From: Candidatus Pacearchaeota archaeon CG_4_10_14_0_2_um_filter_35_33
GTDB taxonomy: Archaea > Nanobdellota > Nanobdellia > Pacearchaeales > GW2011-AR1
Reading direction: 5' to 3'
DNA: 52,232 nt
NCBI GenBank assembly: GCA_002792635.1
Contig: PFOR01000009.1
Location: 1-52,232 of the forward strand
Shown here: positions 1-52,232 of the stretch, in pieces
How positions within the stretch are numbered: position 1 is the stretch's first letter
Layout: each line of letters begins with the position of its first letter
Translations under genes and position numbers: made by a program
The notes under the pieces: generated by a model
The model's input: the letters and a program-made list of their open reading frames with translations, nothing else
Told to the model about the DNA's origin: nothing
Database searches by the model: none

Positions 1-22
1 ATCTTACCCTCCAGAAAAGAAA

Positions 23-184
23 ATGGATGCAGACGAATCAAGATTAAGAATGGCTGTAATTGCCGGTGCTGCAAAAGCATGCAGGTATAAGGATGAACAT
101 CCAAGAGCTTCCGAACAGGAAGTAGTTCAAAACATAACTGACAACGTCAAAGAAATCCTGGACAAAATCGATAATCCCTTTTAG
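23..184 (+). CDS. small hypothetical protein (53 aa, MDADESRLRMAVIAGAAKAC...)
   Basis: Manually translated ATG23..TAG184, open and protein-like; below the ORF track cutoff. Confidence 0.6.
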   Translation: MDADESRLRMAVIAGAAKACRYKDEHPRASEQEVVQNITDNVKEILDKIDNPF

Positions 185-220
185 CGAGGTTTAAAAACCT
201 TTTTATTTCTCCAAACCCAA

Positions 221-412
221 ATGTCGAATCTACAAGAAATAAAATCAAAAATAGGAGAAAGAAATCTGGAATCCTAGATAGCAGATACGAAAAGACAGCA
301 CGAGGTAGCCCAAGCCTCAGAACGCATTACTTTTCCAGAAGAAAATTACGTTTTGGCACAAATTAACAAAAGGTACCAAGAAAGACAAGAAGCATTCAGA
401 GACTATAACTGA
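221..412 (+). pseudogene. possible small ORF with in-frame TAG at 275-277
   Basis: ATG221 follows a TTTAAAAA TATA-like box; the frame stays open after the TAG until TGA412; no family recognised. Confidence 0.3.
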
Positions 413-447
413 AACCTTTAAAAACATATTTCAATCCTTATTCTCGA

Positions 448-573
448 GCGGGGGTTCCGGAGTGGTCAAACGGGCAGGACTTAAGAAGTCTGTCGTTCGT
501 TAGAACGATCTAAAACAGGATTAGGATATCCTGTGGCTTAGTGCCTTCGTAGGTTCGAATCCTACCCCCCGCA
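448..573 (+). tRNA. tRNA-Leu(TAA) with a 42-nt intron at canonical 37/38 (486-527)
   Basis: GCGGGGG/CCCCCGC acceptor stem; anticodon arm CAGGA-CTTAAG^ATCCTG; long variable arm; GTTCGAAT T-loop; a bulge-helix-bulge can be drawn at the intron junctions. Confidence 0.93.
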
Positions 574-580
574 TCAATCT

Positions 581-666
581 GGATTCGAACAGGTTCGAAT
601 ACTTCAGCGAATCCCTGAGCTGAAGTTACCAGGGAACGTAGTTCAATGAGTACCTACCCCCCGCAT
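581..666 (+). repeat. duplicated tRNA-Leu 3' end interrupted by a 52-nt structured insert (601-652)
   Basis: GGATTCGAAC (inverted T-arm) + AGGTTCGAAT + insert + CCTACCCCCCGCAT, identical to the tRNA 3' end. Confidence 0.85.
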
Positions 667-667
667 C

Positions 668-1390
668 TCATTTACTCAATTTTAGAAAATTCTCCTCAAT
701 CCTTTTTTCTACATATTTCAAATTCAATCCCTTCATTTTAGCAATCATTTGATAACTTTCTAGAACATTCACTGGCTCATTAGGAAACTTCTTATCTGGA
801 TGGCTATAAGGTGAATCAGTCTCACACAACAACTGCTCTATTGGCACAATCCTCGCAACATTCTGAAAGTGTTCACTTCTCTTAACAGCCGTCGGTATCG
901 ATAAAAACCAACCATTATCAATTATCCTTGAAACCAACTTCAGATTTCCTGAAAAATAATGCATTATCACTTTTTTTGCTTCAGCTTTTTCAAGAATTTC
1001 GATACACTCTCTTTCAGCTTTTCTAGAATGTACGGTTATAGGCTTATCTAACTCTTTTGAAAGAGAAATAAACTTCTTGAAAACAGTTTCTTGCTTTTTA
1101 CTTTTACCTTTAACAAAATCCATTCCGACCTCCCCAATCCCCCAAACCTTCTCAGAATTCTTCCTAATAAACTCAATTTCCTCATCTATGTTTCCTGGTT
1201 CATCAGGATAAACGCCAAGACAAATCTTAACACCATATTCCTCAAAATATTCTAACATTTTTTTATTAGTCTCGGAATCTATCCCATCACTAACTATAAT
1301 GATATTCTTCTTCCTAGCCCTTTCAACGGCTTTCTTTAATTTAATCTCTTTTTCTAACAAATCCAAATGACAATGCACATCTATAAACAT
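668..1390 (-). CDS. tatD: TatD family DNase
   Basis: DVHCHL, GIGEVGMD, VHSR, MHYFSG and ETDSPY motifs. Confidence 0.92.
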   Translation of the reverse strand: MFIDVHCHLDLLEKEIKLKKAVERARKKNIIIVSDGIDSETNKKMLEYFEEYGVKICLGVYPDEPGNIDEEIEFIRKNSEKVWGIGEVGMDFVKGKSKKQETVFKKFISLSKELDKPITVHSRKAERECIEILEKAEAKKVIMHYFSGNLKLVSRIIDNGWFLSIPTAVKRSEHFQNVARIVPIEQLLCETDSPYSHPDKKFPNEPVNVLESYQMIAKMKGLNLKYVEKRIEENFLKLSK

Positions 1391-1440
1391 CTAATTCTCT
1401 GGAAAAATAACTTTTTATATCCTATCTTTCTCAGATTTAC

Positions 1441-2040
1441 ATGAAAATTAATATTCCCAATAAGGTTAATCAACTAATAGACACTAAATTAAAAGAATTT
1501 CAATCATTCTCAAACAAAACAGACAAGGGATGGTTCCAGGAGCTCTGCTTCTGCATATTAGCAGCCAACAGCAAACAAAAAACAGCCCAGCAAATTCAGG
1601 AATCATTAAAAGATAGACTGCTGACAATAAACCAATCAGCCTTGGCTTTATATATAAAAAACTCAAAACACCGATTTCATAACAATAAAGCTAAATACAT
1701 AATAGAGGCAAGAAAACACCACCCCCTAAAAGAAAAATTAACAGGTAATGAATCAGAAAACAGAAACTGGCTTGTGAATAACATAAAAGGCATAGGTATG
1801 AAAGAAGCCAGCCATTTTCTAAGAAACACAGGCTCTCAAAATCTGGCAATCCTTGATAGACATATACTTAGAACATTAGAAGAAAACAATATAATTAGCG
1901 AGATGCCTAAATTACTCTCTCAGAAACAATATCTAATAATTGAACAAAAATTCCAAGATCTGGCAAAACAACTAAATATGTCTCCCGCCAGATTAGATTT
2001 AATGGTTTGGTATCTTAAAACCGGAAAAGTTGCAAAATGA
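1441..2040 (+). CDS. ogg: 8-oxoguanine DNA glycosylase / AP lyase (archaeal Ogg)
   Basis: ELCFCILAAN, RFHNNKAKYI, HhH KGIGMKEASHFLRN, AILDRH. Confidence 0.9.
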   Translation: MKINIPNKVNQLIDTKLKEFQSFSNKTDKGWFQELCFCILAANSKQKTAQQIQESLKDRLLTINQSALALYIKNSKHRFHNNKAKYIIEARKHHPLKEKLTGNESENRNWLVNNIKGIGMKEASHFLRNTGSQNLAILDRHILRTLEENNIISEMPKLLSQKQYLIIEQKFQDLAKQLNMSPARLDLMVWYLKTGKVAK

Positions 2041-2171
2041 ACTTTAACGAAAAATGTTATTCCCTATTAAGAAAAGTCCCAAAAGGAAAGGTCACGACTT
2101 ACAAATCAATTGCCCATAAACTAAATTCCAATGCCTACAAGTTAGAATTAGATCAAATAAATAGGAAATAA
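2037..2171 (+). pseudogene. truncated MGMT/Ogt-family alkyltransferase (N-terminal part only)
   Basis: MNFNEKCYSLLRKVPKGKVTTYKSIAHKLNSNAY, then similarity is lost; no PCHR motif; ATGA overlap with ogg. Confidence 0.75.
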
Positions 2172-2268
2172 TATTTTTTCTCCCACCCGATAGGAGAGAC
2201 GCGCGCAGTTTTCGAATTCTCGAAAACTAGATAGCAAAAACTTCGTTTTTGATTAACCGGGGATTTCC

Positions 2269-2405
2269 TTAGTCCTGCGAACAGATAGTTTTTTGTCTTC
2301 GACAAAAATAGAAAAACTTCTTTTATCCGACCAACGAAAACCCAACGAAATTAAAATTTCGTCTAACAAAGGATAAACGATTACGCTTCGCTTCATCCAA
2401 ATTTT
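2269..2405 (+). repeat. cassette-leader repeat, copy A
   Basis: Homologous to the reverse complement of 12186-12326; core 2310-2341 matches at 31/32 nt. Confidence 0.8.
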
Positions 2406-2477
2406 TTCCAAAACAAAAAGTTGGGGGCTGTTTTGAAACGGAGTCTTTTTAAATAACAGAGAGTAACCAATATTATT

Positions 2478-3389
2478 ATGGCATTATTCAAAATCAATAA
2501 TTCGAATGTAGCAAAACTCTCAACATTAGACATTGGAAAAGAAAGAGATATTCAGAGACTTTTTGAGGAAAATCTCCTAACTATTCTGAACGTTGATTTT
2601 TTGGCAACAGAATACAGCACTTCTTTTGGAGGGAGAATTGACACTTTAGGAATTGATAAAAATGGCTCTCCTGTAATCATTGAATACAAGAGAAACCAAA
2701 ACGACAATGTAATTAATCAAGGTTTATCTTATTTAAGATGACTTTTAGACCATAAAGCAGATTTTGAGATTCTATGTAGAAACAAAAAGATTGATATTGA
2801 AATTGATTGGACTTCACCAAGAGTTATCTGTGTTGCTGAAAGTTACAATAAGTTTGATTTGGATACTGTTGAAATTTTGCCAATCAAAATTGAACTTTTG
2901 AGGTATAGAATTTATGAAGATAATATCCTTCTTGTTGAATCTGAAACTCAAAAGACCATAAAAATTAGCACATCCAAAATCTTTGAAAAAGGAAAAAAAG
3001 AGAAAGACACAACAAAATTGCAGAAAGACTACTCAATTGAAACACATTTGCAAGTTGCATCAAGCCAAATAAAAGAACTATTTATGCAACTTAAAGAAAT
3101 GATAACGAGTTTGGATGAGGCAATAATAGAAGAAGCAAAAGCAAAATACATTGCTTACAAACTGACCACAAATTTTGTTGATATTGTAATTCAGAAAAAT
3201 GCAATCAAAGCATTTCTTAATGTGCCAAGCGGAAAACTAAATGATGCTTATGACATTGCAAGAGACTTAACAAAACCTAAACCAATTGGGCATTGGGGTA
3301 ATGGAGATTATGAGGTTTTGGTAAAAAATGAAGATGAGTTAAAGAAATTATTTGAGCTTATCAAGCAATCTTATAATTACAATAAATAA
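2478..3389 (+). pseudogene. NucS-like PD-(D/E)XK endonuclease with a DUF5655-like C-terminus, internal TGA at 2739-2741
   Basis: ORFs 2478-2741 and 2859-3389 share one frame; GRIDTLG..PVIIEYKR..QGLSYLR*LLDHKADF; GHWGNGD at the C-terminus. Confidence 0.8.
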
Positions 3390-3400
3390 TTTTGATAAAT

Positions 3401-4066
3401 ATGAATGACAAATTTAAACCCCCAGAGGACATTAAAGAATTAACAGACCTATACTATAAAAACCCTGGTTCTGAGAAATTGAATAGTCATGCTAAATACT
3501 TGAACAATCCAAATAACTCTTTTAATGGGCTAAATTTTTCAGAAGAATATGTTAAAGAAATATTTACAACAGATTCATTAATTCCTGAAAAAATCCCTGA
3601 AGAAAAAGACAAGAATACTCCCGACTTTAAAATTGAACAGATTAACTTTTTTATTGAAGTAAAATCCATAAATATTGCTTATGGAGAAAAAATAGACCAA
3701 AATAACACAAAGATTAACTTAAAAGATGAGTGTGGTTGGACAGAAAAAATTAATTTGACTATAAATGATATGGAGAAAAAATTTGAACAACTAGATGGAT
3801 TTTTCATTGGAGCTGTTGTTCCTGATGCAATTTATATCTCACTAAAAAATTCAGACATTCTTTGGCATGAAGATTTCATAAGAAAAACCAACTTTTTAAA
3901 ATCAAAATTGAATGCCCTATTTATTGGACATAGAGGGATTGAAGGAAATGTTGAAAATAAAACACCTTTGATATATGTCAAGGATAAAAGTTTTCAGAAA
4001 ACACTTAAAGATAGCTATGAAAATAAATTTAAAATAAAATTAATTGAAAATAGCCTCCCAACTTAG
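3401..4066 (+). CDS. hypothetical protein, probable PD-(D/E)XK nuclease fold
   Basis: TPDFKI...FFIEVKSIN motif. Confidence 0.55.
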   Translation: MNDKFKPPEDIKELTDLYYKNPGSEKLNSHAKYLNNPNNSFNGLNFSEEYVKEIFTTDSLIPEKIPEEKDKNTPDFKIEQINFFIEVKSINIAYGEKIDQNNTKINLKDECGWTEKINLTINDMEKKFEQLDGFFIGAVVPDAIYISLKNSDILWHEDFIRKTNFLKSKLNALFIGHRGIEGNVENKTPLIYVKDKSFQKTLKDSYENKFKIKLIENSLPT

Positions 4067-4267
4067 TCCTACGGACATTTTGCCTTTTACTTCGTAAAAG
4101 AATTTATAGGAAAGGGCGTCAAGATAGTCTTTTTCTGCGGAAAAAGAAATTTATTAGGGAGCGTCTTACTTCTTTACTAAAAATACTTTTCCATTCTCTT
4201 CTTTTATTATTTTTTCTTTTTCCAATATTTAGCCTTTTTATCGATTATCTGTTCAGTGTCCATTCGG

Positions 4268-4750
4268 TTACCTCCTCTTGCCAATCTCCTTTTGAAATTT
4301 ATCTCTTATTTCATTAACCTTTTTCTCGTTTAATTTTATAATAACAGATTTGCATTTAACTAAAAATTCAGGGGCTTTCTGAATCATTTTATTATATTGT
4401 TCATCTGGAACAGTTCTATCGATATAATATTGAGAATCAACTCTGGCTTTTAATGAATCCTCTGCAAAATCCAATTCACTTTCTTCAAAATATTCTTCGA
4501 GGAATCTTTTTGCAAATTCAATAGTGCAGGAATGAATTTCGCATTTTACACCTAATTTCATCAAGACAGCGTATAATGAGAAATAGATTGTGTAGTATGC
4601 TGTTGAGATTTTCCAATCTTTGATTATGTTTACTCTCATTGATTCAAGAGCTTCTTCAGCTTTCTTAATATAAGCGCTTGCTAAATCTGAATTCGATTCA
4701 ATTAAGCCTAATCCTTCTTTTTTTCCTGCACACCATTTTATTTTATCCAT
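4268..4750 (-). CDS. HEPN domain protein (UPF0332-like), partner of the MNT
   Basis: AYYTIYFSLYAVL..GVKCEIHSCTI..RVDSQY; overlaps the upstream MNT gene. Confidence 0.8.
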   Translation of the reverse strand: MDKIKWCAGKKEGLGLIESNSDLASAYIKKAEEALESMRVNIIKDWKISTAYYTIYFSLYAVLMKLGVKCEIHSCTIEFAKRFLEEYFEESELDFAEDSLKARVDSQYYIDRTVPDEQYNKMIQKAPEFLVKCKSVIIKLNEKKVNEIRDKFQKEIGKRR

Positions 4751-5333
4751 TTTTGAATACACTCTGTATAAATTGCTCTACATTTAGAAAAACCACATGA
4801 TTTTTTAAAACTTCTTTTAGAAGAATATCTTTTGTTAGATTCTTCTTAAATGTTTTCAGAGGATAACATTTAATGCTTATTTCTATACCCAAATTTTTCG
4901 AGATTTTTTTTATTTCGTCATTGTTATAACTTCCTGCAATAAAAATATCCAAATCAGAACCTTCTTTTTCTAATCCCTTAACATAACTTCCAAAAATTAT
5001 GCCGATTCCTTTAATATTGGGAGTGATTTTTTCTATTATTTCTTTAATCAAAAGTTTTTTTTCTAAAAATGCAATCGCTTTATATTGTTCTACGAAAGCA
5101 AGATACCGTTTAGTGAACTCGCTTGGATTTAATTTAAATGTTTTAATCTTGCCTTTAGTTTTTGATTCTATCGCTCCCTTATCTTCCAAATCCTCAAGAA
5201 TAAGCTGTGATGTTCTCGGACTAATTTTCAGTAATTTTTCAACTTCTCGAATATAATATTCTCTGTTAAAATCGTTCGTAAATAGAGATAATACCTGCAA
5301 GGTATTTTCTGTAAATTTTATCTTTTTATACAT
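4743..5333 (-). CDS. wHTH + minimal nucleotidyltransferase (MNT) antitoxin
   Basis: N-terminal HTH; IFGSYVKG...SDLDIF motif. Confidence 0.85.
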   Translation of the reverse strand: MYKKIKFTENTLQVLSLFTNDFNREYYIREVEKLLKISPRTSQLILEDLEDKGAIESKTKGKIKTFKLNPSEFTKRYLAFVEQYKAIAFLEKKLLIKEIIEKITPNIKGIGIIFGSYVKGLEKEGSDLDIFIAGSYNNDEIKKISKNLGIEISIKCYPLKTFKKNLTKDILLKEVLKNHVVFLNVEQFIQSVFKNG

Positions 5334-5588
5334 ATGTATGATTAATAATACAATTACTATATAAAGCTTTCGGTAGCCCAGAAAATGACAAATGACACCC
5401 CTAAATGTTCTTTTAAAAAAAGAAACAAAAAGATTAAAACCTCCTCTCGTCCTACAGACATTTTCACTCCATACGGTCGAATTTATCAGTAATCCAAAAA
5501 CTTTGCTTTTTTCTATTGAAGAACTCCCTCATCCTGCCTATTTTAGATATTATAAACAAAACCAGTATAACAAGTCCAGTATGGTAAA

Positions 5589-5639
5589 ATCAAAAAGTTC
5601 TTGTGTGTTTGAACTTTTGGATGCTCAAGAAACCTTGAC
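5589..5639 (-). mobile_element. small palindromic insertion element, copy 1 (51 bp)
   Basis: Minus strand ATTAT|GTCAAGGTT...AAGAACTTTTTGAT; same ends as copies 2-4. Confidence 0.75.
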
Positions 5640-5733
5640 ATAATAATCGCAGAACCCCAATCTTTCTGATACTCAAATCAAACGCCTACTGCCCAACATA
5701 AAAGTATACAAGAGTATCGTCCCTGCTTTAATC

Positions 5734-7041
5734 CTAGATAAACTTCCACTTCTTCAAAATCTTTTCCAGGTTCAAATCTTTCTCTTCTAAAGTATAAGTT
5801 ACATTGACAATCGGCTTTTTTGTCTTAATTATTGCAGATAATTTTATAGGCGTTCCGGAAACTACAACATCACAAGGAGTATTATTAATCGTGGTCTGCA
5901 ATTCCTGGATTTGTTTCTTTCCATAACCCATTGCCGGCAAAACATCAGTAACATGTCCATACTTTTCGTAAGTTTTCTTTATACTTCCAACAGCATACCT
6001 CTTAGGACTCACAATCTTAGCACCAGCATTCTTTGCTGCAATATATCCCGCCCCAAACTTCATACCTCCATGAGTTAATGTAGGCCCATCTTCAACTATC
6101 AATGCTCTCTTTCCCTTCAAATGATCTTTATCTATTTTTAATCTCGACGCAGCTTTAATTACACTAGCATTCGGATTAAATTTCTTAATATTTTCCTCAA
6201 TTTCCTCAATCCCTCCTTTAGGTGCCGTCTCAACTTTGTTAATAATTATTACATCAGCCATTCTGAAATTAGCTTCTCCCGGATGATAAATCATTTCATG
6301 TCCAGCCCTATGAGGGTCAGTAACAACAATATGTAAATCGGGTTTATAGAAAGGCAAATCATTATTTCCTCCATCCCACAAAATAATATCTGCTTCCTTC
6401 TCTGCCTCTTTTAATATCTTTCCATAGTCGACACCCGCATATATTACCATCCCTTTCCTTATCCACGGCTCATATTCTTCCCTTTCTTCTATAGTGCATT
6501 CATATTTGTCAAAATCCTCATATGTTTCAAATCTCTGCACCTCTTGTTTTATCAAATTCCCATATGGCATTGGATGCCTAATTGCAACAAATTTCTTGCC
6601 ATGTTTCTTTAACACTTCCGCGATTTTTCTTGTTGTTTGGCTTTTTCCGCATCCCGTCCTGACAGCACAAACACTGATAACTTTTTTTCTGCTCTTAAGC
6701 ATAGTCTCCTGACCAAGCAAAACAAAGTCAGCCCCATTTGCAATTGCGATGGAAGCTTCGTGCATAACAGCTTCATGGCTTAAATCAGAATGCGAGAAAA
6801 CAACATCATCAATCTTATATTTTTTAATCAGCACAGGCATATCAGATTCAGGAAAAATGGGAATATCTTTCTTATACAACTTCCCCGCAAATTCCTTCGG
6901 AAAATTTCTTTTATCAATTCCAGGTATTTGCTCAGCAGTAAAACATTTCACATCATAATCCTTATTGTCTTTATACTTCACCAAAAAATTGTGAAAATCC
7001 CTCCCGCCTGCACCTGAAATAACTACATTTCTTTTTTTCAT
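5734..7041 (-). CDS. arcE: cyclic 2,3-diphosphoglycerate synthetase-like P-loop protein, probable arginine synthetase (ArcE-like)
   Basis: GAGGRDFHNF, AVRTGCGKSQT, IRHPMPYG, CTIEEREEYE, WDGGNND, EDGPTLTHGGM; clustered with carbamoyltransferase and carbamate kinase genes. Confidence 0.75.
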   Translation of the reverse strand: MKKRNVVISGAGGRDFHNFLVKYKDNKDYDVKCFTAEQIPGIDKRNFPKEFAGKLYKKDIPIFPESDMPVLIKKYKIDDVVFSHSDLSHEAVMHEASIAIANGADFVLLGQETMLKSRKKVISVCAVRTGCGKSQTTRKIAEVLKKHGKKFVAIRHPMPYGNLIKQEVQRFETYEDFDKYECTIEEREEYEPWIRKGMVIYAGVDYGKILKEAEKEADIILWDGGNNDLPFYKPDLHIVVTDPHRAGHEMIYHPGEANFRMADVIIINKVETAPKGGIEEIEENIKKFNPNASVIKAASRLKIDKDHLKGKRALIVEDGPTLTHGGMKFGAGYIAAKNAGAKIVSPKRYAVGSIKKTYEKYGHVTDVLPAMGYGKKQIQELQTTINNTPCDVVVSGTPIKLSAIIKTKKPIVNVTYTLEEKDLNLEKILKKWKFI

Positions 7042-7237
7042 ATTTATTTAAGGAAAATTGTTTTTAAAAAACTATCCCAAATAGTTAAAAATACTTGGTT
7101 AAGTTATTTTCGTACAAAACTATTTGGGAAAATGCTTCTTCTCCACGATACTCAACATCTGCCCATCTTCTATCTCCTTCATGTGAAATTATCTGTTGTT
7201 TTCATTAAAGTCAACTCTTACCCCCTTATTTCTGGCT

Positions 7238-8503
7238 TTAACTTCCATCCCCACACCCCATGAAGTTACATATTTTTCCGGAATGCTTGAACCCTTTCTT
7301 TCTAATTTCTTTCATAGATTTTTCTAAAACACTTAAACCGACATCAATTTCTTTCTTATTGACAACATAAGGGGGAATCAATCTTATCCCTTTTTCTCCC
7401 GCTCCCAAAACTAATAATCCTCTTTTCGCAGATTCAATAACTAAATTATCTCTTTCTCTGGAATCCTGTAAGTCAAATGCGGTCATCAATCCCCTCCCCC
7501 TAATATTACCAACTTCAAGCTCATTCAACCTCTTCATCATATATTTCCCGTTCTTTCTGTTTTTCTGCAAGAGTTTTTCTTTCTTTATTATATCAATTGT
7601 TTTCATACCAAGCATCATATCAACGACACTTCCACCGCCCCATGTCGATGATAATGCTCCCGGCTCATCAGGAAACATATTGGAAACAGTAGCTCCTACC
7701 TGAAGAGCTTTAGCAGCACTAAACACGTCAGGCCTTATTCCATAATGCTCAAAGCTCCACCATTTTCCCGTTCTACCCATTCCAGCCTGCACCTCATCAG
7801 CAATATAAGGAATCTTATTATTCTTGCATATAGAATAAACACCCCTTACCATTTTTCTTTCAGGAACCCTATATCCTCCTTCTCCCTGTAAATGCTCTAA
7901 AATCACAAGCCCAACGCTCTGGCTTCCGTGTTTCTTTATTATATCTTTTAATTTATCTCCCGCACTTTCATCAAAAGGAAGTTCTTTATTCGGTTCTAAC
8001 ATATAACCCTTTCTATGGATTGGTTTGGAATGATGCAAACTTAATGCCCCAAGAGTTCTTCCATGAAAAGCCCCCTGAAAACTTATTGTAAATTTCTTTT
8101 CCTTTCTTTTCCGCATTGCAATCTTTATCGCATTTTCGACAGCTTCCGCCCCGCTGTTTGACAAGAAGGCCTGTTTCATCCCTTTAGATATAGAAAGAAC
8201 TTTGTCAATCATTTTTAAATGCTCTCTAACGGTAAAGTCCTGCCCGGCATATTTCACGGGAAAACTTTTCAAGGATTTTACAATTTTCAATAGTTCTGGA
8301 TGATTGTAACCAAGAGGATTTGTCGCTATTTGAGATGCAAAATCAAGAAATCTGTTACCATCAATATCTTCACAATAAACACCCCGCCCCTTGCCAGAAA
8401 ACACAAGAGGATGCGGAACACCATAACCTCCGTTTTTCTTCTTCAACTCTACAAGAAACCTCGCAGATTTTGGTCCCGGTATTTTTGTTTTTATATTTAT
8501 CAT
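7238..8503 (-). CDS. class III PLP aminotransferase (ornithine/4-aminobutyrate type)
   Basis: NSGAEAVENAIK, FHGRTLG, QGEGGY, DEVQAGMGRTG, SSTWGG. Confidence 0.9.
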   Translation of the reverse strand: MINIKTKIPGPKSARFLVELKKKNGGYGVPHPLVFSGKGRGVYCEDIDGNRFLDFASQIATNPLGYNHPELLKIVKSLKSFPVKYAGQDFTVREHLKMIDKVLSISKGMKQAFLSNSGAEAVENAIKIAMRKRKEKKFTISFQGAFHGRTLGALSLHHSKPIHRKGYMLEPNKELPFDESAGDKLKDIIKKHGSQSVGLVILEHLQGEGGYRVPERKMVRGVYSICKNNKIPYIADEVQAGMGRTGKWWSFEHYGIRPDVFSAAKALQVGATVSNMFPDEPGALSSTWGGGSVVDMMLGMKTIDIIKKEKLLQKNRKNGKYMMKRLNELEVGNIRGRGLMTAFDLQDSRERDNLVIESAKRGLLVLGAGEKGIRLIPPYVVNKKEIDVGLSVLEKSMKEIRKKGFKHSGKICNFMGCGDGS

Positions 8504-8545
8504 CTCTTTTTATTTCCAAAAATTTATTATGCGTCGGATGGTTAA

Positions 8546-8731
8546 TTATGCCTGAAACAAATAAAAGTATTTAAATCCTTGTTCATCCCAATGTATAAAG
8601 CATTCTTTAATAATTAGATTTTGAGAATTATCTCCAACAGAATGAGATTTAACCTTTTTCAGCAATCTAAAGGACACTTCTTTATCGTGATTTACAACCG
8701 CTTCTTTTCCAATCCACTTTAATGTAGGCAT
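8546..8731 (-). pseudogene. type III R-M Mod methyltransferase, N-terminal fragment
   Basis: MPTLKWIGKEAVVNHDKEVSFRLL...NLII, then diverges. Confidence 0.7.
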
Positions 8732-8732
8732 C

Positions 8733-9884
8733 TTATACAATCACCACATCTAAAATCTCGTGAGCAACAAAAAGTTTATTTCTTTCTTTTTCACTTGTAG
8801 GTTTTAGGATATTTAGTTTAATTAAATTTTGAACAGCTTTTTTTGCAGTAGGATAGGTGATATTTAATTTTTTGGCAACTTGGTTTATCCGTATAAAAGG
8901 ATTCATAAAAAGCAAATCCACCAAACTCAATAAATTTATTGCTTGTTTATGGTTTTTCGTTTTCTCTTGGTACTTCTCACTAAGTTTTTGAATTTTTATC
9001 GTTCTCTCCAATGCATCTTCAGATTGAACTTTTATTGCTTCTAAAAAGAACTTAATCCATTCTTCAAACTTGCCTGTTTTGTTTGCATTTAACAAAGTTT
9101 CATAATACTCTCTCCTATGTTTTTCAAAATAATCACTTGCATATAGAAGAGGTTTTGAAATTTTATTTTTCTTACAAAGATAAAGAGTAATTAATGACCT
9201 TCCGATCCTCCCATTTCCATCACAAAAAGGATGTATTGTTTCAAATTGATAATGCATTAAAGCACATTTAATCAATAAAGGCATTTCGTCGTACTTATTT
9301 AGATATTCTATTAACCCATTAACTAATTTTTCAACTTCTTCTTGAGGTGGGGGAACGAAAGTTACATCTTGAATTTTTGTATTTTTTGGACCAATCCAAT
9401 TTTGGACAGGTCTAAAATTTCCAGGTAAAAGCTCGTTACCTCGAACGCCCTTCATTAAAAGTTTATGCATCTCTTTTATTAGTTCTGTGTTTATTGGCTC
9501 CTTTTCAATTTTCTTTAAAGCATAATTCATAGATTTAAGATAATTTCCAACTTCTGTTGCTTCTATGTCTTCTTTTTCAATACCCTTGGCTTCTGTTAAA
9601 AAGTAGTCTGATAGAGAAATTCTTGTCCCTTCAATTCTCGAACTTGAAAGAGCTTCTTTTTTTAGATAAGGAATAACTAATAAATCTGGGTTTGGTAAAA
9701 GCAATCCTGCTCCAGAAAGTTTGCTTAGAGTGCTATCTGCTTTAGAAAGTGATAAAACCAATTGAGGAGTATAGTCAAAATTTGGAGGAAGTTTTTCTGG
9801 AATAAAGGATAAGTATTCCCCATGTTCTTCAGTTTCTTTCTTAACTAACTTCCCAAAAGCTCCTTTAAATTCAGAAGTTTCCAT
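8733..9884 (-). CDS. Fic family protein (with C-terminal wHTH)
   Basis: HPFCDGNGRIGR Fic motif; EALSSSRIEGT. Confidence 0.93.
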   Translation of the reverse strand: METSEFKGAFGKLVKKETEEHGEYLSFIPEKLPPNFDYTPQLVLSLSKADSTLSKLSGAGLLLPNPDLLVIPYLKKEALSSSRIEGTRISLSDYFLTEAKGIEKEDIEATEVGNYLKSMNYALKKIEKEPINTELIKEMHKLLMKGVRGNELLPGNFRPVQNWIGPKNTKIQDVTFVPPPQEEVEKLVNGLIEYLNKYDEMPLLIKCALMHYQFETIHPFCDGNGRIGRSLITLYLCKKNKISKPLLYASDYFEKHRREYYETLLNANKTGKFEEWIKFFLEAIKVQSEDALERTIKIQKLSEKYQEKTKNHKQAINLLSLVDLLFMNPFIRINQVAKKLNITYPTAKKAVQNLIKLNILKPTSEKERNKLFVAHEILDVVIV

Positions 9885-9990
9885 GATAATTATGATTGAA
9901 AAGACTATTTAAAACTATGTTTTCTTATTAAACAAAATAGGCAAATCGTTTAATAACGATTTTTCTTATTAAATGCTAATTTAAATACAT

Positions 9991-10179
9991 TTAATATAAT
10001 TGAATAAAAAGCCATTTATCATGCCTGCATAAATCTTGTGCTTCTCCACCAACAACTTTTCCCAACCACTTTTTTATTTTAGGAGAATTAACTTTATCAT
10101 TATAAACCCAATTTTCATTTCCAGTGTTATAGGGCGGGTCTATGTAAATACATTTTACTTTTCCAATATAATAAGGCAT
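9991..10179 (-). pseudogene. type III Mod methyltransferase internal fragment (DPPY motif)
   Basis: PYYIGKVKCIYIDPPYNTGNENWVYND...RHDKWL. Confidence 0.8.
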
Positions 10180-10374
10180 AAAATAATAGAAATTGTTGTT
10201 GTATTTTTGTCTTGTGAGCCGCCGCCTTTTTTGCTTCTTTTTTCTTAAAAAGAAGATGGGGGAGTTCTGTTGTTTTCCAAAAAATCAGGCAACCGAAGAA
10301 TATTTAAAGATTGAAATTGTAATAATACTAATATGTTCCCCGGTATGGCTTCGGCAATGCCGGGCACTTATATT

Positions 10375-10560
10375 TTATTCTTTTATCTCATTGATTATAT
10401 TATCTACACAAAACGATTTATCACAAGTATGTTTTAAATAGTTTGAAGAAGTTGATTTGAAATAAGCATTAATTACCTTCTTCCCTAATTTTTGTGCTTT
10501 CTGAATTGCGGGCACAAAATCTTCATCTCCAGAAACAATTATTGCAGTATCGTAAAGATT
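10375..10560 (-). pseudogene. C-terminal fragment of a NYN (LabA/DUF88) PIN-like nuclease
   Basis: Manual translation NLYDTAIIVSGDEDFVPAIQKAQKLGKKVINAYF...LKHTCD; no start codon. Confidence 0.75.
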
Positions 10561-10711
10561 TTGTATTTACTTTATTCTTAATCTCAAAGTAAATAGTTTT
10601 TGTTCCAAACAAAATTTTTGAATTCTCTTTTATTACTTTCTCAAATTCTTCTTCTTTTTTAAATTCAGTTTCTACAAACTTTTCTCCATCCATAAAAATT
10701 GCTGATTTCAT
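10523..10711 (-). pseudogene. N-terminal fragment of a hypothetical protein joined out of frame to the NYN fragment
   Basis: 62-aa ORF; ATGA overlap with the upstream gene; runs into the NYN remnant. Confidence 0.5.
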
Positions 10712-11319
10712 CTCTTTTGGTAAGGCGTTCCTCCATTAAATTTTAGTATACTCTCAACTAATTCAAACTCTTCTGAATCTGTTTGTAACTGATGAATACT
10801 ATAATCATATTTTGGAAATTCTTCTGTTAATTTTTTTAACACATTCAGGAACGTATCAAAGTAACTAATTCTTTTTTTATTTGATGTAAACTGAATAGGT
10901 AAATGGTTTGTGACTTTTACAATCTTTTTAGACAAATCACTAAGGTTATTATTATCTTTAGTTTTTATTTTAGAGTTTAGATGAATATCTTTATTAGTAT
11001 GATGATTCCTATCAAAATCTAAAAATAGTTGGATAGTTTCCTTTGAATCTATAATAAAAAACTCCATCAATAATAATCTTTCATCTTTATTTCTTTTAAC
11101 ATCTTGTGTTATTCCTTGGTATTGAATAGAAAACCACCTTTTATTTTCCTTGAATAATAACACTTCAAAACTATTTTTATAAGAATCGTAAGGAGATATA
11201 TAAATTATTTTTCCATTTTCTTTTATAGGCATTACAATTTCATTTAACAAGTTATCCCTTATTTCATTAGGATGATATTTATTTCTTAAACTTATAATAA
11301 ACTCCCCATTAGCTTCCAT
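10708..11319 (-). CDS. hypothetical protein
   Basis: 203-aa ORF in operon-like spacing; no family recognised. Confidence 0.65.
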   Translation of the reverse strand: MEANGEFIISLRNKYHPNEIRDNLLNEIVMPIKENGKIIYISPYDSYKNSFEVLLFKENKRWFSIQYQGITQDVKRNKDERLLLMEFFIIDSKETIQLFLDFDRNHHTNKDIHLNSKIKTKDNNNLSDLSKKIVKVTNHLPIQFTSNKKRISYFDTFLNVLKKLTEEFPKYDYSIHQLQTDSEEFELVESILKFNGGTPYQKR

Positions 11320-11321
11320 TT

Positions 11322-12095
11322 TTAAACATCCATCTTTTCTTCTGCTACTTCCTTAATCTTGTTTTGGATTCTCTCTTTAAACTCCTTTCCAAACTCATCA
11401 AATATTTCTAAAACTTCTTCATATGTCCCTTTTCCGCCTAAAAGTTCCCAGAATTTTTCAGCAACATAAAGCTCTTTTTGTTCATCCAAATATCCCTGCA
11501 TTGTAAATCTGCTATACGGTTCTGGATGATATGGATTATAAGGAATTGCTAAAATTGTATTAACTTTCTTTTTTCTGAGTGCTACCTATTCTAGCAATTT
11601 TTGTTTTGATTTGACGAAAACATCTATATTGGGCTTTGCCGTTTTTATCTCAATATAATATTCTTCATCTCCTTTTCTTAAAAATAAATCAGCCCTGATT
11701 TTAATTCTTCTTCCGCCGTTATTCTTGCATTTTAGAATTTCTTTAATCTCTTGTTCTTTATTGGCTGTTCTTGTTCCATTCTTTATTTCCTGAAGAATTT
11801 GAGAAATTACAGAGTTTTCTTCATTTGTAATTTCTCCCTCAACATCATAACCTGTTCTTATTTTGTCATAATTAGTTGAAGCAACAATTTTAGAGATTTT
11901 TTCATAAACAGACATCCCCAATGTTGTGGCTAAAGAATGTATGAAAGAGTAAGAAGCAACTTTTTCGGCATCCTGCATCAATTTAACCAAAAAGGGCATA
12001 GCAGTTGTTTCTCTTGCATACTTAGACAGCTTGTCATCTAACTTTAATTTTAACAGATTCTTTATTTCTTTAATTTGGTTTTTATTCAATGTCAT
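11322..12095 (-). pseudogene. TdeIII/MjaII-like type II restriction endonuclease, internal TAG at 11586-11588
   Basis: SFIHSLATTLGMSVYE, ADLFL..YYIEIKTAKPN, KLLE*VAL..AIPYNPYHPEPY..FWELLGGKGTYEE in one frame. Confidence 0.8.
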
Positions 12096-12185
12096 ATCAT
12101 AGGAAGATTGTCTTTTATTTATAAATACTCTGATTTCTGCGTAGCAGACCATTTATCCGAAGGATTAGGAACCCCCTAATAAATA

Positions 12186-12326
12186 GAAAAATTTTGGAGA
12201 GTGAACCGAACTATTTAATCATTGTTAGACAGAATTTTCAGCAGAAAATTTGTTTCCGTTTTCGTTAGTCGGATAAAAGAAGTTTTTCTCTATTGTTGAA
12301 AACAAAAGCTATTTGTTCGAAGGACT
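12186..12326 (-). repeat. cassette-leader repeat, copy B
   Basis: Reverse-complement homologue of 2269-2405. Confidence 0.8.
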
Positions 12327-12407
12327 GCGGGCAATCTCTCAAAATTATATGGTCGTCGCCCCCCCCCCAGAAAAATTAAAATTTTGACGAAGCCAAGCAA
12401 CAATGTA

Positions 12408-13865
12408 CTACTCTATCCCCTGTGCCTTCTGTAGCTTCCCGGAATAATCAAAATAAACTGCTTTTGTTTCCGAGAATTCATTAATTCCTTCAATACCTGC
12501 CTCTCTTGTTCCGTTTCCCGTACCTTTAACTCCCCCAAACGGAAGATGAACTTCAGCCCCGATTGTTGATGAATTAATATATGTAATTCCAGTCTCACCT
12601 TTATTTATAACATCAAAGGCCGTTTTCATATCCCTTGTATAAACTGCGTTTGATAGTCCATAATCAACATCATTTGCAATTTTGGTTGCTTCATCCATAT
12701 TTTTAGCTTCTATTATAGAAACAATAGGTCCGAATATTTCCTCCTGACATATTTTCATTTCACTCTTGCAATTAGTAAAAATTGTAGGTTCAAAGAAATA
12801 GCCCTTGCCTTTTATTTTCCTCGCCTTTCCTCCATGAAGAAGTCTGGATCCCTCTTCTTTACCAATAGAAACATAACTTGCCGACTTCTTAACAGCAGTT
12901 TCGTTAATTAAAGGCCCAATATCTGCCGTCAATCCAGAACCTAGTTTCAATTTCCTTACTCTTTTAACTAACATATCTTCAAATTTCTTTTTAATATTCT
13001 TATGTACCACGACTCTTGAAGATGCTGTACATCTCTGTCCTGTTGTTCCAAAAGCACCCCATATCACGCCCTCAACTGCCAATTCCAAATCGACGTCTTT
13101 ATCCACAATAATCACATTCTTTCCGCCTAACTCCAGACCAACTTTCTTAATTCCGGCTTTTTTCAGTATCAATTCCCCTATTTTCTTGCTTCCCGTAAAA
13201 GAGATAGCCCGAACATCAGGATTTGTAATCATTTCATCACCCACATCCTTTCCAGAACCTGTTACAAGATTAAAGACGCCCTTGGGCAATCCTGATTTCT
13301 CAATTATTTTTGCCAGCTCTATCGCGCAAAGGGGTGTATCCGATGAGGGCTTAAAGACGATTGTATTCCCACAGATTAATGCAGGAGCAATTTTCCAGGC
13401 AGGTATCGCAATAGGAAAATTCCATGGAGTTATTAGGCAACAGACGCCAACAGGATTTCTAACAGTCATGGCAAACTTATCTGGAAGTTCTGATTTTGTT
13501 GTATATCCGAAAAGTCTTCTTCCCTCTCCAGCCATATACTCAAAAATGTCAATGGCCTCCTGAACATCCCCTCTTGTTTCTTTCAAAACTTTTCCCATCT
13601 CTTTAACCTCTATCTTAGCAAGTCTTTCCTTTTCTTTAATCAAACAATCTCTTATTTTCCACAAATATTTCGCTCTTTCAGGAGCAGGCATATCTCTCCA
13701 TACAGGAAAGGCCTTTTTTGCGGACTTAATGGCTTTCTTAACATCAATTTTATCTGACTTCTGAAATTTCCCCACCCCTTGCTCTGTAGCAGGATTCAGG
13801 CTGTCAAAAGTCTTTTTAGAATCAGAAGACAACCATTTTCCGTTAATATAATTTTTATACACCAT
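12408..13865 (-). CDS. NAD(P)-dependent aldehyde dehydrogenase
   Basis: ITPWNFP, FTGS, LELGGKN, GQRCTA, EEIFGP. Confidence 0.95.
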   Translation of the reverse strand: MVYKNYINGKWLSSDSKKTFDSLNPATEQGVGKFQKSDKIDVKKAIKSAKKAFPVWRDMPAPERAKYLWKIRDCLIKEKERLAKIEVKEMGKVLKETRGDVQEAIDIFEYMAGEGRRLFGYTTKSELPDKFAMTVRNPVGVCCLITPWNFPIAIPAWKIAPALICGNTIVFKPSSDTPLCAIELAKIIEKSGLPKGVFNLVTGSGKDVGDEMITNPDVRAISFTGSKKIGELILKKAGIKKVGLELGGKNVIIVDKDVDLELAVEGVIWGAFGTTGQRCTASSRVVVHKNIKKKFEDMLVKRVRKLKLGSGLTADIGPLINETAVKKSASYVSIGKEEGSRLLHGGKARKIKGKGYFFEPTIFTNCKSEMKICQEEIFGPIVSIIEAKNMDEATKIANDVDYGLSNAVYTRDMKTAFDVINKGETGITYINSSTIGAEVHLPFGGVKGTGNGTREAGIEGINEFSETKAVYFDYSGKLQKAQGIE

Positions 13866-13906
13866 CTTTTTCCTAAAAAGATGCTTTAATTTATAAATTT
13901 TATGAA

Positions 13907-14752
13907 TTATAAGCTTCCAATTACTTCAGCAATTGCCCTAGAAACTAAATGTCCTGTATGCTCTTGAATGTCATGCTTTGGACTCACCTCAACAATATCC
14001 ATCCCTATCAAGCCAAGTCCCGTAATCTTTTTTATCAGATACAAAAATTCCTCTGATGACAGCCCTCCCGGAACAGGCGTATCAACGCCTGGAGCAAATG
14101 CGGGATCCACAACATCCATATCAATCGACAAATAAACCTTGCATTTTCCAACTCTTCTCTTTATTTTTTGAAATACCTTTTTTATTCCTATTTCTTGAAT
14201 ATCAAAGGGAGTGATGGTCATCATATGTTTTGACTTCAGGTTTTCAATCTCTTCTCTTTCGGGGGCTCTTGTTCCAACTTCAATGCTTTTCTTTTCATTA
14301 AAATTCTCCAGTTTTCCTATATCACAAATAACACTCCCATAATAACTATCCTCCGCGCACCTTATGTCTGGATGAGCATCAAAATACACCAATGATATAT
14401 TTTTCTTACAGTCATTAACTCCTTTCATTACTTCTGTTGTAACACTATGGTCCCCTCCAATAACGATGGGTATCTTTTCAGATTTTAATATTCCCAAGAT
14501 TTGTCTTCTTAAGGTGTTCTTCTTTAAATTTCCTAAATCATGTACTTTCTTTCTTATCACACCAGATGAAGATTCAGTTTTTCTACCTTTTTTCTTATCA
14601 AATACCTCTTCCTGATTTGATATATTTCTTATATAATCTGGTGCTTTAGAGACCTCATTTTTCCTTTTGCTTTTGCTTCCTGAAGAGTCAGGCACTCCAA
14701 GTAAGATTATCTCTGCATCTTTTATTTTTGAGTTGTGTAAAAAGAATTTCAT
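13907..14752 (-). CDS. ureohydrolase (agmatinase/arginase family)
   Basis: GGDHS, DAHPD and SIDMDVVDPAFAPG metal-binding motifs. Confidence 0.88.
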   Translation of the reverse strand: MKFFLHNSKIKDAEIILLGVPDSSGSKSKRKNEVSKAPDYIRNISNQEEVFDKKKGRKTESSSGVIRKKVHDLGNLKKNTLRRQILGILKSEKIPIVIGGDHSVTTEVMKGVNDCKKNISLVYFDAHPDIRCAEDSYYGSVICDIGKLENFNEKKSIEVGTRAPEREEIENLKSKHMMTITPFDIQEIGIKKVFQKIKRRVGKCKVYLSIDMDVVDPAFAPGVDTPVPGGLSSEEFLYLIKKITGLGLIGMDIVEVSPKHDIQEHTGHLVSRAIAEVIGSL

Positions 14753-15654
14753 GTTTTTACTCCCAAACATTTCAACAAAACCGCCTTTTCGCTCCACATC
14801 CTGTTCTCTGCCTGCTGATAAACTACACTTCTTTTAGAATCAATCACGTCATCTGTAACTTCATGCCCTCTTTTTGCAGGAAGACAATGCATAAATATTG
14901 CTTTTTTATTAATATTAAATATCTTACCATTAACTTGATATGGCTTTAGCATCTTGATTCTTTTTTTCTCCTGCGATTTAGGAACCTGGTATGACATCCA
15001 TGTATCAGTATAAATCACATCAGCATCCTTAACAGCTTTTTTAGGGTCTTTAATATATTTGTATTTACCTTTCGCAATCACTTTTGGATTTGGCAAGTAC
15101 TCTTTCTTATCTGGAGATGAAATAATGATTTCTGTTCCAGTTCTATTTCCTTCCAATATCAAAGAGTGAACAACATTATTATTCGCATCCCCAAGAAAAG
15201 CAATTTTCTTTTTTTGGAATCCGCCAAGCTTCTCTTTTATAGTTAAAAAATCTCCCAAAACCTGGCACGGATGATAATAATTTGTTAAACCATTTATTAC
15301 AGGGACATCAGCATACTTAGCAATCTCTTCAATCTGCTTATGCTCATACAACCTTGCCATAATCACATCACTATATCTAGCAATAACTTTTGAAAAATCC
15401 TTGATAGATTCTTTCTTTCCCAATGTGCTATGTGATAAATCATAAAATATTGCATGCCCTCCTAACTGATACATCGCAATATCAAACGACAAATACGTTC
15501 TTAAGGAAGGTTTGGCAAACAACATTAATAATGTCTTACCATTAAGAACATTAACAGTTTTCCTATTTCTCTTCAACTTCTCAGCCCTTATTATAACATC
15601 ACTTATATCACTCTTTTTCCAATCTTCCAAGGATAAAAGGTCTCTTTTTTTCAT
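14749..15654 (-). CDS. argF: ornithine carbamoyltransferase family protein
   Basis: KPSLRT, HPCQ, HCLP, QAENR. Confidence 0.88.
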   Translation of the reverse strand: MKKRDLLSLEDWKKSDISDVIIRAEKLKRNRKTVNVLNGKTLLMLFAKPSLRTYLSFDIAMYQLGGHAIFYDLSHSTLGKKESIKDFSKVIARYSDVIMARLYEHKQIEEIAKYADVPVINGLTNYYHPCQVLGDFLTIKEKLGGFQKKKIAFLGDANNNVVHSLILEGNRTGTEIIISSPDKKEYLPNPKVIAKGKYKYIKDPKKAVKDADVIYTDTWMSYQVPKSQEKKRIKMLKPYQVNGKIFNINKKAIFMHCLPAKRGHEVTDDVIDSKRSVVYQQAENRMWSEKAVLLKCLGVKT

Positions 15655-16535
15655 TTCACTATCTCCGTACCTTTACTAATATCAAAACCACTTATTATAA
15701 CTTTCTTTCCACCTTTTTCCAAAAACCTGATAGCAGATTCAACTTTAGGCCCCATACTTCCCGCAGGAAATTGCTCTTCCTTGTAATATTTTTTTATTTC
15801 CTTTAACTTTATCTTCCCCAGATGACGTTGTCCTTTCTTATTGTAATTGTAATAAACCCCATTAGTATCCGTAATCATAATTAATTGGTCTGCTTTTATG
15901 GATGTAGCGAGGCATTGTGAAGCCCTGTCTTTATCTATCACAGCTTCAACACCATCTAATCCTCTTGCCATTTTCACAACAGGAATCCCTCCGCCTCCAG
16001 CAGCAATTACAATTGCATTGTCATCCAAAATATCATCGATTATCTTTGTTTCAATAACTTTTATAGGTTTAGGGCTCGGAACAACCCTTCTATAACCACG
16101 ATTAGAATCTTTCTTAATAATAAATTTCTTTCCTAGTTTCTTAGCTTCTCTTGCATTATAAAATGACCCAACGAATTTTGTTGGATTTCGGAAAGCAGAA
16201 TCTTTCTTATCCACAAGAACCTGTGTAAGAACTGTAACAACTTCTTTCTTCTCTTTAAACAAATTATGTAAATTTTGTTGTATTAAATAGCCAATCTGCC
16301 CTTCTGTCTCAGCATCTATCACATCCAAAGGCATCTTTATTCCAGCTTTCTCCTGTTGTAATAATAAATATCCAGCCTGAGGCCCATTCCCATGTGTAAT
16401 CACAACTTTATTCTTTTTAATAATAGGAAATAACTTTTTCATGGCCCTTTCAGTATTCATTTCCTGAGTTTCAATGCTAGGCCTCTCGCCCTTTTTTAAC
16501 AAGGCATTCCCTCCAAGTGCTATTACAACTTTCAT
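15651..16535 (-). CDS. arcC: carbamate kinase
   Basis: ALGGNAL, THGNGPQ, RRVVPSPKP, EAVIDKD, GSMGPKV. Confidence 0.95.
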   Translation of the reverse strand: MKVVIALGGNALLKKGERPSIETQEMNTERAMKKLFPIIKKNKVVITHGNGPQAGYLLLQQEKAGIKMPLDVIDAETEGQIGYLIQQNLHNLFKEKKEVVTVLTQVLVDKKDSAFRNPTKFVGSFYNAREAKKLGKKFIIKKDSNRGYRRVVPSPKPIKVIETKIIDDILDDNAIVIAAGGGGIPVVKMARGLDGVEAVIDKDRASQCLATSIKADQLIMITDTNGVYYNYNKKGQRHLGKIKLKEIKKYYKEEQFPAGSMGPKVESAIRFLEKGGKKVIISGFDISKGTEIVK

Positions 16536-17680
16536 ATCACTTTCTCCATTCTTTTCAATGCTTTTTCAATCAATTCATATTTAGTTGCAAAACTCATCCT
16601 AACATAACCTTCTCCGTATTTCCCGAACTCTGTCCCAGGAATAACAGCTACTTTTGCCTTCTTCATCAACATATCAGAAAACTTCACACTGTTTTTTCCA
16701 TTAATGTTAGCAAACGCGTAAAAAGCACCTTCAGGCATCACAGTTTTTAATCCCATGTCATTTAATCTTGGAACAATCATATCTCTTCTTCTCTTATATT
16801 CTTTTACCATGCAATTAATATATTTATCAGGTAGGGAAAGTGCTTTTATTCCCATTAACTGCGAAATAGATGGAGGAGCAAGAGTCATGTAAAAGTTTGC
16901 CTGATTTATTTCATTAAGTAATTTGTCTCCCGTTGTTAAATACCCAAGTCTGAAACCACACATCGCATACTCTTTAGAAAATGTTTGAAATGTAATGACG
17001 TGATTATCTAATCCGTTTAAACTTCCAATAGATATATGCTTCTTATTGTAAGTTATTTTCTCATATGCCTCATCCGCCAATATTATCAAATCTTTATCAA
17101 CTGCAATATCGGCAATCTCCTCTAGTATCTTCTTCCCTAAAACATTTCCGGTTGGATTGCTTGGTGTATTAATTATTATGGCTCTTGTTTTTTTACCAAT
17201 CAATTTTTTTAATCTATCTGGATTTATATTCCAGGAATCCTCCTCATCCAATTTCAACAATTTTGGAACCCCATTTACCAACTTAATAATAGGGATATAA
17301 CTAATAAAACCAGGACTAGGAACAATTACCTCTTCTTTTTTGTCTACCAAAGTCAAAAGAGTAGCAAAAATTGCTTCCTCACTTCCACAAGAAACCATAA
17401 TATTGTCTTCGTTGGTTTTAATCTTATTTTCTTTTCTTAACTTTTGAGCAATTTTTTTTCTTAATTCCAACATCCCTTGTGGCTCAGAATAGCGTGTTCC
17501 TTTTCCTTGCTTCAATAATTTAGAACCATAATTCAATATCCTTTTATCCGGCAAAAAGTCTGGCTCTCCAGGCCCTAAACTTATTATCTTATTATCTTTA
17601 TCAATCGTTTTTTTAATTCTTGGAAATTCAAGTTGTGGGAGATTTAAATCCCTATCTGATAAATGTTTCAATAAGTCCAT
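16532..17680 (-). CDS. class I/II PLP aminotransferase (aspartate aminotransferase-like)
   Basis: GEPDF, NTPSNPTG, DEAYE, FSKEYAMCGFRLG; GAGGTG SD before ATG17680. Confidence 0.92.
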   Translation of the reverse strand: MDLLKHLSDRDLNLPQLEFPRIKKTIDKDNKIISLGPGEPDFLPDKRILNYGSKLLKQGKGTRYSEPQGMLELRKKIAQKLRKENKIKTNEDNIMVSCGSEEAIFATLLTLVDKKEEVIVPSPGFISYIPIIKLVNGVPKLLKLDEEDSWNINPDRLKKLIGKKTRAIIINTPSNPTGNVLGKKILEEIADIAVDKDLIILADEAYEKITYNKKHISIGSLNGLDNHVITFQTFSKEYAMCGFRLGYLTTGDKLLNEINQANFYMTLAPPSISQLMGIKALSLPDKYINCMVKEYKRRRDMIVPRLNDMGLKTVMPEGAFYAFANINGKNSVKFSDMLMKKAKVAVIPGTEFGKYGEGYVRMSFATKYELIEKALKRMEKVI

Positions 17681-17870
17681 GTTCACCTCAATCAAAACAA
17701 CAAATTAAACTTTTTAAATCATTCCAGAATAACAAACCTGTCATCTTTTAGTTTTATCAGATAATGCAATAAAACCTAGAACAATAAACACAATAACAAC
17801 AATAATCGTCCAAGTTGTTTTGGAATTCCTTGCAATTCCAGGGAAAAATCTTTTGGGTTATATAAATTTT

Positions 17871-18338
17871 CTAATCCTTTTTCATCCAACCAGAATTAAT
17901 CTTCTTTGTTATCTTCTCGATTTCAGGACTAAATTTAGAGTTCCAGAACTTCAGGGATTTCTGGAAAAACTCTTTTTCCAGCTCCTTATTTTTAGAAATC
18001 CCGACGTGAATATTCAAACTAACAAAAGACATAGATTCAGATATCAAACTATTCAGAGCTTTTTTATCATCATCATGCAACATCCTAGATTCATTCATCA
18101 AAATCATATTCCCCGGAGCAGTAAAAAGTAGATTATGCAAATACTGATTCCAATTCATTAATGTTTCAGCAACCTTGCTGGCTAACTGCCTGGATAAGTT
18201 ATTAGAGACAAAACCATCTTGCATTACTTGATCCCTGACAAAAAAAGCCTCATCCAGTTCATCCAGTTCAACCCCAATTTCCTGTTTAATCTTGTCAAAA
18301 TCATCATCCAATTGTTTCAATAAATCTTTCTTATCCAT
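17871..18338 (-). CDS. hypothetical protein
   Basis: 155-aa ORF with an upstream TATA box. Confidence 0.75.
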   Translation of the reverse strand: MDKKDLLKQLDDDFDKIKQEIGVELDELDEAFFVRDQVMQDGFVSNNLSRQLASKVAETLMNWNQYLHNLLFTAPGNMILMNESRMLHDDDKKALNSLISESMSFVSLNIHVGISKNKELEKEFFQKSLKFWNSKFSPEIEKITKKINSGWMKKD

Positions 18339-18377
18339 AAATCTACTTCCTTAGTGAGTATATAAATTTAATCAAAT

Positions 18378-18743
18378 TTAAGGGACGCATCCTGTTTTCT
18401 GGCTCAACTGAGCAATTGTCACCTCACCACTAATCCTGCTACTATCCGCAAACTCCCATGTAGGGTATCCGGATATTCCTGCCTGCTGACATTCTAATGT
18501 CTGACCATCCCCACCAGGCGTAGAACATTCAATATAATTTATATTACTCCATGAGGTCCCAAACATTTTCTTTTGATTGGTGCAATGAGAACACCAAAAA
18601 GCACCATACATTTTAGCTCCAGAGTCTGTTAGGCACTGAGCAAATTCATCGTAATCTCCAGAAGCCTTAGGTAACATCAAATAAATCGCCCCAATCAGAA
18701 TTATAACCAATACTATACCTAAAACAATATTTCTATTTTTCAT
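18378..18743 (-). CDS. membrane-anchored thioredoxin-like protein
   Basis: N-terminal TM segment; MYGAFWCSHC; GYPTW. Confidence 0.8.
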   Translation of the reverse strand: MKNRNIVLGIVLVIILIGAIYLMLPKASGDYDEFAQCLTDSGAKMYGAFWCSHCTNQKKMFGTSWSNINYIECSTPGGDGQTLECQQAGISGYPTWEFADSSRISGEVTIAQLSQKTGCVP

Positions 18744-18756
18744 TTTACAAAATTAT

Positions 18757-19581
18757 TTACCTTGGCCTGGCCTTGTTCAACGGTTTAAACCCTGTCCAGT
18801 TATTCTCAAACATTTGTTTCATAGAAGAAGCTAAAAAATTACTTGATAACCAAACAGCCGTATCATAGCTTGGATGCACACTCTTGTCATCCAATAGCAT
18901 TAGCATCATTTCCTTGTTATCTATCAATGCAAATCTTCCATTGTTTTTCCCATCAACACTTCTAACCTCTGCAAATTTAGAAAGTTCTTTTGCAACTTTA
19001 TAATTATCCTTATTTATAGGCGCAGCAACCCTTACCTTAACACCCCTCTTTTTTGCCCTCTCAAACTCAGGCAATAAAGATTCCATCTTTCTATTAAGTC
19101 CTTCAGCGCTTGTAACAATAACAGCCTCTTTGTTAGCGTTCTTCAACATCATGTCCAGATGATTGTACATGTTTTGTCTGCCTTTCAAACTTCCAGACAA
19201 ATCAGATGGTTCAACATACTTAACACCATTACTATATAAACCAGACAACTCTTCCAAAACCTCATCACCTTTCAGTTTATCAAGTCTCTTAGATTTTTCA
19301 TTCGCTTCAACAACCAAATTTTTCTTAACCCTCTCCACAACCTCTTCAGGTTTCAATGCAATAAACTTAATTGGCTTTCCAATCTTCATCACAATAAAGC
19401 CCTTCTTCTCCAAAGATTCCAAGATATCATACGTCCTTGAACGAGGAACATCTGAAATGTTGCTCAACTCTCCAGCTGTAGAAACACCCCTGGATAATAA
19501 AGAAGTCCAAACTTTTACCTCATACAAATTAAGATCAAATATTTTTCTCAACCTACTCAAAAATTCTTCGCTTACTATCAT
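18757..19581 (-). CDS. TrmB family transcriptional regulator
   Basis: LNLYEVKVW..LL..G.STAGELS..SDVPRSRTYDILESLEKKG. Confidence 0.9.
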   Translation of the reverse strand: MIVSEEFLSRLRKIFDLNLYEVKVWTSLLSRGVSTAGELSNISDVPRSRTYDILESLEKKGFIVMKIGKPIKFIALKPEEVVERVKKNLVVEANEKSKRLDKLKGDEVLEELSGLYSNGVKYVEPSDLSGSLKGRQNMYNHLDMMLKNANKEAVIVTSAEGLNRKMESLLPEFERAKKRGVKVRVAAPINKDNYKVAKELSKFAEVRSVDGKNNGRFALIDNKEMMLMLLDDKSVHPSYDTAVWLSSNFLASSMKQMFENNWTGFKPLNKARPR

Positions 19582-19672
19582 TTAGCACACCCTATATTCT
19601 ATTGAATATTATCTGGTATTTAAATGTTTTCCACAATACCCCTTAAGAATTACGAATATAAGTTTGTTACTA

Positions 19673-22477
19673 CTAAAAATTAAAACGAATCTCTCTATCT
19701 CTGACTTTCAACAGCACCATTTCAGAGGATTTATCATCGGTAAAATCCAGTTTTTCGGAGCCAGTTCTTTCCTTCAAAATACCTTCAAATTTTTGAATTC
19801 TATCAAGTAAATCACTATCAACTGATAGTTTCAATTCAATTCTATCTTCCTTTTTTAGCCCTCTTTTCTTCCTCTCCGCCTGAACCCTTCTAGAAATTTC
19901 TCTGACAAATCCCTCTGCTTCTAACTCTTCATTTGTCTCAAAATCCAATTCAACGCCCACATTAACTCTCTCCTTTATATTTCCTTCCAGTTCTTTAACA
20001 TTCAATTGTTTCTTTATTATTTCCTCAACACCTTCGGAGAGCTTATTGCCTGTAACATATTTTGCTCCCTTCAACGGCCATCTTAAACCGATTTGTTCTT
20101 TGTCTCTTATAGACAATCCAGATTCTATTATTTGCATCGCAATGTCAAATTCTTTTTCTAACTTGCTATCAATTTTCTTCTCATCTATCTTAGGCCATGA
20201 ACATAAATGCACACTTTCTTCTTTTTGTCCCATTTTCTGCCATAAATCATCAGAGATGAACGGAACAACAGTTGAAAACATCTTCAAAACATTCAAATAA
20301 ACTTTCTTAATTGTATCAAGAACAACTTTTTCTTGTCTATTCCTGACAAATTTAATGTAATCTCTGGATAAAGTCAGATAAAGCTCCTCAATTCTTCCAA
20401 TAGTTTCATCCAATCTATATTCTTCAAACAACTTCGTAACCTCTTTTATTGATGAATTCATTTTAGATAATATCCATTTATCTTCATCCTGAATTTTTCC
20501 TTTATCCAAGTCTTGTCTTTCCAAATCTAAAATATAATTTGCAATATTTCCCAAAATTAGCAAATTTCTTTGCTTAACTTTAATATCATCCCAATTAAAA
20601 TTAATATTCTCGCCAGCAGTAATTTGACAAATGTAATTCCTAAAAATGTCAACAGAATATTTATCAATTACCTCATAAGGCGAAATTATATTTCCAAGAG
20701 ATTTTGACATTTTTGTTCCTTGAAAGTCGAGAATCATTCCGTGAGCAAATACATTCTTAAAACAGGATTTCTGGAACATAATTGCAGAACATATTTGCAA
20801 CATTGAAAACCATAATCTTGTATGTTCGGTTCCCTCCAACACCAAATCAGCCGGAAACCATTCTTCTATCAATTTAGCATCATTATGCAAACAATTCCAA
20901 GAGGCCGTCCCAGAATCAATCCAAACATCTGAAACATCAGGAATTCTCTTATATTTTTTCCCATCCTTCTCTATGATAATTTTGTCAATCCAAGGTCTAT
21001 GAAGGGTTAAATCATCAAATTTCTTTCCAGTTAATTCTTCAAGTTCTTCAACACTTCCGACAACAAAATAATCTTCTTCATCTTCTTCATTAATCCATAA
21101 CGGAATAGGACAACCCCAATATCTCTGTCTAGTAATGCTATTGTCCTTCAAATTTTCTGTCCATCTCACATGACTCTCCCCCGCTTTTTTAGGAACCCAC
21201 GAAACACCTTTATTCATTTCCACAAATTTAGGGACCATATCTGCAATTTTCAAAAACCATTGTTCAGTTGCTCTGAACACAACAGGCTCATGACTTCTCC
21301 AAGAGTGAGGGTATTCATGTTCAATTTCACTTTTCGCAACAAGAACTCCCTTCTTCTCAAATTCAGCAATAAATTTCTTATCGTCTTTCTTTGCAACCCA
21401 TCCAGAATATTTTCCTAAGTTTTCCATCTCTCCCCTCTCATTCAACGTGTTAAACGCCCCAATTTCATATTCTTCTCCGACCTCAGCATCCTCTGGTCCG
21501 CATCCAGGAGCACAATGAACCAGTCCAGTTCCTGCCGAAGTATCTACATATTTCTCACTTAAAATTATTGTGTGAACATTAGCCCATTTCTTTTTTAATT
21601 TGGAATAAATATCTTCAAGCTCATCATTCAGAATGTGCGTATATTCTAGCCCTTTCAAATCTTTCCCCTTAAACGTTTCTAAAATTTCAAGCTTCTCTCC
21701 TATCAAACTAGAAATAAATACTCCCGCAAGGTCTTTTGCAATAATCCACACTTCATTTCCAACTTTGGCTCTGACATATTCTAGTTCAGGATTAACCATT
21801 ATGGCGAGATTGTAAGGAATCGTCCAGGGGGTTGTAGTCCAAATTACAAAATATTCATCTCTATCTTTCCTCTTAAACTTCAAAAAGATAGATTCATCCT
21901 TGATAGTTTCGTACTCCAACTCGTGTTTAGCCAGGCTGGTTTCAGTTTCAGCATCCCAGTGCATGACCTTCTTTCCCTTATACAACCTATTTTGCCCCCA
22001 TGCTTTCTTGAAGAAAGCCCATTGCCCTCCAATATATTCCTTTTCAATCGGCTTGTAAGCCCCCTCATGGTCCATCCATACGGCCAAGCGCCACAAGTCC
22101 TCATTCATGTATCCCGCATGCTCTTCTGCCCAATCTATACATTCTTTAACAAATTTATCAACACCATATTTCTCAATTTCCTCTTTTGTCTTTATTCCTA
22201 ATTTTTTCTGGACTTTATGTTCTGTTGGCAACCCATGCATATCATATCCACCCCTATCCCATACATTATATCCGTTCATTCTCTTATATCTCAAAATAAT
22301 ATCTTTTAGAGAATTATTCCAAGCGTGTCCAATATGAAGCTTCCCAGAGGTAAAAGGAGGGCCTTGCAAAAAATAAAACTTCTCTCCTTTCTTATTCTTC
22401 CCTTTAACTTTCTCATAAATCTCTTTATCCTCCCAGAATTTCAAAATCTTCTCCTCAATAGCCTTAAAGTCAAACAT
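19673..22477 (-). CDS. ileS: isoleucyl-tRNA synthetase
   Basis: GPPFTSGKLHIGH, WTTTPWT, GTGLVHCAPG, KMSKSLGN. Confidence 0.95.
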   Translation of the reverse strand: MFDFKAIEEKILKFWEDKEIYEKVKGKNKKGEKFYFLQGPPFTSGKLHIGHAWNNSLKDIILRYKRMNGYNVWDRGGYDMHGLPTEHKVQKKLGIKTKEEIEKYGVDKFVKECIDWAEEHAGYMNEDLWRLAVWMDHEGAYKPIEKEYIGGQWAFFKKAWGQNRLYKGKKVMHWDAETETSLAKHELEYETIKDESIFLKFKRKDRDEYFVIWTTTPWTIPYNLAIMVNPELEYVRAKVGNEVWIIAKDLAGVFISSLIGEKLEILETFKGKDLKGLEYTHILNDELEDIYSKLKKKWANVHTIILSEKYVDTSAGTGLVHCAPGCGPEDAEVGEEYEIGAFNTLNERGEMENLGKYSGWVAKKDDKKFIAEFEKKGVLVAKSEIEHEYPHSWRSHEPVVFRATEQWFLKIADMVPKFVEMNKGVSWVPKKAGESHVRWTENLKDNSITRQRYWGCPIPLWINEEDEEDYFVVGSVEELEELTGKKFDDLTLHRPWIDKIIIEKDGKKYKRIPDVSDVWIDSGTASWNCLHNDAKLIEEWFPADLVLEGTEHTRLWFSMLQICSAIMFQKSCFKNVFAHGMILDFQGTKMSKSLGNIISPYEVIDKYSVDIFRNYICQITAGENINFNWDDIKVKQRNLLILGNIANYILDLERQDLDKGKIQDEDKWILSKMNSSIKEVTKLFEEYRLDETIGRIEELYLTLSRDYIKFVRNRQEKVVLDTIKKVYLNVLKMFSTVVPFISDDLWQKMGQKEESVHLCSWPKIDEKKIDSKLEKEFDIAMQIIESGLSIRDKEQIGLRWPLKGAKYVTGNKLSEGVEEIIKKQLNVKELEGNIKERVNVGVELDFETNEELEAEGFVREISRRVQAERKKRGLKKEDRIELKLSVDSDLLDRIQKFEGILKERTGSEKLDFTDDKSSEMVLLKVRDREIRFNF

Positions 22478-22633
22478 ACCTATATTTCACCTCTTTCACT
22501 TTTAAATCTAACTACAAAAATCAATTCACGCATAAAAAATAATCTTCTTTTCATCGCAGACAAACTCCGCTAAATCAAATAATACTAGGAATAGAAATAA
22601 TTTCCCCAGACATATTTTCTTTAGAAAAAAAGG

Positions 22634-22885
22634 TTATTTAAATTTTCCCTTAATCCATTTCTTATCGGAGCTCTTCAGCAGACTTACAAGAGTGGTAATA
22701 AAAATAAATCCGAACGTCCAACTAATCTCGCTCTCATCTATTAGCCAAAAGCCAACAATACCTAAAACAGAGATAATGATCAAAGTCTTAAACCACTTCC
22801 GCCCAGATTCCAATTCATCTCTTGCCAAGTAAGCTATTAAAAACCCTACGGGAATCGCTAAAATCAAAATTACTAGTTTAATCAT
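22634..22885 (-). CDS. small membrane protein
   Basis: Three hydrophobic segments. Confidence 0.7.
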   Translation of the reverse strand: MIKLVILILAIPVGFLIAYLARDELESGRKWFKTLIIISVLGIVGFWLIDESEISWTFGFIFITTLVSLLKSSDKKWIKGKFK

Positions 22886-23604
22886 TTCTTTCCCCTCCCC
22901 AACCTAAGACCCACGCCAAATCCAAATAAGATTAATCCAATCGTTAGAATGATTAGATAATTTCTTAACACCATCCAGGCAATTTCATTGATGAATCCAT
23001 CAACCGCAGGCAAATCTTCAAAGCCCAGCCCTGCAGGGAAAGCAGAAACAAAATTATTTCTAATCTCAGAATTAACAATGAAACTGATAAAGAAAAAGCT
23101 CCCAGATATGATGAAACTAATTCCCGTATAAATAAGAAAACTCATTTTACCAACAAAAATCAATCCAAGTATTGATGCTGCGGCAACAATAGCCAAAAGG
23201 CTCATAGCAGTAATTAAACCATCATTAATTTTTTGTAGGTTTGCCCCCGATTCTTCCAATTTATTTTTAGCCTTCTCTTTAATCCTAATTTCGGCAACTT
23301 CCTTCAGATTATCTCCAACATCAGAACAATTAATTTCAAATTGTCCGTATTCACCTAAATCCCCTGCAAAACTTTCAACATCAATTTTACTACATTCATC
23401 ACCTAGCACTCTTTGACCATCGTCTATATAAGAATAATAGCCCTCTGAAAGATTATCTATGCCGTTCCCCATAACTTCATTAATTTTTTTTTCGACATTA
23501 AAGTCAACCGCACTTAAAATTGAAAATATAAGAACAAGAAAGATTAAATCAACAGTCAAAAACACAGTCAGTACGAGTTTAATAAGCTTTTTAATGTTAT
23601 CCAT
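22882..23604 (-). CDS. hypothetical membrane protein
   Basis: About four TM segments. Confidence 0.75.
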   Translation of the reverse strand: MDNIKKLIKLVLTVFLTVDLIFLVLIFSILSAVDFNVEKKINEVMGNGIDNLSEGYYSYIDDGQRVLGDECSKIDVESFAGDLGEYGQFEINCSDVGDNLKEVAEIRIKEKAKNKLEESGANLQKINDGLITAMSLLAIVAAASILGLIFVGKMSFLIYTGISFIISGSFFFISFIVNSEIRNNFVSAFPAGLGFEDLPAVDGFINEIAWMVLRNYLIILTIGLILFGFGVGLRLGRGKK

Positions 23605-23638
23605 AAGCTAAAACAAACTGGAAAATATATAAACCTAA

Positions 23639-24463
23639 TTAATTCTCGTCTCTTCTTAATCTCTCAAGTTCTTCCTGATCTTTCCTCAATTTTTCCTCGG
23701 CAGATTTTATTCTTTCCTGATTCCTCATCTTATTAAGTTCCTGTTGAGCTTCTCTTATCTTTCTTTCAGCCTCTGCTATTCTTGCCTCAGTAGTCATGTC
23801 TCCTCTAGATCCTACAGACTCTACAGGTTTAGGTTCAGGCACATTAGGCATTTTTCTGTCCCTAGGGTCAGAATAACCCATCTTAGTCCTTCTAGTCCTA
23901 ACCATTTTACCAACAACAAATCCAATTATTCCAGCTAATAACAGTACGCCCAATACATAATAGAATATAATCGAAACCGAGCTACTCGAATCATCAACAA
24001 CAGCGCCAGTAATTTCGCCATAATCTTCGCCTGTATTTCCCTCCCCCGTTAAAGTAGTATTAGCACCCTCTTCAGTTGAATTGTCTTCATCCTGACCATC
24101 ATCTCCTTGTTCATTATCATCAAAAATACTCTCATCTTCTTCAGTACTCATATCAAGAAATACTTTGCTACCCACCTTAACATTGTTGAATTCCTGCTTC
24201 ACAAGAGCATCTCCATTTTCAATGACATAAGCAACAATATTCAAGCTACTCGAATCGGTTGTAAGATTCCCATTTAGTGTACCATGCAAATCTGTTTTTC
24301 CAGGGTATTCAGTTCCTATAAAATTACCTCCATTAGCACTAAACATTTTCAAGACAACATATCTAAAGGGGTAATCAGTCTCAACAGTTAAATCAACAGT
24401 CTTCGCCATAATGGCAGGAACTAATATTAACAAGACTAGCACCACCACAAATATTTTCTTCAT
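23639..24463 (-). CDS. secreted/membrane protein with an acidic linker and C-terminal coiled coil
   Basis: Signal peptide, ITGAVV motif, TM segment, charged tail. Confidence 0.75.
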   Translation of the reverse strand: MKKIFVVVLVLLILVPAIMAKTVDLTVETDYPFRYVVLKMFSANGGNFIGTEYPGKTDLHGTLNGNLTTDSSSLNIVAYVIENGDALVKQEFNNVKVGSKVFLDMSTEEDESIFDDNEQGDDGQDEDNSTEEGANTTLTGEGNTGEDYGEITGAVVDDSSSSVSIIFYYVLGVLLLAGIIGFVVGKMVRTRRTKMGYSDPRDRKMPNVPEPKPVESVGSRGDMTTEARIAEAERKIREAQQELNKMRNQERIKSAEEKLRKDQEELERLRRDEN

Positions 24464-24502
24464 CCCCCAGTTAAAACATTCCTATTTATAAATTTTATTG
24501 GG

Positions 24503-24579
24503 ACGTCTGCGCTAGGATTCCCGGAGCGTGTAAGCGCGAGGGTGCTACGAAACTTGTTCTGCGAGCACGTTCGAATCCG
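24503..24579 (-). repeat. duplicated tRNA-Ser 3' end with structured insert
   Basis: Minus strand GGATTCGAAC...CTCGCAGAACAAGTT...GAATCCTAGCGCAGACGT versus the tRNA end GAATCCTGGCGCAGGCGT. Confidence 0.75.
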
Positions 24580-24588
24580 TAAAAAATA

Positions 24589-24672
24589 CGCCTGCGCCAG
24601 GATTCGAACCTGGGAATCCACAAGGGAAACGGGATTAGCAATCCCGCGCCGTAACCACTGGGCCACGCAGGC
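24589..24672 (-). tRNA. tRNA-Ser(GCT)
   Basis: GCCTGCG/CGCAGGC acceptor stem; CGGGA-TTGCTAA-TCCCG anticodon arm; long variable arm; G73. Confidence 0.93.
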
Positions 24673-24814
24673 ATGACATTTTAGACAGAAATTAGCTTAT
24701 AAGTTTTATCATATCCTTTCTAACCCATATTTTACCCCCATCTAAATCCTTAAAACCCAATATTATACTCAATTAGCTATATCACAAAATATATATTATA
24801 ATATAATAAATAAA

Positions 24815-25210
24815 ATGTCCTGGCAAATTTTACTGTTATCCGCAACATCTCTTACGTTAATACTATCTATGATTCTATTAATATTTCGATTCAAAACATC
24901 TCTCAAACTATTCTTTCCATTGATAACAGATTTGATTATGTCAAGGTTGCCGATGCAGAAAACTATGCACTTTAGTGCATTGATGAATGCAACCTTGAGC
25001 ATCCAAAAGTTCAAACAAACCCCACACTTTAATGGAGTAAAACATAAGAACTTTTTGATATTCACTATTGGATTCTCGCTAAGGTTATCCAAGAACCAAA
25101 ACATAATAGATATGGGCTATTTTATGACTGACATAAGTTTCTTGTTCATAGAAATATTGTTCACAATAGCTCTAATTCTTGGTCAGATGAAATACTGGAA
25201 GATTAATTAG
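24815..25210 (+). CDS. small membrane protein carrying an in-frame 120-bp palindromic insertion
   Basis: Hydrophobic segments flank a 40-codon insert derived from element copy 2. Confidence 0.6.
   Translation: MSWQILLLSATSLTLILSMILLIFRFKTSLKLFFPLITDLIMSRLPMQKTMHFSALMNATLSIQKFKQTPHFNGVKHKNFLIFTIGFSLRLSKNQNIIDMGYFMTDISFLFIEILFTIALILGQMKYWKIN
24940..25059 (+). mobile_element. small palindromic insertion element, copy 2 (120 bp, longest)
   Basis: ATTAT|GTCAAGGTTGC...GCAACCTTGA..ATCCAAAAGTTC...GAACTTTTTGAT; nested hairpins. Confidence 0.8.
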
Positions 25211-25811
25211 GTTTCTTTCTCTTATACCACCTAGCCGCAAAGAAAGAGCCGACTAATGCTCCAAGCATATTCGATATCAAATCAAGCCCAAGGTTGTATA
25301 AATCTCCTACGCCTGTTCTTTCAACAAAAATAAAGACTAAAAATTCAACAATCTCATTCAAGGAACCAAGACCCATTGAACCAAGCCATGCAACAAATAT
25401 TGCAGCTCCCAATTTATTTCTATTTTTCAGTCGTGGGGCAATTATCTGGAAAACCACAACTGCTGCAACAAAAAACCCATAGAAATGAATTACTTGATCC
25501 ATTTTAAGTATAAAGAAGTCTCCACTCAGCTCTATTATCTTAATTAGTTTTAGATTATAGAGAGCCACCCCCTGAATAATAATGCTCCCGCCTAACATAT
25601 GCAACAACCCCCATATCGACAATAACCACAAGGCAAGATTATCCAACTTAGTTTTTTTAAGAGTTAAGAGAACAATGGCACCAACAAAAACAAGATTCAC
25701 AACATATGTGAGAAATTCATAATTTTCTGTGACAATGTAATATATGCCGAAAATTATAATATAAATTAAGCTAAATATAATTACAACCCACTCCCCCCTC
25801 TTTAAACCCAT
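25203..25811 (-). CDS. DUF2238/YjdF-like membrane protein
   Basis: LHMLGG, DQVIHFYG, NEIVEF, DLISNMLGA; multiple TM segments. Confidence 0.75.
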   Translation of the reverse strand: MGLKRGEWVVIIFSLIYIIIFGIYYIVTENYEFLTYVVNLVFVGAIVLLTLKKTKLDNLALWLLSIWGLLHMLGGSIIIQGVALYNLKLIKIIELSGDFFILKMDQVIHFYGFFVAAVVVFQIIAPRLKNRNKLGAAIFVAWLGSMGLGSLNEIVEFLVFIFVERTGVGDLYNLGLDLISNMLGALVGSFFAARWYKRKKPN

Positions 25812-25842
25812 CTGATAAAAAGGAATTTTGCATTTATATAAG

Positions 25843-26067
25843 TTACTTCTTTTTCTTTTCAGCTCTAGAAATCATTTCTTTTTTCAATCCCAAGAAGATA
25901 CCACCCTTCTTTCCACCGACATAGCTATTTTCTCCTGGCTTAATGATATCATTCAGCTCATCCAGTTCAACATCAACATGCGTGACTGTAGCTCCAGACT
26001 TGCCTTTAACATGAACATACACATCTGCCTTTCCTAAATGTATCTTTCCTTCTGCTTTCCCACTCAT
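25843..26067 (-). CDS. small hypothetical protein
   Basis: 74-aa ORF; ATGA overlap with the upstream gene. Confidence 0.7.
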   Translation of the reverse strand: MSGKAEGKIHLGKADVYVHVKGKSGATVTHVDVELDELNDIIKPGENSYVGGKKGGIFLGLKKEMISRAEKKKK

Positions 26068-26851
26068 CTTACACTAAAATCAACCATCACAGGAAGATAG
26101 TCAGAATAATTTAATTTTAGAACTTTATAATCTTTGACTTTAATTCCTCTTGTAAGGACATAATCGAATCCCTTATCTGGATAATAAGAAGGGAATGTAT
26201 TGCCCCTCTTAGACATTTCCAGGTCTGTTTCCTTTAATAGATCTTTTAATTTGCTATCTCCTTTAAAGGTATTAAAATCACTCATTAAGATTAGAGGGCT
26301 CTCGATTTTTCCCACAAAGTTTTTCAACTCATCAATCTGCCTTCTCCCATCTCTTTTCCCAAGAGCCAAATGAACTAGCATCAATCTTATCTTTTTTCCA
26401 ACGTTAATGTCGCCCTCAATGACGACTCTCTTAACTCCTTCGTGAAACTCTTCTCTTTTAACACCAGAAATTTTATTCTTAGAAAGAATGGCATTACATT
26501 GTTTATTCATCACAGGAATCCTCTTATATCTTTTTCCATACTTTTCCGCAACAACTCTATGCTTCAATCCCAACTCCTTGGTGAAATGGCATATTTCATC
26601 ATGTTTCTCCATAAATGAATTCTTGCTAATCTCAACCAATGCAAGAATATCTGGATTATGTTCTTTCAGCTCTTTTATTATGTCAAGGTTGCATTCATCC
26701 ATGCACTGAAGTGTTGGGTAAAACATAAGAACTTTTTGATCTTATAATCTATCATACTAGGATGTCTAAACCTTCTCCAAAATTTCAGATATCCCAATTT
26801 TCTTCCAGTCAATCCCTCGAGATATTCAATATTGTAAAGTATCAATCTCGT
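26064..26851 (-). pseudogene. endonuclease/exonuclease/phosphatase (EEP) family gene frameshifted by element copy 3
   Basis: RLILYNIEY...MIDYKI|IKELKEHNPDILALVEI; SDFN and SDYLPV instead of GDFN and SDHLP; start codon appears as ACG. Confidence 0.75.
26682..26740 (+). mobile_element. small palindromic insertion element, copy 3 (59 bp)
   Basis: Same termini; removing it restores the EEP reading frame. Confidence 0.85.
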
Positions 26852-26906
26852 CGTGAAAAACGGGGGATGCTAAACTTTAAAAGCCCTTTTATATCACTAT
26901 TATCAT

Positions 26907-26982
26907 AGCGGGGTGGAGCAGTCTGGAGTGCTCACCGGGCCCATAACCCGGAGGTCGCGTGGTTCAAATCCCGCCCCCGCTA
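26907..26982 (+). tRNA. initiator tRNA-Met(CAT)
   Basis: A1-T72 pair; three G-C pairs at the base of the anticodon stem (CCGGG/CCCGG); CAT anticodon; GTTCAAAT. Confidence 0.88.
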
Positions 26983-26983
26983 T

Positions 26984-27067
26984 ATTTGAAGAGATTTTCA
27001 AATACTTTAGTAAGCCTACGAGCTAAAGTTCCCGCGGAACTTGTTCTGCGAGGACCTGCCCCCACTA
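26984..27067 (+). repeat. duplicated tRNA-Met 3' end interrupted by a 51-nt structured insert (27004-27054)
   Basis: ATTTGAA (inverted T-loop)..TTCAAAT + insert + CCTGCCCCCACTA versus the tRNA end CCCGCCCCCGCTA. Confidence 0.8.
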
Positions 27068-27104
27068 TCAAAATTCTTATAAAACCCTCCCTCTAGAGAA
27101 TAAT

Positions 27105-27674
27105 ATGAAAAAAGTTTATATCATACAGGGACGGGGTGGAAAGCCAGAACACGGTTGGTACCAATGGTTAGCAGAAGAATTAAAGAGAAAAGGCTTTCAG
27201 GTTTTCTTACCACAAATGCCTAACACAGACATGCCAACAATAAACGAATGGGTAGGAGCACTAAGATCAATAGCGCCAACCCCCGACGAGGAGACTTATT
27301 TCGTTGGACACAGCATAGGTTGCCAAACAATTCTTAGATATCTTGTTACACTTCCCCCGGAAACAAAATTGAACAATGTAATTTTGGTTGCTCCTTGGGT
27401 GAGTTTAGACGAAAAAACAATGGCTGAAGAACCAGGATCCATTCCTATCGCAAGACCCTGGATAGAAACACCAATAGATTTTGATAAAGCTAAACTACAT
27501 CCAAAAAAATTTATCTGTTTGTTCTCAGATAATGACACTTATGTCCCCCCGGATAATCAAAAATTCTTTCAAGAAAAACTGAGCGCAGAAATCATAATAG
27601 ATAAAGGAAAAGGTCATTTTGATAAAGATTCAGGAATCAAGGAACTTCCCGGAATACTTTCATTTTTCAATTAA
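27105..27674 (+). CDS. RBBP9/YdeN family alpha/beta hydrolase
   Basis: WYQWL, VGHSIGC, SDNDTYVP, GHF. Confidence 0.88.
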   Translation: MKKVYIIQGRGGKPEHGWYQWLAEELKRKGFQVFLPQMPNTDMPTINEWVGALRSIAPTPDEETYFVGHSIGCQTILRYLVTLPPETKLNNVILVAPWVSLDEKTMAEEPGSIPIARPWIETPIDFDKAKLHPKKFICLFSDNDTYVPPDNQKFFQEKLSAEIIIDKGKGHFDKDSGIKELPGILSFFN

Positions 27675-27711
27675 TAGTTATCTTTAAATTCACCAATTAA
27701 CTATTTTCACC

Positions 27712-28374
27712 ATGTTAATATTAGGAGTAGACGATGCAGGCAGAGGCCCATTAATAGGGCCAATGATTTTAGCAGGAGTGCTGGCAGAAAAACCAAAAGA
27801 AAAATTATTCAAATCCAGCAACATTAGAGACTCAAAACTTGTCCCCCATAATGAAAGAATAAAACTTTCAAAATTAATTAAACAACATTCAATAAAAACA
27901 AAAATCATTTCTACTTTCCCCGAAGAAATTGACAAATCATTAAAAACAGGAACAAATCTTAATACCTTAGAAGCCATAAAGGCTGCATCAGTCATAAATT
28001 ATTTGAATCCAAAGAATAAATCAGTAAAAGTTATTCTTGATTGCCCATCAACAAATACAATAGCATGGAAGAACACACTGTTAAAATATGTAAGGCATCC
28101 TGGAAACTTGACAATTCTCTGCGAGCACAAAGCAGATTTTAATTATCCCATCGTGTCTGCAGCATCAATATTAGCAAAAGTCCAGAGAGAGGAGGAAGTT
28201 GAAAAACTAAAGAAACAATATGGAAATTTTGGCTCTGGTTACCCCTCAGACCCAAGAACAAAGGACTTCTTAAAGGAAAACGGCAAGGAATTAAAAGATT
28301 CCGGGTTATTCAGAAAGTCCTGGAGCACTTGGAAAAAAATCTTTCCTGATAAAGCCCAGAAGAGATTGTTCTAA
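27712..28374 (+). CDS. rnhB: ribonuclease HII
   Basis: GVDDAGRGPLIGPM, RDSK, VSAASILAKV, GSGYPSDP. Confidence 0.95.
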   Translation: MLILGVDDAGRGPLIGPMILAGVLAEKPKEKLFKSSNIRDSKLVPHNERIKLSKLIKQHSIKTKIISTFPEEIDKSLKTGTNLNTLEAIKAASVINYLNPKNKSVKVILDCPSTNTIAWKNTLLKYVRHPGNLTILCEHKADFNYPIVSAASILAKVQREEEVEKLKKQYGNFGSGYPSDPRTKDFLKENGKELKDSGLFRKSWSTWKKIFPDKAQKRLF

Positions 28375-28411
28375 CCCTAACTTTTAAATATCATTATCAA
28401 TATCTTCAAAC

Positions 28412-29482
28412 ATGACATTCCAAGAATTATTAGAAACCATTTATTGGGGAAACACCGGCCAGCAGTACCTAATAGCTCTGGCAATATTTATTATCTTATT
28501 TATCATATTCAAGATATTTGATTCTGTAATCATCTCTATATTAAGAAAGGCAGCCAAAAAAACGAAATTTGGCTGGGACGATTTAGTAATTGATTTCATC
28601 TCGGCAATCCATTGGCAATTCTATGCATTTGTAGCATTTTACATCGGAACATTATACTTAACACTCACAACAATATTAACACAGGCACTGAAATTCTTAC
28701 TATTGATTTTCATAGCGTATTATGTCGCACAAGGCCTATCAAGAATGGTAGATGGATTTACTAATAAACAGATAGAGAAGAGGAAAAAAATCACTGGAAC
28801 TATTCAAAACACTTCAATGATTAAAGTCTTTGGAGTTCTGTTTAAGATAGTAATTTACGTTGTCATGTTGTTAATGATTCTTTCTAATATGGGGATAGAA
28901 ATCACACCATTAATCGCATCTCTAGGAGTGGGTGGAATCGCAATTGCCATTGCCCTCCAAGCAGTTTTATCTGATTTATTTGCAGCATTCGCAATCTACT
29001 TCGATAAGCCATTCAAAGAAGGTGATTTCATAATAATTGGAAATGACATGGGAACTGTAAAACGTATTGGAATAAAGACAACAAGAATTGAAACTCTTTC
29101 AGGACAGGAGTTAATAGTTTCAAACACAGAGATGACAAACACAAGAGTCAACAACTATGGGAAGATGAAGAAGAGGAGAATAGTATTTCCATTCGGTGTT
29201 GAATATGACACGCCTGTAACAAAGCTAAGGAAAATAAATAAGATTGTTGAAAAAATTCTAAAGGAAACAAAGAATGCAGACTTAGACAGAGTGCACTTCA
29301 AAAATTTTGGCGATTTTAGCTTAAATTATGAAGTTGTTTATTATGTCAATAACTCGGACTACGCAAAATACATGGACATCCAGCAAGATATTAATCTAAA
29401 GCTAAAAGAAGCCTTTGAGAAGGAAAAGATTGTATTTGCCTTCCCTACCCAGACCCTCCATATAGATTCTTTCAAGAAGTAG
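28412..29482 (+). CDS. mscS: small-conductance mechanosensitive channel
   Basis: ASLGVGGIAIAIALQ, DKPFKEGDFI, FAFPTQT. Confidence 0.92.
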   Translation: MTFQELLETIYWGNTGQQYLIALAIFIILFIIFKIFDSVIISILRKAAKKTKFGWDDLVIDFISAIHWQFYAFVAFYIGTLYLTLTTILTQALKFLLLIFIAYYVAQGLSRMVDGFTNKQIEKRKKITGTIQNTSMIKVFGVLFKIVIYVVMLLMILSNMGIEITPLIASLGVGGIAIAIALQAVLSDLFAAFAIYFDKPFKEGDFIIIGNDMGTVKRIGIKTTRIETLSGQELIVSNTEMTNTRVNNYGKMKKRRIVFPFGVEYDTPVTKLRKINKIVEKILKETKNADLDRVHFKNFGDFSLNYEVVYYVNNSDYAKYMDIQQDINLKLKEAFEKEKIVFAFPTQTLHIDSFKK

Positions 29483-29522
29483 TTAAAACAATCTTTAAAT
29501 ATTAATCATTCTAAGAGCCAAT

Positions 29523-32390
29523 ATGACCCACATCAAAAAGCTAGTCATGCAGGGATTCAAGTCATTCGCTCCTAAAACAGAAATCAGCTTCGACTCCGGA
29601 ATCAATACAATTGTCGGACCAAACGGCTCTGGTAAAAGCAACATATCAGATGCCATATCATTCGTCCTCGGCAGATTATCTGCAAAATCCATGAGGGCAA
29701 AGAAATCCTCCAACCTCTTATTCATGGGCTCCAAATATGCCAAGCCATCTCATGAAGCCTCTGTCGAGCTAGTATTCGATAACTCAAAAAGCTCTTTCAA
29801 TCTTCCAGAAAAAGAGATAAAGTTAAAAAGAATCGTAAAGAGAAATGGCTCTTCTGTCTATAAGTTAAACGACGAGACAAGAACGAGAGGAGAAATACAA
29901 GAAATCCTCGCCCACGCCGGAATCGATCCATACGGCTTTAATATTATATTACAAGGGAACATTCAAAGCATTGTGAAGATGCAACCGGATGAAAGAAGGA
30001 AAATAATCGAGGAAGTAGCAGGCATATCCATATATGAAACCAGGAAGCAGAAATCATTTAAGGAGTTGGAAAAAACAGAAGATAGGTTAAAAGAAATATC
30101 AACAATCCTAAAAGAAAGAACATCATTTTTAAGAAATCTGGAAGAAGAAAGAACCCAGGCATTAAAATTCAAATCCCTCGAAGAAACAATCAAAAAATGC
30201 AAAGCCTCTATCTTATCAAGAAAAATCCAAGACAGAAAAAAAGAACTTTCTGATTTAAGCAAATCAATTTCATCTAATTTAGAAAAAAAGGATAAAATTA
30301 AAAATCAGTCAGATAAAATCCAAGAGAAAATAAACCAATTAACAAAAAAAGTTGAAGAAATAAATACCCATATTCAAAAATCTTCTGGCTTGGAACAAGA
30401 ATCTCTTAACACAACAATAGCAAACCTTAAGGCAGAAATAGAAGGATTAAAAGTAAGGGAAGAAAACTTTCATAACAGAAGACAAGAAACAGAAAAGAGA
30501 TTAGAAAACCTTCAAGCATCTCTGCCAGAATTAGAAGAAGAGATAAAAGACTTAAGAGAAAAATCTCCCTTGATGGCGAAAAAGCAAGAAGAATTGCAAA
30601 AGAAAAAAGAAGAGCTAAAAAAGATTCAAGAAGAAAAAGAAAACTTTCACACTCTTAAAGCAAGACTTTCATCATTAAAAGACATGATAAAAGAAAAAGA
30701 AAGATATCTTGCAAAAGCAGATTCCGACTCTGAAGCGACATTAAAAAGATTAGAAGAACTTTCTAAGAACTTAAAATACTCTGGAATCCAAGAATGTCTG
30801 CGACAGATAAAAACACTCCAGGAATCATTATCAATTAACAAGAACAAATTACAGTCAGTATCTCAAGAACATACAGAAAGCCAAAAACAAATTTCAATCG
30901 CAGAATCTAAGATTCAGGAAGCTGAAAATATCAAGCAGAAAGTAAGTGAAATAGACCTTTGTCCCCTATGCCAAACAAAAATATCTGAAAAACATGTAAG
31001 GCATGTCTTCCAAGATTCAGATAACAAAATAGCATCAGCTAAGGAATTAATAGAAAAGTCTCAAAAAACCCTAGAAAAAGCAACGAAAGAGAAAGAAAAT
31101 TTGGAATCCAGGATTAATAATCTGGAATCTCAACTCTCATCAGCTCATGAGGAATTGGTAAACCATAAATCCATCTCGGAAAAAAATGAATTGCTCCGTG
31201 AAATCCTAGAAACACAATCATCATTAAAACAAGAACTCCAGGAACTAGACAAAAAAAGGAATTCGTTAGAAGATAAAGCGATAGATTTATCAGGTATAGA
31301 AGAATCTTATCTGAAAAAATTACATGAGATAGAGGAAATATCTTCCAGAAATGAAAAAAATCTGGATCAAACACTTTCCTTTAAAGAAAGAGAAATCGAA
31401 CAAACTCGTGGTTTAATAAAATCAACCTCTGCCAATTTAGAAGAAATAGATGAAAAGCTTGATGATATAATCTCTGATTTACAAGAAAAAATGAATCTTT
31501 TGGAAGAAAAGGAAGCCGAAGAAGACGAATTATCCAAAAAATTCAAGAAAATGATTGAGGAAAGAGAATCAATACAAAAAACAATAAGCGAGGAAAATTA
31601 TAATGTAATAGAAAAAGGGAATGAGATTAGACAAATAGAAGACCAGACAAACACGCTAAAAATAGCACAGGCGAAAATTGATGCAACTAAAGATGCTCTG
31701 GAAATGGAAATCAAGGACTTCCCTGATGTAGAATTAATAAAAGGCACAATACAAGTTTTAGAAGAAAGACTTGTGAAAGCCCAGGATGCCATAAACAGAA
31801 TCGGCTCTATAAACCTAAAAGCTCTTGAAGTATACGAGGAAGTAAAAGAGGATTACGACAAGATAAAAGAAAGAGCAGATAAAATAGAATCAGAAAAAGA
31901 TGAAATCCTCAGGATTATCGCAGAAATCGATAAGAAGAAAAAAAGAAGTTTCATGAAATCATTTAAAGCCATTAATGAGATATTCTCAGAAAACTTTGCC
32001 AGGTTATACACAAAAGGAAAAGCATATCTAGAGTTAGAAAACACTCAAGACCCATTTGAAGGCGGAATTAACATAGCAATCAAATTAGCAAAAGGAAAAT
32101 ACTTTGACATCACATCCCTATCAGGAGGAGAACAAACACTAGTTGTCATATCATTATTATTCGCAATCCAAGAATACAAACCATATCATTTCTACATCTT
32201 CGATGAAATAGATGCAGCCCTGGATAAAAGAAACTCACAAAGACTTTCTTCTCTACTAAAACAGTATATGCAAAACGGTCAGTATATTGTCATAACACAT
32301 AATGATGCAATAATCACAGATTCCAATGTTCTTTATGGAGTCTCCATGCATGATGGGATTTCAAAGATTCTAAGTATGAAGTTGGATTGA
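29523..32390 (+). CDS. smc: Smc chromosome segregation ATPase with a central CPLC motif
   Basis: GFKSF, GPNGSGKSNISDAI, LSGGE, FDEIDAALD; long coiled coils. Confidence 0.9.
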   Translation: MTHIKKLVMQGFKSFAPKTEISFDSGINTIVGPNGSGKSNISDAISFVLGRLSAKSMRAKKSSNLLFMGSKYAKPSHEASVELVFDNSKSSFNLPEKEIKLKRIVKRNGSSVYKLNDETRTRGEIQEILAHAGIDPYGFNIILQGNIQSIVKMQPDERRKIIEEVAGISIYETRKQKSFKELEKTEDRLKEISTILKERTSFLRNLEEERTQALKFKSLEETIKKCKASILSRKIQDRKKELSDLSKSISSNLEKKDKIKNQSDKIQEKINQLTKKVEEINTHIQKSSGLEQESLNTTIANLKAEIEGLKVREENFHNRRQETEKRLENLQASLPELEEEIKDLREKSPLMAKKQEELQKKKEELKKIQEEKENFHTLKARLSSLKDMIKEKERYLAKADSDSEATLKRLEELSKNLKYSGIQECLRQIKTLQESLSINKNKLQSVSQEHTESQKQISIAESKIQEAENIKQKVSEIDLCPLCQTKISEKHVRHVFQDSDNKIASAKELIEKSQKTLEKATKEKENLESRINNLESQLSSAHEELVNHKSISEKNELLREILETQSSLKQELQELDKKRNSLEDKAIDLSGIEESYLKKLHEIEEISSRNEKNLDQTLSFKEREIEQTRGLIKSTSANLEEIDEKLDDIISDLQEKMNLLEEKEAEEDELSKKFKKMIEERESIQKTISEENYNVIEKGNEIRQIEDQTNTLKIAQAKIDATKDALEMEIKDFPDVELIKGTIQVLEERLVKAQDAINRIGSINLKALEVYEEVKEDYDKIKERADKIESEKDEILRIIAEIDKKKKRSFMKSFKAINEIFSENFARLYTKGKAYLELENTQDPFEGGINIAIKLAKGKYFDITSLSGGEQTLVVISLLFAIQEYKPYHFYIFDEIDAALDKRNSQRLSSLLKQYMQNGQYIVITHNDAIITDSNVLYGVSMHDGISKILSMKLD

Positions 32391-32424
32391 GAAACTATAA
32401 AAGCCCAAATCCATTTATCCCGGC

Positions 32425-32841
32425 ATGATATTTGAAAAAGGGGAGTTGAAAACTTTATAGCCGTTTTATTTAGATCATCTTCTATCTTCAATCCTGTATT
32501 TTTCAGCAGCCTTTCTAGTTGTTTACTTTCTTGGAATTGGTTTTAGTACATTTCAGATAGGAATTCTTGTAGCAGCCATGCCCCTTACGGGATTACTTTT
32601 CGAAGTTCCAACCGGAGCAATAGCCGATATTTATGGAAGAAAGTTTTCAGTTCTTTTAGGGTATGCTATAGAAGGCATTGGATACCTATCATTATTTTTC
32701 ATACAAGACTTTTACGCAGTTCTATTAGCCTTCGCAATAATAGGATTCGGAACAACATTTTCCTCAGGAGCCAAAGAAGCATGGATCACAGATTTAATCA
32801 AAGGAAAAAAAGGAAAATATTTGAAAGACTATTTAGTTTGA
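32425..32841 (+). pseudogene. MFS transporter 5' part (TAG at 32458-32460; truncated by the R-M island)
   Basis: MIFEKGELKTL*PFYL...FEVPTGAIADIYGRKFS...FSSGAKEAWITD. Confidence 0.8.
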
Positions 32842-32845
32842 GGGA

Positions 32846-34300
32846 TTAAGCTTTAGTTTTCAACTCATTGATATCACTTAATATTTCATTTTCTAACTTC
32901 TCAATTCTTTCCATAATTTGTTCTGGTGGATCATACTTAACATCTTGATATTCAATTTCTTTATACTTTGATATGCTTAAATCCCAATCATCATTTTTAA
33001 TTTCTTCAATTGGAACAAAAAAATGCTTTTTCTTTCTATCTTCGTTATCTTCATCTTTTCTTTTTTCAAAGCTTCCTATAATATCAGGTATATCTCCTTG
33101 TCCGTCATCTATTTGTGTTCTTTTATCATCTAAACTAAAACCATCACTTTTCATGTCATAAAACCAGACTCTTTGAGTTGGCTCTCCTTTAGTAAAGAAT
33201 AAAACAGCAGTAGGAACTCCTGCATATGGTTTGAACACTCCAGAAGGCATTTTTATAACTGCGTCTAATCTGCATTTTTCTAAAAGAATCTGCCTAATTG
33301 ATTTATGGGCTTTTGAATTTCCAAATAAAACACCATCCGGAACAATAACCGCACATCTACCACCACTTGCTAAAGAATTATACATTAATTCCAAAAATAA
33401 TAACTCTGTTTTTCTAGTTTTTATTAATAAATTATCACTCATCTCAGACTCATCAATACTTCCCTTAAATGGAGGATTTGCTAAGATTAAGTCATAAGTA
33501 TTTTCTTCATTATATCTTTTTGAGAGTGTGTTTAGTTGTTGAATATTTGGCCTAGTTATTCCGTGCATCATTAAATTCATTAAAGAGATTCTTGTAAGTG
33601 TTTGATCAATATCATAGCCATATAAAGATTCTTCATCTAAGATTTTCTTTTTCTGAGCTGTTAAAGTGCTAACTCCATCTTTTTTATTGGAGTTTAAGAT
33701 ATACTCATAAGCATTAATTAGAAATCCTGCAGTTCCACATGCTGGATCTAAAATCCTATCCCCATATTCTGGTTTTGCTAAATTAACCATCATTTTAATA
33801 ATGTGTCTTGGAGTTCTGAATTGTCCGTTTTTTCCTGCTGTTTGTAATTCACTTAAAAGATATTCATACATATCTCCTTGAGTATCTTGATTTTGCTCTT
33901 TAATGTGCATGTCATTTATTATTTTCACAGCCTCCATTAAAAGCGAGGCAGTTGGTATCTCAAAATTAGCATTTTTCATATATTTAGCATAAAATGAATC
34001 TCCGTTATCTAAATTTCTTAAGGAAGGAAATACTTTATCTCTAACATGATCCATTATTTTATCAGCAGAGTAATTGCTCCATTCAGACCATCTGCAATCT
34101 TTATGGTTTTCAAAAATAGATTTAAACTTTTCTCCTGTTAATCTTGCCTCTTGTTCTTTTCTAACATTTTCATCCTCTAACCTTTTCATAAAAATTAGGA
34201 AAGATATTTGTTCAATTGCTTGTAAGGGGTTAGAGATTCCACCAGACCAAAACTTATCCCAAAGCTTCTGTATTTGTGATTTTAGTTGTGGGTGTAGCAT
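32846..34300 (-). CDS. hsdM: type I R-M N6-adenine methyltransferase
   Basis: GQFRTPRHI, DPACGTAGFL, ANPPF, VPDGVLFG. Confidence 0.95.
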   Translation of the reverse strand: MLHPQLKSQIQKLWDKFWSGGISNPLQAIEQISFLIFMKRLEDENVRKEQEARLTGEKFKSIFENHKDCRWSEWSNYSADKIMDHVRDKVFPSLRNLDNGDSFYAKYMKNANFEIPTASLLMEAVKIINDMHIKEQNQDTQGDMYEYLLSELQTAGKNGQFRTPRHIIKMMVNLAKPEYGDRILDPACGTAGFLINAYEYILNSNKKDGVSTLTAQKKKILDEESLYGYDIDQTLTRISLMNLMMHGITRPNIQQLNTLSKRYNEENTYDLILANPPFKGSIDESEMSDNLLIKTRKTELLFLELMYNSLASGGRCAVIVPDGVLFGNSKAHKSIRQILLEKCRLDAVIKMPSGVFKPYAGVPTAVLFFTKGEPTQRVWFYDMKSDGFSLDDKRTQIDDGQGDIPDIIGSFEKRKDEDNEDRKKKHFFVPIEEIKNDDWDLSISKYKEIEYQDVKYDPPEQIMERIEKLENEILSDINELKTKA

Positions 34301-34302
34301 TT

Positions 34303-34797
34303 TTACATTTCCTTAAATTTTTTTCTTAGGTTATTTATTTCTTGGATTGTCAGTTTTCCAAAGTATGCCCTTAATTCTACATTAAACCTTTGTGCAACTT
34401 TTAATCGCTCATCGCATTTTTCTTTATGTATTGGCTCAGCATCATTCATAGGTATATAATATTGATTGTCTATCCGGTCTTTTTTGAATTCAGAGAAAAT
34501 TAGATATAGATTTTCTAAATCAAACAATTCTTTTATCAAAAGCACTGCTCCAGAATGATTTTCACATTTGATTCCACATTTAAAAAATAGTGACTGAACA
34601 GTGTTGTAGATTGAGTAATAAGCTTCTGAAACTGCGTTCTCATATATTCCTGCACCATATGCAAGTTTTGCTACTTGCATGCATTTTTCACTTTTTATCA
34701 AATATGATTTAGATATTTCTTCAGAAGGGTCTACAAGCTCTAATCTTTCTTCTTGTTTTAGTTTATTCAAAAAATTTGATTTTATCATAATACTCAT
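34303..34797 (-). CDS. HEPN domain protein (UPF0332-like)
   Basis: AYYSIY..GIKCENHSG..RIDNQYY; paralogue of 4268-4750. Confidence 0.8.
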   Translation of the reverse strand: MSIMIKSNFLNKLKQEERLELVDPSEEISKSYLIKSEKCMQVAKLAYGAGIYENAVSEAYYSIYNTVQSLFFKCGIKCENHSGAVLLIKELFDLENLYLIFSEFKKDRIDNQYYIPMNDAEPIHKEKCDERLKVAQRFNVELRAYFGKLTIQEINNLRKKFKEM

Positions 34798-35362
34798 CTG
34801 CCCCCCTTATTATTACATGATTTTTTATTATTTCTTTTATTAATAAATCATTTTCATTGAATTTTCCAATTTTTATACTTATCAAATCATAGATTTTTTG
34901 TATTTCTTCTTTGACTTTCTGATTTGTTGTTTCGATGTAAACATCAATATCGCTGTCTTTTTTTGAATTTCCTTTTGCATAGCTTCCAAAAAGAATTATT
35001 AAATTGCAAGTGCATTTTCTGATAATATCTCGAAAAATAGGTTCAAGCTCTGGATATTTTAACAGTATCTTTGTAAGTTTGTAGTTTTCAGCATTTAAGA
35101 CAAATGATTTTGAGATTAAATTTTTTTTAATAAAATAAATATGATTTTTTCCAACAACCCTATAATCCAATACATTTATTTTTAGTAGTTCTTCAAGTAT
35201 TGACTGCACTCTTGTTAAAGAGGTCTTTAGTTCTTTTGCCAGTTCTCTTTGATGCATCTCTTTTTTTAAGAGGAGTAACAGTACTTCATACATATAATTG
35301 ACTTTTATTTGTGTCATATGACTTTTTAATAAGTCAGTAGTATTTAAGTCTTTTGCTTTCAT
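34763..35362 (-). CDS. wHTH + MNT nucleotidyltransferase
   Basis: LFGSYAKG..DSDIDVY. Confidence 0.85.
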   Translation of the reverse strand: MKAKDLNTTDLLKSHMTQIKVNYMYEVLLLLLKKEMHQRELAKELKTSLTRVQSILEELLKINVLDYRVVGKNHIYFIKKNLISKSFVLNAENYKLTKILLKYPELEPIFRDIIRKCTCNLIILFGSYAKGNSKKDSDIDVYIETTNQKVKEEIQKIYDLISIKIGKFNENDLLIKEIIKNHVIIRGADEYYDKIKFFE

Positions 35363-36513
35363 CTTACTAACTCCCCTTTAAATGCTTTCTGCATCAAAAC
35401 CCCATTTAATTGTTCAATTTCTTCTAACGATTGTTTTTGTTTTTCTTTTATTTTTTCAATATGCTCGACGATTGAGGCAAAGGTTTGTTGGAGTTTGAGG
35501 GGTGGAAGGGGGATTTTAATAGATTTGATAACTTGCTGAGAAATATTTGGCTGTCCACCCCCAAAACTTGAACTAACTAATTTCTTTTTGATTGAACCTA
35601 AGAAGTATAATAAATAGATATTATTTAATAGATTGTTATCTTTGGGGATTAAAGAACAAATTGCTTGGTTTGTTGTTGCTCTAATTTTTAGCATGGAAAT
35701 TTTTCCAACACTTGCCCCATACATTGCGATTAATACGGTATTTGGTTCAAGATATTTTGCACTACTATTTTTTAATCCTAATTCAGTTATTTTTTCCTCA
35801 GTATTATGGATATAACCTTTATCTAGTTCTCCGGATTTAACCCATAGTATTGTTCCATTCTCCCAATATTCTTTTTTAATCCTTGAAGGTGTTCCGCCAC
35901 TTGTAGTATCACATAACTCGCGTATTTCTTTCTCTTCAAACTTCTCCTTCAAAAACACCTCACTAAAAACACTCTTCAGATAATCATCTAAAAACTCAAG
36001 TGTCTGTTTTCTTTTTTCTTTAAGATGTTCTGCTTTTTCTAAAATTGAAACTATGGCTTTTTGGGTTGGGAAGGGGGGGAGGGGGATTTTAATAGATTCA
36101 AACCTTCCTTTAGTAATATGTTTCATAGTTGAGCCATGTGTTTCTCTCATAAACAGATTTATACTCCTCTTCACAAAATAAAATAGATATTCTTTATCAA
36201 TAAAATCTCCTTTAGGAACAACTTTGAAAATATGCTGATTTAACCACCCTTCTTCTTTATCCCAGATAAATGCGTCTAAAGTTGCAGACCATGAAATTAA
36301 TAAATCTCCTCTTTTAACTAGATATTTACCTTCAAATTTCTTTGTCGTATAATTTGGGTTTGTTATAGAGCCTGTTAAGTCTTGAATACGAATTATTAAT
36401 TTTCCTTTTGGTTCCCATTCTGAAGGTTTAAACGCCCTACCATTTACAAATTGTGCTATTTCCTTTAATTCAACTTCCTTCCATTCTACTTGATTAATTT
36501 GTTTTATTTTCAT
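35359..36513 (-). CDS. hsdS: type I R-M specificity subunit
   Basis: Two TRDs, each followed by an IPLPP..Q conserved repeat. Confidence 0.92.
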   Translation of the reverse strand: MKIKQINQVEWKEVELKEIAQFVNGRAFKPSEWEPKGKLIIRIQDLTGSITNPNYTTKKFEGKYLVKRGDLLISWSATLDAFIWDKEEGWLNQHIFKVVPKGDFIDKEYLFYFVKRSINLFMRETHGSTMKHITKGRFESIKIPLPPFPTQKAIVSILEKAEHLKEKRKQTLEFLDDYLKSVFSEVFLKEKFEEKEIRELCDTTSGGTPSRIKKEYWENGTILWVKSGELDKGYIHNTEEKITELGLKNSSAKYLEPNTVLIAMYGASVGKISMLKIRATTNQAICSLIPKDNNLLNNIYLLYFLGSIKKKLVSSSFGGGQPNISQQVIKSIKIPLPPLKLQQTFASIVEHIEKIKEKQKQSLEEIEQLNGVLMQKAFKGELVR

Positions 36514-37147
36514 TTTTTCTTTGTTCAACGCTCTTTTTTAATTCTAAAATTAATTTATCCATTAACTCATTTTGTGGCTGTAAGTTTTCATAAACCACAA
36601 CCAATCTTTTCCAAACTTCTTTTAAATCTTTACAAAATTGAGGGAAATTTGTTTCTAGTGTTTTATCCTTGCCATATACAGCATTACCAAAATCCCAACT
36701 GTGAGCTAAAACGTTTCTAACATTTTTTAGTTTGTTTAACATCTGAAACGTGTCATCAGAGATTAATTTCCACTCATCTCTTAAAATATGTATTTTTTGG
36801 GAAAAATCAATTTTGGTATTAAGCGAATCCAGCCAAGAGCCTCTAGCAGAAAAATCCTCTTTTAATATAATTGCTTGGATTATTTCATTAGTCATAAACT
36901 CTATTTTAGTAAATGAATCTAAAATTTCTCCGCGATCCAATCTTCTAGGAATTACCTCTCCAAACTCCTCCCTATGAAGACCATGACTTATATTCCCCCC
37001 ATATACTCTGAGCCATTGCTTTTTTCCAACTATAAAAATTTTTAAAGGGCGTATTCTATGATTATCCATTATTGCAATTAACTCTTTTAGCTTTTTCTCA
37101 TCTATATCTTTTGGTTCTCCAATATCTAATGTTGCTTTTCTATTCAT
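36494..37147 (-). CDS. putative HEPN RNase (RxxxxH)
   Basis: RGEILDSFTKIE...FSQKIHIL...RNVLAH. Confidence 0.65.
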   Translation of the reverse strand: MNRKATLDIGEPKDIDEKKLKELIAIMDNHRIRPLKIFIVGKKQWLRVYGGNISHGLHREEFGEVIPRRLDRGEILDSFTKIEFMTNEIIQAIILKEDFSARGSWLDSLNTKIDFSQKIHILRDEWKLISDDTFQMLNKLKNVRNVLAHSWDFGNAVYGKDKTLETNFPQFCKDLKEVWKRLVVVYENLQPQNELMDKLILELKKSVEQRKNENKTN

Positions 37148-37781
37148 TTTTTAATCCGTTTGCCTCATTTTGTATTTCTGCCTGACTTTTGCCAAGGAGA
37201 ATCCGAGAATATATTTCTTTCTTAAATAGAATACTTTGGTTATAAGCTAAAATAACATCAATAAGCCACTGAAAGTTGCTAACAAATTCCTTGTTTGCAA
37301 AAAGGACATTTTTCCAATTCTGATCCTTAAAAAAATGTTTATAGGGTACATCAGTAATAAATTCCAGGTCTTGTGCATCCCATTTAACAGGAACATGGGC
37401 AAAAATATCTCTTAGCGCCTCAAATCTTTCTAAGGTGACAGAGAGATTTTCCTTAGCCTCACCACCTAATTTTGGAAATGCATCTTCAATAAGCTTTTTC
37501 ATATCTCTTGACTTAGTCTTAAATCGAGGCATATTTTCTCTCTCTCTTATTCCCCTAACTAAATGAAATTCCTTTTTTGAATGATCCATAACTAAATCTT
37601 TGCCTGTTGCAGAAATTAAATTATTAAAACACATTTCAATTATTATTGAGAACTCGATAGTAATCCCTCTTATTTCTGTCATAAATTTATGTTTTTCTCT
37701 CAAGTTTGGAATACCATCTGCAATCTTTAGGGCTTCCTCCTTCATCTCTTCAATTGTTGGAATTTTATTTTCCTTCCCCAT
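37140..37781 (-). CDS. putative HEPN RNase (RxxxxH)
   Basis: RGITIEFSIIIE...FKTK...RDIFAH. Confidence 0.6.
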   Translation of the reverse strand: MGKENKIPTIEEMKEEALKIADGIPNLREKHKFMTEIRGITIEFSIIIEMCFNNLISATGKDLVMDHSKKEFHLVRGIRERENMPRFKTKSRDMKKLIEDAFPKLGGEAKENLSVTLERFEALRDIFAHVPVKWDAQDLEFITDVPYKHFFKDQNWKNVLFANKEFVSNFQWLIDVILAYNQSILFKKEIYSRILLGKSQAEIQNEANGLKNE

Positions 37782-37784
37782 ATT

Positions 37785-38393
37785 CTACAAAACACCCCCA
37801 GTTTTATCATCAACCCAAACCCCGTTTATCTTTGTCTTATCTTCCCAAAGACTATTTTCATTTCCTTCTTTAATTGCCTTATCAAGTTCTTCCTGACTCA
37901 TCCTGGATAATTCTTTATCTATTGTCTCTCTGATTTCATCTTCACTCTCACCGACAAAACTCATATCATGAAAATTTAAATCCGCCTTTGTTAATGCCTT
38001 GCTCCATTTTTCAGCTAAATCTCTTTTGGAACTCCAAAAAATCATACCTTGTTGAATAATAGCAAAAAAATCACTAGTCAAAATAGAATAAGAAATTTCA
38101 TCTTCTCCGTCATAAAATTTTCCTTCTCCGTCTTTCAATAATTCAATATTCTTAACCGCTTCTTCATAATTAACTTCAAAAACACTCTCAACAACTTCAT
38201 CATTTAGCTTTAAAATCCTTATATCTTCTTTTGGAAGAAATTCAATAAAAGTCTCCATCAATTTACCATGTTCTTCCCTATCAAAACCAAACATCTCTTT
38301 TGACTTAAACTCAACATACCAATAAAACTCATTTTCTTTTTCAATTTCATCGGTATTTCTTCCAATTAATTCATTCATTTCTCCATTCCTCAC
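37785..38393 (-). CDS. acidic hypothetical protein
   Basis: 202-aa E/D-rich ORF in the operon. Confidence 0.7.
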   Translation of the reverse strand: MRNGEMNELIGRNTDEIEKENEFYWYVEFKSKEMFGFDREEHGKLMETFIEFLPKEDIRILKLNDEVVESVFEVNYEEAVKNIELLKDGEGKFYDGEDEISYSILTSDFFAIIQQGMIFWSSKRDLAEKWSKALTKADLNFHDMSFVGESEDEIRETIDKELSRMSQEELDKAIKEGNENSLWEDKTKINGVWVDDKTGGVL

Positions 38394-38643
38394 TTTTAAC
38401 CATTTCCCAAAGCTCTTCTTTTATTGTCTTATCTCTTTTGCCTTCCTTCAAAGACTTCATAATCTTATCATAAAAGCCAGGGTAATTATTTTTTATTCTA
38501 TCAAGTTTTAATTTAATATATTCATTTTTACATTTATCTGAGCAAAACAACAAGACTTTTTCATTTGAAAATTGCGGAGCTAACCAGATTCCAGAATTAA
38601 ATTCTTTTCCACATGATTTGCATTTTTCACTCATCCCCTCCAA
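38371..38643 (-). CDS. small Zn-binding (TRASH-like) protein
   Basis: CKSC...FCSDKC. Confidence 0.65.
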   Translation of the reverse strand: MEGMSEKCKSCGKEFNSGIWLAPQFSNEKVLLFCSDKCKNEYIKLKLDRIKNNYPGFYDKIMKSLKEGKRDKTIKEELWEMVKSEEWRNE

Positions 38644-38696
38644 CCTCCAAAAACATCAAACGAAAAGTTTAAATATTTCATAGTTCTATAATAATC

Positions 38697-38782
38697 ATGC
38701 AGGGGGACGCAACCTGACGAAAGCCACATACACTTATGTGCTGGTGTGGGGAGTAGGATTGACGGACGCCATAACCCTACAT
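38697..38782. ncRNA. candidate structured ncRNA downstream of a DUF3800-like gene
   Basis: GC-rich island in AT-rich DNA; stems GTAGGGTT/AATCCTAC and CACATA/TATGTG; alternative closing stem ATGTAGGG/CCCTGCAT. Confidence 0.5.
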
Positions 38783-38800
38783 TTATTTTGTTTTCTTGAG

Positions 38801-39268
38801 TCATTTCTGTTTATTCCTCTCTATATTTAATAAAGTATCCAAAACAAGGCTCGCTTGATATTCGGGTGTTCCTCTAATTAGTTCGCTTTCTTTTTTAACA
38901 ATTACTCTTTTACCATCAACAAATCCAACTAACTTATTAAAAGCCTTATATTGACGATTATCTATCGAAATAAAAATTATGCACTTTTCATGTTTTTTTA
39001 TGAATTCTAAAACATCGGCATATATGTCTGCATTATTATATAATTCTTTGATTTTATATCTTAAGAAAAAGGAGAGTATCTTATTTCTTTTTATCCTTTT
39101 TTTCATCGATTTAAGATATTCTTTCTTATGTCTTAGATTTTTATAATGGGTAAATTTCGTTATCTTGGGCAATAACTCAAACATCTTTTCATAACTGATT
39201 ATACTGTATCCAATAAGATTTTCTGAAAAGTCTATAAAAATGTAATAATCAAATTGTTTAAACTTCAT
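38801..39268 (-). CDS. hypothetical protein, possibly a DUF3800-like RNase H fold
   Basis: Acidic residues spaced as YIFIDFSE ... FISID ... YQASLVLD. Confidence 0.5.
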   Translation of the reverse strand: MKFKQFDYYIFIDFSENLIGYSIISYEKMFELLPKITKFTHYKNLRHKKEYLKSMKKRIKRNKILSFFLRYKIKELYNNADIYADVLEFIKKHEKCIIFISIDNRQYKAFNKLVGFVDGKRVIVKKESELIRGTPEYQASLVLDTLLNIERNKQK

Positions 39269-39461
39269 CTTTTAAAACGCCTCCTAGCTTTTTATTAACC
39301 TCTTTCTGCACAAGCTCTCTCAATTTTTGATGAAGGCTTTTTGGTTTACCATTTATGCCCTCGGTTTCGCAGATCTTCATAAGGTTGGCAAACTCCGAAC
39401 GATAAAGCTTAGTTGAGATAACTCGTCTTTCTTCACCTCGTAAAGGATTCTTTTTTACCAT
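39258..39461 (-). CDS. small putative ribbon-helix-helix regulator
   Basis: RVISTKL beta strand followed by two helices; overlaps the downstream gene. Confidence 0.55.
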   Translation of the reverse strand: MVKKNPLRGEERRVISTKLYRSEFANLMKICETEGINGKPKSLHQKLRELVQKEVNKKLGGVLKDEV

Positions 39462-39518
39462 TCAAAATACAAAAATGGAAAGTATATAAAGATTGCTATA
39501 AATCGGTCTACCGATTTT

Positions 39519-39875
39519 TTAATTATGTGCAAGTATTGGGCTAGCAAACTCTGTCTTTCTTAATGGGGGCATTGGTTGAGAGAATTGCTTGCCTTTTGAT
39601 TGTAACACAACTAAAAGCATCCATTGATTTCTAAAACTTTTATATTCAATTCTTGCAGAGTTTAGTTCAGATAAAAAACTCTTATTTATCTCAGGATTAA
39701 ACGAACCAAAAAATTCACTAGCATCCATTATTTCTATTCCAACAACCCCATCATCACTATCCAAGTCAAGAACTATTCCTTCTGACACCTCCAAACTTTC
39801 TTTAACATCTTCATTATGTTCATAAATAACTAAAATATCATTCTCATCATCGTAGTCGTATTTCATATTATTCAT
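39519..39875 (-). CDS. DUF2283 family protein (putative antitoxin)
   Basis: YDYDDENDILVI...LDLDSDDGVVGIEIMDAS. Confidence 0.82.
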   Translation of the reverse strand: MNNMKYDYDDENDILVIYEHNEDVKESLEVSEGIVLDLDSDDGVVGIEIMDASEFFGSFNPEINKSFLSELNSARIEYKSFRNQWMLLVVLQSKGKQFSQPMPPLRKTEFASPILAHN

Positions 39876-40207
39876 TGTATTTCTAAGTTTTTAAATCTTT
39901 TTTTGTTATATTTAGACAAGGTTTTCCTACCTAGAGGATAGGCAGTAATTACTCTTAATCTATCTCTAATAGTTATTATGTAAACTCTGCCTTTCCTTTT
40001 TGAATAAACATAAAATAGTGCATATCTTAATTCCTTATTGACTCTTTGCTTTTCAACAAATTTCAAATTTTTAAGAGAAAACAAATCCTCAACTACTTCT
40101 TCTTTTGTTGCCTTTATTCTATTCAAGAGATATTTTTCCAATTTTCCAAACTCAAAATCCTCTTTAGAGTACTTTTCTAATAACTCTTTAGCCTCTTTTA
40201 TTTCCAT
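39872..40207 (-). CDS. putative RelE/BrnT/DUF4258-like toxin
   Basis: Basic 111-aa protein with RVITAYP, directly upstream of the DUF2283 gene. Confidence 0.6.
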   Translation of the reverse strand: MEIKEAKELLEKYSKEDFEFGKLEKYLLNRIKATKEEVVEDLFSLKNLKFVEKQRVNKELRYALFYVYSKRKGRVYIITIRDRLRVITAYPLGRKTLSKYNKKRFKNLEIQ

Positions 40208-40208
40208 T

Positions 40209-42953
40209 TTATTTCCATCTCAATTCTTTACATTTCTTAACAACATGTTCTAATTGCTTTAATGTAAACTTATCTAATGGCCTTTCTTCTGTTAAAGGAT
40301 GTTTAGCTAAATCCTTTAGTTCAATATGCTTTGTCCTAACAAAAACTTCTTTTAATAATCTTAAAAATTTTAATTGCTCGGAGTTGTAATGCTCATTTCT
40401 TGAAAGTACATACTTATCAAATTCCATCTTTATAATCCCTTCAGGATCAGGAAGGTCTTTTAACCCAATTATTTGCCTCAAAAAGATAACAAAATCAACC
40501 TTAAGGATATTCTGCAAATTATCAATAGTCCAAGTAGGATTTAAACCAGAAAGCTTTTTTTCAATCTCTAAGAGTTCATCAGAAGTTACACCTTCACCAA
40601 ACCTAATTTTTTTAATAAGTGAATCTTTTTCTAAAAGCTCAATTAAATCAGGGTTCTCTTTAATCTCGTGCTTTATTTCTTCAACACTTAAAACAATATC
40701 CGGAGCATTTACTCTTAACATCTTTTTCCTGTCCTTTTCGTAATAAATCAATAAAGGGGCTATTTCTCTAATTAAGAAATCAGCATCATCAAAAGTCAAA
40801 TCACCCCAAAACTTATCACCTAAGACTTTTTTCAGTTCATCACTTTTTGCCTGCACAACTTCTAAACCTTTCTCCCAAATGTTCTCAACTCTTTCTTGAA
40901 CAAAATCTTGAACTTTCCAAATCTTATCCTTATCATCTTCTTTTATAGCATCAAATAGCTTAACGCACTGAGATATAAAATAATAAACCTTTGAATTATC
41001 TGTTTTAGAGTAAATCAATAAAGGGGCTATTTCTTCTTTCAATGTTTTTATGTGGTCTTTTAATTCAAACTTTTTAGAAACAACTTTTTTAATAATTGAG
41101 GCTTTCTCCATAACAACAGGAGAATCCATATCAATTGTCTTTATAGTATCTCTAATTTCTTTTTCTAATATTTTTCTTTGCTTATCATCAAGCTTTTTCT
41201 TTAATAAATCAACTTGTTCTAAGAAAATTCTTGTTTTAGCATCCATCACAGCAGATTTAGCCCTTGATTTGTCAAGCTTATGAAAAATTACATTTGAATG
41301 ATCCCCAAACTTAAAATCTAAAATTAAAAAGTTCTCTTTGACATGGATTCCATCTTTTGAAGGCAATCTATCTTTAAATCTACAAGCTTCTAAATTTCTT
41401 GTTCCTCTTCCCAACATCTGCCAAAATCTGATAGGAGAGAAAACAGGCCTTACAAAAACTAAATTACATATTTCAGGAATATCTACTCCAGTATCTAAAA
41501 CACCGACAGATAAAGCAATTCTAGGTTCATCATATCTATCAAATCTTTTAACTTCATCCATATACCTTGACCTATCTGAAGTTATAACCCTCACATCTTT
41601 AGCTAAAACAGGATATAACTTATCAAAGATTTCTTTTAATGAATCAGCATGTTTTACACTAGCACAAAAGAAAATAGTCTTACATGGCCTACCATCATCA
41701 GATTTATAGCAACGATCTACAAATTCTCTAACAATAAGTTCATTTGTTCTGGCATCTGTAAAATACCTCTCAAACCTTGTTCCCGGAAGTTCTGCCACCT
41801 CAGGATTTTCTTCTTGTTCCTTAAGAGCCTGTTTTAAATCCTTAGTTAATTTTGCCCCTTTAATTCCAAGAGTTAAAACTTGAGTATCAATAACATCCGC
41901 AACATAAGGCACTAAAACATTATCATTAACAGCAGTATCATAATCATAAGCAACTGTTGGCTTTTTATATTCACAATCAAACAAATCAAAAGTATCTCTT
42001 GTTTCCTCACTTGAAGGAGTTGCTGTAAGCCCTAATTTTAAACAATCAAAATACTGAAATAAAATATTATTCTTTTCATAAAAAGATCTATGGGCTTCAT
42101 CAAACACAATTAAATCAAATTCTGCAACTCCAAACTTTTCAAACATAGGCCTTTTTCTTTTATTGTCGTCATCGGTAAGAGTTTGAACTGTTGACGTATA
42201 AAGTGTAGCTGTATCTGAAAAACCTTCAACATTCAACTCACAAACAGGATCTGAAAAAAATGACTTAAACCCTCTTTCCTTAGCTTGATTTGATAATGAA
42301 ATCCTATCAACAACAAACAATACATTCTTAACATAACCTGCTTTAATTAAAGCATCAATAATAGCCATAGATACTCTTGTCTTTCCTGTTCCTGTTGCCA
42401 TATTGATTAAGGCAGATCTATGGCCTTTTTCATAATGCTTAAGAATCTGTTTAACTGCTTCTATACTTCTGGCACGATCAACTATTTTTTTATTTAACTT
42501 AACTTGGGAAGGTTTAATCTCATGCTCAAAAAGATATGCTCTTCTATGAAGGTCTTTTTGTGAAAAAGGAAGTAAAACTTTTCTCCTTCTGTCTTTTTGG
42601 TCTATAAAATACCATGTTTCTCCATTAGTGAGAAAAATAGGAATTGTTTTTTTGAGTTTTTTCTCAATATCTTCTTGATAAGTTTTTGCTTGTATCTCCC
42701 CTTTCTTAAAATCTACCGAACTTCTCTTTGCTTCAATAATGGCAAGAGGAGAGTTATTTTCATCTAAAAGCAGATAATCAATAAATCTATCCTTCCCTCT
42801 TTCAACCTTTCCACTAAAAGGAACATACTCTTTAGTTTTAAAATTAGATTTGAGAGAGTTTACTTCTTCCTTAATATATTTCTTCATCCATCCAACTAGC
42901 TCTAGCTTTGGATCTATTATTTTTTTTCTTGTGTCTTTCTCTGATAAGTCCAT
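40209..42953 (-). CDS. hsdR: type I R-M restriction subunit (EcoAI/EcoEI-like)
   Basis: SEKDTR..IDPKL, IEAKR, MATGTGKT, DEAHRS, LTATP, QMLGRGTR. Confidence 0.95.
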   Translation of the reverse strand: MDLSEKDTRKKIIDPKLELVGWMKKYIKEEVNSLKSNFKTKEYVPFSGKVERGKDRFIDYLLLDENNSPLAIIEAKRSSVDFKKGEIQAKTYQEDIEKKLKKTIPIFLTNGETWYFIDQKDRRRKVLLPFSQKDLHRRAYLFEHEIKPSQVKLNKKIVDRARSIEAVKQILKHYEKGHRSALINMATGTGKTRVSMAIIDALIKAGYVKNVLFVVDRISLSNQAKERGFKSFFSDPVCELNVEGFSDTATLYTSTVQTLTDDDNKRKRPMFEKFGVAEFDLIVFDEAHRSFYEKNNILFQYFDCLKLGLTATPSSEETRDTFDLFDCEYKKPTVAYDYDTAVNDNVLVPYVADVIDTQVLTLGIKGAKLTKDLKQALKEQEENPEVAELPGTRFERYFTDARTNELIVREFVDRCYKSDDGRPCKTIFFCASVKHADSLKEIFDKLYPVLAKDVRVITSDRSRYMDEVKRFDRYDEPRIALSVGVLDTGVDIPEICNLVFVRPVFSPIRFWQMLGRGTRNLEACRFKDRLPSKDGIHVKENFLILDFKFGDHSNVIFHKLDKSRAKSAVMDAKTRIFLEQVDLLKKKLDDKQRKILEKEIRDTIKTIDMDSPVVMEKASIIKKVVSKKFELKDHIKTLKEEIAPLLIYSKTDNSKVYYFISQCVKLFDAIKEDDKDKIWKVQDFVQERVENIWEKGLEVVQAKSDELKKVLGDKFWGDLTFDDADFLIREIAPLLIYYEKDRKKMLRVNAPDIVLSVEEIKHEIKENPDLIELLEKDSLIKKIRFGEGVTSDELLEIEKKLSGLNPTWTIDNLQNILKVDFVIFLRQIIGLKDLPDPEGIIKMEFDKYVLSRNEHYNSEQLKFLRLLKEVFVRTKHIELKDLAKHPLTEERPLDKFTLKQLEHVVKKCKELRWK

Positions 42954-43036
42954 AAATATAACAAGATAAACCGCTTAAAAAAGCTATCTTAATGTAAGTT
43001 CAAACTATCTTAATCACTGGAATTTTCATAGTCTCT

Positions 43037-43366
43037 GTGGTTTCTATTGCTGCAATAATAACCGTTCTAGTCTTATTTGTTCAAAGCATTGTTTTAGCCT
43101 TTGCAATCACTATCGCAACAATATTCTTCTATACAATGAAACGACCCCCTCTAAGGGTGTATTTCCATAGATTTATTCTATCGGAGTTAAGGGCCACAAT
43201 AGGCTCAATGGAAACAATAGTCCTTTCGGTAGCAAGTATAATTGCAATTCCTCTTGTTGGTTTAGCAGTAGACATATTAGGACCAAGAATAGCTATATTC
43301 CTTTCAGCAATACTATTAGCCCCAGGAATTATAATATTCTATAAAATCAAAGACGCTAAGAAATAA
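43037..43366 (+). pseudogene. MFS transporter 3' part
   Basis: LRATIGSM..IAIPLVGLAVDILGPR C-terminal MFS helices; same strand as the 5' part at 32425. Confidence 0.7.
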
Positions 43367-43428
43367 TTTCTCATAAAATAAAAAAGAGAGAAAGTTAAAA
43401 AAAATAAAAAGAAAAAAGGAAACAAAAT

Positions 43429-44655
43429 TTAGTAATAACTTTCTCCGAACTCTTCGTTCTTCTCAGGCTTCCTTGTCAATAGAACGATAAGAACAATTAA
43501 CAAGACTATAAAGATTATAGCCAAGATTATTGTTAGAACAACAGCAGCGGAATCGCCACCGAATGATGTTCCTTCAACTCTAGCTGTAAAGTTTTCAGTC
43601 TGGATAAGTCCTTCATCGCTGTGTACGTTTACGGTAAAGCCATAGTTTCCTTCCTTGCTAGCATCTGCCGTGAACTTAACAGTTCTGGCAGAGCCGGCAG
43701 GAACAACTACTATTGACTCGTCAAAGTCGACATTCAAACCCTCATCAGCATCTACGATTAACTCGTAAATCTTGATTTCATCGCCTGCATTAACCAAGGT
43801 AATGCTGTAACTTCCTTCTGAACCAACAGCAAAATCATCAGAATTAGATCCTGAATAAATTGTGCTTTTATCAGTGGAACCAACAACAACAATTCTCTTG
43901 ATAACAGTTGTAGTGGAGTCATCGTTGTAAGCAGTAACTTCAATTTCGTAAACACCAGTCTCTACATTGGAAGGTAGCATCAAATACATCCTTCTTTCAG
44001 CAGAGTCGTGTTCATCTTCATCAACTCCTTCGATTGGGTCTTTAGGTGCAAGATCGCCAAAGTAGGCTCTTGTATTTATTCCCAATACAGGAATTTCTGC
44101 TTCAACAAATGTGTCTTCAGCCTCATGTCTTCCTCTGTTCTTCAAAACAATGTCCAAGGCAACGCTTTCACCTGCTTCAACCTCTGTACTAGGGGTATTA
44201 ACAGACAAAATTTCAACCTCGTAGTTGCTTCTCTGAACGTTAAGGTCTACATGATACTCAACGACAGATCCGTCTTCTGTTTCGATGGAAATCTCAAGGG
44301 TTCTTTCTTCGTCTGGATCAATCTTGTAAGGCAAACCGATATGTAGGTTTTCTCTGTAAGTGCTTTCAGCTATTACATCAAACCTTTCAGTTGCTTCAGA
44401 AAGTCCAGGCTCACCAATTATTCGAGCGTAAACTCGGACATCGTCCTTGTCTTCGTTTGCTGTAAATTTAACTGCAATAGCTACAGTTTCACCAGCAGTA
44501 ACAGTTGCACTTTCTCCTTCTTCATAAAAGATGCCATCAACCCAGACACCGTTTATGGTGGCGAATGCACTTACTGTAGGAGCTAAAACTAGCACCAACA
44601 AAAACACTGCGACAAGTGAAGCCAAAACATTTTTGGCTCTCATTTTGGTTTCCAT
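43429..44655 (-). CDS. cell-surface protein with Ig-like/CARDB-type domains and a C-terminal TM anchor
   Basis: Signal peptide, acidic beta-rich body (LKNRG, LVNAG), TM segment + RKPEKNEEFGESYY. Confidence 0.8.
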   Translation of the reverse strand: METKMRAKNVLASLVAVFLLVLVLAPTVSAFATINGVWVDGIFYEEGESATVTAGETVAIAVKFTANEDKDDVRVYARIIGEPGLSEATERFDVIAESTYRENLHIGLPYKIDPDEERTLEISIETEDGSVVEYHVDLNVQRSNYEVEILSVNTPSTEVEAGESVALDIVLKNRGRHEAEDTFVEAEIPVLGINTRAYFGDLAPKDPIEGVDEDEHDSAERRMYLMLPSNVETGVYEIEVTAYNDDSTTTVIKRIVVVGSTDKSTIYSGSNSDDFAVGSEGSYSITLVNAGDEIKIYELIVDADEGLNVDFDESIVVVPAGSARTVKFTADASKEGNYGFTVNVHSDEGLIQTENFTARVEGTSFGGDSAAVVLTIILAIIFIVLLIVLIVLLTRKPEKNEEFGESYY

Positions 44656-44779
44656 TTTAGTTTAGTTGATAATTCAACCAATAACCCTTTTATAAACTTT
44701 ATGGTGACAACAATGTTGTTATATTATGTAGTAACAAATAAGCAAAAAATATATAAATGGTATACCAAAGTATATATCT

Positions 44780-44995
44780 ATGAAATCGACGACAAAACAA
44801 CAAAATAATGAAATAACCACTATCAAACTTTCCAAAAAAACAAAGGCTAGATTAGACAATTTAAAAACATATAAAAGGGAGACTTACGAGGATACAATAT
44901 CCAAAATCCTTGGTATACTGAACTTATGTAAGGTCAATCCAGCCCACGCCAAGTCAAAATTGCTACAGATAGATAGACAGAAATTATTCAAGTAA
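44780..44995 (+). CDS. small RHH-like DNA-binding protein
   Basis: ITTIKLSKKTKARLDNLK..ETYEDTI. Confidence 0.7.
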   Translation: MKSTTKQQNNEITTIKLSKKTKARLDNLKTYKRETYEDTISKILGILNLCKVNPAHAKSKLLQIDRQKLFK

Positions 44996-45745
44996 TTCCA
45001 GACCTTCAATACAATCGTCAATCATATCAGGACTCTCATTTATCAGGACCACATCCTTTTCTGGCAGGTTTTTGAATAACTCTTTCCATTCCTTTCTCCC
45101 TGTTTTCCTGTGTTTCTTCTCTCCCTTCTCCCCATATATGATGCCAGAAAAATGGCAATGCCATTTCTTTCCTGGGAAAAGCCTTCCAATCTTATCGTAA
45201 TCAACCTTCTTATCTCTCGCAAGAATATGCGCAAAATCAATACACGCAGAACATCCAGCATCCTTGCATAAATTAGAAATTTCTTCAATGCTCCCAAAAA
45301 CATTCACTTTTCCCATAGTCTCAGGATAAAGCTCCACTTTCCAGCCATTCTTTTTTATAACAGACATAATATCTTGGATTCCAGATTTTATCATATCATA
45401 AGCCCCTTCTTTATTCTTTCCATAATACCCCGGATGGAATACTACTCCTGAAGCTTTCAACCAGCTAGCAACCTCACAACAAGCTAGAATCCTGGTCTTG
45501 CTAGCCTCTCTCTTTTCCTTTTCCTGGCTATTCAAATTAACAAAATATGGAGCATGAATGCTTAATGAGATTCCAAGCTCTTTAGCCTTCTTTCCTATCC
45601 TGACAGCATCCTCCTTATTCTTAATATAAACACTATAAGTGAATGCAATCTCACATGCCTTAAATCCGAGTCTATGATATTCTTCCAGCCTCTCCTCAGC
45701 CTCCTTAACACTTCCTAAACCTGCCGGCCCTATTTTTATTGCCAT
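44984..45745 (-). CDS. nfo: endonuclease IV family (AP endonuclease 2)
   Basis: SIHAPYFVNLNS, FHPGYY, PETMGK, CIDFAH, HCHFSGI. Confidence 0.9.
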   Translation of the reverse strand: MAIKIGPAGLGSVKEAEERLEEYHRLGFKACEIAFTYSVYIKNKEDAVRIGKKAKELGISLSIHAPYFVNLNSQEKEKREASKTRILACCEVASWLKASGVVFHPGYYGKNKEGAYDMIKSGIQDIMSVIKKNGWKVELYPETMGKVNVFGSIEEISNLCKDAGCSACIDFAHILARDKKVDYDKIGRLFPGKKWHCHFSGIIYGEKGEKKHRKTGRKEWKELFKNLPEKDVVLINESPDMIDDCIEGLELLE

Positions 45746-45794
45746 ACTTATTGCTTTGAACAAATCTTTTTATATTTTCTCTAAAACCAGAATT

Positions 45795-46397
45795 CTAAAA
45801 CCTTAATAAATTATTATTACACACTTCCAAAAGAATTTCATGAGGTCCCAATCTATCAAACTCAATTGGATTTTGGATAATTAATTCAGGCATTCTAAAA
45901 CTACTATTATATTCATCGGCAGGAACTCCGAAAATGCATATTTTCTAGTAGCATTAGTTACATTTCAGATACCATTCCATTGCCAATCAGCGAAATGGGC
46001 TCTATCGACAACAAAAGCCCCATCACTAGGTAAGATCTCAAATTTAACTCCCATTATATATATTATCATATGAAAATATCCTAATACCTACTTGCAAAAT
46101 ATCCCATTCTCTTCCTCCATACTCATAATCTTGCCAAGATCTTGGTGCTTTTTCGTTAGGAAAAGCGTAAATGTAGCCATCGCGAGCTCAGTTTGGCAAT
46201 CCAGGAACACTACCTAATGGAACAAGTCTTCTATTTGGCTTAAGGGTTTTATCCTTCCTCTCTTTTTTCAATTTCTTCCAATTATCTATTATTATGTCAA
46301 GGTTGCTTGAGCATCCAAAAGTTCAAACAAACCCCACATTTTAGTGTGGAGTAAAACACAAGAACTTTTTGATGTAATGGAATTCAATCTTTACCAT
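45795..46397 (-). pseudogene. degraded hypothetical gene disrupted by element copy 4, stops and frameshifts
   Basis: MVKIEFHY|IIIDNWKK...GLPN*ARDGYIYAF; later FVVDRAHF and MPELIIQNPIEFDRL in other frames. Confidence 0.55.
46296..46373 (+). mobile_element. small palindromic insertion element, copy 4 (78 bp)
   Basis: Same termini; internal CCACATTTTAGTGTGG hairpin. Confidence 0.82.
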
Positions 46398-46432
46398 AGA
46401 AATCGAAAATTTGTACAGTTTTTAAAACTGTC

Positions 46433-46870
46433 TCATCCTAAATCAGCTAATGCATCATCCAAACCGTCCAATAAATATTGGTGTAGTTTCTCTATAATCC
46501 TTTCCTGCAATTTTTCTTTTAATTCACCACTACAAGCCTTTAAATCTTCATCAGGATAGTTTGCAAAACCAAGCGGGAAATAACAATCCATCGAATTGCC
46601 CTCATACTCTCTCAAGCCCAAGTCACCTTCCTTAGCCATTAAAAGTGTAACATCAACCCTACACTCCCTTCCAACACTACCCACAACCTCATATTTCCAA
46701 GAGACTTCAGTTTCTTCATTAATATAAGAAGCAGGCGAACAAGCCCTCATACTCTCTTCAAAACAACCATACGTATCACAACTAATAGGTCTTGAAATAA
46801 AATACACAATCAAAAATATCAATGCCAGAATTACCCACGCTACAATAAAATATACCTCTTTGCTTCTCAT
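46433..46870 (-). CDS. membrane-anchored Cys-containing hypothetical protein
   Basis: N-terminal TM segment; six Cys. Confidence 0.75.
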   Translation of the reverse strand: MRSKEVYFIVAWVILALIFLIVYFISRPISCDTYGCFEESMRACSPASYINEETEVSWKYEVVGSVGRECRVDVTLLMAKEGDLGLREYEGNSMDCYFPLGFANYPDEDLKACSGELKEKLQERIIEKLHQYLLDGLDDALADLG

Positions 46871-46902
46871 AAATAGAATAATTAGTAAGGATATTTAAGT
46901 TT

Positions 46903-48078
46903 TTACAAACTTATCAATTTAACGTTTGTATCAGGAACCGAGGTAAAATTAGTAGCCCCCAAGAACTTAACACCTTTTTCATCACATGCTTTAATTACTG
47001 CAGCAGGAGCTACACCATCTATCACAACAGCAGCAATGCTCTTCCTCGACCTCCTCAAGCTTCCAGAAACTTCCATTTGCGAAACTTCTCTAACGACATT
47101 CAAATCATAGTCTAGAAGCAAGGCCTTCCTACTTCCAGAAATACTTTCAAACTTTTCCTTAATAGTCTGCTTTGCTTTCTCAGCGTCAACTTCTTTTTCA
47201 GGAACATCAGGCCCGGTAGGTTCAGAATGTCTTTCAGAATATCTTCTTCTATAACCTTCATTATCCACCTTATTCAAGTATTCTTTAGCAGGAATTTTCT
47301 TTCTTAATGCTTGCAAAATTTCTTTTCCAGTAAGCTCCTCAACCTCTTTTCCATCGGGAGCAACAGCAATATAACTAATTTTAGCATTGCTTGTAACATT
47401 CTTAACAATCAACTTTCCACCTCTATCACCATCAACGAACAAAGTTAGCTCCTTGCTTTCACCAAGTCTTGTAATTTCCTTAGGCATTTTAACACCCTGC
47501 ATTCCTATAACATTATTTACTCTGTTTTTCAACAAATTAACTACATCCGCTCTTCCTTCAACAACAATTATCTCATCTCCACTAAGGTCTCCAGCAGGTA
47601 ACTTTTCATCCCCATACTCCTGAATCTTTGCAGCTCTTGATTCATCCTTTAATGTTTTGGCCATCTCATTCATACTTCCCCCATCAACCCCTTCTAACAA
47701 CTTCCGGGCCCTATCAATTATGTAATCTCTTTTGCTTCCCCTAACATCCTCAATCTTTTCGATTTCAACACTTGCCTCAGTTGGCCCAATTCTATCAATC
47801 GTTTCAAGAGTTGCAGCAATAATCGTTGTTTCACTTTTATCTAAAGCACTTGGAACTTGGATTTCTCCGATTGATTTTCCATCGACAGATTCCAAATCAA
47901 CTTCAATCCTTCCAATCTTTCCTTCCTTTTGCAATTCACGCATTTCCATATCAGCACCCAAAAGACCTTCTGTCTGTCCAAAAATAGCACCAATTACGTC
48001 CGGTTTTTCAACTGGACCTTCGGCTCTGAAATTCGCATAAATCATATATTTTATTGAAACCGGACTTATCTTTGCCAT
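46903..48078 (-). CDS. dnaG: archaeal DnaG (TOPRIM, exosome-associated)
   Basis: VEKPDVIGAIFGQTEGLLG, VVEGRADV, FVDGDRGG. Confidence 0.95.
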   Translation of the reverse strand: MAKISPVSIKYMIYANFRAEGPVEKPDVIGAIFGQTEGLLGADMEMRELQKEGKIGRIEVDLESVDGKSIGEIQVPSALDKSETTIIAATLETIDRIGPTEASVEIEKIEDVRGSKRDYIIDRARKLLEGVDGGSMNEMAKTLKDESRAAKIQEYGDEKLPAGDLSGDEIIVVEGRADVVNLLKNRVNNVIGMQGVKMPKEITRLGESKELTLFVDGDRGGKLIVKNVTSNAKISYIAVAPDGKEVEELTGKEILQALRKKIPAKEYLNKVDNEGYRRRYSERHSEPTGPDVPEKEVDAEKAKQTIKEKFESISGSRKALLLDYDLNVVREVSQMEVSGSLRRSRKSIAAVVIDGVAPAAVIKACDEKGVKFLGATNFTSVPDTNVKLISL

Positions 48079-48329
48079 TTTCTCTTCTCCATTTCAGAAA
48101 GAACCAGATAATCTCTTATTCTTAAGGGCATAATAACTTAAGCCCAATCGTGAGCATGAACATGAAAGTGAAATTGATCCTTTCTGGAACTACTTCAAAA
48201 CTAAGGTATTTAAATTTTTCTATCAATGCGTGACGGTTAGAAACCCATCCACATATATAAACTTTTCTCGTCGATAAATATCCTAGAAACATTTATATAT
48301 TACATATATTCTTTAGGCATGTAAAAAAG

Positions 48330-48452
48330 ATGGTGATGGAAACAGAACTTGAAGTTGACAACATCGCAGCTTCTTTAGGCGATGAAGACGACAACAACAA
48401 GGCAGATATAGACGAACTTTATGGCGGACTAGAAAGCGCCGGATACGTTTAA
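48330..48452 (+). CDS. putative 40-aa acidic peptide
   Basis: MVMETELEVDNIAASLGDEDDNNKADIDELYGGLESAGYV; TATA box upstream, hairpin + T-run downstream. Confidence 0.5.
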   Translation: MVMETELEVDNIAASLGDEDDNNKADIDELYGGLESAGYV

Positions 48453-48458
48453 CTTTTC

Positions 48459-48488
48459 GGCCCTGTGCAAAAGGGCCCATATTTTTTT
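48459..48488 (+). terminator. hairpin + T-tract terminator
   Basis: GGCCCT-gtgcaaa-AGGGCC followed by ATATTTTTTT, between convergent genes. Confidence 0.55.
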
Positions 48489-49038
48489 AATATTTTTTTA
48501 AATTTTGATATTCTTTTATTAATCCGAGGGCTTGATAAAGGTTTAACAATTTACCTCTAATTTCTTTTTTTTCATCATCGTTTAAACTCAAAGTCATCAT
48601 CTTTTCATATGTTTTTTTAGCTTGATTTCTTTTATCCCGCTTCATATAATATTCTGCCTGGTTTTGATAATAATTCTTTAATCCATTTTTCATTTCTTCT
48701 TTTTCTTTAGAATTTCCACAAGCTAATGCAAATTTAAAAACCGTGTCTGCTTCATCAAATCCACCACCTCTGATAAATAGCTCAGCAGATTTCATGTAAT
48801 CCTGTATTTTTCCTCGATAAGTTGTATTAATGTCTGCAGAATTTTTAATCAACTTTGCAGCTTCTTTAAACATGTTTCTCGATTCATAGATTTTGGCAAG
48901 TCTTATCTGAACAAATTTCTTCGTATCAAAATCAATACTAGACCTCATAGCTCTTTGAAGATAATCCATCCTAACATAGTCACCCATGCCTTTAAGTTTC
49001 AATTCAATCTCGTGCTTAGACCTCTCTTTTATTTGCAT
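48487..49038 (-). CDS. TPR-like helical hypothetical protein
   Basis: Helical repeat pattern, 183 aa. Confidence 0.7.
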   Translation of the reverse strand: MQIKERSKHEIELKLKGMGDYVRMDYLQRAMRSSIDFDTKKFVQIRLAKIYESRNMFKEAAKLIKNSADINTTYRGKIQDYMKSAELFIRGGGFDEADTVFKFALACGNSKEKEEMKNGLKNYYQNQAEYYMKRDKRNQAKKTYEKMMTLSLNDDEKKEIRGKLLNLYQALGLIKEYQNLKKY

Positions 49039-49086
49039 CTTCGATAAAAGTGAAATTGGTTTATATTAATTTATGTCCTAGAAGAA

Positions 49087-50358
49087 TTACTTAGCTTTCA
49101 ATTCAATACAAACACCAGCACCAACTGTAGCTCCAGCGTCTCTGATTGCGAACCTAGCCATGTGTGGATTATCTGAGTTTGTTTCCAAAACTAAGTTTCC
49201 AATAGGCTTTATCTTAACCTTAGCAACATCTCCTGTCTTCAAGAAATCAGGATTTTCAATCTTTTGTCCGCCTCTTGCTACTTCAATCAATTCTATGAAT
49301 TGGCAAGGAACTTGAGCAGTATGAACGTGGAATACAGGTGTATATCCCTTAGCAATAACTGTTGGATGATTAATAACAACTACTTGCGCCGTAAATTCAT
49401 CAACAATCTTTGCAGGTTTAGTAACATCACAGACAACATCTCCTCTTGCAACATCCTTCTTACCAACTCCTCTGATGTTTATACCAACATTATCTCCAGC
49501 TTCAGCTTCCTGTAATTGTTCATGGTGGGCCTCAATACTCCTGACCTCTCCATTTACTCCAGTTCCAGATCTTCCCGGAAGAACAACAACTTTCTGTCCA
49601 ATCTTCATGACTCCAGAAATTATCTTACCAACAGGAACTGTTCCAATTCCAGTAATATCATAAACATCCTGTAGAGGCATCCTCATAGGCAAGTCCGTTG
49701 CTTTATCAGGGTCCTTGAACAAATCAAGCTGCTCATACACTGTAGGCCCTTTATACCAAGCCATTTTATCAGACTTATTGAAAACATTATCTCCCATAAA
49801 TCCAGAAGCTGCTATAAATGTCATTTCCTCCGGCTTGTATCCTGCTGTCTTTAACAAAGTTCCAAGGCCTTCCTTAACTTTGTTGAAAGCGTCTTCCTTG
49901 TACTCAACAGTATCCATCTTGTTTACCAAGATACAGATATCTCCAACACCCATTGTCTTTAACAACCATAGGTGCTCTTTAGTCTGTGGCTGAACTCCTT
50001 CTTTAGCAGCAACTACAAGAAAAGCTGCATCTGCCTGCGAAGCTCCAGTAATCATATTTTTAACAAAGTCCTTGTGTCCAGGTGCATCAATTATTGTAAC
50101 TTCCCTCTTATTAGTAATAACCTTCTGGTAAGATAAGTCAATTGTAACTCCTCTTTCTCTCTCTTCTTTGAATTTGTCCATAACATATGCGAATTCGAAT
50201 CCAACCTTTCCCTTCTCCTGAGCCATCTTCTTCAATTTCTCAAGCTCCTGAGCAGGTAAATTACCAGAGTCAAACATCAATCTACCGATAGTCGTACTCT
50301 TTCCGTGGTCGACGTGACCTACAAAGGCAACATTTAATCCAGGTTTCTCTTTCGCCAT
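49087..50358 (-). CDS. tuf: translation elongation factor EF-1alpha
   Basis: GHVDHGKST, ERERGVTID, DAPGHKDF, NKMD, RFAIRD. Confidence 0.97.
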   Translation of the reverse strand: MAKEKPGLNVAFVGHVDHGKSTTIGRLMFDSGNLPAQELEKLKKMAQEKGKVGFEFAYVMDKFKEERERGVTIDLSYQKVITNKREVTIIDAPGHKDFVKNMITGASQADAAFLVVAAKEGVQPQTKEHLWLLKTMGVGDICILVNKMDTVEYKEDAFNKVKEGLGTLLKTAGYKPEEMTFIAASGFMGDNVFNKSDKMAWYKGPTVYEQLDLFKDPDKATDLPMRMPLQDVYDITGIGTVPVGKIISGVMKIGQKVVVLPGRSGTGVNGEVRSIEAHHEQLQEAEAGDNVGINIRGVGKKDVARGDVVCDVTKPAKIVDEFTAQVVVINHPTVIAKGYTPVFHVHTAQVPCQFIELIEVARGGQKIENPDFLKTGDVAKVKIKPIGNLVLETNSDNPHMARFAIRDAGATVGAGVCIELKAK

Positions 50359-50405
50359 GTTTTGTTATTGAAAAATAAGGTATTTAAATCTTTCGCCATG
50401 TTTTG
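50348..50405 (-). promoter_or_regulatory. tuf BRE/TATA promoter bracketed by a 17-bp direct repeat
   Basis: CAAAACATGGCGAAAGA-TTTAAATA-N16-CAAAACATGGCGAAAGA on the minus strand. Confidence 0.65.
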
Positions 50406-50447
50406 CCCACACTAAAAACTTAAATAACACTTTCATCTCAATAAGCT

Positions 50448-51044
50448 ATGGTATTGCTAAAATCAGTGCCAATAAAAATTGGAACGAAAATGCCGGACTT
50501 TCTATTGAGAGATGCCGAAGATGTTTCTCACCACTCCAAAAGACTTTATGGAGAGAAAGGCCTTTTAGTAATCTTTACCTGCATTCATTGTCCCTATGCT
50601 CAGGCTGTCTGGCCAAGAATTATCCAAATTGCAGACCAAGCATCCGAGCTTGGGATTAATACTGTTGCAATAAACCCAAACATTAACTCAGAATTTCCGG
50701 AAGATTCTCCCGAAGCAATGAAAACTTTTATTAAAGAAAACATTTTAAAGTTTCCATTCCTCCAAGATTCCAGTCAAAATACGGCCAAAAAATATCAAGC
50801 CCAATGCACTCCTGATATATATTTAATGGATTCCAACAGGAAGTTAGTTTATCATGGAAGGATAGACGATAATTGGCAACATCCAGATAAGGTTACAAAA
50901 CATGAATTGTTAGAAGCTATCAACAATCTAGCAAATGATTTTCCAGCAATTCCAGAGGAAGATCAAGAACCCTCGATAGGATGTTCAATAAAATGGCTCG
51001 ACAATCAAGAGCCCGTGGACGACTTAGACAAACATGTCAAATAA
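50448..51044 (+). CDS. thioredoxin-like AhpC/TSA family protein
   Basis: FTCIHCPY, AQCTPD, YHGRIDD, SIGCSIKW. Confidence 0.88.
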   Translation: MVLLKSVPIKIGTKMPDFLLRDAEDVSHHSKRLYGEKGLLVIFTCIHCPYAQAVWPRIIQIADQASELGINTVAINPNINSEFPEDSPEAMKTFIKENILKFPFLQDSSQNTAKKYQAQCTPDIYLMDSNRKLVYHGRIDDNWQHPDKVTKHELLEAINNLANDFPAIPEEDQEPSIGCSIKWLDNQEPVDDLDKHVK

Positions 51045-51363
51045 CTTTTACGAACGAACTGTAACAATAAATGACCCGGAAGGAATTCATGAAAGACCTT
51101 CAGGAGCAATCGCACTTCTTGCAAGAGAATATCTAGGAAGGGTAGAGCTAGATTATGAGGGAATGACTGTAAATGCAAAAAATGATATGTTTGTTCAATC
51201 TCTTGGTGGACTTTATGAACATTCAATAACAGTAAGAGTTTCACCAGAACATGATAAAGCTCAAAAAACATTAGATAAATTAACAGAATTAATTTCTTCA
51301 GAAGAGATGACCTCATCATCAACTCTTTTATTGACTGCAAATCAAGTTTTGAGAAGCAACTAA
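51034..51363 (+). CDS. HPr family phosphocarrier protein
   Basis: GIHERPS (His15 region); VNAKNDMFVQSLG (Ser46 region). Confidence 0.75.
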   Translation: MSNNFYERTVTINDPEGIHERPSGAIALLAREYLGRVELDYEGMTVNAKNDMFVQSLGGLYEHSITVRVSPEHDKAQKTLDKLTELISSEEMTSSSTLLLTANQVLRSN

Positions 51364-51425
51364 CTTGCTGAAAACAATCATTTTACTAAAATAAAACATA
51401 TAAACTAAATAATCTAATCCAAGAA

Positions 51426-52232
51426 ATGACAAAAGATGGTGATTTATCAGAGCTTGTTCTAATTTCCTCCTCGAGAAATACATCTTTCGCCAGAAGCATA
51501 ACAGAGTATTTAAATCATCAATTAATTGAAGTAGAACAGAGAGATTTTAATGACGCAGACATATTAAGAAGAATAGAAGATCATGAAAGTGTTCGTGGAA
51601 AAAGAGTTGTCCTAATTTCAACGCACGAACCACCAATTCCAGAGAGGATGTATGAAGCGAATATATGACTTGATGTAATGGTCAGGGGAGAGGCTGACGA
51701 CATAACAATCATATTTCCATATTTTCCAGGAGCAAGACAAGATAGAAAAAGAAGAAGAGGCGAACCAATAAATATAGTAGCCAATATAAATAATCTAAGG
51801 GGAACGGCACACGACCAAGTTGTCAGGCTAAGATTCATGACGGCAGATTTACATTCCGCACAATCTCAAGCATTGGCAACAAGATTTGATAATTTGTCAG
51901 CAATGCCATTATTTATCTAAGATATGAAAGCAAATTATGACTCAAATATAACTGTTGTTGCACCAGATTCAGGGGCAGTTGCAGATGCAGAAGAACTAGC
52001 AGGAAGAACAGATGCAAAAGAGATAGCATTTATTCCTAAAATAAGAAATCCGCAAACAGGAAAAACTAGAAACTATGGCATAATTGGAGACGATCCCTCC
52101 GGAACATCAGTAGTTTTGTGGGGTGACATAGTTGACAGCGGTTCAACTTTAGAAGGGGCATGCAATGAAATAGAGAAGGCAGGAGCATCAGGGATTGCAA
52201 TCTATACAACCCATGCTTTATTCAATCCTCCA
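51426..52232 (+). pseudogene. prs: ribose-phosphate pyrophosphokinase with two in-frame stops (51666-51668 TGA, 51918-51920 TAA); runs off the window
   Basis: SVRGK, PYFPGARQDR, DLHS, VVAPDSG, DIVDSGSTL, THALF in one frame. Confidence 0.82.

Follow-up and report, generated by a model that had tools for sequence, protein, structure and literature searches.

Three tRNA-linked units in the window

The window, by which we mean the whole stretch of 52,232 nucleotides that was analysed, contains three tRNA genes, for leucine, methionine and serine. Behind each of them, within 85-95 nt, stands a unit made up of the T-loop in inverted copy, a two-hairpin core element of about 50 nt (E) and a repeat of the gene's own 3' end. 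The leucine unit lies at the start of the window. The layout given for it in the initial annotation (an inverted T-loop, a direct copy, a 52-nt insert and a perfect copy of the tRNA tail) was recovered in full, and its parts are as follows.

448-573, plus strand: intact tRNA-Leu(UAA) gene, the target (Rfam RF00005, 44.9 bits; ARAGORN with introns allowed)
561-575, plus strand: proximal repeat CCTACCCCCCGCATC, made of the T-stem 3' strand, the acceptor 3' strand, the discriminator and 2 nt (from the sequence, extent computed)
574-580, plus strand: spacer s (TCAATCT) from the tRNA end to the inverted T-loop (from the sequence)
581-590, plus strand: inverted T-loop GGATTCGAAC, tRNA positions 53-62 inverted (from the sequence)
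591-600, plus strand: direct copy of T-stem/T-loop positions 51-60, AGGTTCGAAT (from sequence and fold)
601-652, plus strand: core element E, 52 nt, plus orientation (from alignment, covariation, fold and covariance model)
601-626, 627-630, about 634-644 and 645-652, plus strand: parts of E, namely hairpin H1, linker TACC, hairpin H2 and tail
653-667, plus strand: distal repeat CCTACCCCCCGCATC, a perfect copy of 561-575

The tRNA-Leu(UAA) gene has an intron of 42 nt at the canonical position (about 486-527). The inverted T-loop matches the reverse complement of the T-loop of its own tRNA at 10/10 positions, and on folding 581-590 and 591-600 pair as a palindromic hairpin, H0. The core element scored 57.6 bits with our covariance model, this copy being one of the training sequences. 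The distal repeat ends 1 nt short of the stop codon of a convergent TatD-like open reading frame (668-1390, minus strand).

Since the repeats are short and Logan unitigs end inside tRNA-Leu, at 545-557, we considered whether assembly or binning had duplicated the tRNA end. The segment 545-1500 showed no differences in Logan contigs from three further runs, 1-1500 was spanned by a single contig of a fourth, and the layout recurs in dozens of independently assembled genomes. As far as the contigs show, an artefact is refuted, and we regard its chance as negligible. Empty alleles or excised forms at 574-667 were absent from the contigs of the four runs, which hide rare variants. Two joints, 574>725 and 574>807, were rejected as empty or excised alleles, as they derive from the tRNA-Leu of other organisms.

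The same layout had been claimed behind tRNA-Met and a rearranged one behind tRNA-Ser, and we found both.

26907-26982, plus strand: tRNA-Met(CAU) gene (Rfam among the bases)
26984-26990, plus strand: inverted T-loop ATTTGAA (from the sequence)
26984-27003, plus strand: inverted and direct T-loops with the loop GAGATT between them (from the sequence)
26997-27003, plus strand: direct T-loop TTCAAAT (from the sequence)
27004-27054, plus strand: core E in plus orientation, with H1, TCC linker, H2 and tail AGGA
27055-27068, plus strand: distal repeat CCTGCCCCCACTAT, a decayed copy of 26970-26983 (C>T, G>A)
24589-24672, minus strand: tRNA-Ser(GCU) gene (Rfam among the bases)
24588-24579, minus strand: T-rich spacer TATTTTTTAC (from the sequence)
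24578-24569, minus strand: inverted T-loop GGATTCGAAC (from the sequence)
24521-24568, plus strand: core E, plus sense on the plus strand of the window and thus inverted relative to the tRNA (class B)
24520-24503, minus strand: distal repeat GAATCCTAGCGCAGACGT, tRNA positions 57-73 plus 1 nt

In the Met unit, the two T-loops at 26984-27003 form H0 on folding, E scored 52.7 bits (again as a training sequence) with a fold z of -3.26, and the distal repeat is identical to the tRNA-Met tail at 11/13 positions. The Ser core scored 36.5 bits on the plus strand, in the orientation opposite to its tRNA. Its distal repeat also matches at 11/13, and the two changes, both G>A, each break a base pair.

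Units across the source genome

The source genome (G000) comprises 777 kb and is 89% complete. The initial annotation had every tRNA followed by a unit, which holds for the window (3/3) but not for the genome, where 8/40 tRNAs carry one, tRNA-Arg-GCG with a 10/13 match included. What did carry over to the genome is that each duplicate matches its own tRNA: among the 39 tRNAs with 200 nt downstream, seven had a tail match of at least 11/13, four of them perfect, while 200 shuffles averaged 0.01 and never exceeded 1. In a cross control, where the tail of one tRNA was compared with the downstream sequence of another, at least 11/13 was reached in 11 of 1521 pairs. The repeats lie at offsets of +58 to +79.

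Further tRNA-linked copies of the insert, which had been anticipated, exist as well. An nhmmer profile of E found eight copies at E<1 in the 777 kb, all of them linked to tRNAs. Stray copies of tRNA tails were absent from the genome besides paralogous tRNAs, save for one match with two mismatches, and no distal tail copy was found more than 300 nt away in this genome or within about 1.5 kb at 36 loci.

Deletions leave stumps with the inverted T-loop alone, and such truncated remnants stand behind the Cys, Gln-CTG and Phe tRNAs. The Leu-CAA unit sits in a Leu-Arg-Gly tRNA cluster and ends 4-5 nt before tRNA-Arg, which leaves no room for a promoter, so this unit is probably transcribed.

Structure, orientation and junctions of the core element

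Structure defines E to a greater degree than sequence does, and consists of two adjacent hairpins, a short linker and a tail. In its covarying stems 89.8% of the cells are paired and 8/13 pairs show double changes, and the covariation score was reached by 0/500 shuffles. The two-hairpin fold was present in 22/29 units, with a mean z of -2.0. The compensatory stem change between the Leu and Met cores and the second GAAC..GTTC hairpin, both reported earlier, are present.

For known RNA families, Rfam at the gathering threshold gave tRNA matches alone in the window, and 560-690 gave no match at E up to 10. No similarity was seen between E and the nine tRNA introns of the genome. C/D-box, H/ACA, hammerhead and BHB RNAs were rejected by eye, the required boxes being missing, and an archaeal BHB tRNA intron was rejected because the interrupted copy consists of positions about 51-73 alone, without a 5' half.

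A conserved structure raises the question of a host function. The units might be a tRNA 3'-flank module kept by selection, acting in RNA as a signal for trailer processing or stability, a 3'-end decoy or an antisense to the tail, or in DNA as a protein-binding palindrome, with the match to the tRNA maintained by selection or gene conversion. Compensatory changes that keep the hairpins, the wide occurrence in the order, the probably transcribed Leu-CAA unit within a tRNA cluster, and a Leu-UAA unit that keeps the same layout in three species of the genus despite very different sequence all speak for it. However, a unit follows just 8/40 tRNAs, and orthologous tRNAs of sister species lack it. 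E stands in both orientations, so that no single RNA is made, and the tail copy gathers pair-breaking transitions. In addition, a T6 run separates tRNA-Ser from its unit, truncated stumps exist, and Rfam offers no matching family even when E values up to 10 are allowed. We consider such a host module quite unlikely.

The inserts had been described as aligning at one T-loop position. They are indeed homologous and structured, but they use two junctions that are tied to orientation. In a survey of 32 units, taken from the source genome and 26 loci, the repeat began at position 60/61 in 15 and at 55-58 in 17; the typical start is 61 when E shares the orientation of the tRNA and 57/58 when E is inverted, so each orientation has its own junction. 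The repeat reaches 0-14 nt beyond the tRNA end, is a direct repeat on both sides of the insert, and varies in length from 13 to about 27 nt. At the tRNA-proximal junction stands the inverted T-loop copy (positions 53-62/63), after a spacer of 0 to 21 nt, and it carries the A/G T-loop variant of its own tRNA except at 3 of about 75 listed sites (hand count). The units are non-coding and about 60-90 nt in size. Judged by eye, terminal inverted repeats amount to just a 5-nt TGAAC/GTTCA symmetry in some units.

Similar cores occur behind different tRNAs. The inverted E of tRNA-Trp in a congener (G002) and the direct E of tRNA-Met in G000 are identical or nearly so in hairpin 2 and the tail, with at most one difference in about 21-23 nt by eye, and the Trp copy scored 47 bits with a model trained without it. 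Similarity reached 83% between Lys (G200) and Gln (G273), 75% between Ser (G000) and Trp (G002) and 75% between Tyr and Lys, against an all-pair median of 54%.

Distribution and turnover in related genomes

We searched the order, which holds Pacearchaeota-type DPANN archaea, with a strict pattern of a T-loop, 10-32 nt and an inverted T-loop. The motif was present in 84/301 genomes of the order and in 8/147 genomes elsewhere in the class, and the reversed-motif control gave 0. Class members outside the order carry full units behind tRNA-Ser and tRNA-Gly. As this strict pattern is the sole basis of the order-wide counts, units are undercounted. In about a quarter of the sampled Pacearchaeota-type genomes, tRNA 3' flanks are marked by units. 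The covariance model (R1), built from seven sequences, is too narrow: it gave one convincing new copy in 60 relatives and, at E up to 1, six matches in 33 loci known to carry units. Its matches at L003 and L004, which are weaker and have no tRNA there, and at L005 and L007, which have a different repeat, were rejected as units.

Another possibility is that no dedicated enzyme is involved and that the units arise as a side effect of replication or repair. In that case, a fork would stall at the T-arm hairpin of a heavily transcribed tRNA gene, and template switching on microhomology, here the universal T-loop, would yield the inverted T-loop, an E from another unit and a re-copied tail. Inverted and direct templated copies of neighbouring sequence do flank the insert, the repeat length is variable, no enzyme tracks the motif, and all junctions fall in or beside the T-loop sequence common to all tRNAs. 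Yet the junctions fall at highly regular positions (61 or 57/58) in the 32 units, which come from many genera, the covarying two-hairpin core implies selection on E itself, and the motif is far commoner in one order than in the rest of the class. On balance, this origin appears very unlikely to us.

The empty alleles that the contigs of the four runs did not offer were found as empty sites in congeneric species. The Met site has a unit in G000 and is empty in G001 and G003, and the Trp site has one in G002 and is empty in G000. The Lys-CUU site carries a unit in G000 and G002 and is empty in G001 and G003, while the Lys-UUU site is occupied in G000, G001 and G002 and empty in G003. Because presence and absence differ among congeners, the units may serve as strain and population markers.

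The tRNA gene is left intact by the insertion, and the distal repeat goes unused and degenerates. The differences in distal copies are mostly G>A and C>T, and 17/22 break a base pair. In two tandem arrays, decay is stronger in the unit that lies at the greater distance from the tRNA: the tRNA-adjacent copy has no mismatches over 13 nt and the farther copy two in L039, and the respective numbers are zero and one in L045. A third array (L030) has two distinct E lineages between three identical 23-nt repeats, which take in native flank. In the tRNA-Lys(CUU) gene of G000, A2.C71 is a mismatch, whereas T71 of the distal copy would pair, which suggests that the proximal copy was imported; this signal comes from one of the 22 differences.

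Search for an enzyme

No integrase was found within or beside any unit, and the larger, integrase-bearing versions that had been envisaged did not appear when tail copies were sought in the source genome and at 36 loci. PF00589 gave three matches in the genome, namely two Xer-like recombinases, one on C12 and one on C17, and a fragment, none adjoining a unit. An integrase gene on contig C12 lies 1.5 kb from tRNA-Leu(AAG), behind ribosomal-protein genes. It was rejected as an element integrase because no repeat of tRNA-Leu(AAG) was found, and from this and its ribosomal-protein context we read it as an Xer-like host gene. Cas1 (PF01867), TnpB and reverse transcriptase were not found in the genome at its 89% completeness, and a Y1 (HUH) transposase is represented by one truncated open reading frame. 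Across the order, Y1_Tnp is present in 78/301 genomes, 20 of them with the motif against 21.8 expected, and Cas1 in 18/301, five of them with the motif against 5.0 expected (hand counts). Among IMG/VR viral contigs, an attP-like pattern of the Lys type gave no match, and the five matches to the general motif were rejected, all being unrelated palindromes or tRNAs.

These results have to be weighed against an origin by site-specific recombination, in which the units would be either minimal cis-mobilisable elements or scars of att sites. DNA that brings along a tRNA 3' end of its own would be integrated by a tyrosine or serine recombinase, and the proximal 3' end would then be element-derived (attL) and the distal one the displaced original (attR), with attP arms (spacer, inverted T-loop and E) in between and the cargo lost or never present. 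In tRNA-integrating elements, as Williams reportedly noted in 2002, the blocks of att identity extend from the T-loop as far as the tRNA end or past it, and the repeats here likewise span the T-loop to the tRNA end or just beyond. The decay of the distal copy, the resemblance of the tandem arrays to accretion, the Lys(CUU) position 71, which is as expected for an imported proximal end, and the tyrosine recombinase genes of the source genome point the same way.

However, units have no integrase in or beside them and no far tail copy, and an imported proximal copy is favoured by just one of 22 differences. One E lineage stands behind different tRNAs, each time with the repeat of that tRNA, which a carried att copy cannot explain. 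Both orientations of E are found, though rebuilding of the 3' end should demand one, the spacer varies, and the Lys-type attP-like pattern had no match in IMG/VR. We consider such an att-based origin unlikely.

A proposed family of miniature insertion elements

We lean, with modest confidence, towards the view that the Leu, Met and Ser features belong to a family of very small, non-coding and non-autonomous insertion elements specific to the 3' ends of tRNA genes in Pacearchaeota/Woesearchaeota-type DPANN archaea. Duplicates that match their own tRNA, homologous structured inserts, lineages shared behind different tRNAs and site differences among congeners fit an undescribed miniature tRNA-targeting mobile element, as the initial annotation proposed; parts that did not stand are a single T-loop position and a presence behind every tRNA.

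In such an insertion, the duplication would be copied from the target, via staggered breaks or copying, with one break in the T-loop of a T-arm DNA hairpin and the other just downstream of the gene. New units would land beside the functional tRNA, and arrays would grow from the tRNA side. The reaction may be carried out in trans by an enzyme that recognises the T-arm, for which a host Xer-like tyrosine recombinase and a recombinase or transposase borne by a virus or plasmid are candidates. The Lys-CUU case suggests that homologous recombination may also spread units between tRNA genes with similar 3' halves.

Several observations sit uneasily with the mobile-element reading. No enzyme is tied to the elements, the repeat length varies, unlike that of fixed-stagger transposases, and the inverted T-loop copy is unexplained by any standard transposition scheme. 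A host function could be another reason for the conserved hairpins and for the presence across the order. On paper, integron-like attC x T-loop exchange, simple inversion between T-loop repeats and snap-back priming were modelled and rejected, as none reproduced the observed order of parts.

A bolder version would be that the class with Pacearchaeota and Woesearchaeota harbours previously unrecognised mobile DNA, in which a mechanism that takes the T-arm as a structural target places a gene-less two-hairpin element of about 50 nt behind tRNA genes, and the inverted T-loop and the direct tail are templated anew at each insertion. We regard this version as doubtful. If it were true, the chemistry would lie outside the known integrase, casposase, HUH and DDE schemes, and a host Xer-like recombinase might act on single-stranded hairpin DNA.

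Viruses, plasmids and casposons classically land at tRNA genes. Among mobile DNA that targets tRNAs, none smaller would be known than a gene-less element of 60-80 nt that spares the tRNA and forms arrays. The units would also give a way into a yet undescribed recombination activity of DPANN archaea, which, to our knowledge, still resist growth on their own. In annotation, the units are readily mistaken for tRNA fragments or att sites.

Comparison with known systems

Full-text searches returned no description of such units. As in casposons, which are self-synthesising, Cas1-dependent transposons, a long stretch at the 3'-distal end of a tRNA gene is duplicated at the target, here over 13 to about 27 nt. 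Casposons of family 2 stand in either orientation towards their target and also in tandem (PMC4779613). A casposon measures several kb and has cas1, polB and terminal inverted repeats, whereas the units have 60-80 nt, are non-coding and lack evident terminal inverted repeats; moreover, Cas1 was not found in the source genome and is not in excess among motif-positive genomes. The inverted copy of the target T-loop is a feature of the units and is not known from casposons. Miniature derivatives might appear among the casposon coordinates supplied with PMC4779613.

Integrative elements at tRNA genes are the subject of related papers (PMC5861418 and PMC3293823). A likeness to tyrosine-integrase elements and CIMEs lies in the flanking direct repeats of the tRNA 3' part, which are attL/attR-like. 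In those systems such repeats flank the insert, the tRNA stays intact, accretion is in tandem and the outer copy decays. The units differ in having no integrase or any other gene, in being two orders of magnitude smaller, and in occurring in both orientations, with one insert lineage at different tRNAs and target-specific repeats.

IS200/IS605-derived MITEs and PATEs, and REP/REPIN sequences with RAYT, are short, non-coding and defined by hairpins. The units are likewise short and hairpin-defined, and a Y1 (HUH) homologue exists in the source genome. Unlike the units, with their long direct repeats at tRNAs, IS200/IS605 and REP/RAYT sequences are not known to duplicate their target or to be bound to tRNA genes. 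The IS200/IS605 target is a fixed 4-5 nt, whereas the flanks of E differ between the two unit classes, and the Y1 frame of the genome is truncated and Y1 does not track the motif. Classical DDE MITEs have terminal inverted repeats and a fixed short duplication, in contrast to the variable repeat and, by eye, no clear terminal inverted repeats seen here.

Integron attC sites presumably resemble the units: we take them to be hairpins conserved in structure and variable in sequence, with arrays beside a fixed site and an Xer-related catalyst. The element lies between the boxes ATTYGAAC, which is inverse-core-like, and GTTCRAAT, which is core-like, an arrangement that we assume to resemble attC. 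However, the units have neither cassettes nor an integron integrase, their boxes are copies of the tRNA T-loop, and in our paper models an attC-type insertion at the T-loop fails to give the observed order, with the intact tRNA first.

Finally, Fujishima reportedly described in 2010 related short structured inserts at non-canonical positions, the T-loop included, in different archaeal tRNAs. Mobile archaeal tRNA introns lie in the functional gene, whereas the units lie in an unused partial copy downstream of an intact gene. The units bear on the origin of partial and interrupted archaeal tRNA genes, and integration of a mobile element has been proposed as the source of a scattered tRNA fragment and a gained intron (PMC3293823).

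Units behind the tRNA genes

The source genome (777 kb in 27 contigs, the window being contig C14; G+C 34-38%; 89% complete) originates from groundwater/aquifer metagenomes, and its nearest relatives at the protein level are MAGs that bear the label Candidatus Pacearchaeota, Woesearchaeota or Nanoarchaeota. Of its 40 tRNA genes three lie in the window, among them a tRNA-Leu(UAA) that default ARAGORN did not call. Behind each of the three we found a unit made of a spacer, an inverted T-loop copy, an insert and a copy of the tRNA's own 3' end.

Table. tRNA genes of the window and parts of the Leu unit.
448-573, tRNA-Leu(UAA), 42-nt intron (Rfam; ARAGORN with introns allowed)
7 nt directly after tRNA-Leu, spacer of the Leu unit (sequence reading)
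581-590, GGATTCGAAC, reverse complement of T-arm positions 53-62
591-600, AGGTTCGAAT, direct copy of positions 51-60
601-652, insert of 52 nt
653-667, CCTACCCCCCGCATC, perfect copy of 561-575
24589-24672, minus strand, tRNA-Ser(GCU)
26907-26982, tRNA-Met

The Met unit has its parts in the same order as the Leu unit, with a tail copy matching at 11/13 positions. In the Ser unit the inverted T-loop is followed by the insert in the opposite orientation and then by a tail copy, again 11/13, which begins four bases earlier within the T-loop. The layout described in the initial annotation agrees base for base with the sequence as we read it. Its statement that every tRNA is so followed holds for all three tRNAs of the window, but for only about one in five genome-wide: a copy of the tRNA's own last 13 nt was present at +58 to +79 behind 8 of the 40 genes, perfect for Gln-UUG, Leu-CAA, Leu-UAA and Lys-UUU, at 11/13 for Ser-GCU, Met and Lys-CUU, and at 10/13 for Arg-GCG.

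Such matches are far above the chance level. Among the 39 tRNAs with 200 nt downstream, seven showed a match of at least 11/13, compared with a mean of 0.01 and a maximum of 1 in 200 shuffles, and the tail of one tRNA reached 11/13 in the downstream region of another in 11 of 1521 pairs. When the whole genome was searched with a profile of the insert core (E) at E<1, only the eight tRNA-linked copies matched, and 17-nt tRNA tails had no occurrence elsewhere in the genome beyond paralogous tRNAs and one 2-mismatch match. Three further tRNAs (Cys, Gln-CUG and Phe) retain only the inverted T-loop, just past the gene.

At C10:94795-95098 of the source genome, tRNA-Leu(CAA), its unit, an intron-bearing tRNA-Arg(CCU) and tRNA-Gly(UCC) stand head to tail; since only 4-5 nt separate the repeat of the unit from tRNA-Arg, this unit probably lies inside a polycistronic tRNA precursor. 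Introns of 14-94 nt occur in 9 of the 40 tRNA genes at or near the canonical position, including window 486-527. Those of Leu-UAA, Ile-UAU and Tyr have the hairpin GTTCGTTAGAAC in common (Ile version: GTTCGTTAGAGC), and those of Thr and Arg-UCG have CTTTAGAAAAG. Mobile tRNA introns were reportedly described by Fujishima in 2010. In a sample of Lys genes that is far too small to conclude from, the four of the congeneric genomes G001 and G003 (L145, L146, L150, L151) have introns and three of them lack units, and the four intron-less ones of the source genome and the congeneric G002 (L001, L006, L144, L147) all have units.

A two-hairpin core in two orientations

Alignment of the eight downstream regions of the source genome, by which the classes are defined, revealed two kinds of unit. 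In class A (Leu-UAA, Leu-CAA, Met and Arg-GCG) the tRNA is followed by the spacer, the inverted T-loop, 1-6 nt, a direct T-loop, E in the sense of the tRNA and a copy of positions 61-73. In class B (Gln, Ser and both Lys) the order is tRNA, spacer, inverted T-loop, reverse-complement E and a copy of positions 57/58-73. The tRNA-Trp element of G002, a class B member outside the training set, received 47 bits from the model of the source-genome copies, and by our own reading its second hairpin and tail are identical to, or differ by one base from, those of the class A Met element over about 21-23 nt; it shows that the two classes are one element in opposite senses.

E consists of two hairpins, H1 and H2, joined by a linker of 2-4 nt (often TNCC), and ends after H2 in a short tail (often GAGTA). 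In the alignment of seven E sequences 89.8% of the cells are paired, falling to 47-48% when the partner is slid by one column; 8 of the 13 pairs carry double-sided changes, and none of 500 shuffles reached the covariation score. The compensatory stem change pointed out earlier is thus real and belongs to a general pattern. The two-hairpin fold was obtained for 22 of 29 cores (mean z-score -2.0; 13 below -2). Even with E allowed up to 10, Rfam returned no family for the unit region.

Distribution and reality of the units

Because the covariance model trained on the seven sequences was too narrow for so fast-diverging a core, the strict motif GTTCRAATCC N10-32 GGATTYGAAC was used for the wider search. 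Of the 301 genomes sampled in the order, 84 contained it and none matched the reversed control pattern; in other orders of the class it was present in 8 of 147 genomes. In 30 fetched loci, 23 of the 32 listed tRNAs had at least one tail copy (at most 2 mismatches) at +68 to +217, and units also stood behind further tRNAs of these loci that the motif had not selected. Among 32 units, 15 have a repeat beginning at 60/61 and 17 one beginning at 55-58; their spacers range from 0 to 21 nt, and mostly 47-74 nt separate the inverted T-loop from the repeat. Outside the order, full units follow a tRNA-Ser (G372) and a tRNA-Gly (G441).

An assembly artefact had been named as a possible refutation. The stretch was found in 20 runs from 20 studies, 14 of them marked as potential sources of this DNA and none listed as an RNA run; in three runs not so marked as sources, one contig each covers 545-1500 with 0 differences, the unit thus being unchanged, and in a fourth a single contig spans 1-1500. 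The contigs of these four runs, which hide rare variants and are silent on expression, contained no deletion of the unit. In three runs the Logan unitigs end within the T-arm/acceptor part of tRNA-Leu (window 545-557), and depth is up to about 15-fold higher over 450-600 owing to tRNA words shared with other organisms of the sample.

Signs of mobility

Occupancy differs among congeneric genomes. The Met site is filled in the source genome and empty in G001 and G003; the Trp site is filled in G002 and empty in the source genome; the source genome and G002 have a unit at Lys-CUU, which G001 and G003 lack; the Lys-UUU site is empty in G003 and filled in the other three. Leu-UAA is filled in the source genome, G001 and G003, the latter two with a longer, very different version, of which the G003 one has a decayed copy. 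Cores of one lineage also stand behind different tRNAs, with 83% shared over 52 nt between Lys-UUU (G200) and Gln-CUG (G273), 75% between Ser (source genome) and Trp (G002), and 75% between Tyr (G037, a genome of another family) and Lys; the median over all pairs is 54%.

Arrays and decay were observed as well. In L030 three identical 23-nt repeats enclose two E cores of different lineages; the repeats take in 7 nt of native flank, which follows the last copy too. The tRNA-adjoining copy is perfect in L039 and L045, the farther one having 2 mismatches and 1 mismatch, respectively; L053 contains a perfect 85-nt tandem duplication. The tRNAs and their downstream copies differ at 22 positions, mostly G>A or C>T, 17 of which break a base pair in the copy; the stumps behind Cys, Gln-CUG and Phe are a further sign of decay. 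Native flank follows the distal copy at the loci where this could be judged.

The best-supported reading, which we hold with moderate confidence, is that the units are a mobile element, and it would be a miniature, non-autonomous and site-specific one. The main rival, rather unlikely in our estimate, is that they are integrase scars. Integrase-borne elements share the tRNA-tail repeat and the arrays; they are not known to share the tiny size, the two orientations or the target-specific repeats of one lineage. One observation in favour of the rival is tRNA-Lys(CUU) of the source genome (C22:44923-44999, minus strand; L001 1566-1642; 5' GACTCCG ... CGGGGCC 3'), in which A2 faces C71, whereas the downstream copy (C22:44841-44857) reads CGGGGTC and its T71 would pair with A2. 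Sister species have G2-C71 here, and the unit is 96% identical to that behind tRNA-Lys(UUU), whose tail is CGGGGCC. Together these states suggest a recent replacement of the 3' end; most economically, the unit and part of the acceptor strand would have been copied from the Lys-UUU locus into the Lys-CUU locus by homologous recombination, and the distal copy would be the original end. The case is one route for spread between similar tRNAs, and it does not account for hops between tRNAs sharing only the T-loop.

Comparison with known systems

IS200/IS605 MITEs, REPINs and integron attC sites are hairpin-defined and keep structure over sequence, as the units do, but are not known to have such a duplication or a tRNA link. 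Closest in described behaviour are the family 2 casposons, whose insertions lie in the 3'-distal portion of archaeal tRNA genes, have a target duplication of 14 nt (elsewhere up to 35 nt) and form tandem copies in both orientations (PMC4779613). Casposons, however, are large Cas1-encoding elements with terminal inverted repeats, and the presence of Cas1 does not track the units. The 1.8-kb recombinase-bearing insert with a tRNA fragment described in the Caldiarchaeum study (PMC3293823) is of a different scale. Literature searches of article full text returned no published description of such units, whose unusual features are a repeat anchored in the T-loop, an inverted copy of the T-loop and the two-hairpin core.

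Junctions and candidate enzymes

The repeat always starts at either of two places within the 7-nt T-loop and extends to 0-14 nt beyond the gene, including native flank in L030 and L055. The inverted T-loop matches the A/G T-loop variant of its own tRNA, disagreeing at 3 of about 75 listed motif sites (hand count); Trp and Phe, with a TTCGATT loop, carry AATCGAAC. This implies that the inverted copy either had the target as its template or was corrected towards it afterwards. The simplest reading, an inference from these junctions, is that every insertion makes the repeat anew from the target, with breaks that would fall in the T-loop and just behind the gene. The T-arm, which as DNA is a near-palindrome and a natural hairpin, may serve as the recognition feature. 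Of the standard schemes that we modelled on paper, none yields the inverted T-loop copy.

The source genome encodes two Xer-like tyrosine recombinases and one fragment, none adjoining a unit, and a single Y1 transposase ORF of the IS200/IS605 type, 104 aa long and with an HUH motif (C22:17353-17625, minus strand; L120 1462-1776), which appears truncated or frameshifted ahead of the catalytic tyrosine region. Cas1, TnpB and RT were looked for in this 89% complete genome and not found. By hand counts over the 301 related genomes, Y1 (78) and the motif (84) overlap in 20 against 21.8 expected, and Cas1 (18) and the motif in 5 against 5.0; the presence of either is independent of the motif, which, given the relatedness of the genomes, is a lead rather than a test.

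Other repeats and tRNA oddities

A perfect 8-bp hairpin lies just downstream of the Y1 ORF, and the intergenic stretch beside the ORF (L120 about 1150-1185) contains CGAACGAAGTGAG, possibly another small repeat, which also occurs twice within the 175-nt unit behind tRNA-Arg-GCG of G242 (L056), from another genus. In G044, of the same order, L005 (C8:10564-10608) and L007 (C12:69717-69761) have identical copies of a repeat at least 100 nt long (ACTTGAAGG...TTCGCGAA plus flanks), one copy about 130 nt from tRNA-Ala; it is a different family from E. Finally, in L143 (G369:C13, another order of the class) ARAGORN called a tRNA with anticodon TTA (reads UAA, "tRNA-Stop") adjoining tRNA-Glu; this may be either a miscall or a tRNA of the suppressor type.

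Follow-up and report, generated by a model that had tools for sequence, protein, structure and literature searches.

Compound-hairpin elements of an archaeal genome of the order Pacearchaeales: a dense family of probable non-autonomous IS200/IS605 derivatives

The window, which is the whole 52,232-nucleotide stretch of contig PFOR01000009.1 that was analysed, contains four copies of a short palindromic element at exactly the coordinates given in an initial annotation, and ATTAT directly precedes all four, as that annotation had claimed. The fixed termini it described were also recovered: GTCAAGGTT occurs four times in the window against 0.44 expected, a count reached by one of 100 shuffles, and AAGAACTTTTTGAT occurs exactly four times. 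Copy 1 (5589..5639, minus strand) is a 51-nt minimal form made of an outer left hairpin (TCAAG/CTTGA), a GCATCC linker and an outer right hairpin, and the TTAT motif on its 5' side occupies 5640..5643 of the minus strand, where the plus strand reads ATAA. Copy 2 (24940..25059, plus strand) is a 120-nt full form that follows TTAT at 24936..24939 and has TGAT as its end; on the same strand, a GC linker lies between its left compound hairpin (24941-24998, inner hairpin at about 24963-24982) and its right compound hairpin (25001-25059, inner hairpin at about 25020-25037). Copy 3 (26682..26740, plus strand, TTAT at 26678..26681) is a rearranged 59-nt form inside a gene, in which the outer arm of the left end is joined to half of the left inner hairpin, in inverted orientation, and to the right inner hairpin's 3' half with the right end; GAGCATCC is missing, and the copy has lost its folding (z +0.82). 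Copy 4 (46296..46373, plus strand, TTAT at 46292..46295) is a 78-nt form in which a minimal left hairpin is followed by a full right compound hairpin. Folded as single-stranded DNA, copy 1 forms two hairpins with a z of -3.13, and two other copies give -2.81 and -1.70. The interiors, which had been described as differing between copies, are combinations of two optional hairpin modules.

Copy 3 splits a gene of the endonuclease/exonuclease/phosphatase (EEP; Exo_endo_phos) family on the minus strand. The downstream part of the gene (26064..26681) matches Pfam PF03372 over profile positions 23-204 as well as homologues, the upstream part (26741..26869) consists of the N-terminal 43 codons and aligns to the N-termini of six of six intact homologues, and the two arms abut with neither gap nor overlap against all six, which are continuous. 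A 220-aa ORF (26064-26726, minus strand) starts at an ATG inside the element. Precise removal had been claimed to restore coding sequence at copies 2, 3 and 4, and this holds for copy 3, whose arms abut; at copies 2 and 4 the frame is indeed open across the junction (64+49 and 26+61 codons, respectively), but a real gene is not shown at either, since their arms match no Pfam family at E<=0.05 and the open stretches are not conserved in same-genus genomes. Copy 4 lies in a 670-bp stretch free of long ORFs (45764-46432), and copy 1 is intergenic and interrupts no ORF of at least 80 aa.

The genome (776,861 bp in 27 contigs, 89% complete) carries 28 complete and three partial copies, a density of about 40 per Mb, and the abundance suggested in the initial annotation was thereby confirmed by a genome-wide search for the termini. 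Complete copies are 51-122 nt in length, which is too short for a transposase gene. TTAT directly precedes 28/28 of them, against a background of 0.00997 per position, and all end in TTTTTGAT or a near variant, 24 exactly. A T stands at position +2 past the element in 25 of the 28 (background 0.34, p 2.4e-9). The full form measures 120-122 nt, and the shorter forms (51, 59, 76, 78, 95 and 100 nt) are the full element minus one or both inner hairpins, or with these recombined. The left inner hairpin is absent from six copies of 51 nt and nine of 76-78 nt and the right one from the 51-nt copies and three 95-nt copies, and each of these copies follows its own TTAT. Two 51-nt copies, at C22:1322 and C22:2763, have private substitutions in common. 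Eight full copies are 87-97% alike, with a mean of 93%, which does not point to a very recent burst.

Junctions fall in ORFs of at least 100 aa for 7/28 copies, compared with 80.2% of 15,998 TTAT sites (binomial p 4.7e-10). The element is therefore mostly intergenic and is not a general cause of gene loss, and its description as a cause of gene inactivation was overstated; gene inactivation is the exception. Several copies lie 5-40 bp from gene ends. Among 57 flanking frame segments, three Pfam matches adjoin an element (EEP, NUDIX and CNNM), and a fourth, Pyr_redox_2, belongs to an intact gene whose start lies just past a copy. Flanks resembling fragments of a NUDIX gene (C19:5684) and a low-molecular-weight phosphatase gene (C25:36069) were also seen by eye and carry no Pfam score. 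An archaeal bulge-helix-bulge intron and a translational bypass were set aside by inspection, as many lengths are not divisible by three, the orientation is mixed relative to the junction-spanning frames and most copies are intergenic; moreover, the 3' flank is not conserved, so an intron helix formed with the downstream exon cannot be general.

The full form is built of two compound hairpins joined by an invariant GAGCATCC. At the left end a GC-rich inner hairpin, closed by a TTTA loop, sits within an outer stem, TCAAGGTTGC/GCAACCTTGA, and the right end has the same two-tier design, with an outer stem, ATCCAAAAGTTC/GAACTTTTTGAT, that reaches the last base; at each end the inner GC-rich hairpin is optional. 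A structural alignment was made of 21 full copies from seven genomes, and its consensus contains 35 pairs, with 96.0% of cells paired compared with 26-43% when partners were slid. Changes on both sides were found at 20 pairs, the covariation observed was reached by none of 500 shuffles, and it extends to all four stems across the seven genomes. Whereas the inner stems vary, GAGCATCC and the terminal bases are invariant across these genomes. Stem mismatches of the G.T and A.C types are about equal in a manual count (18 and 15 cells, respectively), and so neither strand is marked as the active one. By reading, the inverted match between the two ends of the element extends over only about 5-7 nt, with TCAA[G/A] common to both in inverted orientation, and long terminal inverted repeats are absent.

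In three same-genus genomes (G001-G003) genes are about 65-76% identical in DNA and intergenic stretches cannot be aligned, and no empty site was found among these stretches. The EEP gene is missing at the syntenic place in G001 and G003, both of the genomes that matched there, and the stretch around copy 4 is absent from G001, where matches to the flanking genes lie about 62 bp apart compared with about 720 bp here. The region is present in 24 groundwater or aquifer sequencing runs, with no RNA run among those listed. The four runs compared (X19, X22, X23 and X24) consist of contigs, which drop rare variants. In two of the four (X23 and X24) copy 3 is spanned by contigs that contain the element, no joint skipping a whole element was found in these contig-only runs, and the sole joint skips 44 nt (24951 to 24996) and comes from copies without the left module. 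Contig depth over copy 2 is about 80-158 in the four runs, against about 5-6 beside it, which is expected of a collapsed multi-copy repeat.

A survey of 201 genomes of the archaeal order placed Y1_Tnp genes in 47 and the element family, for which only four candidates were scored per genome, in 23. A Y1_Tnp match is present in 12/23 family-bearing genomes compared with 35/178 others (odds ratio 4.5, Fisher p 0.0013, where related genomes are non-independent and the same 201 genomes are assumed), and 11/23 family-bearing genomes have no Y1_Tnp match. The element-bearing related MAGs are labelled Woese-, Pace- or Nanoarchaeota. At least nine loci with both left and right ends were found among the 118 genome-contig matches listed, most of these being chance matches, and elements were found in none of the 121 viral loci listed, the 15-base core word being too short for such collections. 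Left flanks in relatives are mostly TTAT, with TGAT, TTGT, TTCT, CTAT and TAAT also occurring. Relatives have nested and head-to-tail copies, as in L115, where TTTTTGAT is followed directly by GTCAAGG, and other mini-elements are inserted in hairpin loops.

The inner hairpins of the element, together with their flanks (GAAAAC-hairpin-ATGAAT), match those found beside Y1_Tnp genes in related genomes, and comparison of the element hairpins with tnpA-adjacent hairpins by blastn-short gave matches of 19/19, 20/21 and 18/18. Left ends at tnpA loci consist of an outer stem, GAAATC, a hairpin with a TTTA loop, ATGAAT and the outer stem again, and share both their layout and their short words with the left ends of the element. 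Right ends at tnpA loci finish in AGGATGTCA or CAAGAT, unlike the TTTTTGAT of the element. A full-length parent with the same ends, for which the initial annotation had proposed a search, was not found among 47 tnpA loci (30 from the 201-genome survey, being part of its matches, and 17 others): a scan for left and right terminal words placed the element termini around the gene at 0/47. Terminal-word hits at L047, L058 and L071 were read as single chance matches and not as elements. The only Y1_Tnp match in the genome is a broken remnant (C22:17353-17625) whose match spans positions 7-96 of the 121-position profile, a further piece lying in a different frame; it has no element-like ends, and the nearest copies on its contig are more than 11 kb away. 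A TnpB partner was likewise not detected, with no PF07282 match over the cut-off in G000, G011, G014, G016, G021 and G032 and no PF01385 match in G000, G011, G014, G021 and G032.

In IS608, according to the available sections of PMC3201880, base -4 of the cleavage site pairs with guide base 2 and base -3 with guide base 1; the pairing of base -1 with guide base 4 is an extension of this rule made in the present analysis. With the guide register set here at the 4 nt before the 8-bp GC-rich stem, the AAAA before the left inner hairpin in this genome fits TTAT and the CAAA before the right one fits TGAT, and the one base by which the guides differ (A to C) corresponds to the one by which the sites differ (T to G). 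CAA is invariant in 21/21 sequences. Among relatives, in a manual tally that applies to this chosen register, the rule fits L005 (CAAA with TGAT) and does not fit L275, L003, L107 and L133.

Taken together, the element is probably a PATE-like (palindrome-associated) non-autonomous derivative of the IS200/IS605 family. The initial annotation had already proposed a non-autonomous IS200/IS605 origin, and support for it comes from the fixed 5' motif and the similar last bases TGAT, from subterminal hairpins that resemble those flanking Y1 tnpA genes in the same archaeal order, and from the fit, in this genome and in the register chosen here, of the bases before these hairpins to the guide and cleavage-site rule of IS608 (PMC3201880). 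In the proposed mechanism, a Y1 (HUH) TnpA supplied in trans would bind the hairpins on one DNA strand and cut 3' of both the flanking TTAT and the terminal TGAT; a single-stranded circle would be released and pasted 3' of another TTAT, and the target would not be duplicated. The sequence data establish the family, its ends and folded design, its occurrence in related genera, one precise insertion into a gene and the likeness of its hairpins to tnpA-linked ones; the enzyme, the single-strand route and present-day activity are inferred. Against this reading, no tnpA element among the 47 loci has the same termini, the sole tnpA of the genome is degenerate, 11/23 family-bearing genomes have no Y1_Tnp match and no empty site was seen in the same-genus genomes. 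The short forms, moreover, are without the inner hairpins to which TnpA would bind and yet each follows its own TTAT, and the T at +2 is not predicted.

The same short forms also speak for an alternative in which the functional parts are the outer stems, GAGCATCC and the extreme ends, recognised by an enzyme other than the IS200-type TnpA of these genomes, either another HUH nuclease or a recombinase cutting at the feet of the long stems, and in which the inner hairpins are passengers in the loops. The 51-nt forms keep the outer parts only and occur six times, each after its own TTAT, and the private substitutions of the two C22 copies, the invariance of GAGCATCC and the terminal bases beside variable inner stems, the dissimilarity of the termini from all 47 tnpA loci, the use of the loops as insertion sites by other mini-elements in relatives, and a T at +2 that suggests a target wider than 4 nt all point the same way. 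This alternative is considered unlikely, given that no candidate enzyme was found, that the guide rule, in this genome and in the chosen register, fits the inner hairpins, and that the complete form, both inner hairpins included, has been kept in different genera with compensatory changes, which favours it as the ancestral working unit; the short forms could also arise by recurrent deletion of hairpins after insertion. The available text on the comparable 52-bp terminal-only forms of Haloquadratum leaves their mobility open (PMC3119063). Since modules may be kept, missing or inverted in a given copy, and since in relatives other mini-elements are found nested within these loops, a two-layer element can also be envisaged, in which a 51-nt backbone (two plain hairpins, GAGCATCC and ends at the stem feet) would target TTAT-N-T by means of a separate enzyme and would have captured or exchanged IS200-type modules in its loops, but this is a doubtful proposition.

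A structured RNA gene, or a palindromic signal recruited by the host and no longer mobile (REP-like, a terminator or a protein-binding site), would account for the strong covariation in four stems, for the 21/28 copies outside ORFs of at least 100 aa and for the several copies close to gene ends. It is nevertheless quite unlikely: one copy interrupts a gene, the presence and orientation of modules differ between copies, and the tnpA remnant is not flanked by copies in the manner of REP-associated transposase genes. Moreover, Rfam at the gathering score gives only three tRNA matches in the window, its best match on copy 2 has an E of 2.1 and 9.6 bits, and the failure of G.U to exceed A.C does not favour selection on an RNA from one strand. 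It is very unlikely that a DDE transposase moves the family as classical miniature inverted-repeat elements, with AT duplicated and the element proper running from GTCAAG to TTTTTG. The initial annotation had held a 2-bp AT duplication to fit equally well, and within this genome the two cannot be separated, as AT lies on the left of every copy and also forms its last two bases; equality is weakened by relatives in which TTGT (two copies in G011) or TTCT (L263) on the left is paired with a GAT right end and no repeat, the final AT being retained although the left flank has GT or CT. The inverted TCAA[G/A] at both ends and a single DDE_Tnp_1 gene (G000:C12:10880-11404) speak for a DDE transposase, but the inverted match at the ends spans no more than about 5-7 nt, the asymmetric flanks (TT before AT; N then T after) are not what a two-fold symmetric cut predicts, the DDE_Tnp_1 locus contains a TGA and has neither similar termini nor matching inverted repeats, and no DDE_3 or rve match is present in the 89%-complete genome.

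The family represents a dense set of probable IS200/IS605-type relics, with about 40 per Mb, in a genome smaller than 1 Mb from a little-studied archaeal group, and it constitutes a natural data set on what such elements must conserve, namely the two stems, the bases that precede the hairpins and the sites of cleavage, covarying across genera. As copies mark genes that are split (the EEP-family gene) or that end abruptly (the NUDIX and CNNM fragments), they are useful markers of decay and rearrangement in a reduced genome, and they also break metagenome assemblies. If the 51-nt forms are mobile, they would rank with the smallest known substrates of transposition. If the two-layer reading were true, these small-genome archaea would host a community of mobile DNAs that consist of hairpins alone and target one another's loops, with a smallest self-sufficient substrate of about 50 nt.

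REPs are single palindromes of 20-40 nt with a 5' GTAG-type word, and the RAYT gene is flanked by REPs. The element resembles bacterial REP/BIME sequences with their RAYT (TnpA-like) genes, the subject of PMC2817692, in being a short, abundant and mostly extragenic palindrome with an evolutionary link to Y1 HUH enzymes; unlike REP/BIME, it consists of two different compound hairpins with fixed ends and has one copy inside a gene, and the tnpA remnant is not flanked by element copies as a RAYT gene would be. IS608 and IS200 encode a Y1 HUH TnpA and move by single-strand 'peel and paste' transposition (PMC3201880, PMC10055086), and the flanking motif and the terminal motif of IS200/IS605 elements resemble each other (PMC10055086), as far as the available sections of these papers describe. 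On the same partial text, the element is like IS608 in the tetranucleotide 5' of the insertion (TTAC in IS608, TTAT here), in the related last tetranucleotide (TCAA and TGAT, respectively) and in subterminal hairpins preceded by four bases that, in this genome and in the register chosen here, fit the cleavage sites by the published pairing. Unlike IS608, it has no tnpA and has extra outer stems, and the distances from hairpin foot to the putative cut site are 23 and 22 nt compared with 19 and 10 nt in IS608. PATEs, known from Haloquadratum walsbyi and other haloarchaea, are derived from IS605-type transposons, and in the available sections of PMC3119063 they share with the element the absence of terminal inverted repeats, palindromes near both termini, a length too short for a protein, a short fixed 5' motif, palindromes resembling those of elements that carry tnpA/tnpB, forms of about 52 bp reduced to the termini and other small repeats lodged within the palindromes; the PATE host, like this genome, has transposase genes that are mostly or wholly broken. 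Unlike PATEs, the element has no tnpB in six element-bearing genomes searched and no same-termini parent among the 47 tnpA loci, its ends are two-tier, with an outer stem around an IS200-like inner hairpin, its outer stems extend to its very ends, and its host is a small-genome archaeon with element-bearing relatives labelled Woese-, Pace- or Nanoarchaeota. On the PATE-like reading, the family is ordinary for its kind except in its host and its modular build.

All four copies of the element noted by the initial annotation lie at the coordinates it gave (5589-5639, 24940-25059, 26682-26740 and 46296-46373 of the window, here copies 1 to 4), copy 1 on the minus strand and copies 2, 3 and 4 on the plus strand. 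GTCAAGGTT is found four times in the window where 0.44 would be expected, a count reached in 1 of 100 shuffles, and there are four exact occurrences of AAGAACTTTTTGAT. The source genome, in which the window is contig C14, is an assembly of 776,861 bp in 27 contigs with ~35% G+C and 89% completeness, and its genes, among them a DnaG-type primase and RNase HII as read from the ORFs, look archaeal. A whole-genome search recovered 28 complete copies, 2,414 bp in total, in size classes of 51 nt (n=6), 59 (n=1), 76 (n=4), 78 (n=5), 95 (n=3), 100 (n=1), 120 (n=3) and 122 nt (n=5). Three partial copies accompany them: the first is truncated at a contig end (C12:42231), the second has no left end (C21:9728-9803) and in the third the right end is decayed (C26:4421). 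These numbers bear out the suggestion that the element is abundant. TTAT stands directly 5' of 28/28 complete copies against a background of 0.00997 per position, as anticipated for a fixed 5' target motif; the family is real and well defined, far beyond chance. At position +2 on the 3' side the base is T in 25 of the 28 (background 0.34, p 2.4e-9; in the window at 25061, 26742 and 46375) and bases -7 and -6 are mostly T, so that the occupied site reads as a T-rich TTAT, the element, and then N-T.

Public groundwater and aquifer assemblies (runs X19 and X22-X24) break inside window copy 2, in the region 24904-25105, and their summed contig depth over this copy is ~15-25 times that of its flanks; metagenome assemblies of this organism are fragmented by the family. 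On contig C22, two 51-nt copies in inverted orientation (1322-1372, plus strand; 2763-2813, minus strand) have private substitutions in common (TTCAAGG..., CAAATACATAAAAAC) and bracket a Pyr_redox_2 gene (1709-2761), an arrangement suggestive of a local duplication or a composite-like unit.

A structure alignment of full copies from the source genome and six related genomes (G011, G032, G104, G125, G158 and G181), which aligns over the full length, gives a consensus fold of two compound hairpins with GC between them, a two-tier build that is unusual. In the left compound hairpin, an outer stem (TCAAGGTTGC/GCAACCTTGA) encloses a GC-rich inner hairpin of 8-9 bp, looped by TTTA, together with an asymmetric loop (CGATGCAGAAAA ... 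ATGAAT). The right one has an outer stem (ATCCAAAAGTTC/GAACTTTTTGAT) that reaches the last base of the element, and inside it lies another inner hairpin of this type. Pairing holds in 96.0% of 727 cells (21 sequences), a share that drops to 26-43% if partners are shifted by 1-3 columns; both sides have changed in 20 of the 35 pairs, and the observed covariation was reached by 0/500 shuffles. Invariant positions comprise GTCA at the start, AA and CAA ahead of the left and right inner hairpins respectively, the core TGA.CATCC (whose intervening base is conserved to at least 90%) and TT.TTGAT at the end. As the initial annotation had observed, the interiors are differing combinations of hairpins, with modules absent or inverted in some copies: the 76- and 78-nt forms lack the left module, the 95-nt form the right and the 51-nt form both, while the left module is inverted at C6:11134 and in window copy 3. 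The latter is a 59-nt recombinant of both inner hairpins in which GAGCATCC is lost, and it no longer folds (z score +0.82, versus -3.13, -2.81 and -1.70 for copies 1, 2 and 4).

The inner hairpins resemble those beside IS200/IS605-type tnpA genes, in line with the derivation first proposed. In tnpA loci the left end opens and closes with the two arms of an outer stem, between which lie GAAATC, a hairpin rich in GC with TTTA as its loop, and ATGAAT, and the left end of the element has the same design and words (GAAAAC, hairpin, ATGAAT); tnpA right ends carry GGAAAC, a hairpin and AGGATGTCA, or in another subfamily finish in CAAGAT. Inner hairpins of the element are identical to tnpA-linked hairpins at 19/19, 20/21 and 18/18 bases. 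The sole match in the source genome to Y1_Tnp, the profile of tnpA, is a broken gene at C22:17353-17625, after which comes a hairpin looped by TTTA. Y1_Tnp is present in 47/201 genomes of the order and is commoner in those with the element (12/23 versus 35/178, p 0.0013), a comparison between related genomes that are not independent, with four candidates scored per genome in the element scan and both scans assumed to have drawn the same 201 genomes. A parent sharing the ends of the element, which the initial annotation had envisaged, did not emerge: element termini surround none of the 47 tnpA loci examined, and none of the element-bearing genomes searched had a tnpB match above the cut-off.

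In the pairing outlined for IS608, cleavage-site base -4 pairs with guide base 2 and -3 with guide base 1, base -2 being free (PMC3201880); the pairing of base -1 with guide base 4 is our own extension. The extended rule predicts AA.A for the left hairpin (TTAT) and CA.A for the right (TGAT), and the element has AAAA and CAAA. TTGT and TTCT flanks in relatives agree with TT.T, and in one relative's copy (L005) CAAA occurs with TGAT, a covarying guide and site; four copies in relatives (L275, L003, L107 and L133) misfit. The register was chosen by the analyst, and the apparent fit of the guide tetranucleotides to the IS608 rule in the source genome is therefore rated supportive, not proven. Likeness of flanking and terminal motifs is described as a trait of the IS200/IS605 family (PMC10055086). 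T at +2 lies outside the prediction of the IS200/IS605 model.

A 2-bp AT target duplication had been thought to fit equally well, yet the TTGT and TTCT flanks in relatives argue against it. An origin as a DDE-type MITE with such a duplication is very unlikely: the ends match in inverted order over a short length, the flanking sequence is asymmetric, and the single DDE_Tnp_1 locus of the source genome (IS4/IS5-type; C12:10880-11404, minus strand; an open frame of 409 codons interrupted by one TGA) has unrelated ends. An RNA gene or a host-recruited palindrome is not favoured and seems improbable; by hand count, G.U-type mismatches are roughly as frequent as A.C-type ones (18 versus 15 cells), so the data do not tell which strand is selected. 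The short forms lack the hairpins expected to bind TnpA and each still follows its own TTAT; a bolder and rather unlikely alternative takes the outer 51-nt backbone for the actual mobile unit, with some other enzyme mobilising it. The family is probably a PATE-like (palindrome-associated transposable element) non-autonomous derivative of IS200/IS605.

Window copy 3 is an insertion into a gene. The arm downstream matches Exo_endo_phos (Pfam) from profile position 23, and the 43-codon upstream arm spans the N-termini of six homologues (242-261 aa, 40-57% identity) and ends exactly at the start of the downstream arm, with 0 columns missing and 0 doubled at the junction. A shortened 220-aa ORF, its start ATG inside copy 3, is recorded on 26 contigs. 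A NUDIX box fragment stops at an element at C18:13503. A fragment of a CNNM-domain gene (C19:949-1200), covering positions 2-53 of the 181-position profile, breaks off precisely at an element (C19:1125), which is taken as a deletion or rearrangement breakpoint because an unrelated gene follows. An open frame also runs across the junctions of copies 2 and 4, but these frames match no Pfam family and the surrounding stretches are not kept in same-genus genomes, and so neither is accepted as interrupting a gene; the proposal that removal restores coding sequence at all three copies holds for copy 3, where the arms abut as in the homologues. Only 7/28 junctions lie in ORFs of at least 100 aa, versus 80.2% of 15,998 TTAT sites (p 4.7e-10), which speaks against the family as a general cause of gene inactivation here. 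Persisting copies are mostly intergenic, the usual location for such elements. No empty site was seen in the same-genus genomes or public-run contigs compared.

Copy 4 is housed in a 670-bp stretch (45764-46432) in which no ORF reaches 80 aa and which separates an endonuclease IV-like gene from a gene of 145 aa; matches to these two genes lie ~62 bp apart in the same-genus genome G001, and the stretch is variable DNA. Elsewhere in the window, a 126-nt tRNA match by Rfam at 448-573, uncalled by ARAGORN, probably marks an intron-bearing tRNA gene.

With the 120-nt copy of the window as query, relatives were found in 9/41 related genomes, source genome included, and the family is found in 23/201 genomes sampled from the order: outside the source genome, 21/155 of the same taxonomic family and 1/45 of the eight other families. 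Relatives extend down to 71-89% identity, their stems having compensatory changes, and one locus (L115) holds a head-to-tail pair in which ...TTTTTGAT is directly followed by GTCAAGG. In relatives, mini-elements in the form of tiny 20-60-nt hairpins sit within hairpin loops of family members or within their core between GAGC and ATCC (L106 and L109 in G032; L111 and L114 in G021; L018 in G011). A 15-base core word retrieved at least nine true copies from public MAGs, at least five of them labelled Woesearchaeota, Pacearchaeota or Nanoarchaeota, and the element was in 0 of the 121 viral loci listed for this word.

IS200/IS605 is given as the most widespread archaeal IS family in a 2026 survey (PMC13343696), and a 2024 census notes high MITE density in some DPANN genomes, one of them a Woesearchaea genome (PMC11602168). 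No description of this particular element was found in the literature consulted, and the supplements of these two papers might list the family. The closest elements among those described in the literature consulted are the PATEs of Haloquadratum, which are reported to lack inverted repeats and duplications, to have palindromes near their ends that resemble those of IS605-type transposons, and to include terminal-only forms of 52 bp that may remain mobile (PMC3119063). In the same account, small repeats insert into PATE palindromes and transposase genes are mostly broken (PMC3119063), and the nested 20-60-nt hairpins found here resemble these small repeats that target Haloquadratum PATE palindromes.

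Follow-up and report, generated by a model that had tools for sequence, protein, structure and literature searches.

The locus examined here carries genes resembling enzymes of arginine breakdown on a contig of a DPANN archaeon, which raises the question whether such a cell could gain ATP from arginine. The ATP supply of DPANN archaea is poorly understood, since many of them lack a complete central metabolism. The window, i.e. the whole stretch of 52,232 nucleotides that was analysed, lies on a contig with a GC content of 0.34. Judged by the neighbouring IleRS, the contig is placed in the Pacearchaeota/Nanoarchaeota: among the matches listed for this protein, ten carried an organism name, of which five were Pacearchaeota, two Nanoarchaeota, one Nanoarchaeia and two 'archaeon'. 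From the gene content discussed below, it is likely that this archaeon of the Pacearchaeota/Woesearchaeota type encodes an arginine synthetase pathway together with an ornithine-oxidising module. For this cell, arginine is probably a genuine source of energy, because intact ArcE, ArcB (ornithine carbamoyltransferase, OTC) and ArcC (carbamate kinase, CK) are predicted along with candidate ornithine-burning enzymes.

An earlier note had listed seven co-oriented genes, namely those for an aminotransferase, CK, a carbamoyltransferase, a ureohydrolase, an aldehyde dehydrogenase (ALDH), a class III aminotransferase and a protein resembling cyclic 2,3-diphosphoglycerate synthetase (cDPGS). ORF analysis of the 52-kb window recovered all of them as intact ORFs on the minus strand (Table 1). 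Their description as one cluster stands as to presence and orientation; however, the cluster is interrupted by a 3.9-kb island (8504-12407). The first five, from the class I/II aminotransferase (AT1) to ALDH, form a tight operon (17695-12408), with a 4-nt overlap at each of the junctions AT1/CK, CK/OTC and OTC/ureohydrolase. The AT1 ORF ends at position 17695, beyond the limit of 17680 given previously. The ureohydrolase ORF was listed as 13907-14797, and its likely start is the ATG at 14752, which overlaps the stop of the OTC gene as ATGA. Beyond the island lie the class III aminotransferase gene and the arcE-like gene (8503-5734). The catabolic genes have a GC content of 0.33-0.38 against 0.295 in the island, which holds decayed restriction-modification and Fic genes and is outside the pathway. 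In three related loci (L013, L024 and L025), ALDH directly adjoins the class III aminotransferase without any island. Since arcE lies 7.7 kb from arcC/arcB, with the foreign island in between and an AT-rich upstream region of its own, its co-expression with arcB/arcC is not assured. No Pfam or NCBIfam match was obtained for the conserved hypothetical protein encoded upstream of the operon; a homologue (43% identity) is found directly upstream of AT1 in locus L001.

Table 1. Features of the arginine locus and of the inserted island (positions in the window).
Feature	Positions	Strand	Evidence or remark
arcE orthologue, 435 aa, intact P-loop protein	5734..7041	-	65% identity to P. furiosus P0114
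Class III (omega) aminotransferase	7238..8503	-	PF00202 2.8e-84
Low-GC island, 3.9 kb	8504..12407	-	GC 0.295; decayed restriction-modification/Fic; outside pathway
Fic gene, intact	8733-9884	-	in island
Methylase fragment	9991-10284	-	in island
NYN fragment	10375-10566	-	in island
Hypothetical	10708-11319	-	in island
TdeIII restriction pseudogene	11322-12152	-	in-frame TAG at 11586-11588
Aldehyde dehydrogenase	12408..13865	-	PF00171 1.7e-173, full length
SpeB-type ureohydrolase (agmatinase-like), 281 aa	13907..14752	-	PF00491 1.9e-58
arcB, ornithine carbamoyltransferase	14749..15654	-	TIGR00658 333.6 bits, cutoff 280.85
arcC, carbamate kinase	15651..16535	-	TIGR00746 361.1 bits, cutoff 358.25
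Class I/II aminotransferase (AT1; class I, Asp/aromatic type), first gene of operon	16532..17695	-	PF00155 3.8e-64
Conserved hypothetical, 155 aa	17871..18338	-	upstream of operon; atlas neighbours are Nanobdellota hypotheticals
TrmB-family transcription regulator	18757..19581	-	PF01978 7.6e-18, PF11495 1.3e-05; upstream of cluster

In order to identify the ArcE-like protein (P0001), it was compared with P0114 of P. furiosus, used as a stand-in for TK2200 of T. kodakarensis. Both proteins share 65% identity (281/435) over residues 2-432, i.e. over the full length. Homologue search gave significant scores for all 8000 of the 8000 scored candidates; the nearest named homologues were from Pacearchaeota (73%, 71% and 69%) and Nanoarchaeota (69%). 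The window protein retains 117 of the 117 invariant columns of the family alignment (A1, 24 sequences), including the P-loop nucleotide-binding motif G130-x-G132-K133-S134. Phylogenetic analysis placed it in a DPANN clade of nine rows (SH-aLRT 99), and P0114 within the Thermococcales clade (SH-aLRT 100). As judged from these alignments and the tree, the protein is orthologous to the ArcE family of Thermococcales, as the earlier note had proposed. ArcE homologues are described throughout the Thermococcales, including Pyrococcus, and are sometimes encoded beside arcB/arcC (PMC11032458).

Many close homologues are nevertheless named 'cyclic 2,3-diphosphoglycerate synthase' at NCBI, and relatives of arcE also carry the annotation 'GTPase'. 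The paper on TK2200 likewise mentions the annotation 'hypothetical/putative GTPase' and a low similarity to cDPGS for the family (PMC11032458). The best fold match of the AF2 model of the window protein (pLDDT 90.8) is indeed the cDPGS of M. fervidus (8oru; Foldseek E 5.6e-18), and a common superfamily/fold and the P-loop are shared with this enzyme (8ork/8oru) and with 9sxb. However, the identity is 18% with a TM score of 0.45-0.47, the gene context differs, and the sequence match extends over about 115-125 residues. With phmmer, the solved cDPG synthetases reached 32.5 and 21 bits (E 4.7e-7 to 1.5e-3) within residues 198-327 only, the best match covering 123 residues (198-320); the 24-sequence ArcE profile gave 41.2 bits (E 8.2e-10). 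Grouping with bona fide cDPG synthetases, which the earlier note had named as fatal to its reading, was not observed: full-length homology to characterised cDPGS was not found, and cDPGS was rejected as the identity of this protein. Pfam-A and NCBIfam contain no model for ArcE and none that backs the cDPGS name of the window protein. Profile and sequence searches of the PDB did not reveal any ArcE structure.

The second and third enzymes of the pathway were assigned by family models, as CK scored above the equivalog cutoff of TIGR00746 and OTC above that of TIGR00658. Putrescine carbamoyltransferase was rejected as an identity for the latter (TIGR04384, 256 against a cutoff of 500). Compared to the proteins encoded next to arcE in L001 and L003, the window CK is 60-67% and the window OTC 64-66% identical. 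The presence of OTC and CK, and of ATP formation from carbamoyl phosphate, is reminiscent of the arginine deiminase pathway (arcA-arcB-arcC, often with arcD). In contrast to that pathway, neither arginine deiminase nor an arginine/ornithine transporter such as the antiporter was detected by Pfam scan in the 51 window ORFs (19 + 32, nearly all non-overlapping ORFs of at least 100 aa), and the first step is predicted to be catalysed by an ATP-forming P-loop enzyme. The lack of a deiminase in the window had already been stated, and none was present in the 149 ORFs of nine DPANN loci either. With arcB and arcC but no arcA in the window, the locus was not classified as an arginine deiminase pathway.

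The ALDH probably acts as a glutamate-5-semialdehyde (or other omega-semialdehyde) dehydrogenase. It stays below every NCBIfam cutoff; its best score was obtained with a 2-oxoglutarate-semialdehyde dehydrogenase model (509/770), and this model as well as the betaine-aldehyde and succinate-semialdehyde dehydrogenase models scored higher than those for glutamate-semialdehyde dehydrogenase. The class III aminotransferase is also below all NCBIfam cutoffs, the best model being the acetylornithine aminotransferase family (308/552), and it falls short of the ornithine aminotransferase models (TIGR01885, 188.8 vs 378.4; NF003145, 175.2 vs 656). Its best solved relatives are 2eo5 and then 7vno, the latter presumably being PH1423, a protein given among the ornithine delta-aminotransferases in PMC9986279. 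Gene context and the similarity to 7vno make ornithine delta-aminotransferase the probable identity of this protein. AT1 has its best solved relatives in 1dju (aromatic aminotransferase) and 1gd9 (aspartate aminotransferase), both at about 1e-90. The ureohydrolase belongs to the Pfam Arginase family (198.6 vs a cutoff of 22), is below the cutoff of the agmatinase model (TIGR01230, 152.9 vs 174.3), and has agmatinase 3pzl as best solved relative (1.4e-29). Its nearest named relatives are agmatinase or arginase family proteins in DPANN and Nitrosopumilus. It displays the motifs GGDHS, DAHPD and SIDMDVVDP, of which we take GGDHS, DAHPD and DMDVVDP to be the metal ligands.

The survey of the cluster across DPANN that the earlier note had suggested comprised 80 loci carrying an arcE orthologue, 9 from DPANN and 71 from others. 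Both CK and carbamoyltransferase genes were located less than 3 kb from arcE in 15/80 loci, among them seven of the nine DPANN loci, where arcE lies between the two. By comparison, neither gene was within 3 kb of arcE in any of the 13 loci of the Methanobacteriota group, eight Thermococcales loci included. ALDH orthologues occur in 5/9 DPANN loci and in 0/71 others. Four of the seven arcC-arcE-arcB loci of DPANN continue with the same ALDH and class III aminotransferase; these four, from Woesearchaeota MAGs (L013, L024, L025, L062), read arcC-arcE-arcB-ALDH-class III aminotransferase, and the other three are L001, L002 and L003. Orthologues in these clusters are 62-79% (ArcE), 51-67% (CK), 43-66% (OTC), 65-68% (ALDH, after arcB) and 52-63% (AT1, near arcC-arcE-arcB in all but L062) identical to the window proteins, and their ArcE falls in the same clade. 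Class III aminotransferase orthologues were found behind ALDH in L024, L025 and L062 (54-56%) and near arcE in L004 (66%). In contrast to the Woesearchaeota clusters, arcE of the window is not placed between arcC and arcB but comes last, behind the class III aminotransferase gene; the window operon has an agmatinase-type gene after arcB, of which no homologue occurs in the 80 loci; and the cluster is split by the decayed island. As the related genomes repeat the same genes around the arcE orthologue, chance is ruled out as the source of the clustering.

In the proposed pathway, ArcE would convert arginine, ADP and Pi to citrulline, ATP and NH3, ArcB would cleave citrulline by phosphorolysis to ornithine and carbamoyl phosphate, and ArcC would deliver the second ATP. 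Ornithine would then be converted by the class III aminotransferase to glutamate-5-semialdehyde and by ALDH to glutamate, while AT1 may couple glutamate/2-oxoglutarate to other keto acids. The co-translated agmatinase-type ureohydrolase would most likely form putrescine from agmatine, as an arginine-derived side branch outside the energy pathway. That ArcE is active, that the pathway runs in the catabolic direction and that each arginine yields 2 ATP is inferred from the biochemistry of T. kodakarensis; the substrates of both aminotransferases, ALDH and ureohydrolase are putative. The T. kodakarensis pathway (ArcE TK2200, ArcB TK0871, ArcC TK2158; PMC11032458, PMC13260591) relies on the same three enzyme families, with the same expected yield, and no arcA was found nearby in the window. 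It differs in that its three genes are dispersed, as seen from the locus tags, whereas they are clustered in the window and in DPANN relatives. Moreover, the cluster of the low-GC DPANN host is extended by genes for a predicted ALDH and for predicted class III and class I aminotransferases.

The same enzymes could serve another purpose, with ArcE and ArcB mainly supplying carbamoyl phosphate for pyrimidines, or with CK, OTC and ArcE running in reverse and making arginine from ornithine, CO2 and NH3, so that the ATP yield would be beside the point. ArcE is reported to be reversible and to sustain the synthesis of arginine in vivo (PMC11032458). A further role of the enzyme in T. kodakarensis is the supply of carbamoyl phosphate, and pyrimidine prototrophy of this species is described as requiring arcE and arcB, not arcC (PMC13260591). 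According to the consulted part of a DPANN survey, ArgG/ArgH are absent outside Altiarchaeota and Micrarchaeota (PMC8407392), and most DPANN would therefore profit from another final step in arginine synthesis. We regard such a purpose as unlikely. Although arcC is dispensable for carbamoyl phosphate supply in T. kodakarensis, it is translationally coupled to arcB in the window and adjoins arcE in 7/9 DPANN loci, and the ALDH of the cluster would in practice run from semialdehyde to acid, which suits the breakdown of ornithine and not its synthesis. Neither aspartate carbamoyltransferase nor any arginine-biosynthesis gene was found in the window ORFs or in the 149 ORFs of the DPANN loci. In relatives, the cluster is adjoined by genes of catabolism: M32, M42, M29, M24 and M16 peptidases in L024 and L025, and glutamate dehydrogenase, a four-subunit 2-oxoacid:ferredoxin oxidoreductase and subunits of ADP-forming acyl-CoA synthetase in L013.

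Energy conservation from arginine could also be loosely tied to the remaining genes if the class III aminotransferase, ALDH and agmatinase converted agmatine/putrescine to succinate by way of 4-aminobutanal and GABA, instead of degrading ornithine. The agmatinase-type gene directly precedes ALDH, and ALDH scores well on aminobutyraldehyde/succinate-semialdehyde dehydrogenase models, as does the aminotransferase on GABA/putrescine aminotransferase models, all below cutoff. This is nevertheless improbable, as ALDH and the aminotransferase travel with ornithine production and not with agmatinase, given that the pair follows arcB in the four Woesearchaeota clusters where no ureohydrolase is encoded. 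Arginine decarboxylase and agmatine deiminase were not found among the 51 window ORFs, and the resemblance to 7vno argues for ornithine as substrate. Finally, that the 435-aa protein is a cDPG synthetase making a compatible solute, near the arc genes by coincidence, is contradicted by the sequence comparisons and by the arcC/arcB linkage, and can hardly be maintained.

ArcE itself is already known, having first been described in 2024 (PMC11032458), and full-text literature search yielded no paper linking it to DPANN. The main texts of both ArcE papers (PMC11032458, PMC13260591) do not mention DPANN, and supplementary distribution figures may already list such genomes. As ArcE is recent and has no Pfam-A or NCBIfam model, arcA-based surveys record these lineages as lacking the arginine pathway; the part consulted of one gives ArcA only in 28.6% of Micrarchaeota (PMC8407392).

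Tentatively, and with more doubt than for the locus itself, one may imagine an arginine-fermentation supercluster common to DPANN of the Pacearchaeota/Woesearchaeota type. It would combine arcC-arcE-arcB with the ornithine-to-glutamate module and, in some genomes, with peptidases, 2-oxoacid:ferredoxin oxidoreductase and ADP-forming acyl-CoA synthetase, and substrate-level phosphorylation from arginine would be a principal source of energy for these ultra-small cells. If so, 2 ATP would be gained per arginine, and more with further oxidation of glutamate, by a pathway that was overlooked because annotation pipelines label ArcE as 'GTPase' or 'cDPG synthase'. The recurrence of ArcE, ArcB and ArcC with an ornithine-oxidising module in several DPANN genomes offers a concrete and testable energy metabolism. 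It also points to arginine or peptides as the material that these cells draw from their hosts or surroundings, and as a possible supplement for enrichment and cultivation.

The 435-aa protein of the window had been proposed in an earlier note to be cDPGS-like in sequence and to belong to the family of ArcE, the arginine synthetase of Thermococcus kodakarensis (TK2200). P0114 of Pyrococcus furiosus, annotated as 'GTPase', was used as Thermococcales reference, standing in for TK2200. The 65% identity to P0114 over residues 2-432, set against weak and partial matches to cDPG synthetases, bears out the assignment to the ArcE family. The latter were the top matches in a PDB sequence search (9sxb, E 4.7e-7; 8oru and 8ork, 1.5e-3), but were confined to residues 198-327 of the window protein, and a 24-member family profile raised the cDPGS match to no more than 8.2e-10. 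Homologues from 80 genomes, spread over many phyla, are 57-79% identical to the window protein, which retains all 117 of the 117 invariant columns of a 24-sequence alignment, including a G-x-G-K-S P-loop at 130-134. The AlphaFold model is confident (pLDDT 90.8), and its best structural match is the cDPGS of M. fervidus, with 18% identity and a TM score of 0.45-0.47. The question was judged by these contrasts in score and identity and by a midpoint-rooted tree of ArcE-family sequences; the modelled fold puts the window protein and cDPGS in one superfamily but in separate families.

Members of the TK2200 family have been described as annotated hypothetical or putative GTPase, with low similarity to cDPGS (PMC11032458). 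Neither Pfam-A nor NCBIfam contains a model for the ArcE family, which explains the inconsistent database names of the homologues. Among 1.84 billion representatives, 3112 matches were obtained at E<=1e-3 and 501 at E<=1e-30; the best 150 of the 3112 were all ArcE-family. Among 50%-identity representatives, the ArcE domain was also seen within much longer proteins, P0371 (766 aa), P0374 (655 aa), P0385 (651 aa) and P0455 (806 aa), which are predicted to be fused forms with an additional partner domain. In P0371, for example, residues 330-745 are matched by query residues 7-419.

A maximum-likelihood tree of 81 rows, rooted by midpoint only, was calculated from 79 of 80 loci, the window protein and P0114; L080 was left out owing to an internal stop in the matched region. 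The window protein groups as sister of L001, from a Woesearchaeota MAG (79% identity, SH-aLRT 99), in a clade of nine rows (SH-aLRT 99) with six Woesearchaeota, one Nanoarchaeota and one 'Parvarchaeum', while P0114 falls within the Thermococcales clade (SH-aLRT 100). The contig also carries, 2 kb upstream, an isoleucyl-tRNA synthetase gene, which gave ten organism-named matches among those listed: five Pacearchaeota (best 69%), two Nanoarchaeota, one Nanoarchaeia and two 'archaeon'. The label 'DPANN-like' is therefore justified.

From the ORF listing and Pfam and NCBIfam scans, seven intact genes were identified, all on the minus strand. The co-oriented cluster of the earlier note thus stands as to gene content and direction, but it is split by an intervening island. 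The first three gene junctions are 4-nt overlaps. Direct reading of the DNA revealed an in-frame ATG overlapping the arcB stop as ATGA, so that this is most likely the ureohydrolase start (281 aa), with translational coupling to arcB. The putrescine carbamoyltransferase model scored 256 on the OTC, below its cutoff of 500. The arcE gene has an AT-rich upstream region of its own, a spacer of 196 nt. It contains a perfect inverted repeat, possibly an operator, or else the hairpin of a terminator for the aminotransferase gene that precedes it. A bacterial-type promoter and terminator scan, ill-suited to archaea, showed no excess over shuffles (48 against 53.8 and 7 against 6.9). Upstream of the operon lies a gene for a hypothetical protein of 155 aa. 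The closest relative has a homologue with 43% identity (L001, 6482-6955), again directly ahead of the class I aminotransferase gene. No family was found for this protein, and its atlas neighbours are Nanobdellota hypotheticals only; it may be a cluster-associated factor.

Features of the window, in window positions
Feature	Position	Strand	Remark
Hypothetical protein, 155 aa	17871-18338		upstream of operon
Class I aminotransferase	17695-16532	minus	first in transcription order
Carbamate kinase (CK, arcC)	16535-15651	minus	TIGR00746, 361.1 bits, cutoff 358.25
Ornithine carbamoyltransferase (OTC, arcB)	15654-14749	minus	TIGR00658, 333.6, cutoff 280.85
Arginase-family ureohydrolase	likely start 14752	minus	after arcB, before aldehyde dehydrogenase
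Aldehyde dehydrogenase (ALDH)	13865-12408	minus	fifth in transcription order
Low-GC island	8504-12407		GC 0.295
TdeIII restriction gene	TAG at 11586-11588		island; broken, TAG in frame
Hypothetical ORF	10708-11319		island
NYN fragment	10375-10566		island
DNA methylase fragment (N6/N4)	9991-10284		island
Fic gene, SoFic-like	8733-9884		island; intact
Class III aminotransferase	8503-7238	minus	beyond gap after ALDH
Inverted repeat, 11 nt	7118-7128 / 7076-7086		31 nt apart; CCCAAATAGTT / AACTATTTGGG
435-aa protein (arcE)	7041-5734	minus	sole Pfam match weak, CobW/HypB/UreG
HEPN + nucleotidyltransferase pair	4268-5333		
HEPN + nucleotidyltransferase pair	34303-35362		
HsdM	32846-34300		type I restriction-modification operon
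HsdS	35359-36528		type I restriction-modification operon
HsdR	40209-42953		type I restriction-modification operon
HPr family ORF	51034-51363		PF00381, E 1.1e-12
tRNA	448-573		126-nt span; Rfam 44.9 bits

The GC content of the flanking metabolic genes is 0.33-0.38, above that of the island. As ALDH and class III aminotransferase genes adjoin directly in three relatives (L013, L024, L025), the island is a foreign insertion into an older cluster. Its gene content resembles a restriction-modification element in decay, of which the Fic gene survives. The Pfam profile recognises both halves of the TdeIII gene (profile positions 2-169 and 180-242). Recoding of TAG was ruled out as cause of the split, since the arcE, ALDH and isoleucyl-tRNA synthetase genes all end in TAG, an ordinary stop on this contig. 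Repeats flanking the island were just short, imperfect two-copy matches, as chance would give. Elsewhere in the window, two toxin-antitoxin-like pairs of HEPN and nucleotidyltransferase genes were noticed, the one at 34303-35362 inside a type I restriction-modification operon. An ORF of the PTS HPr phosphocarrier family, unexpected in a DPANN lineage, lies beside a peroxiredoxin-like gene. A tRNA found with Rfam and absent from the ARAGORN output is probably an intron-containing archaeal tRNA.

Gene neighbourhoods were compared by tblastn of the window proteins (E<=1e-10, at least 50% query coverage) against 80 loci from 163 relatives, nine of these loci being DPANN; the set does not include the T. 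kodakarensis genome. In 15 of the 80 loci, arcE has both CK and a carbamoyltransferase within a distance of 3 kb (DPANN 7/9, Bacillota 5/10, and 3/3 of those unassigned to a phylum and titled Aminicenantes). Neither was detected within this distance in 27 Thermoplasmatota or in 13 Methanobacteriota-grouped loci. The latter include eight Thermococcales, for which this fits the dispersed location of TK2200, TK0871 and TK2158 in T. kodakarensis (PMC13260591). The arcE family is described as present throughout Thermococcales including Pyrococcus, and as adjoining arcB/arcC in some genomes (PMC11032458).

Seven DPANN loci (L001, L002, L003, L013, L024, L025, L062) display the order arcC-arcE-arcB, six of them with a class I aminotransferase nearby. 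In contrast, arcE of the window is distal and follows the class III aminotransferase, a proximity similar to that in L004. The ureohydrolase gene after arcB also sets the window apart from these loci, a homologue being found in 0/80. In L013, L024, L025 and L062, orthologues of the window ALDH (65-68%) and a class III aminotransferase come next; ALDH orthologues occur in 5/9 DPANN loci against 0/71 others. Scanned with Pfam, the 149 ORFs from the nine DPANN loci gave no match to arginine deiminase or arginase-family models. In two Woesearchaeota loci, peptide-breakdown genes are physically joined to the arginine pathway: arcC and arcE enclose an M32 carboxypeptidase gene (L024, 8514-9998; L025, 2614-4101), and after the aminotransferase comes a run of peptidases (L024, 15103-20462; L025, 10576-14676) with M42, two M29, M24 and, at least in L024, M16. 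L013 carries glutamate dehydrogenase, subunits of an ADP-forming acyl-CoA synthetase, an M42 peptidase and a four-subunit 2-oxoacid:ferredoxin oxidoreductase. In L062, the genes that follow arcC-arcE-arcB-ALDH (5909-12562) code for a second class III aminotransferase, another ALDH and saccharopine dehydrogenase, then for a third ALDH and a third aminotransferase; possibly a module for lysine catabolism has been joined here to the arginine module. The setting in the relatives is that of Thermococcales-type peptide and amino-acid fermentation. Several bacterial loci show another type of arcE neighbourhood: in Atribacterota, Bacillota and one unplaced bacterium (L035, L042, L043, L048, L050, L073), the gene immediately upstream of arcE encodes a class III aminotransferase other than that of the window (29-31% identity), and neither CK nor OTC is nearby.

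In the proposed pathway, ArcE would convert arginine, ADP and Pi to citrulline, ATP and NH3, a reaction for which Keq is reported as 10.1 and the standard free-energy change as -6.8 kJ/mol at 80 C (PMC11032458). OTC would form ornithine and carbamoyl phosphate from citrulline and Pi, and CK would transfer the phosphate to ADP, giving ATP and carbamate. These three steps are predicted from orthology to characterised enzymes. Ornithine would be converted to glutamate-5-semialdehyde by the class III aminotransferase and then to glutamate by ALDH, with the class I aminotransferase exchanging amino groups with other keto acids; these assignments are proposed solely from conserved synteny and family membership. 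The best solved relatives of the class I enzyme are the aromatic/aspartate aminotransferases 1dju and 1gd9. The class III aminotransferase and ALDH reach no curated equivalog cutoff in NCBIfam, and on ALDH the models for 2-oxoglutarate-semialdehyde, betaine-aldehyde and succinate-semialdehyde dehydrogenases outscore those for glutamate-semialdehyde dehydrogenase. The second-best solved relative of the class III aminotransferase is 7vno, which we take to be P. horikoshii PH1423. PH1423 has been given as an ornithine delta-aminotransferase (PMC9986279). As far as sequence evidence reaches, the arginine-pathway reading is supported.

An anabolic or carbamoyl-phosphate-supplying role as main purpose of ArcE-ArcB is considered unlikely: ArcE is reversible, and arcE and arcB of T. 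kodakarensis supply carbamoyl phosphate for pyrimidines without need of arcC (PMC13260591), but arcC is tightly coupled in the window, ALDH goes with the cluster, and in relatives the neighbouring genes are catabolic. The ureohydrolase raises another alternative, namely degradation of putrescine or GABA from agmatinase by the class III aminotransferase and ALDH. Among the matches listed, those closest to it come from DPANN, Asgard and Nitrosopumilus and bear the names agmatinase, arginase family or N1-aminopropylagmatine ureohydrolase; of solved structures, the agmatinase 3pzl is the best match (1.4e-29), and the score is just under the agmatinase equivalog cutoff (152.9 against 174.3). SpeB is reported in 75.8% of DPANN genomes (PMC8407392). 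We infer that the enzyme is probably the usual polyamine-branch agmatinase, recruited into the arginine operon. Degradation of putrescine or GABA by the pair is nevertheless quite improbable, since it goes with arcB in relatives that have no ureohydrolase. P0019 (ArcE homologue, 71%) and P0125 (ureohydrolase homologue, 67%) come from the same sources, with a longest contig of 14031 nt for both, and may represent a second genome with agmatinase near arcE. Finally, that the 435-aa protein would be a true cDPG synthetase is contradicted by the sequence- and fold-similarity figures.

ArcE and the arginine pathway have already been published, and the family was called widespread by its authors (PMC11032458). 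The main texts of PMC11032458 and PMC13260591 do not refer to DPANN, Woesearchaeota, Pacearchaeota or Nanoarchaeota; supplementary distribution figures of the former may include DPANN. Full-text literature searches returned no paper tying arginine synthetase to DPANN and, for arginine with carbamate kinase or ornithine carbamoyltransferase in Woesearchaeota or Pacearchaeota, only an unrelated paper on ciliate LGT. Passages of a comparative genomics study of DPANN place ArcA in Micrarchaeota only (PMC8407392). An acquired arginine deiminase system is reported to benefit ultra-small Saccharibacteria (PMC8764695) and would offer a parallel among bacteria. DPANN relatives conserve and extend the cluster, and its order is locally rearranged in the window. 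The window adds a new member to a known pathway, in a lineage for which the pathway has apparently gone undiscussed so far.

Follow-up and report, generated by a model that had tools for sequence, protein, structure and literature searches.

The window, i.e., the whole stretch of 52,232 nucleotides that was analyzed (contig PFOR01000009.1 of Candidatus Pacearchaeota archaeon CG_4_10_14_0_2_um_filter_35_33), harbors an smc-like gene which occupies exactly 29523..32390 on the + strand and is intact, with an ATG start and a TGA stop. It encodes a protein of 955 aa, of which residues 3-947 match SMC_N (171 bits). The N-terminal half of the ATPase head (residues 1-167; 29523..30023) contains GFKSF (residues 11-15), the Walker A motif GPNGSGKS (residues 32-39; 29616-29639), and the Q-loop Q144 (29952-29954), and the C-terminal half (residues ~801-955; 31923..32387) contains the signature LSGGE (residues 866-870; 32118-32132), the Walker B and D-loop stretch FYIFDEID (32190-32213), and the H-loop H926 (32298-32300). 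Two further head motifs are KSNISDAISFVLG and FAIQEYKP..FYIFDEIDAALD. Between the two halves lie an N-terminal coiled-coil arm (residues 168-476, ~309 aa; 30024..30950), delimited from AlphaFold2 (AF2) helices and the alignment to SMC_prok_B; an apex turn, IDLCPLCQTKIS (residues 477-488; 30951..30986); and a C-terminal coiled-coil arm delimited from AF2 helices (residues 489 to ~800; 30987..31922), all on the + strand. The protein has four cysteines and a single CxxC, CPLC, at residues 480-483 (30960-30971), which is located near the midpoint and represents a putative zinc hook. A first-pass annotation of this DNA had described Smc-type head motifs (GFKSF, KSNISDAISFVLG, and FAIQEYKP..FYIFDEIDAALD) in a 955-aa protein with CPLC at residue 480, about its midpoint; the translation contains all of these motifs, and the open reading frame and the position of CPLC agree with the description. 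Immediately downstream, on the opposite strand, the type I restriction-modification genes hsdM, hsdS, and hsdR are found at 32846-42953.

According to our analysis, the heads are, as judged from their sequence, of the SMC type and not of the Rad50 type. When the N-terminal half of the head was scanned alone against NCBIfam, it scored 211.4 bits with SMC_prok_A, compared to 59.3 bits with the best Rad50 model and 24.6 bits with the model of the archaea-specific SMC-related proteins (ASRP), and the C-terminal half scored 170 bits with SMC_prok_B, compared to 32.3 bits with the best Rad50 model. The whole protein reached 553.7 bits with SMC_prok_B (cut-off, 567.35) and 545.6 bits with SMC_prok_A (cut-off, 729.4), both below the equivalog cut-offs, which is consistent with the absence of a hinge; the best Rad50 model gave 109.7 bits and its cut-off of 700 was not reached. 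A sequence search of the PDB returned Smc 5xei_A as the best match (353 bits), with the best Rad50 at 52.8 bits, and the full-length model could be superposed on ScpA-complexed Smc heads with TM scores of 0.90 (5xns_A) and 0.91 (4i99_B). In an alignment of 40 family members, the ATPase motifs (Walker A, Q-loop, signature, Walker B, D-loop, and H-loop) vary little or not at all, and the glutamate of Walker B, E895, never changes. The first-pass annotation had assigned the heads to SMC, and head scores, PDB matches, and trees (the latter built without Rad50 rows) all lead to the same assignment.

The likeness to the prokaryotic Smc of Smc-ScpAB (TIGR02168 and TIGR02169; heads of Pyrococcus yayanosii and Pyrococcus furiosus in 5xei, 5xns, and 4i99) extends beyond the SMC-type ABC head and its full set of catalytic motifs. 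In the SMC_prok_B model, which counts 1181 positions, residues 4-474 correspond to positions 2-482. The protein follows prokaryotic Smc models from the N terminus to approximately the hinge junction and once more along the C-terminal head, and its arms of ~310 residues are, as in Smc, interrupted by joint-like and elbow-like breaks. It differs from Smc in being ~200 aa shorter and in having a 12-residue CPxC turn instead of the hinge. The lack of a hinge had been claimed on inspection, and neither a Pfam search for SMC_hinge (PF06470) in the 955-aa protein at an E value of ≤1 nor a purpose-built hinge profile detected one; the latter matched 0/121 members of a set formed by the query and its close relatives. 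The Pfam model does recognize SMC_hinge at 102 to 121 bits in 8/8 sampled relatives of 1078 to 1159 aa. Among the best 150 representatives of a 50%-identity library, 100 have a hinge, 33 have CPxC, and 0 have both.

The CPxC motif is strongly conserved. In the set of the query and its close relatives, 121/121 sequences have CP[LM]C and no other CxxC (CPLC in 119 and CPMC in 2), and C480, P481, and C483 are invariant in the 40-sequence alignment, which reaches down to 30% identity; given both observations, CPLC is not a chance occurrence. Its conservation in orthologues, on which the first-pass annotation had made its reading depend, is thus borne out, and the invariance of C, P, and C spans two hook families (121/121 and 117/120, together with the 40-sequence alignment). 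The consensus of the hook in this natural SMC is IDxCPLCQSKITxEH.

In the AF2 model of the 955-aa protein (mean pLDDT, 80.5), the two arms are antiparallel and consist of ~310 residues each, spanning residues 168-476 and 489 to ~828 with paired breaks. The N-terminal arm is made of helices 168-206, 217-345, 350-414, and 422-476, and the C-terminal arm of helices 489-588, 592-607, 615-730, 743-758, and 768-828. CPLC falls in the non-helical turn which joins helices 422-476 and 489-588, i.e., at the tip of the modeled antiparallel coiled coil. A dimer prediction, suggested by the first-pass annotation, was run with zinc on a pair of chains comprising residues 400-560. The resulting models scored 0.61, 0.61, and 0.60, compared to 0.36 for the best control, and they pass a mark reached by 20/30 proteins solved as same-chain pairs and by 1/23 solved as single chains, a calibration from which this run differs in its purpose-made alignment and riding zinc. 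The runs share at least 85% of their contacts, the pLDDT of the partner is at least 81, and C480 and C483 of one copy touch those of the other, with the arms lying side by side. The pass may stem from the predictor's memory of solved Rad50 hooks. The CPxC motif would probably bind zinc.

As for descent, in a tree computed after removal of the apex columns the hook family forms a clade (SH-aLRT support, 100%; FastTree support, 99) which is nested among hinge-bearing archaeal SMCs. The trees were rooted on bacterial Smc, and Rad50 and ASRP rows were left out; within this frame, the head phylogeny recommended in the first-pass annotation groups the hook family inside the SMCs. A generic head-pattern scan of the genome contigs yielded 79 loci, which with few exceptions belong to hinge-type Smc of bacteria and none of which could be assigned to the hook family; six of them were taken as reference or outgroup sequences. 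The family of the query is named Pacearchaeota/Nanoarchaeota, and a second hook family, named Diapherotrites/Iainarchaeum, is placed elsewhere in the tree. To judge from these placements, the hook SMC is a descendant of hinge-bearing archaeal SMCs. Within the same clade there are also close relatives of ~800 aa with intact heads, without a hinge and without CxxC, so that dimerization through the apex may be dispensable in this lineage.

We consider it likely that the protein, which belongs to DPANN archaea, genuinely descends from SMC, that its hinge has been replaced by a CPxC turn, and that it dimerizes through a zinc hook. The globular hinge of ~120 to 180 aa would have been swapped for a turn of ~12 residues with the invariant CPxC, and two copies would most likely be joined at the tips of their arms by one zinc shared by four cysteines, in a Rad50-like manner. 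ATP would be bound and hydrolyzed by the heads, which are complete and of the SMC type; a kleisin partner (ScpA/ScpB) presumably has its gene in another part of the genome, and the probable role is chromosome folding or loop extrusion. In Bacillus subtilis, according to Bürmann et al. 2017 (PMC5344682), replacement of the Smc hinge by the Rad50 hook of P. furiosus is compatible with normal growth on nutrient medium. Of the hook-for-hinge Smc architecture put forward in the first-pass annotation, the SMC heads, the absence of the hinge, and the conservation of CxxC hold. The word "chimeric," which implies a hook donated by Rad50, would go further: the likeness of the hook to Rad50 is weak, and it may reflect convergence or homology. 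A condensin-type function with a kleisin and loop extrusion is likewise presumed.

The same likeness bears on an unlikely alternative, namely, that the protein is a functional substitute for Rad50, an SMC-derived ATPase with an acquired hook which in a reduced genome would tether or repair DNA ends together with Mre11 or another nuclease. A CPxC hook in the middle of the protein is what characterizes Rad50/SbcC (PMC10586767), and the model of our protein resembles the Rad50/SbcC hook (PF04423; 1l8d, 5gox, and 6zff) in that CPxC lies centrally, at the end of a coiled coil with antiparallel arms. The best match of the central 120 aa is the middle of a Rad50 model, although a weak one (21.9 bits; E value, 3.4e-5). 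The Pfam search for Rad50_zn_hook (PF04423), which the first-pass annotation had expected to succeed, gave a divided answer, with no match in the query protein at an E value of ≤1 and matches in 12/40 family members at an E value of ≤0.1. When the apex model was compared with the PDB by fold, Rad50 hook structures were the best though weak matches, with the Rad50 zinc hook 1l8d on top (E value, 0.016; not significant), and a search of the PDB with the sequence of the 86-aa apex returned RING fingers only, at E values of ≥1, and no Rad50 chains. Against a Rad50 substitute stand the heads (211 bits for SMC versus 59 bits for Rad50 in the N-terminal half and 170 versus 32 bits in the C-terminal half), the whole-protein Rad50 score of 109.7 bits versus the cut-off of 700, and the length of the arms, which fits SMC models almost up to the hinge junction. 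The gene for the Mre11/SbcD nuclease usually adjoins that for Rad50/SbcC. Pfam scans found no Mre11-type phosphoesterase among the ORFs of the window: ScpA, ScpB, Mre11, and Rad50 domains were not detected in the 51 other ORFs at an E value of ≤0.001, nor were these or kleisin domains detected in the 15 Pfam-less ORFs rescanned at an E value of ≤1, in agreement with the earlier remark that neither mre11 nor scpA lies adjacent. Taken as a Rad50 relative, the protein is set apart by SMC-like heads, by marginal likeness of its hook sequence, and by the lack of Mre11 nearby.

It is also quite improbable that CPxC has a structural role in the turn, takes part in redox or disulfide chemistry, or coordinates a metal within a single chain, in which case pairing of the protein would be confined to the heads or the arms. 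This reading would accommodate the ~800-aa relatives of the same clade, which keep their heads without CxxC or hinge, as well as the SMC variants lacking both hinge and CxxC which are reported from marine Actinobacteria (PMC12153180). It sits poorly with the invariance of C, P, and C across two families down to 30% identity and with the dimer model, which brings four cysteines together at 0.61 versus 0.36 for the control. Moreover, a tetrahedral site requires a second copy, since a lone CxxC provides only two ligands.

Very unlikely is an identity as an ASRP (ClsN and Sph1/2), a group which likewise comprises archaeal, SMC-related coiled-coil ABC ATPases, with a zinc-hook motif in most of them according to PMC9389158. 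The ASRP model NF045487 does match the whole protein, at 105.7 bits, but its cut-off is 300 bits and it is far shorter, with 593 positions, and SMC models score ~550 bits. In the N-terminal head the difference is 24.6 versus 211 bits, and the hook family nests within hinge-bearing SMCs in the trees, which contain no ASRP sequences; ASRP are thus distant kin.

Least probable of all is a defense SMC-like ATPase of the Lamassu LmuB or MADS MAD3 type encoded beside the restriction-modification genes, as might be read from PADLOC matches to mad3 (171.9 bits) and LmuB (91.5 bits), from the presence of CPxCG in many LmuB proteins (PMC10586767), and from hsdM, hsdS, and hsdR at 32846-42953. These matches are generic to SMC heads because ordinary Smc controls score alike, with the housekeeping Smc of Streptococcus sanguinis at 247.4 bits for mad3 and 87 for LmuB and a hinge-bearing archaeal SMC at 180 and 63.3 bits, and on this control we rejected the Lamassu/MADS identity. 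In addition, E895 is invariant, whereas LmuB, a coiled-coil ATPase of ~650 aa as compared to the 955 aa here, generally has Q at that position (same source); the smc-like gene and the restriction-modification genes lie on opposite strands; and the contigs that bear relatives reach 885,770 bp in length, with the relatives being called SMC in their sources.

Returning to a hook-bearing SMC descendant as the preferred reading, the same architecture is known from the engineered B. subtilis Smc(Zh), in which a Rad50-type hook takes the place of the hinge on the heads and arms of Smc and which retained arm-length dependence (PMC5344682). That chimera is man-made and carries a grafted P. furiosus hook, whereas the archaeal protein is natural, occurs in two families, and has a consensus of its own. 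The hinge-less SMCs of marine Actinobacteria described in 2025 (PMC12153180) share the head and arms and the absence of a hinge and likewise fall inside SMC diversity and not with Rad50; they are bacterial, lack CxxC according to their authors, and are nearer to the ~800-aa relatives than to the 955-aa protein. In reviews, hinge and kleisin are the marks of SMC, and zinc hook and Mre11 those of Rad50 (PMC10586767). The literature search, with most subscription journals and the supplementary archaeal SMC lists of PMC8665677 and PMC9389158 outside its scope, retrieved only chimeras engineered from Smc and a hook and SMCs that lack both hinge and hook, and no natural hook-bearing SMC; within the literature searched, an SMC with a hook for a hinge has so far appeared in print solely as a laboratory chimera.

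More tentatively, and with more doubt than conviction, the SMC apex in DPANN archaea could be viewed as an exchangeable module, in which the hinge would have given way to a zinc hook at least two times independently, in the Pacearchaeota/Nanoarchaeota and the Diapherotrites/Iainarchaeum families, and the hook would later have been lost in the ~800-aa subfamily; the hook might also bridge SMC complexes as in Rad50, merging two functions in reduced genomes. If so, the repeated swaps and the loss in the ~800-aa proteins would amount to natural experiments in which the hinge is dispensable for the SMC role in these cells. It has long been asked whether the hinge has a role beyond dimerization, e.g., in DNA binding or as an entry gate. 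The sole test of this that we found is the engineered B. subtilis chimera (PMC5344682). A natural hook SMC in two archaeal families would show that evolution made and kept the same swap, and it would provide ready-made proteins for assays of zinc binding, loop extrusion, and complementation. The names given to the hook proteins by annotation pipelines vary among "SMC," "AAA family ATPase," and "hypothetical."

The smc-like gene identified by ORF calling at 29523 to 32390 on the forward strand runs from ATG to TGA and encodes a protein of 955 aa, in which each of the motifs quoted in the first-pass annotation was found. Scanned whole against NCBIfam, the protein scored 553.7 bits with SMC_prok_B and 545.6 bits with SMC_prok_A, against 109.7 bits with the best Rad50 model and 105.7 bits with the model for the archaea-specific SMC-related proteins, ASRPs. 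Since coiled coils inflate whole-protein profile scores, the heads were also scanned separately: the N-terminal head (residues 1 to 170) reached 211.4 bits with SMC versus 59.3 bits with Rad50, and the C-terminal head (residues 791 to 955) reached 170 bits versus 32.3 bits, which bears out the earlier assignment of the heads to the Smc type. In the PDB, the top sequence match is the Smc head of Pyrococcus yayanosii (5xei_A, 353 bits) versus 52.8 bits for the best Rad50 chain. The full-length AF2 model (mean pLDDT 80.5, pTM 0.43) superposes on Smc heads crystallized with the ScpA C-domain with TM values of 0.90 (5xns_A) and 0.91 (4i99_B). Among 40 family members, Walker A, Q144, the signature motif, the Walker B residues D894/E895, the D-loop, and H926 show no or almost no variation, and the protein is thus expected to be an active ATPase.

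The hinge, of which the first-pass annotation had recognized no trace, was likewise undetectable here: SMC_hinge gave no Pfam match in the 955-aa protein at E ≤ 1, and a profile purpose-built from 17 Pfam-confirmed hinge segments had no match in any of the 121 close-set sequences. A hinge is carried by all eight sampled relatives of 1078 to 1159 aa (102 to 121 bits). Compared with its hinge-bearing relatives, the protein lacks about 200 aa, a difference that the absent hinge and somewhat reduced arms would explain. The arms themselves are almost full length; residues 4 to 474 align with positions 2 to 482 of the 1181-position SMC_prok_B model, so that the N-terminal arm extends nearly to the expected hinge start. 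Helices in the AF2 model cover residues 168 to 476 and 489 to about 828. They are interrupted pairwise at 203-218/759-767 and 346-349/607-614, breaks that resemble the SMC joint and elbow.

The sole CxxC of the protein, CPLC at residues 480 to 483 (nucleotides 30960 to 30971, forward strand), lies in a short nonhelical turn between two long helices in both AF2 models, that is, at the apex between the coiled coils, where it had been placed from the sequence. CP[LM]C is also the sole CxxC in all 120 relatives among the matches listed in the first homology search, which share 53 to 63% identity with the query (except P0002, the window's own fragment) and mostly measure 946 to 1082 aa. Among the best 150 representatives of a library of 1.84 billion proteins, a central CPxC occurs in 33 and a hinge in 100, the two never together; the remaining 17, five of them fragments, lack both. 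An alignment of 40 sequences with identities as low as 30% shows no variation at C480, P481, or C483, and the motif is therefore conserved in orthologues; the consensus around it in 142 segments is IDxCPLCQSKITxEH.

This apex bears a genuine, though weak, resemblance to the Rad50 hook. The Pfam Rad50_zn_hook match anticipated earlier is missing from the 955-aa protein; of 40 relatives, 12 show it at E ≤ 0.1 (lowest E, 5e-6), with the relative P0010 barely exceeding the curated cutoff (24.5 versus 24.3 bits). The central 120 residues find their best match in the middle of a Rad50 model (21.9 bits, E = 3.4e-5). When the apex model was used for a fold search, the Pyrococcus furiosus Rad50 Zn hook (1l8d) ranked first, and the human, Chaetomium, and rod-form P. 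furiosus hooks ranked 4, 18, and 25, all at E > 0.01 and not significant; a search of the apex sequence against the PDB returned nothing meaningful. Given the weakness of these profile, fold, and PDB sequence matches, the hook may be either a donation from Rad50 or a product of convergence.

A model of two copies of residues 400 to 560 plus one zinc gave scores of 0.61, 0.61, and 0.60 versus 0.36 for the best control, thereby passing the tool's mark. Of the proteins solved as one-chain pairs, 20 of 30 attained this mark, as did 1 of 23 among those solved as single chains. At least 85% of contacts were common to the runs, with a partner pLDDT of at least 81. The confident modeled interface takes in residues 480 to 485 of both copies, including the pairs C480-C483, C480-C480, and C483-C483, and the arm-to-arm contacts modeled at 451-463 and 535-550 amount to a side-by-side arrangement. 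Because Rad50 hook dimers have already been solved, the pass may reflect memory of a like complex, and the model indicates likeness to hook dimers, not binding.

On the simplest reading, the motor and arms of an SMC would be retained in the 955-aa protein, which would dimerize through a zinc ion shared at the hook. This reading has direct experimental precedent in engineered swaps: on nutrient medium, Bacillus subtilis grew normally when its Smc carried the P. furiosus Rad50 hook instead of the hinge, with unchanged dependence on arm length (PMC5344682), and the reverse swap in fission-yeast Rad50 was likewise functional (PMC6969161). These chimeras are among the nearest published counterparts, although man-made, whereas the protein described here is natural. 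From family membership alone, we infer that it may partner with ScpA/ScpB and extrude loops. A natural zinc-hook SMC was not reported in the full-text literature searched, which takes in only a minority of subscription-journal papers. ASRPs bear a hook but are just distantly related to SMCs (PMC9389158), hinge-less actinobacterial SMCs are described by their authors as being without a CxxC (PMC12153180), and a survey classes DPANN SMCs as "canonical," the word "zinc" being absent from it (PMC8665677). A scan of genome contigs with head patterns yielded generic SMC loci.

For phylogenetic analysis, query residues 441 to 524 and all insertions were taken out of the alignment, rows below 740 aa or above 1300 aa (fragments; intein-bearing or long forms) were dropped, and Rad50 and ASRP rows were absent from all trees. 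A 128-row FastTree tree, with five bacterial Smc as the root, united 24 of 25 hook proteins and four proteins of about 800 aa in one clade (99% support) deep among hinge-bearing SMCs, and IQ-TREE (quick search, LG+G4; 51 and 67 hand-chosen rows) recovered the same hook clade with 100% SH-aLRT. As the nearest tree neighbors carry a hinge, the hook is a derived state. A search with P0252, the one hook protein outside this clade, retrieved a second hook family, whose source labels are Diapherotrites, "Candidatus ainarchaeum," or "archaeon" (P0252 and P0271 to P0389; 975 to 1025 aa; Diapherotrites/Ca. Iainarchaeum; outside the window). A central CPxC is present in 117 of its 120 listed members (CPVC in 66, CPTC in 33, CPIC in 16, others in 2), with the consensus S.CPVCDS.L; a hinge was found in none of the 120, and three have neither. 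The 67-row tree recovers this family as a clade (100%) whose sister is the hinge-bearing P0246 (100%), with starred branches lying between the two hook families. In the AU test, a single clade of all hook and apex-less rows differed by 52.7 log-likelihood units (p = 0.020). Since that group was defined after the tree was seen and the tree search was quick, two independent replacements of the hinge by a hook are suggested, not shown.

An SMC subfamily of about 800 aa (P0140, P0142, P0144, P0146, and P0390 to P0460; outside the window), which branches inside the first hook clade or at its base, lacks both a hinge and any CxxC. It is missing about 150 to 180 residues symmetrically around the apex, a gap bridged by 70 to 126 aa of coiled-coil-like sequence. 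All 23 proteins of 751 to 809 aa among 96 examined from one homology search are of this apex-less type, and one such relative is named Pacearchaeota. They resemble the published hinge-less SMCs from Actinobacteria (PMC12153180). Seven hook-type and apex-less homologues (P0018, P0020, P0038, P0088, P0103, P0127, and P0405) are 1335 to 1568 aa long, and intein and LAGLIDADG Pfam domains are listed for most of them. The alignment of P0038 and P0127 to the query restarts at residue 28 or 38, which places an intein in or beside the Walker A P-loop.

The window has a G+C content of 33.8% and carries archaeal-type genes for an EF-1alpha-type elongation factor, a Toprim (DnaG-like) protein, and a TrmB regulator. 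An Rfam tRNA match at 448 to 573 (forward strand; 126 nt, 44.9 bits), unreported by ARAGORN, is probably an intron-containing archaeal tRNA. The nearest named relative of the 955-aa protein is from "Candidatus Pacearchaeota archaeon" (62% identity), and this relationship and the gene content point to a DPANN archaeon as the source. The database copy of the window's own gene, P0002, is a 666-aa form beginning at ORF residue 290 (100% identity, 70% coverage), and the source annotation therefore probably shortened the gene. Upstream lie genes for RNase HII and an MscS channel. ScpA, ScpB, Mre11, and Rad50 domains were found in none of the 51 other window ORFs scanned with Pfam, in agreement with the absence of adjacent mre11 and scpA noted before, nor when the 15 ORFs lacking an earlier match were scanned again with Pfam at a lenient threshold (E ≤ 1).

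Downstream, on the opposite strand, family matches delimit a type I restriction-modification cluster (32846 to 42953) comprising hsdM (32846 to 34300), a HEPN/nucleotidyltransferase pair (34303 to 35362), hsdS (35359 to 36528), and hsdR (40209 to 42953). Six ORFs separate hsdS from hsdR, four without a family match at E ≤ 0.001 (36494 to 39268) and two small ones, one with DUF2283 (39519 to 40207). An 87-aa ORF just 3' of smc (32578 to 32841, forward strand) matches positions 43 to 120 only of the MFS transporter family MFS_1 (E = 1.8e-9), and a 109-aa ORF past the cluster (43037 to 43366, forward strand) matches MFS_1 very weakly (E = 0.13); the block of about 10 kb with restriction-modification and HEPN/nucleotidyltransferase genes may have inserted into an MFS gene. 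A second HEPN/nucleotidyltransferase pair lies at 4268 to 5333. On the reverse strand are also found a Fic/DOC-family protein (8733 to 9884), a fragment-length TdeIII-type restriction endonuclease of 188 aa (11586 to 12152; profile positions 2 to 169 of 242), and a run of amino acid metabolism genes (12408 to 17695), a sizeable metabolic cluster for such a genome, encoding an aldehyde dehydrogenase, an arginase-family enzyme, an ornithine/aspartate carbamoyltransferase, an amino acid (carbamate-type) kinase, and an aminotransferase. An ORF at 51034 to 51363 (forward strand) contains a PTS HPr phosphocarrier domain (E = 1.1e-12), which is uncommon in archaea.
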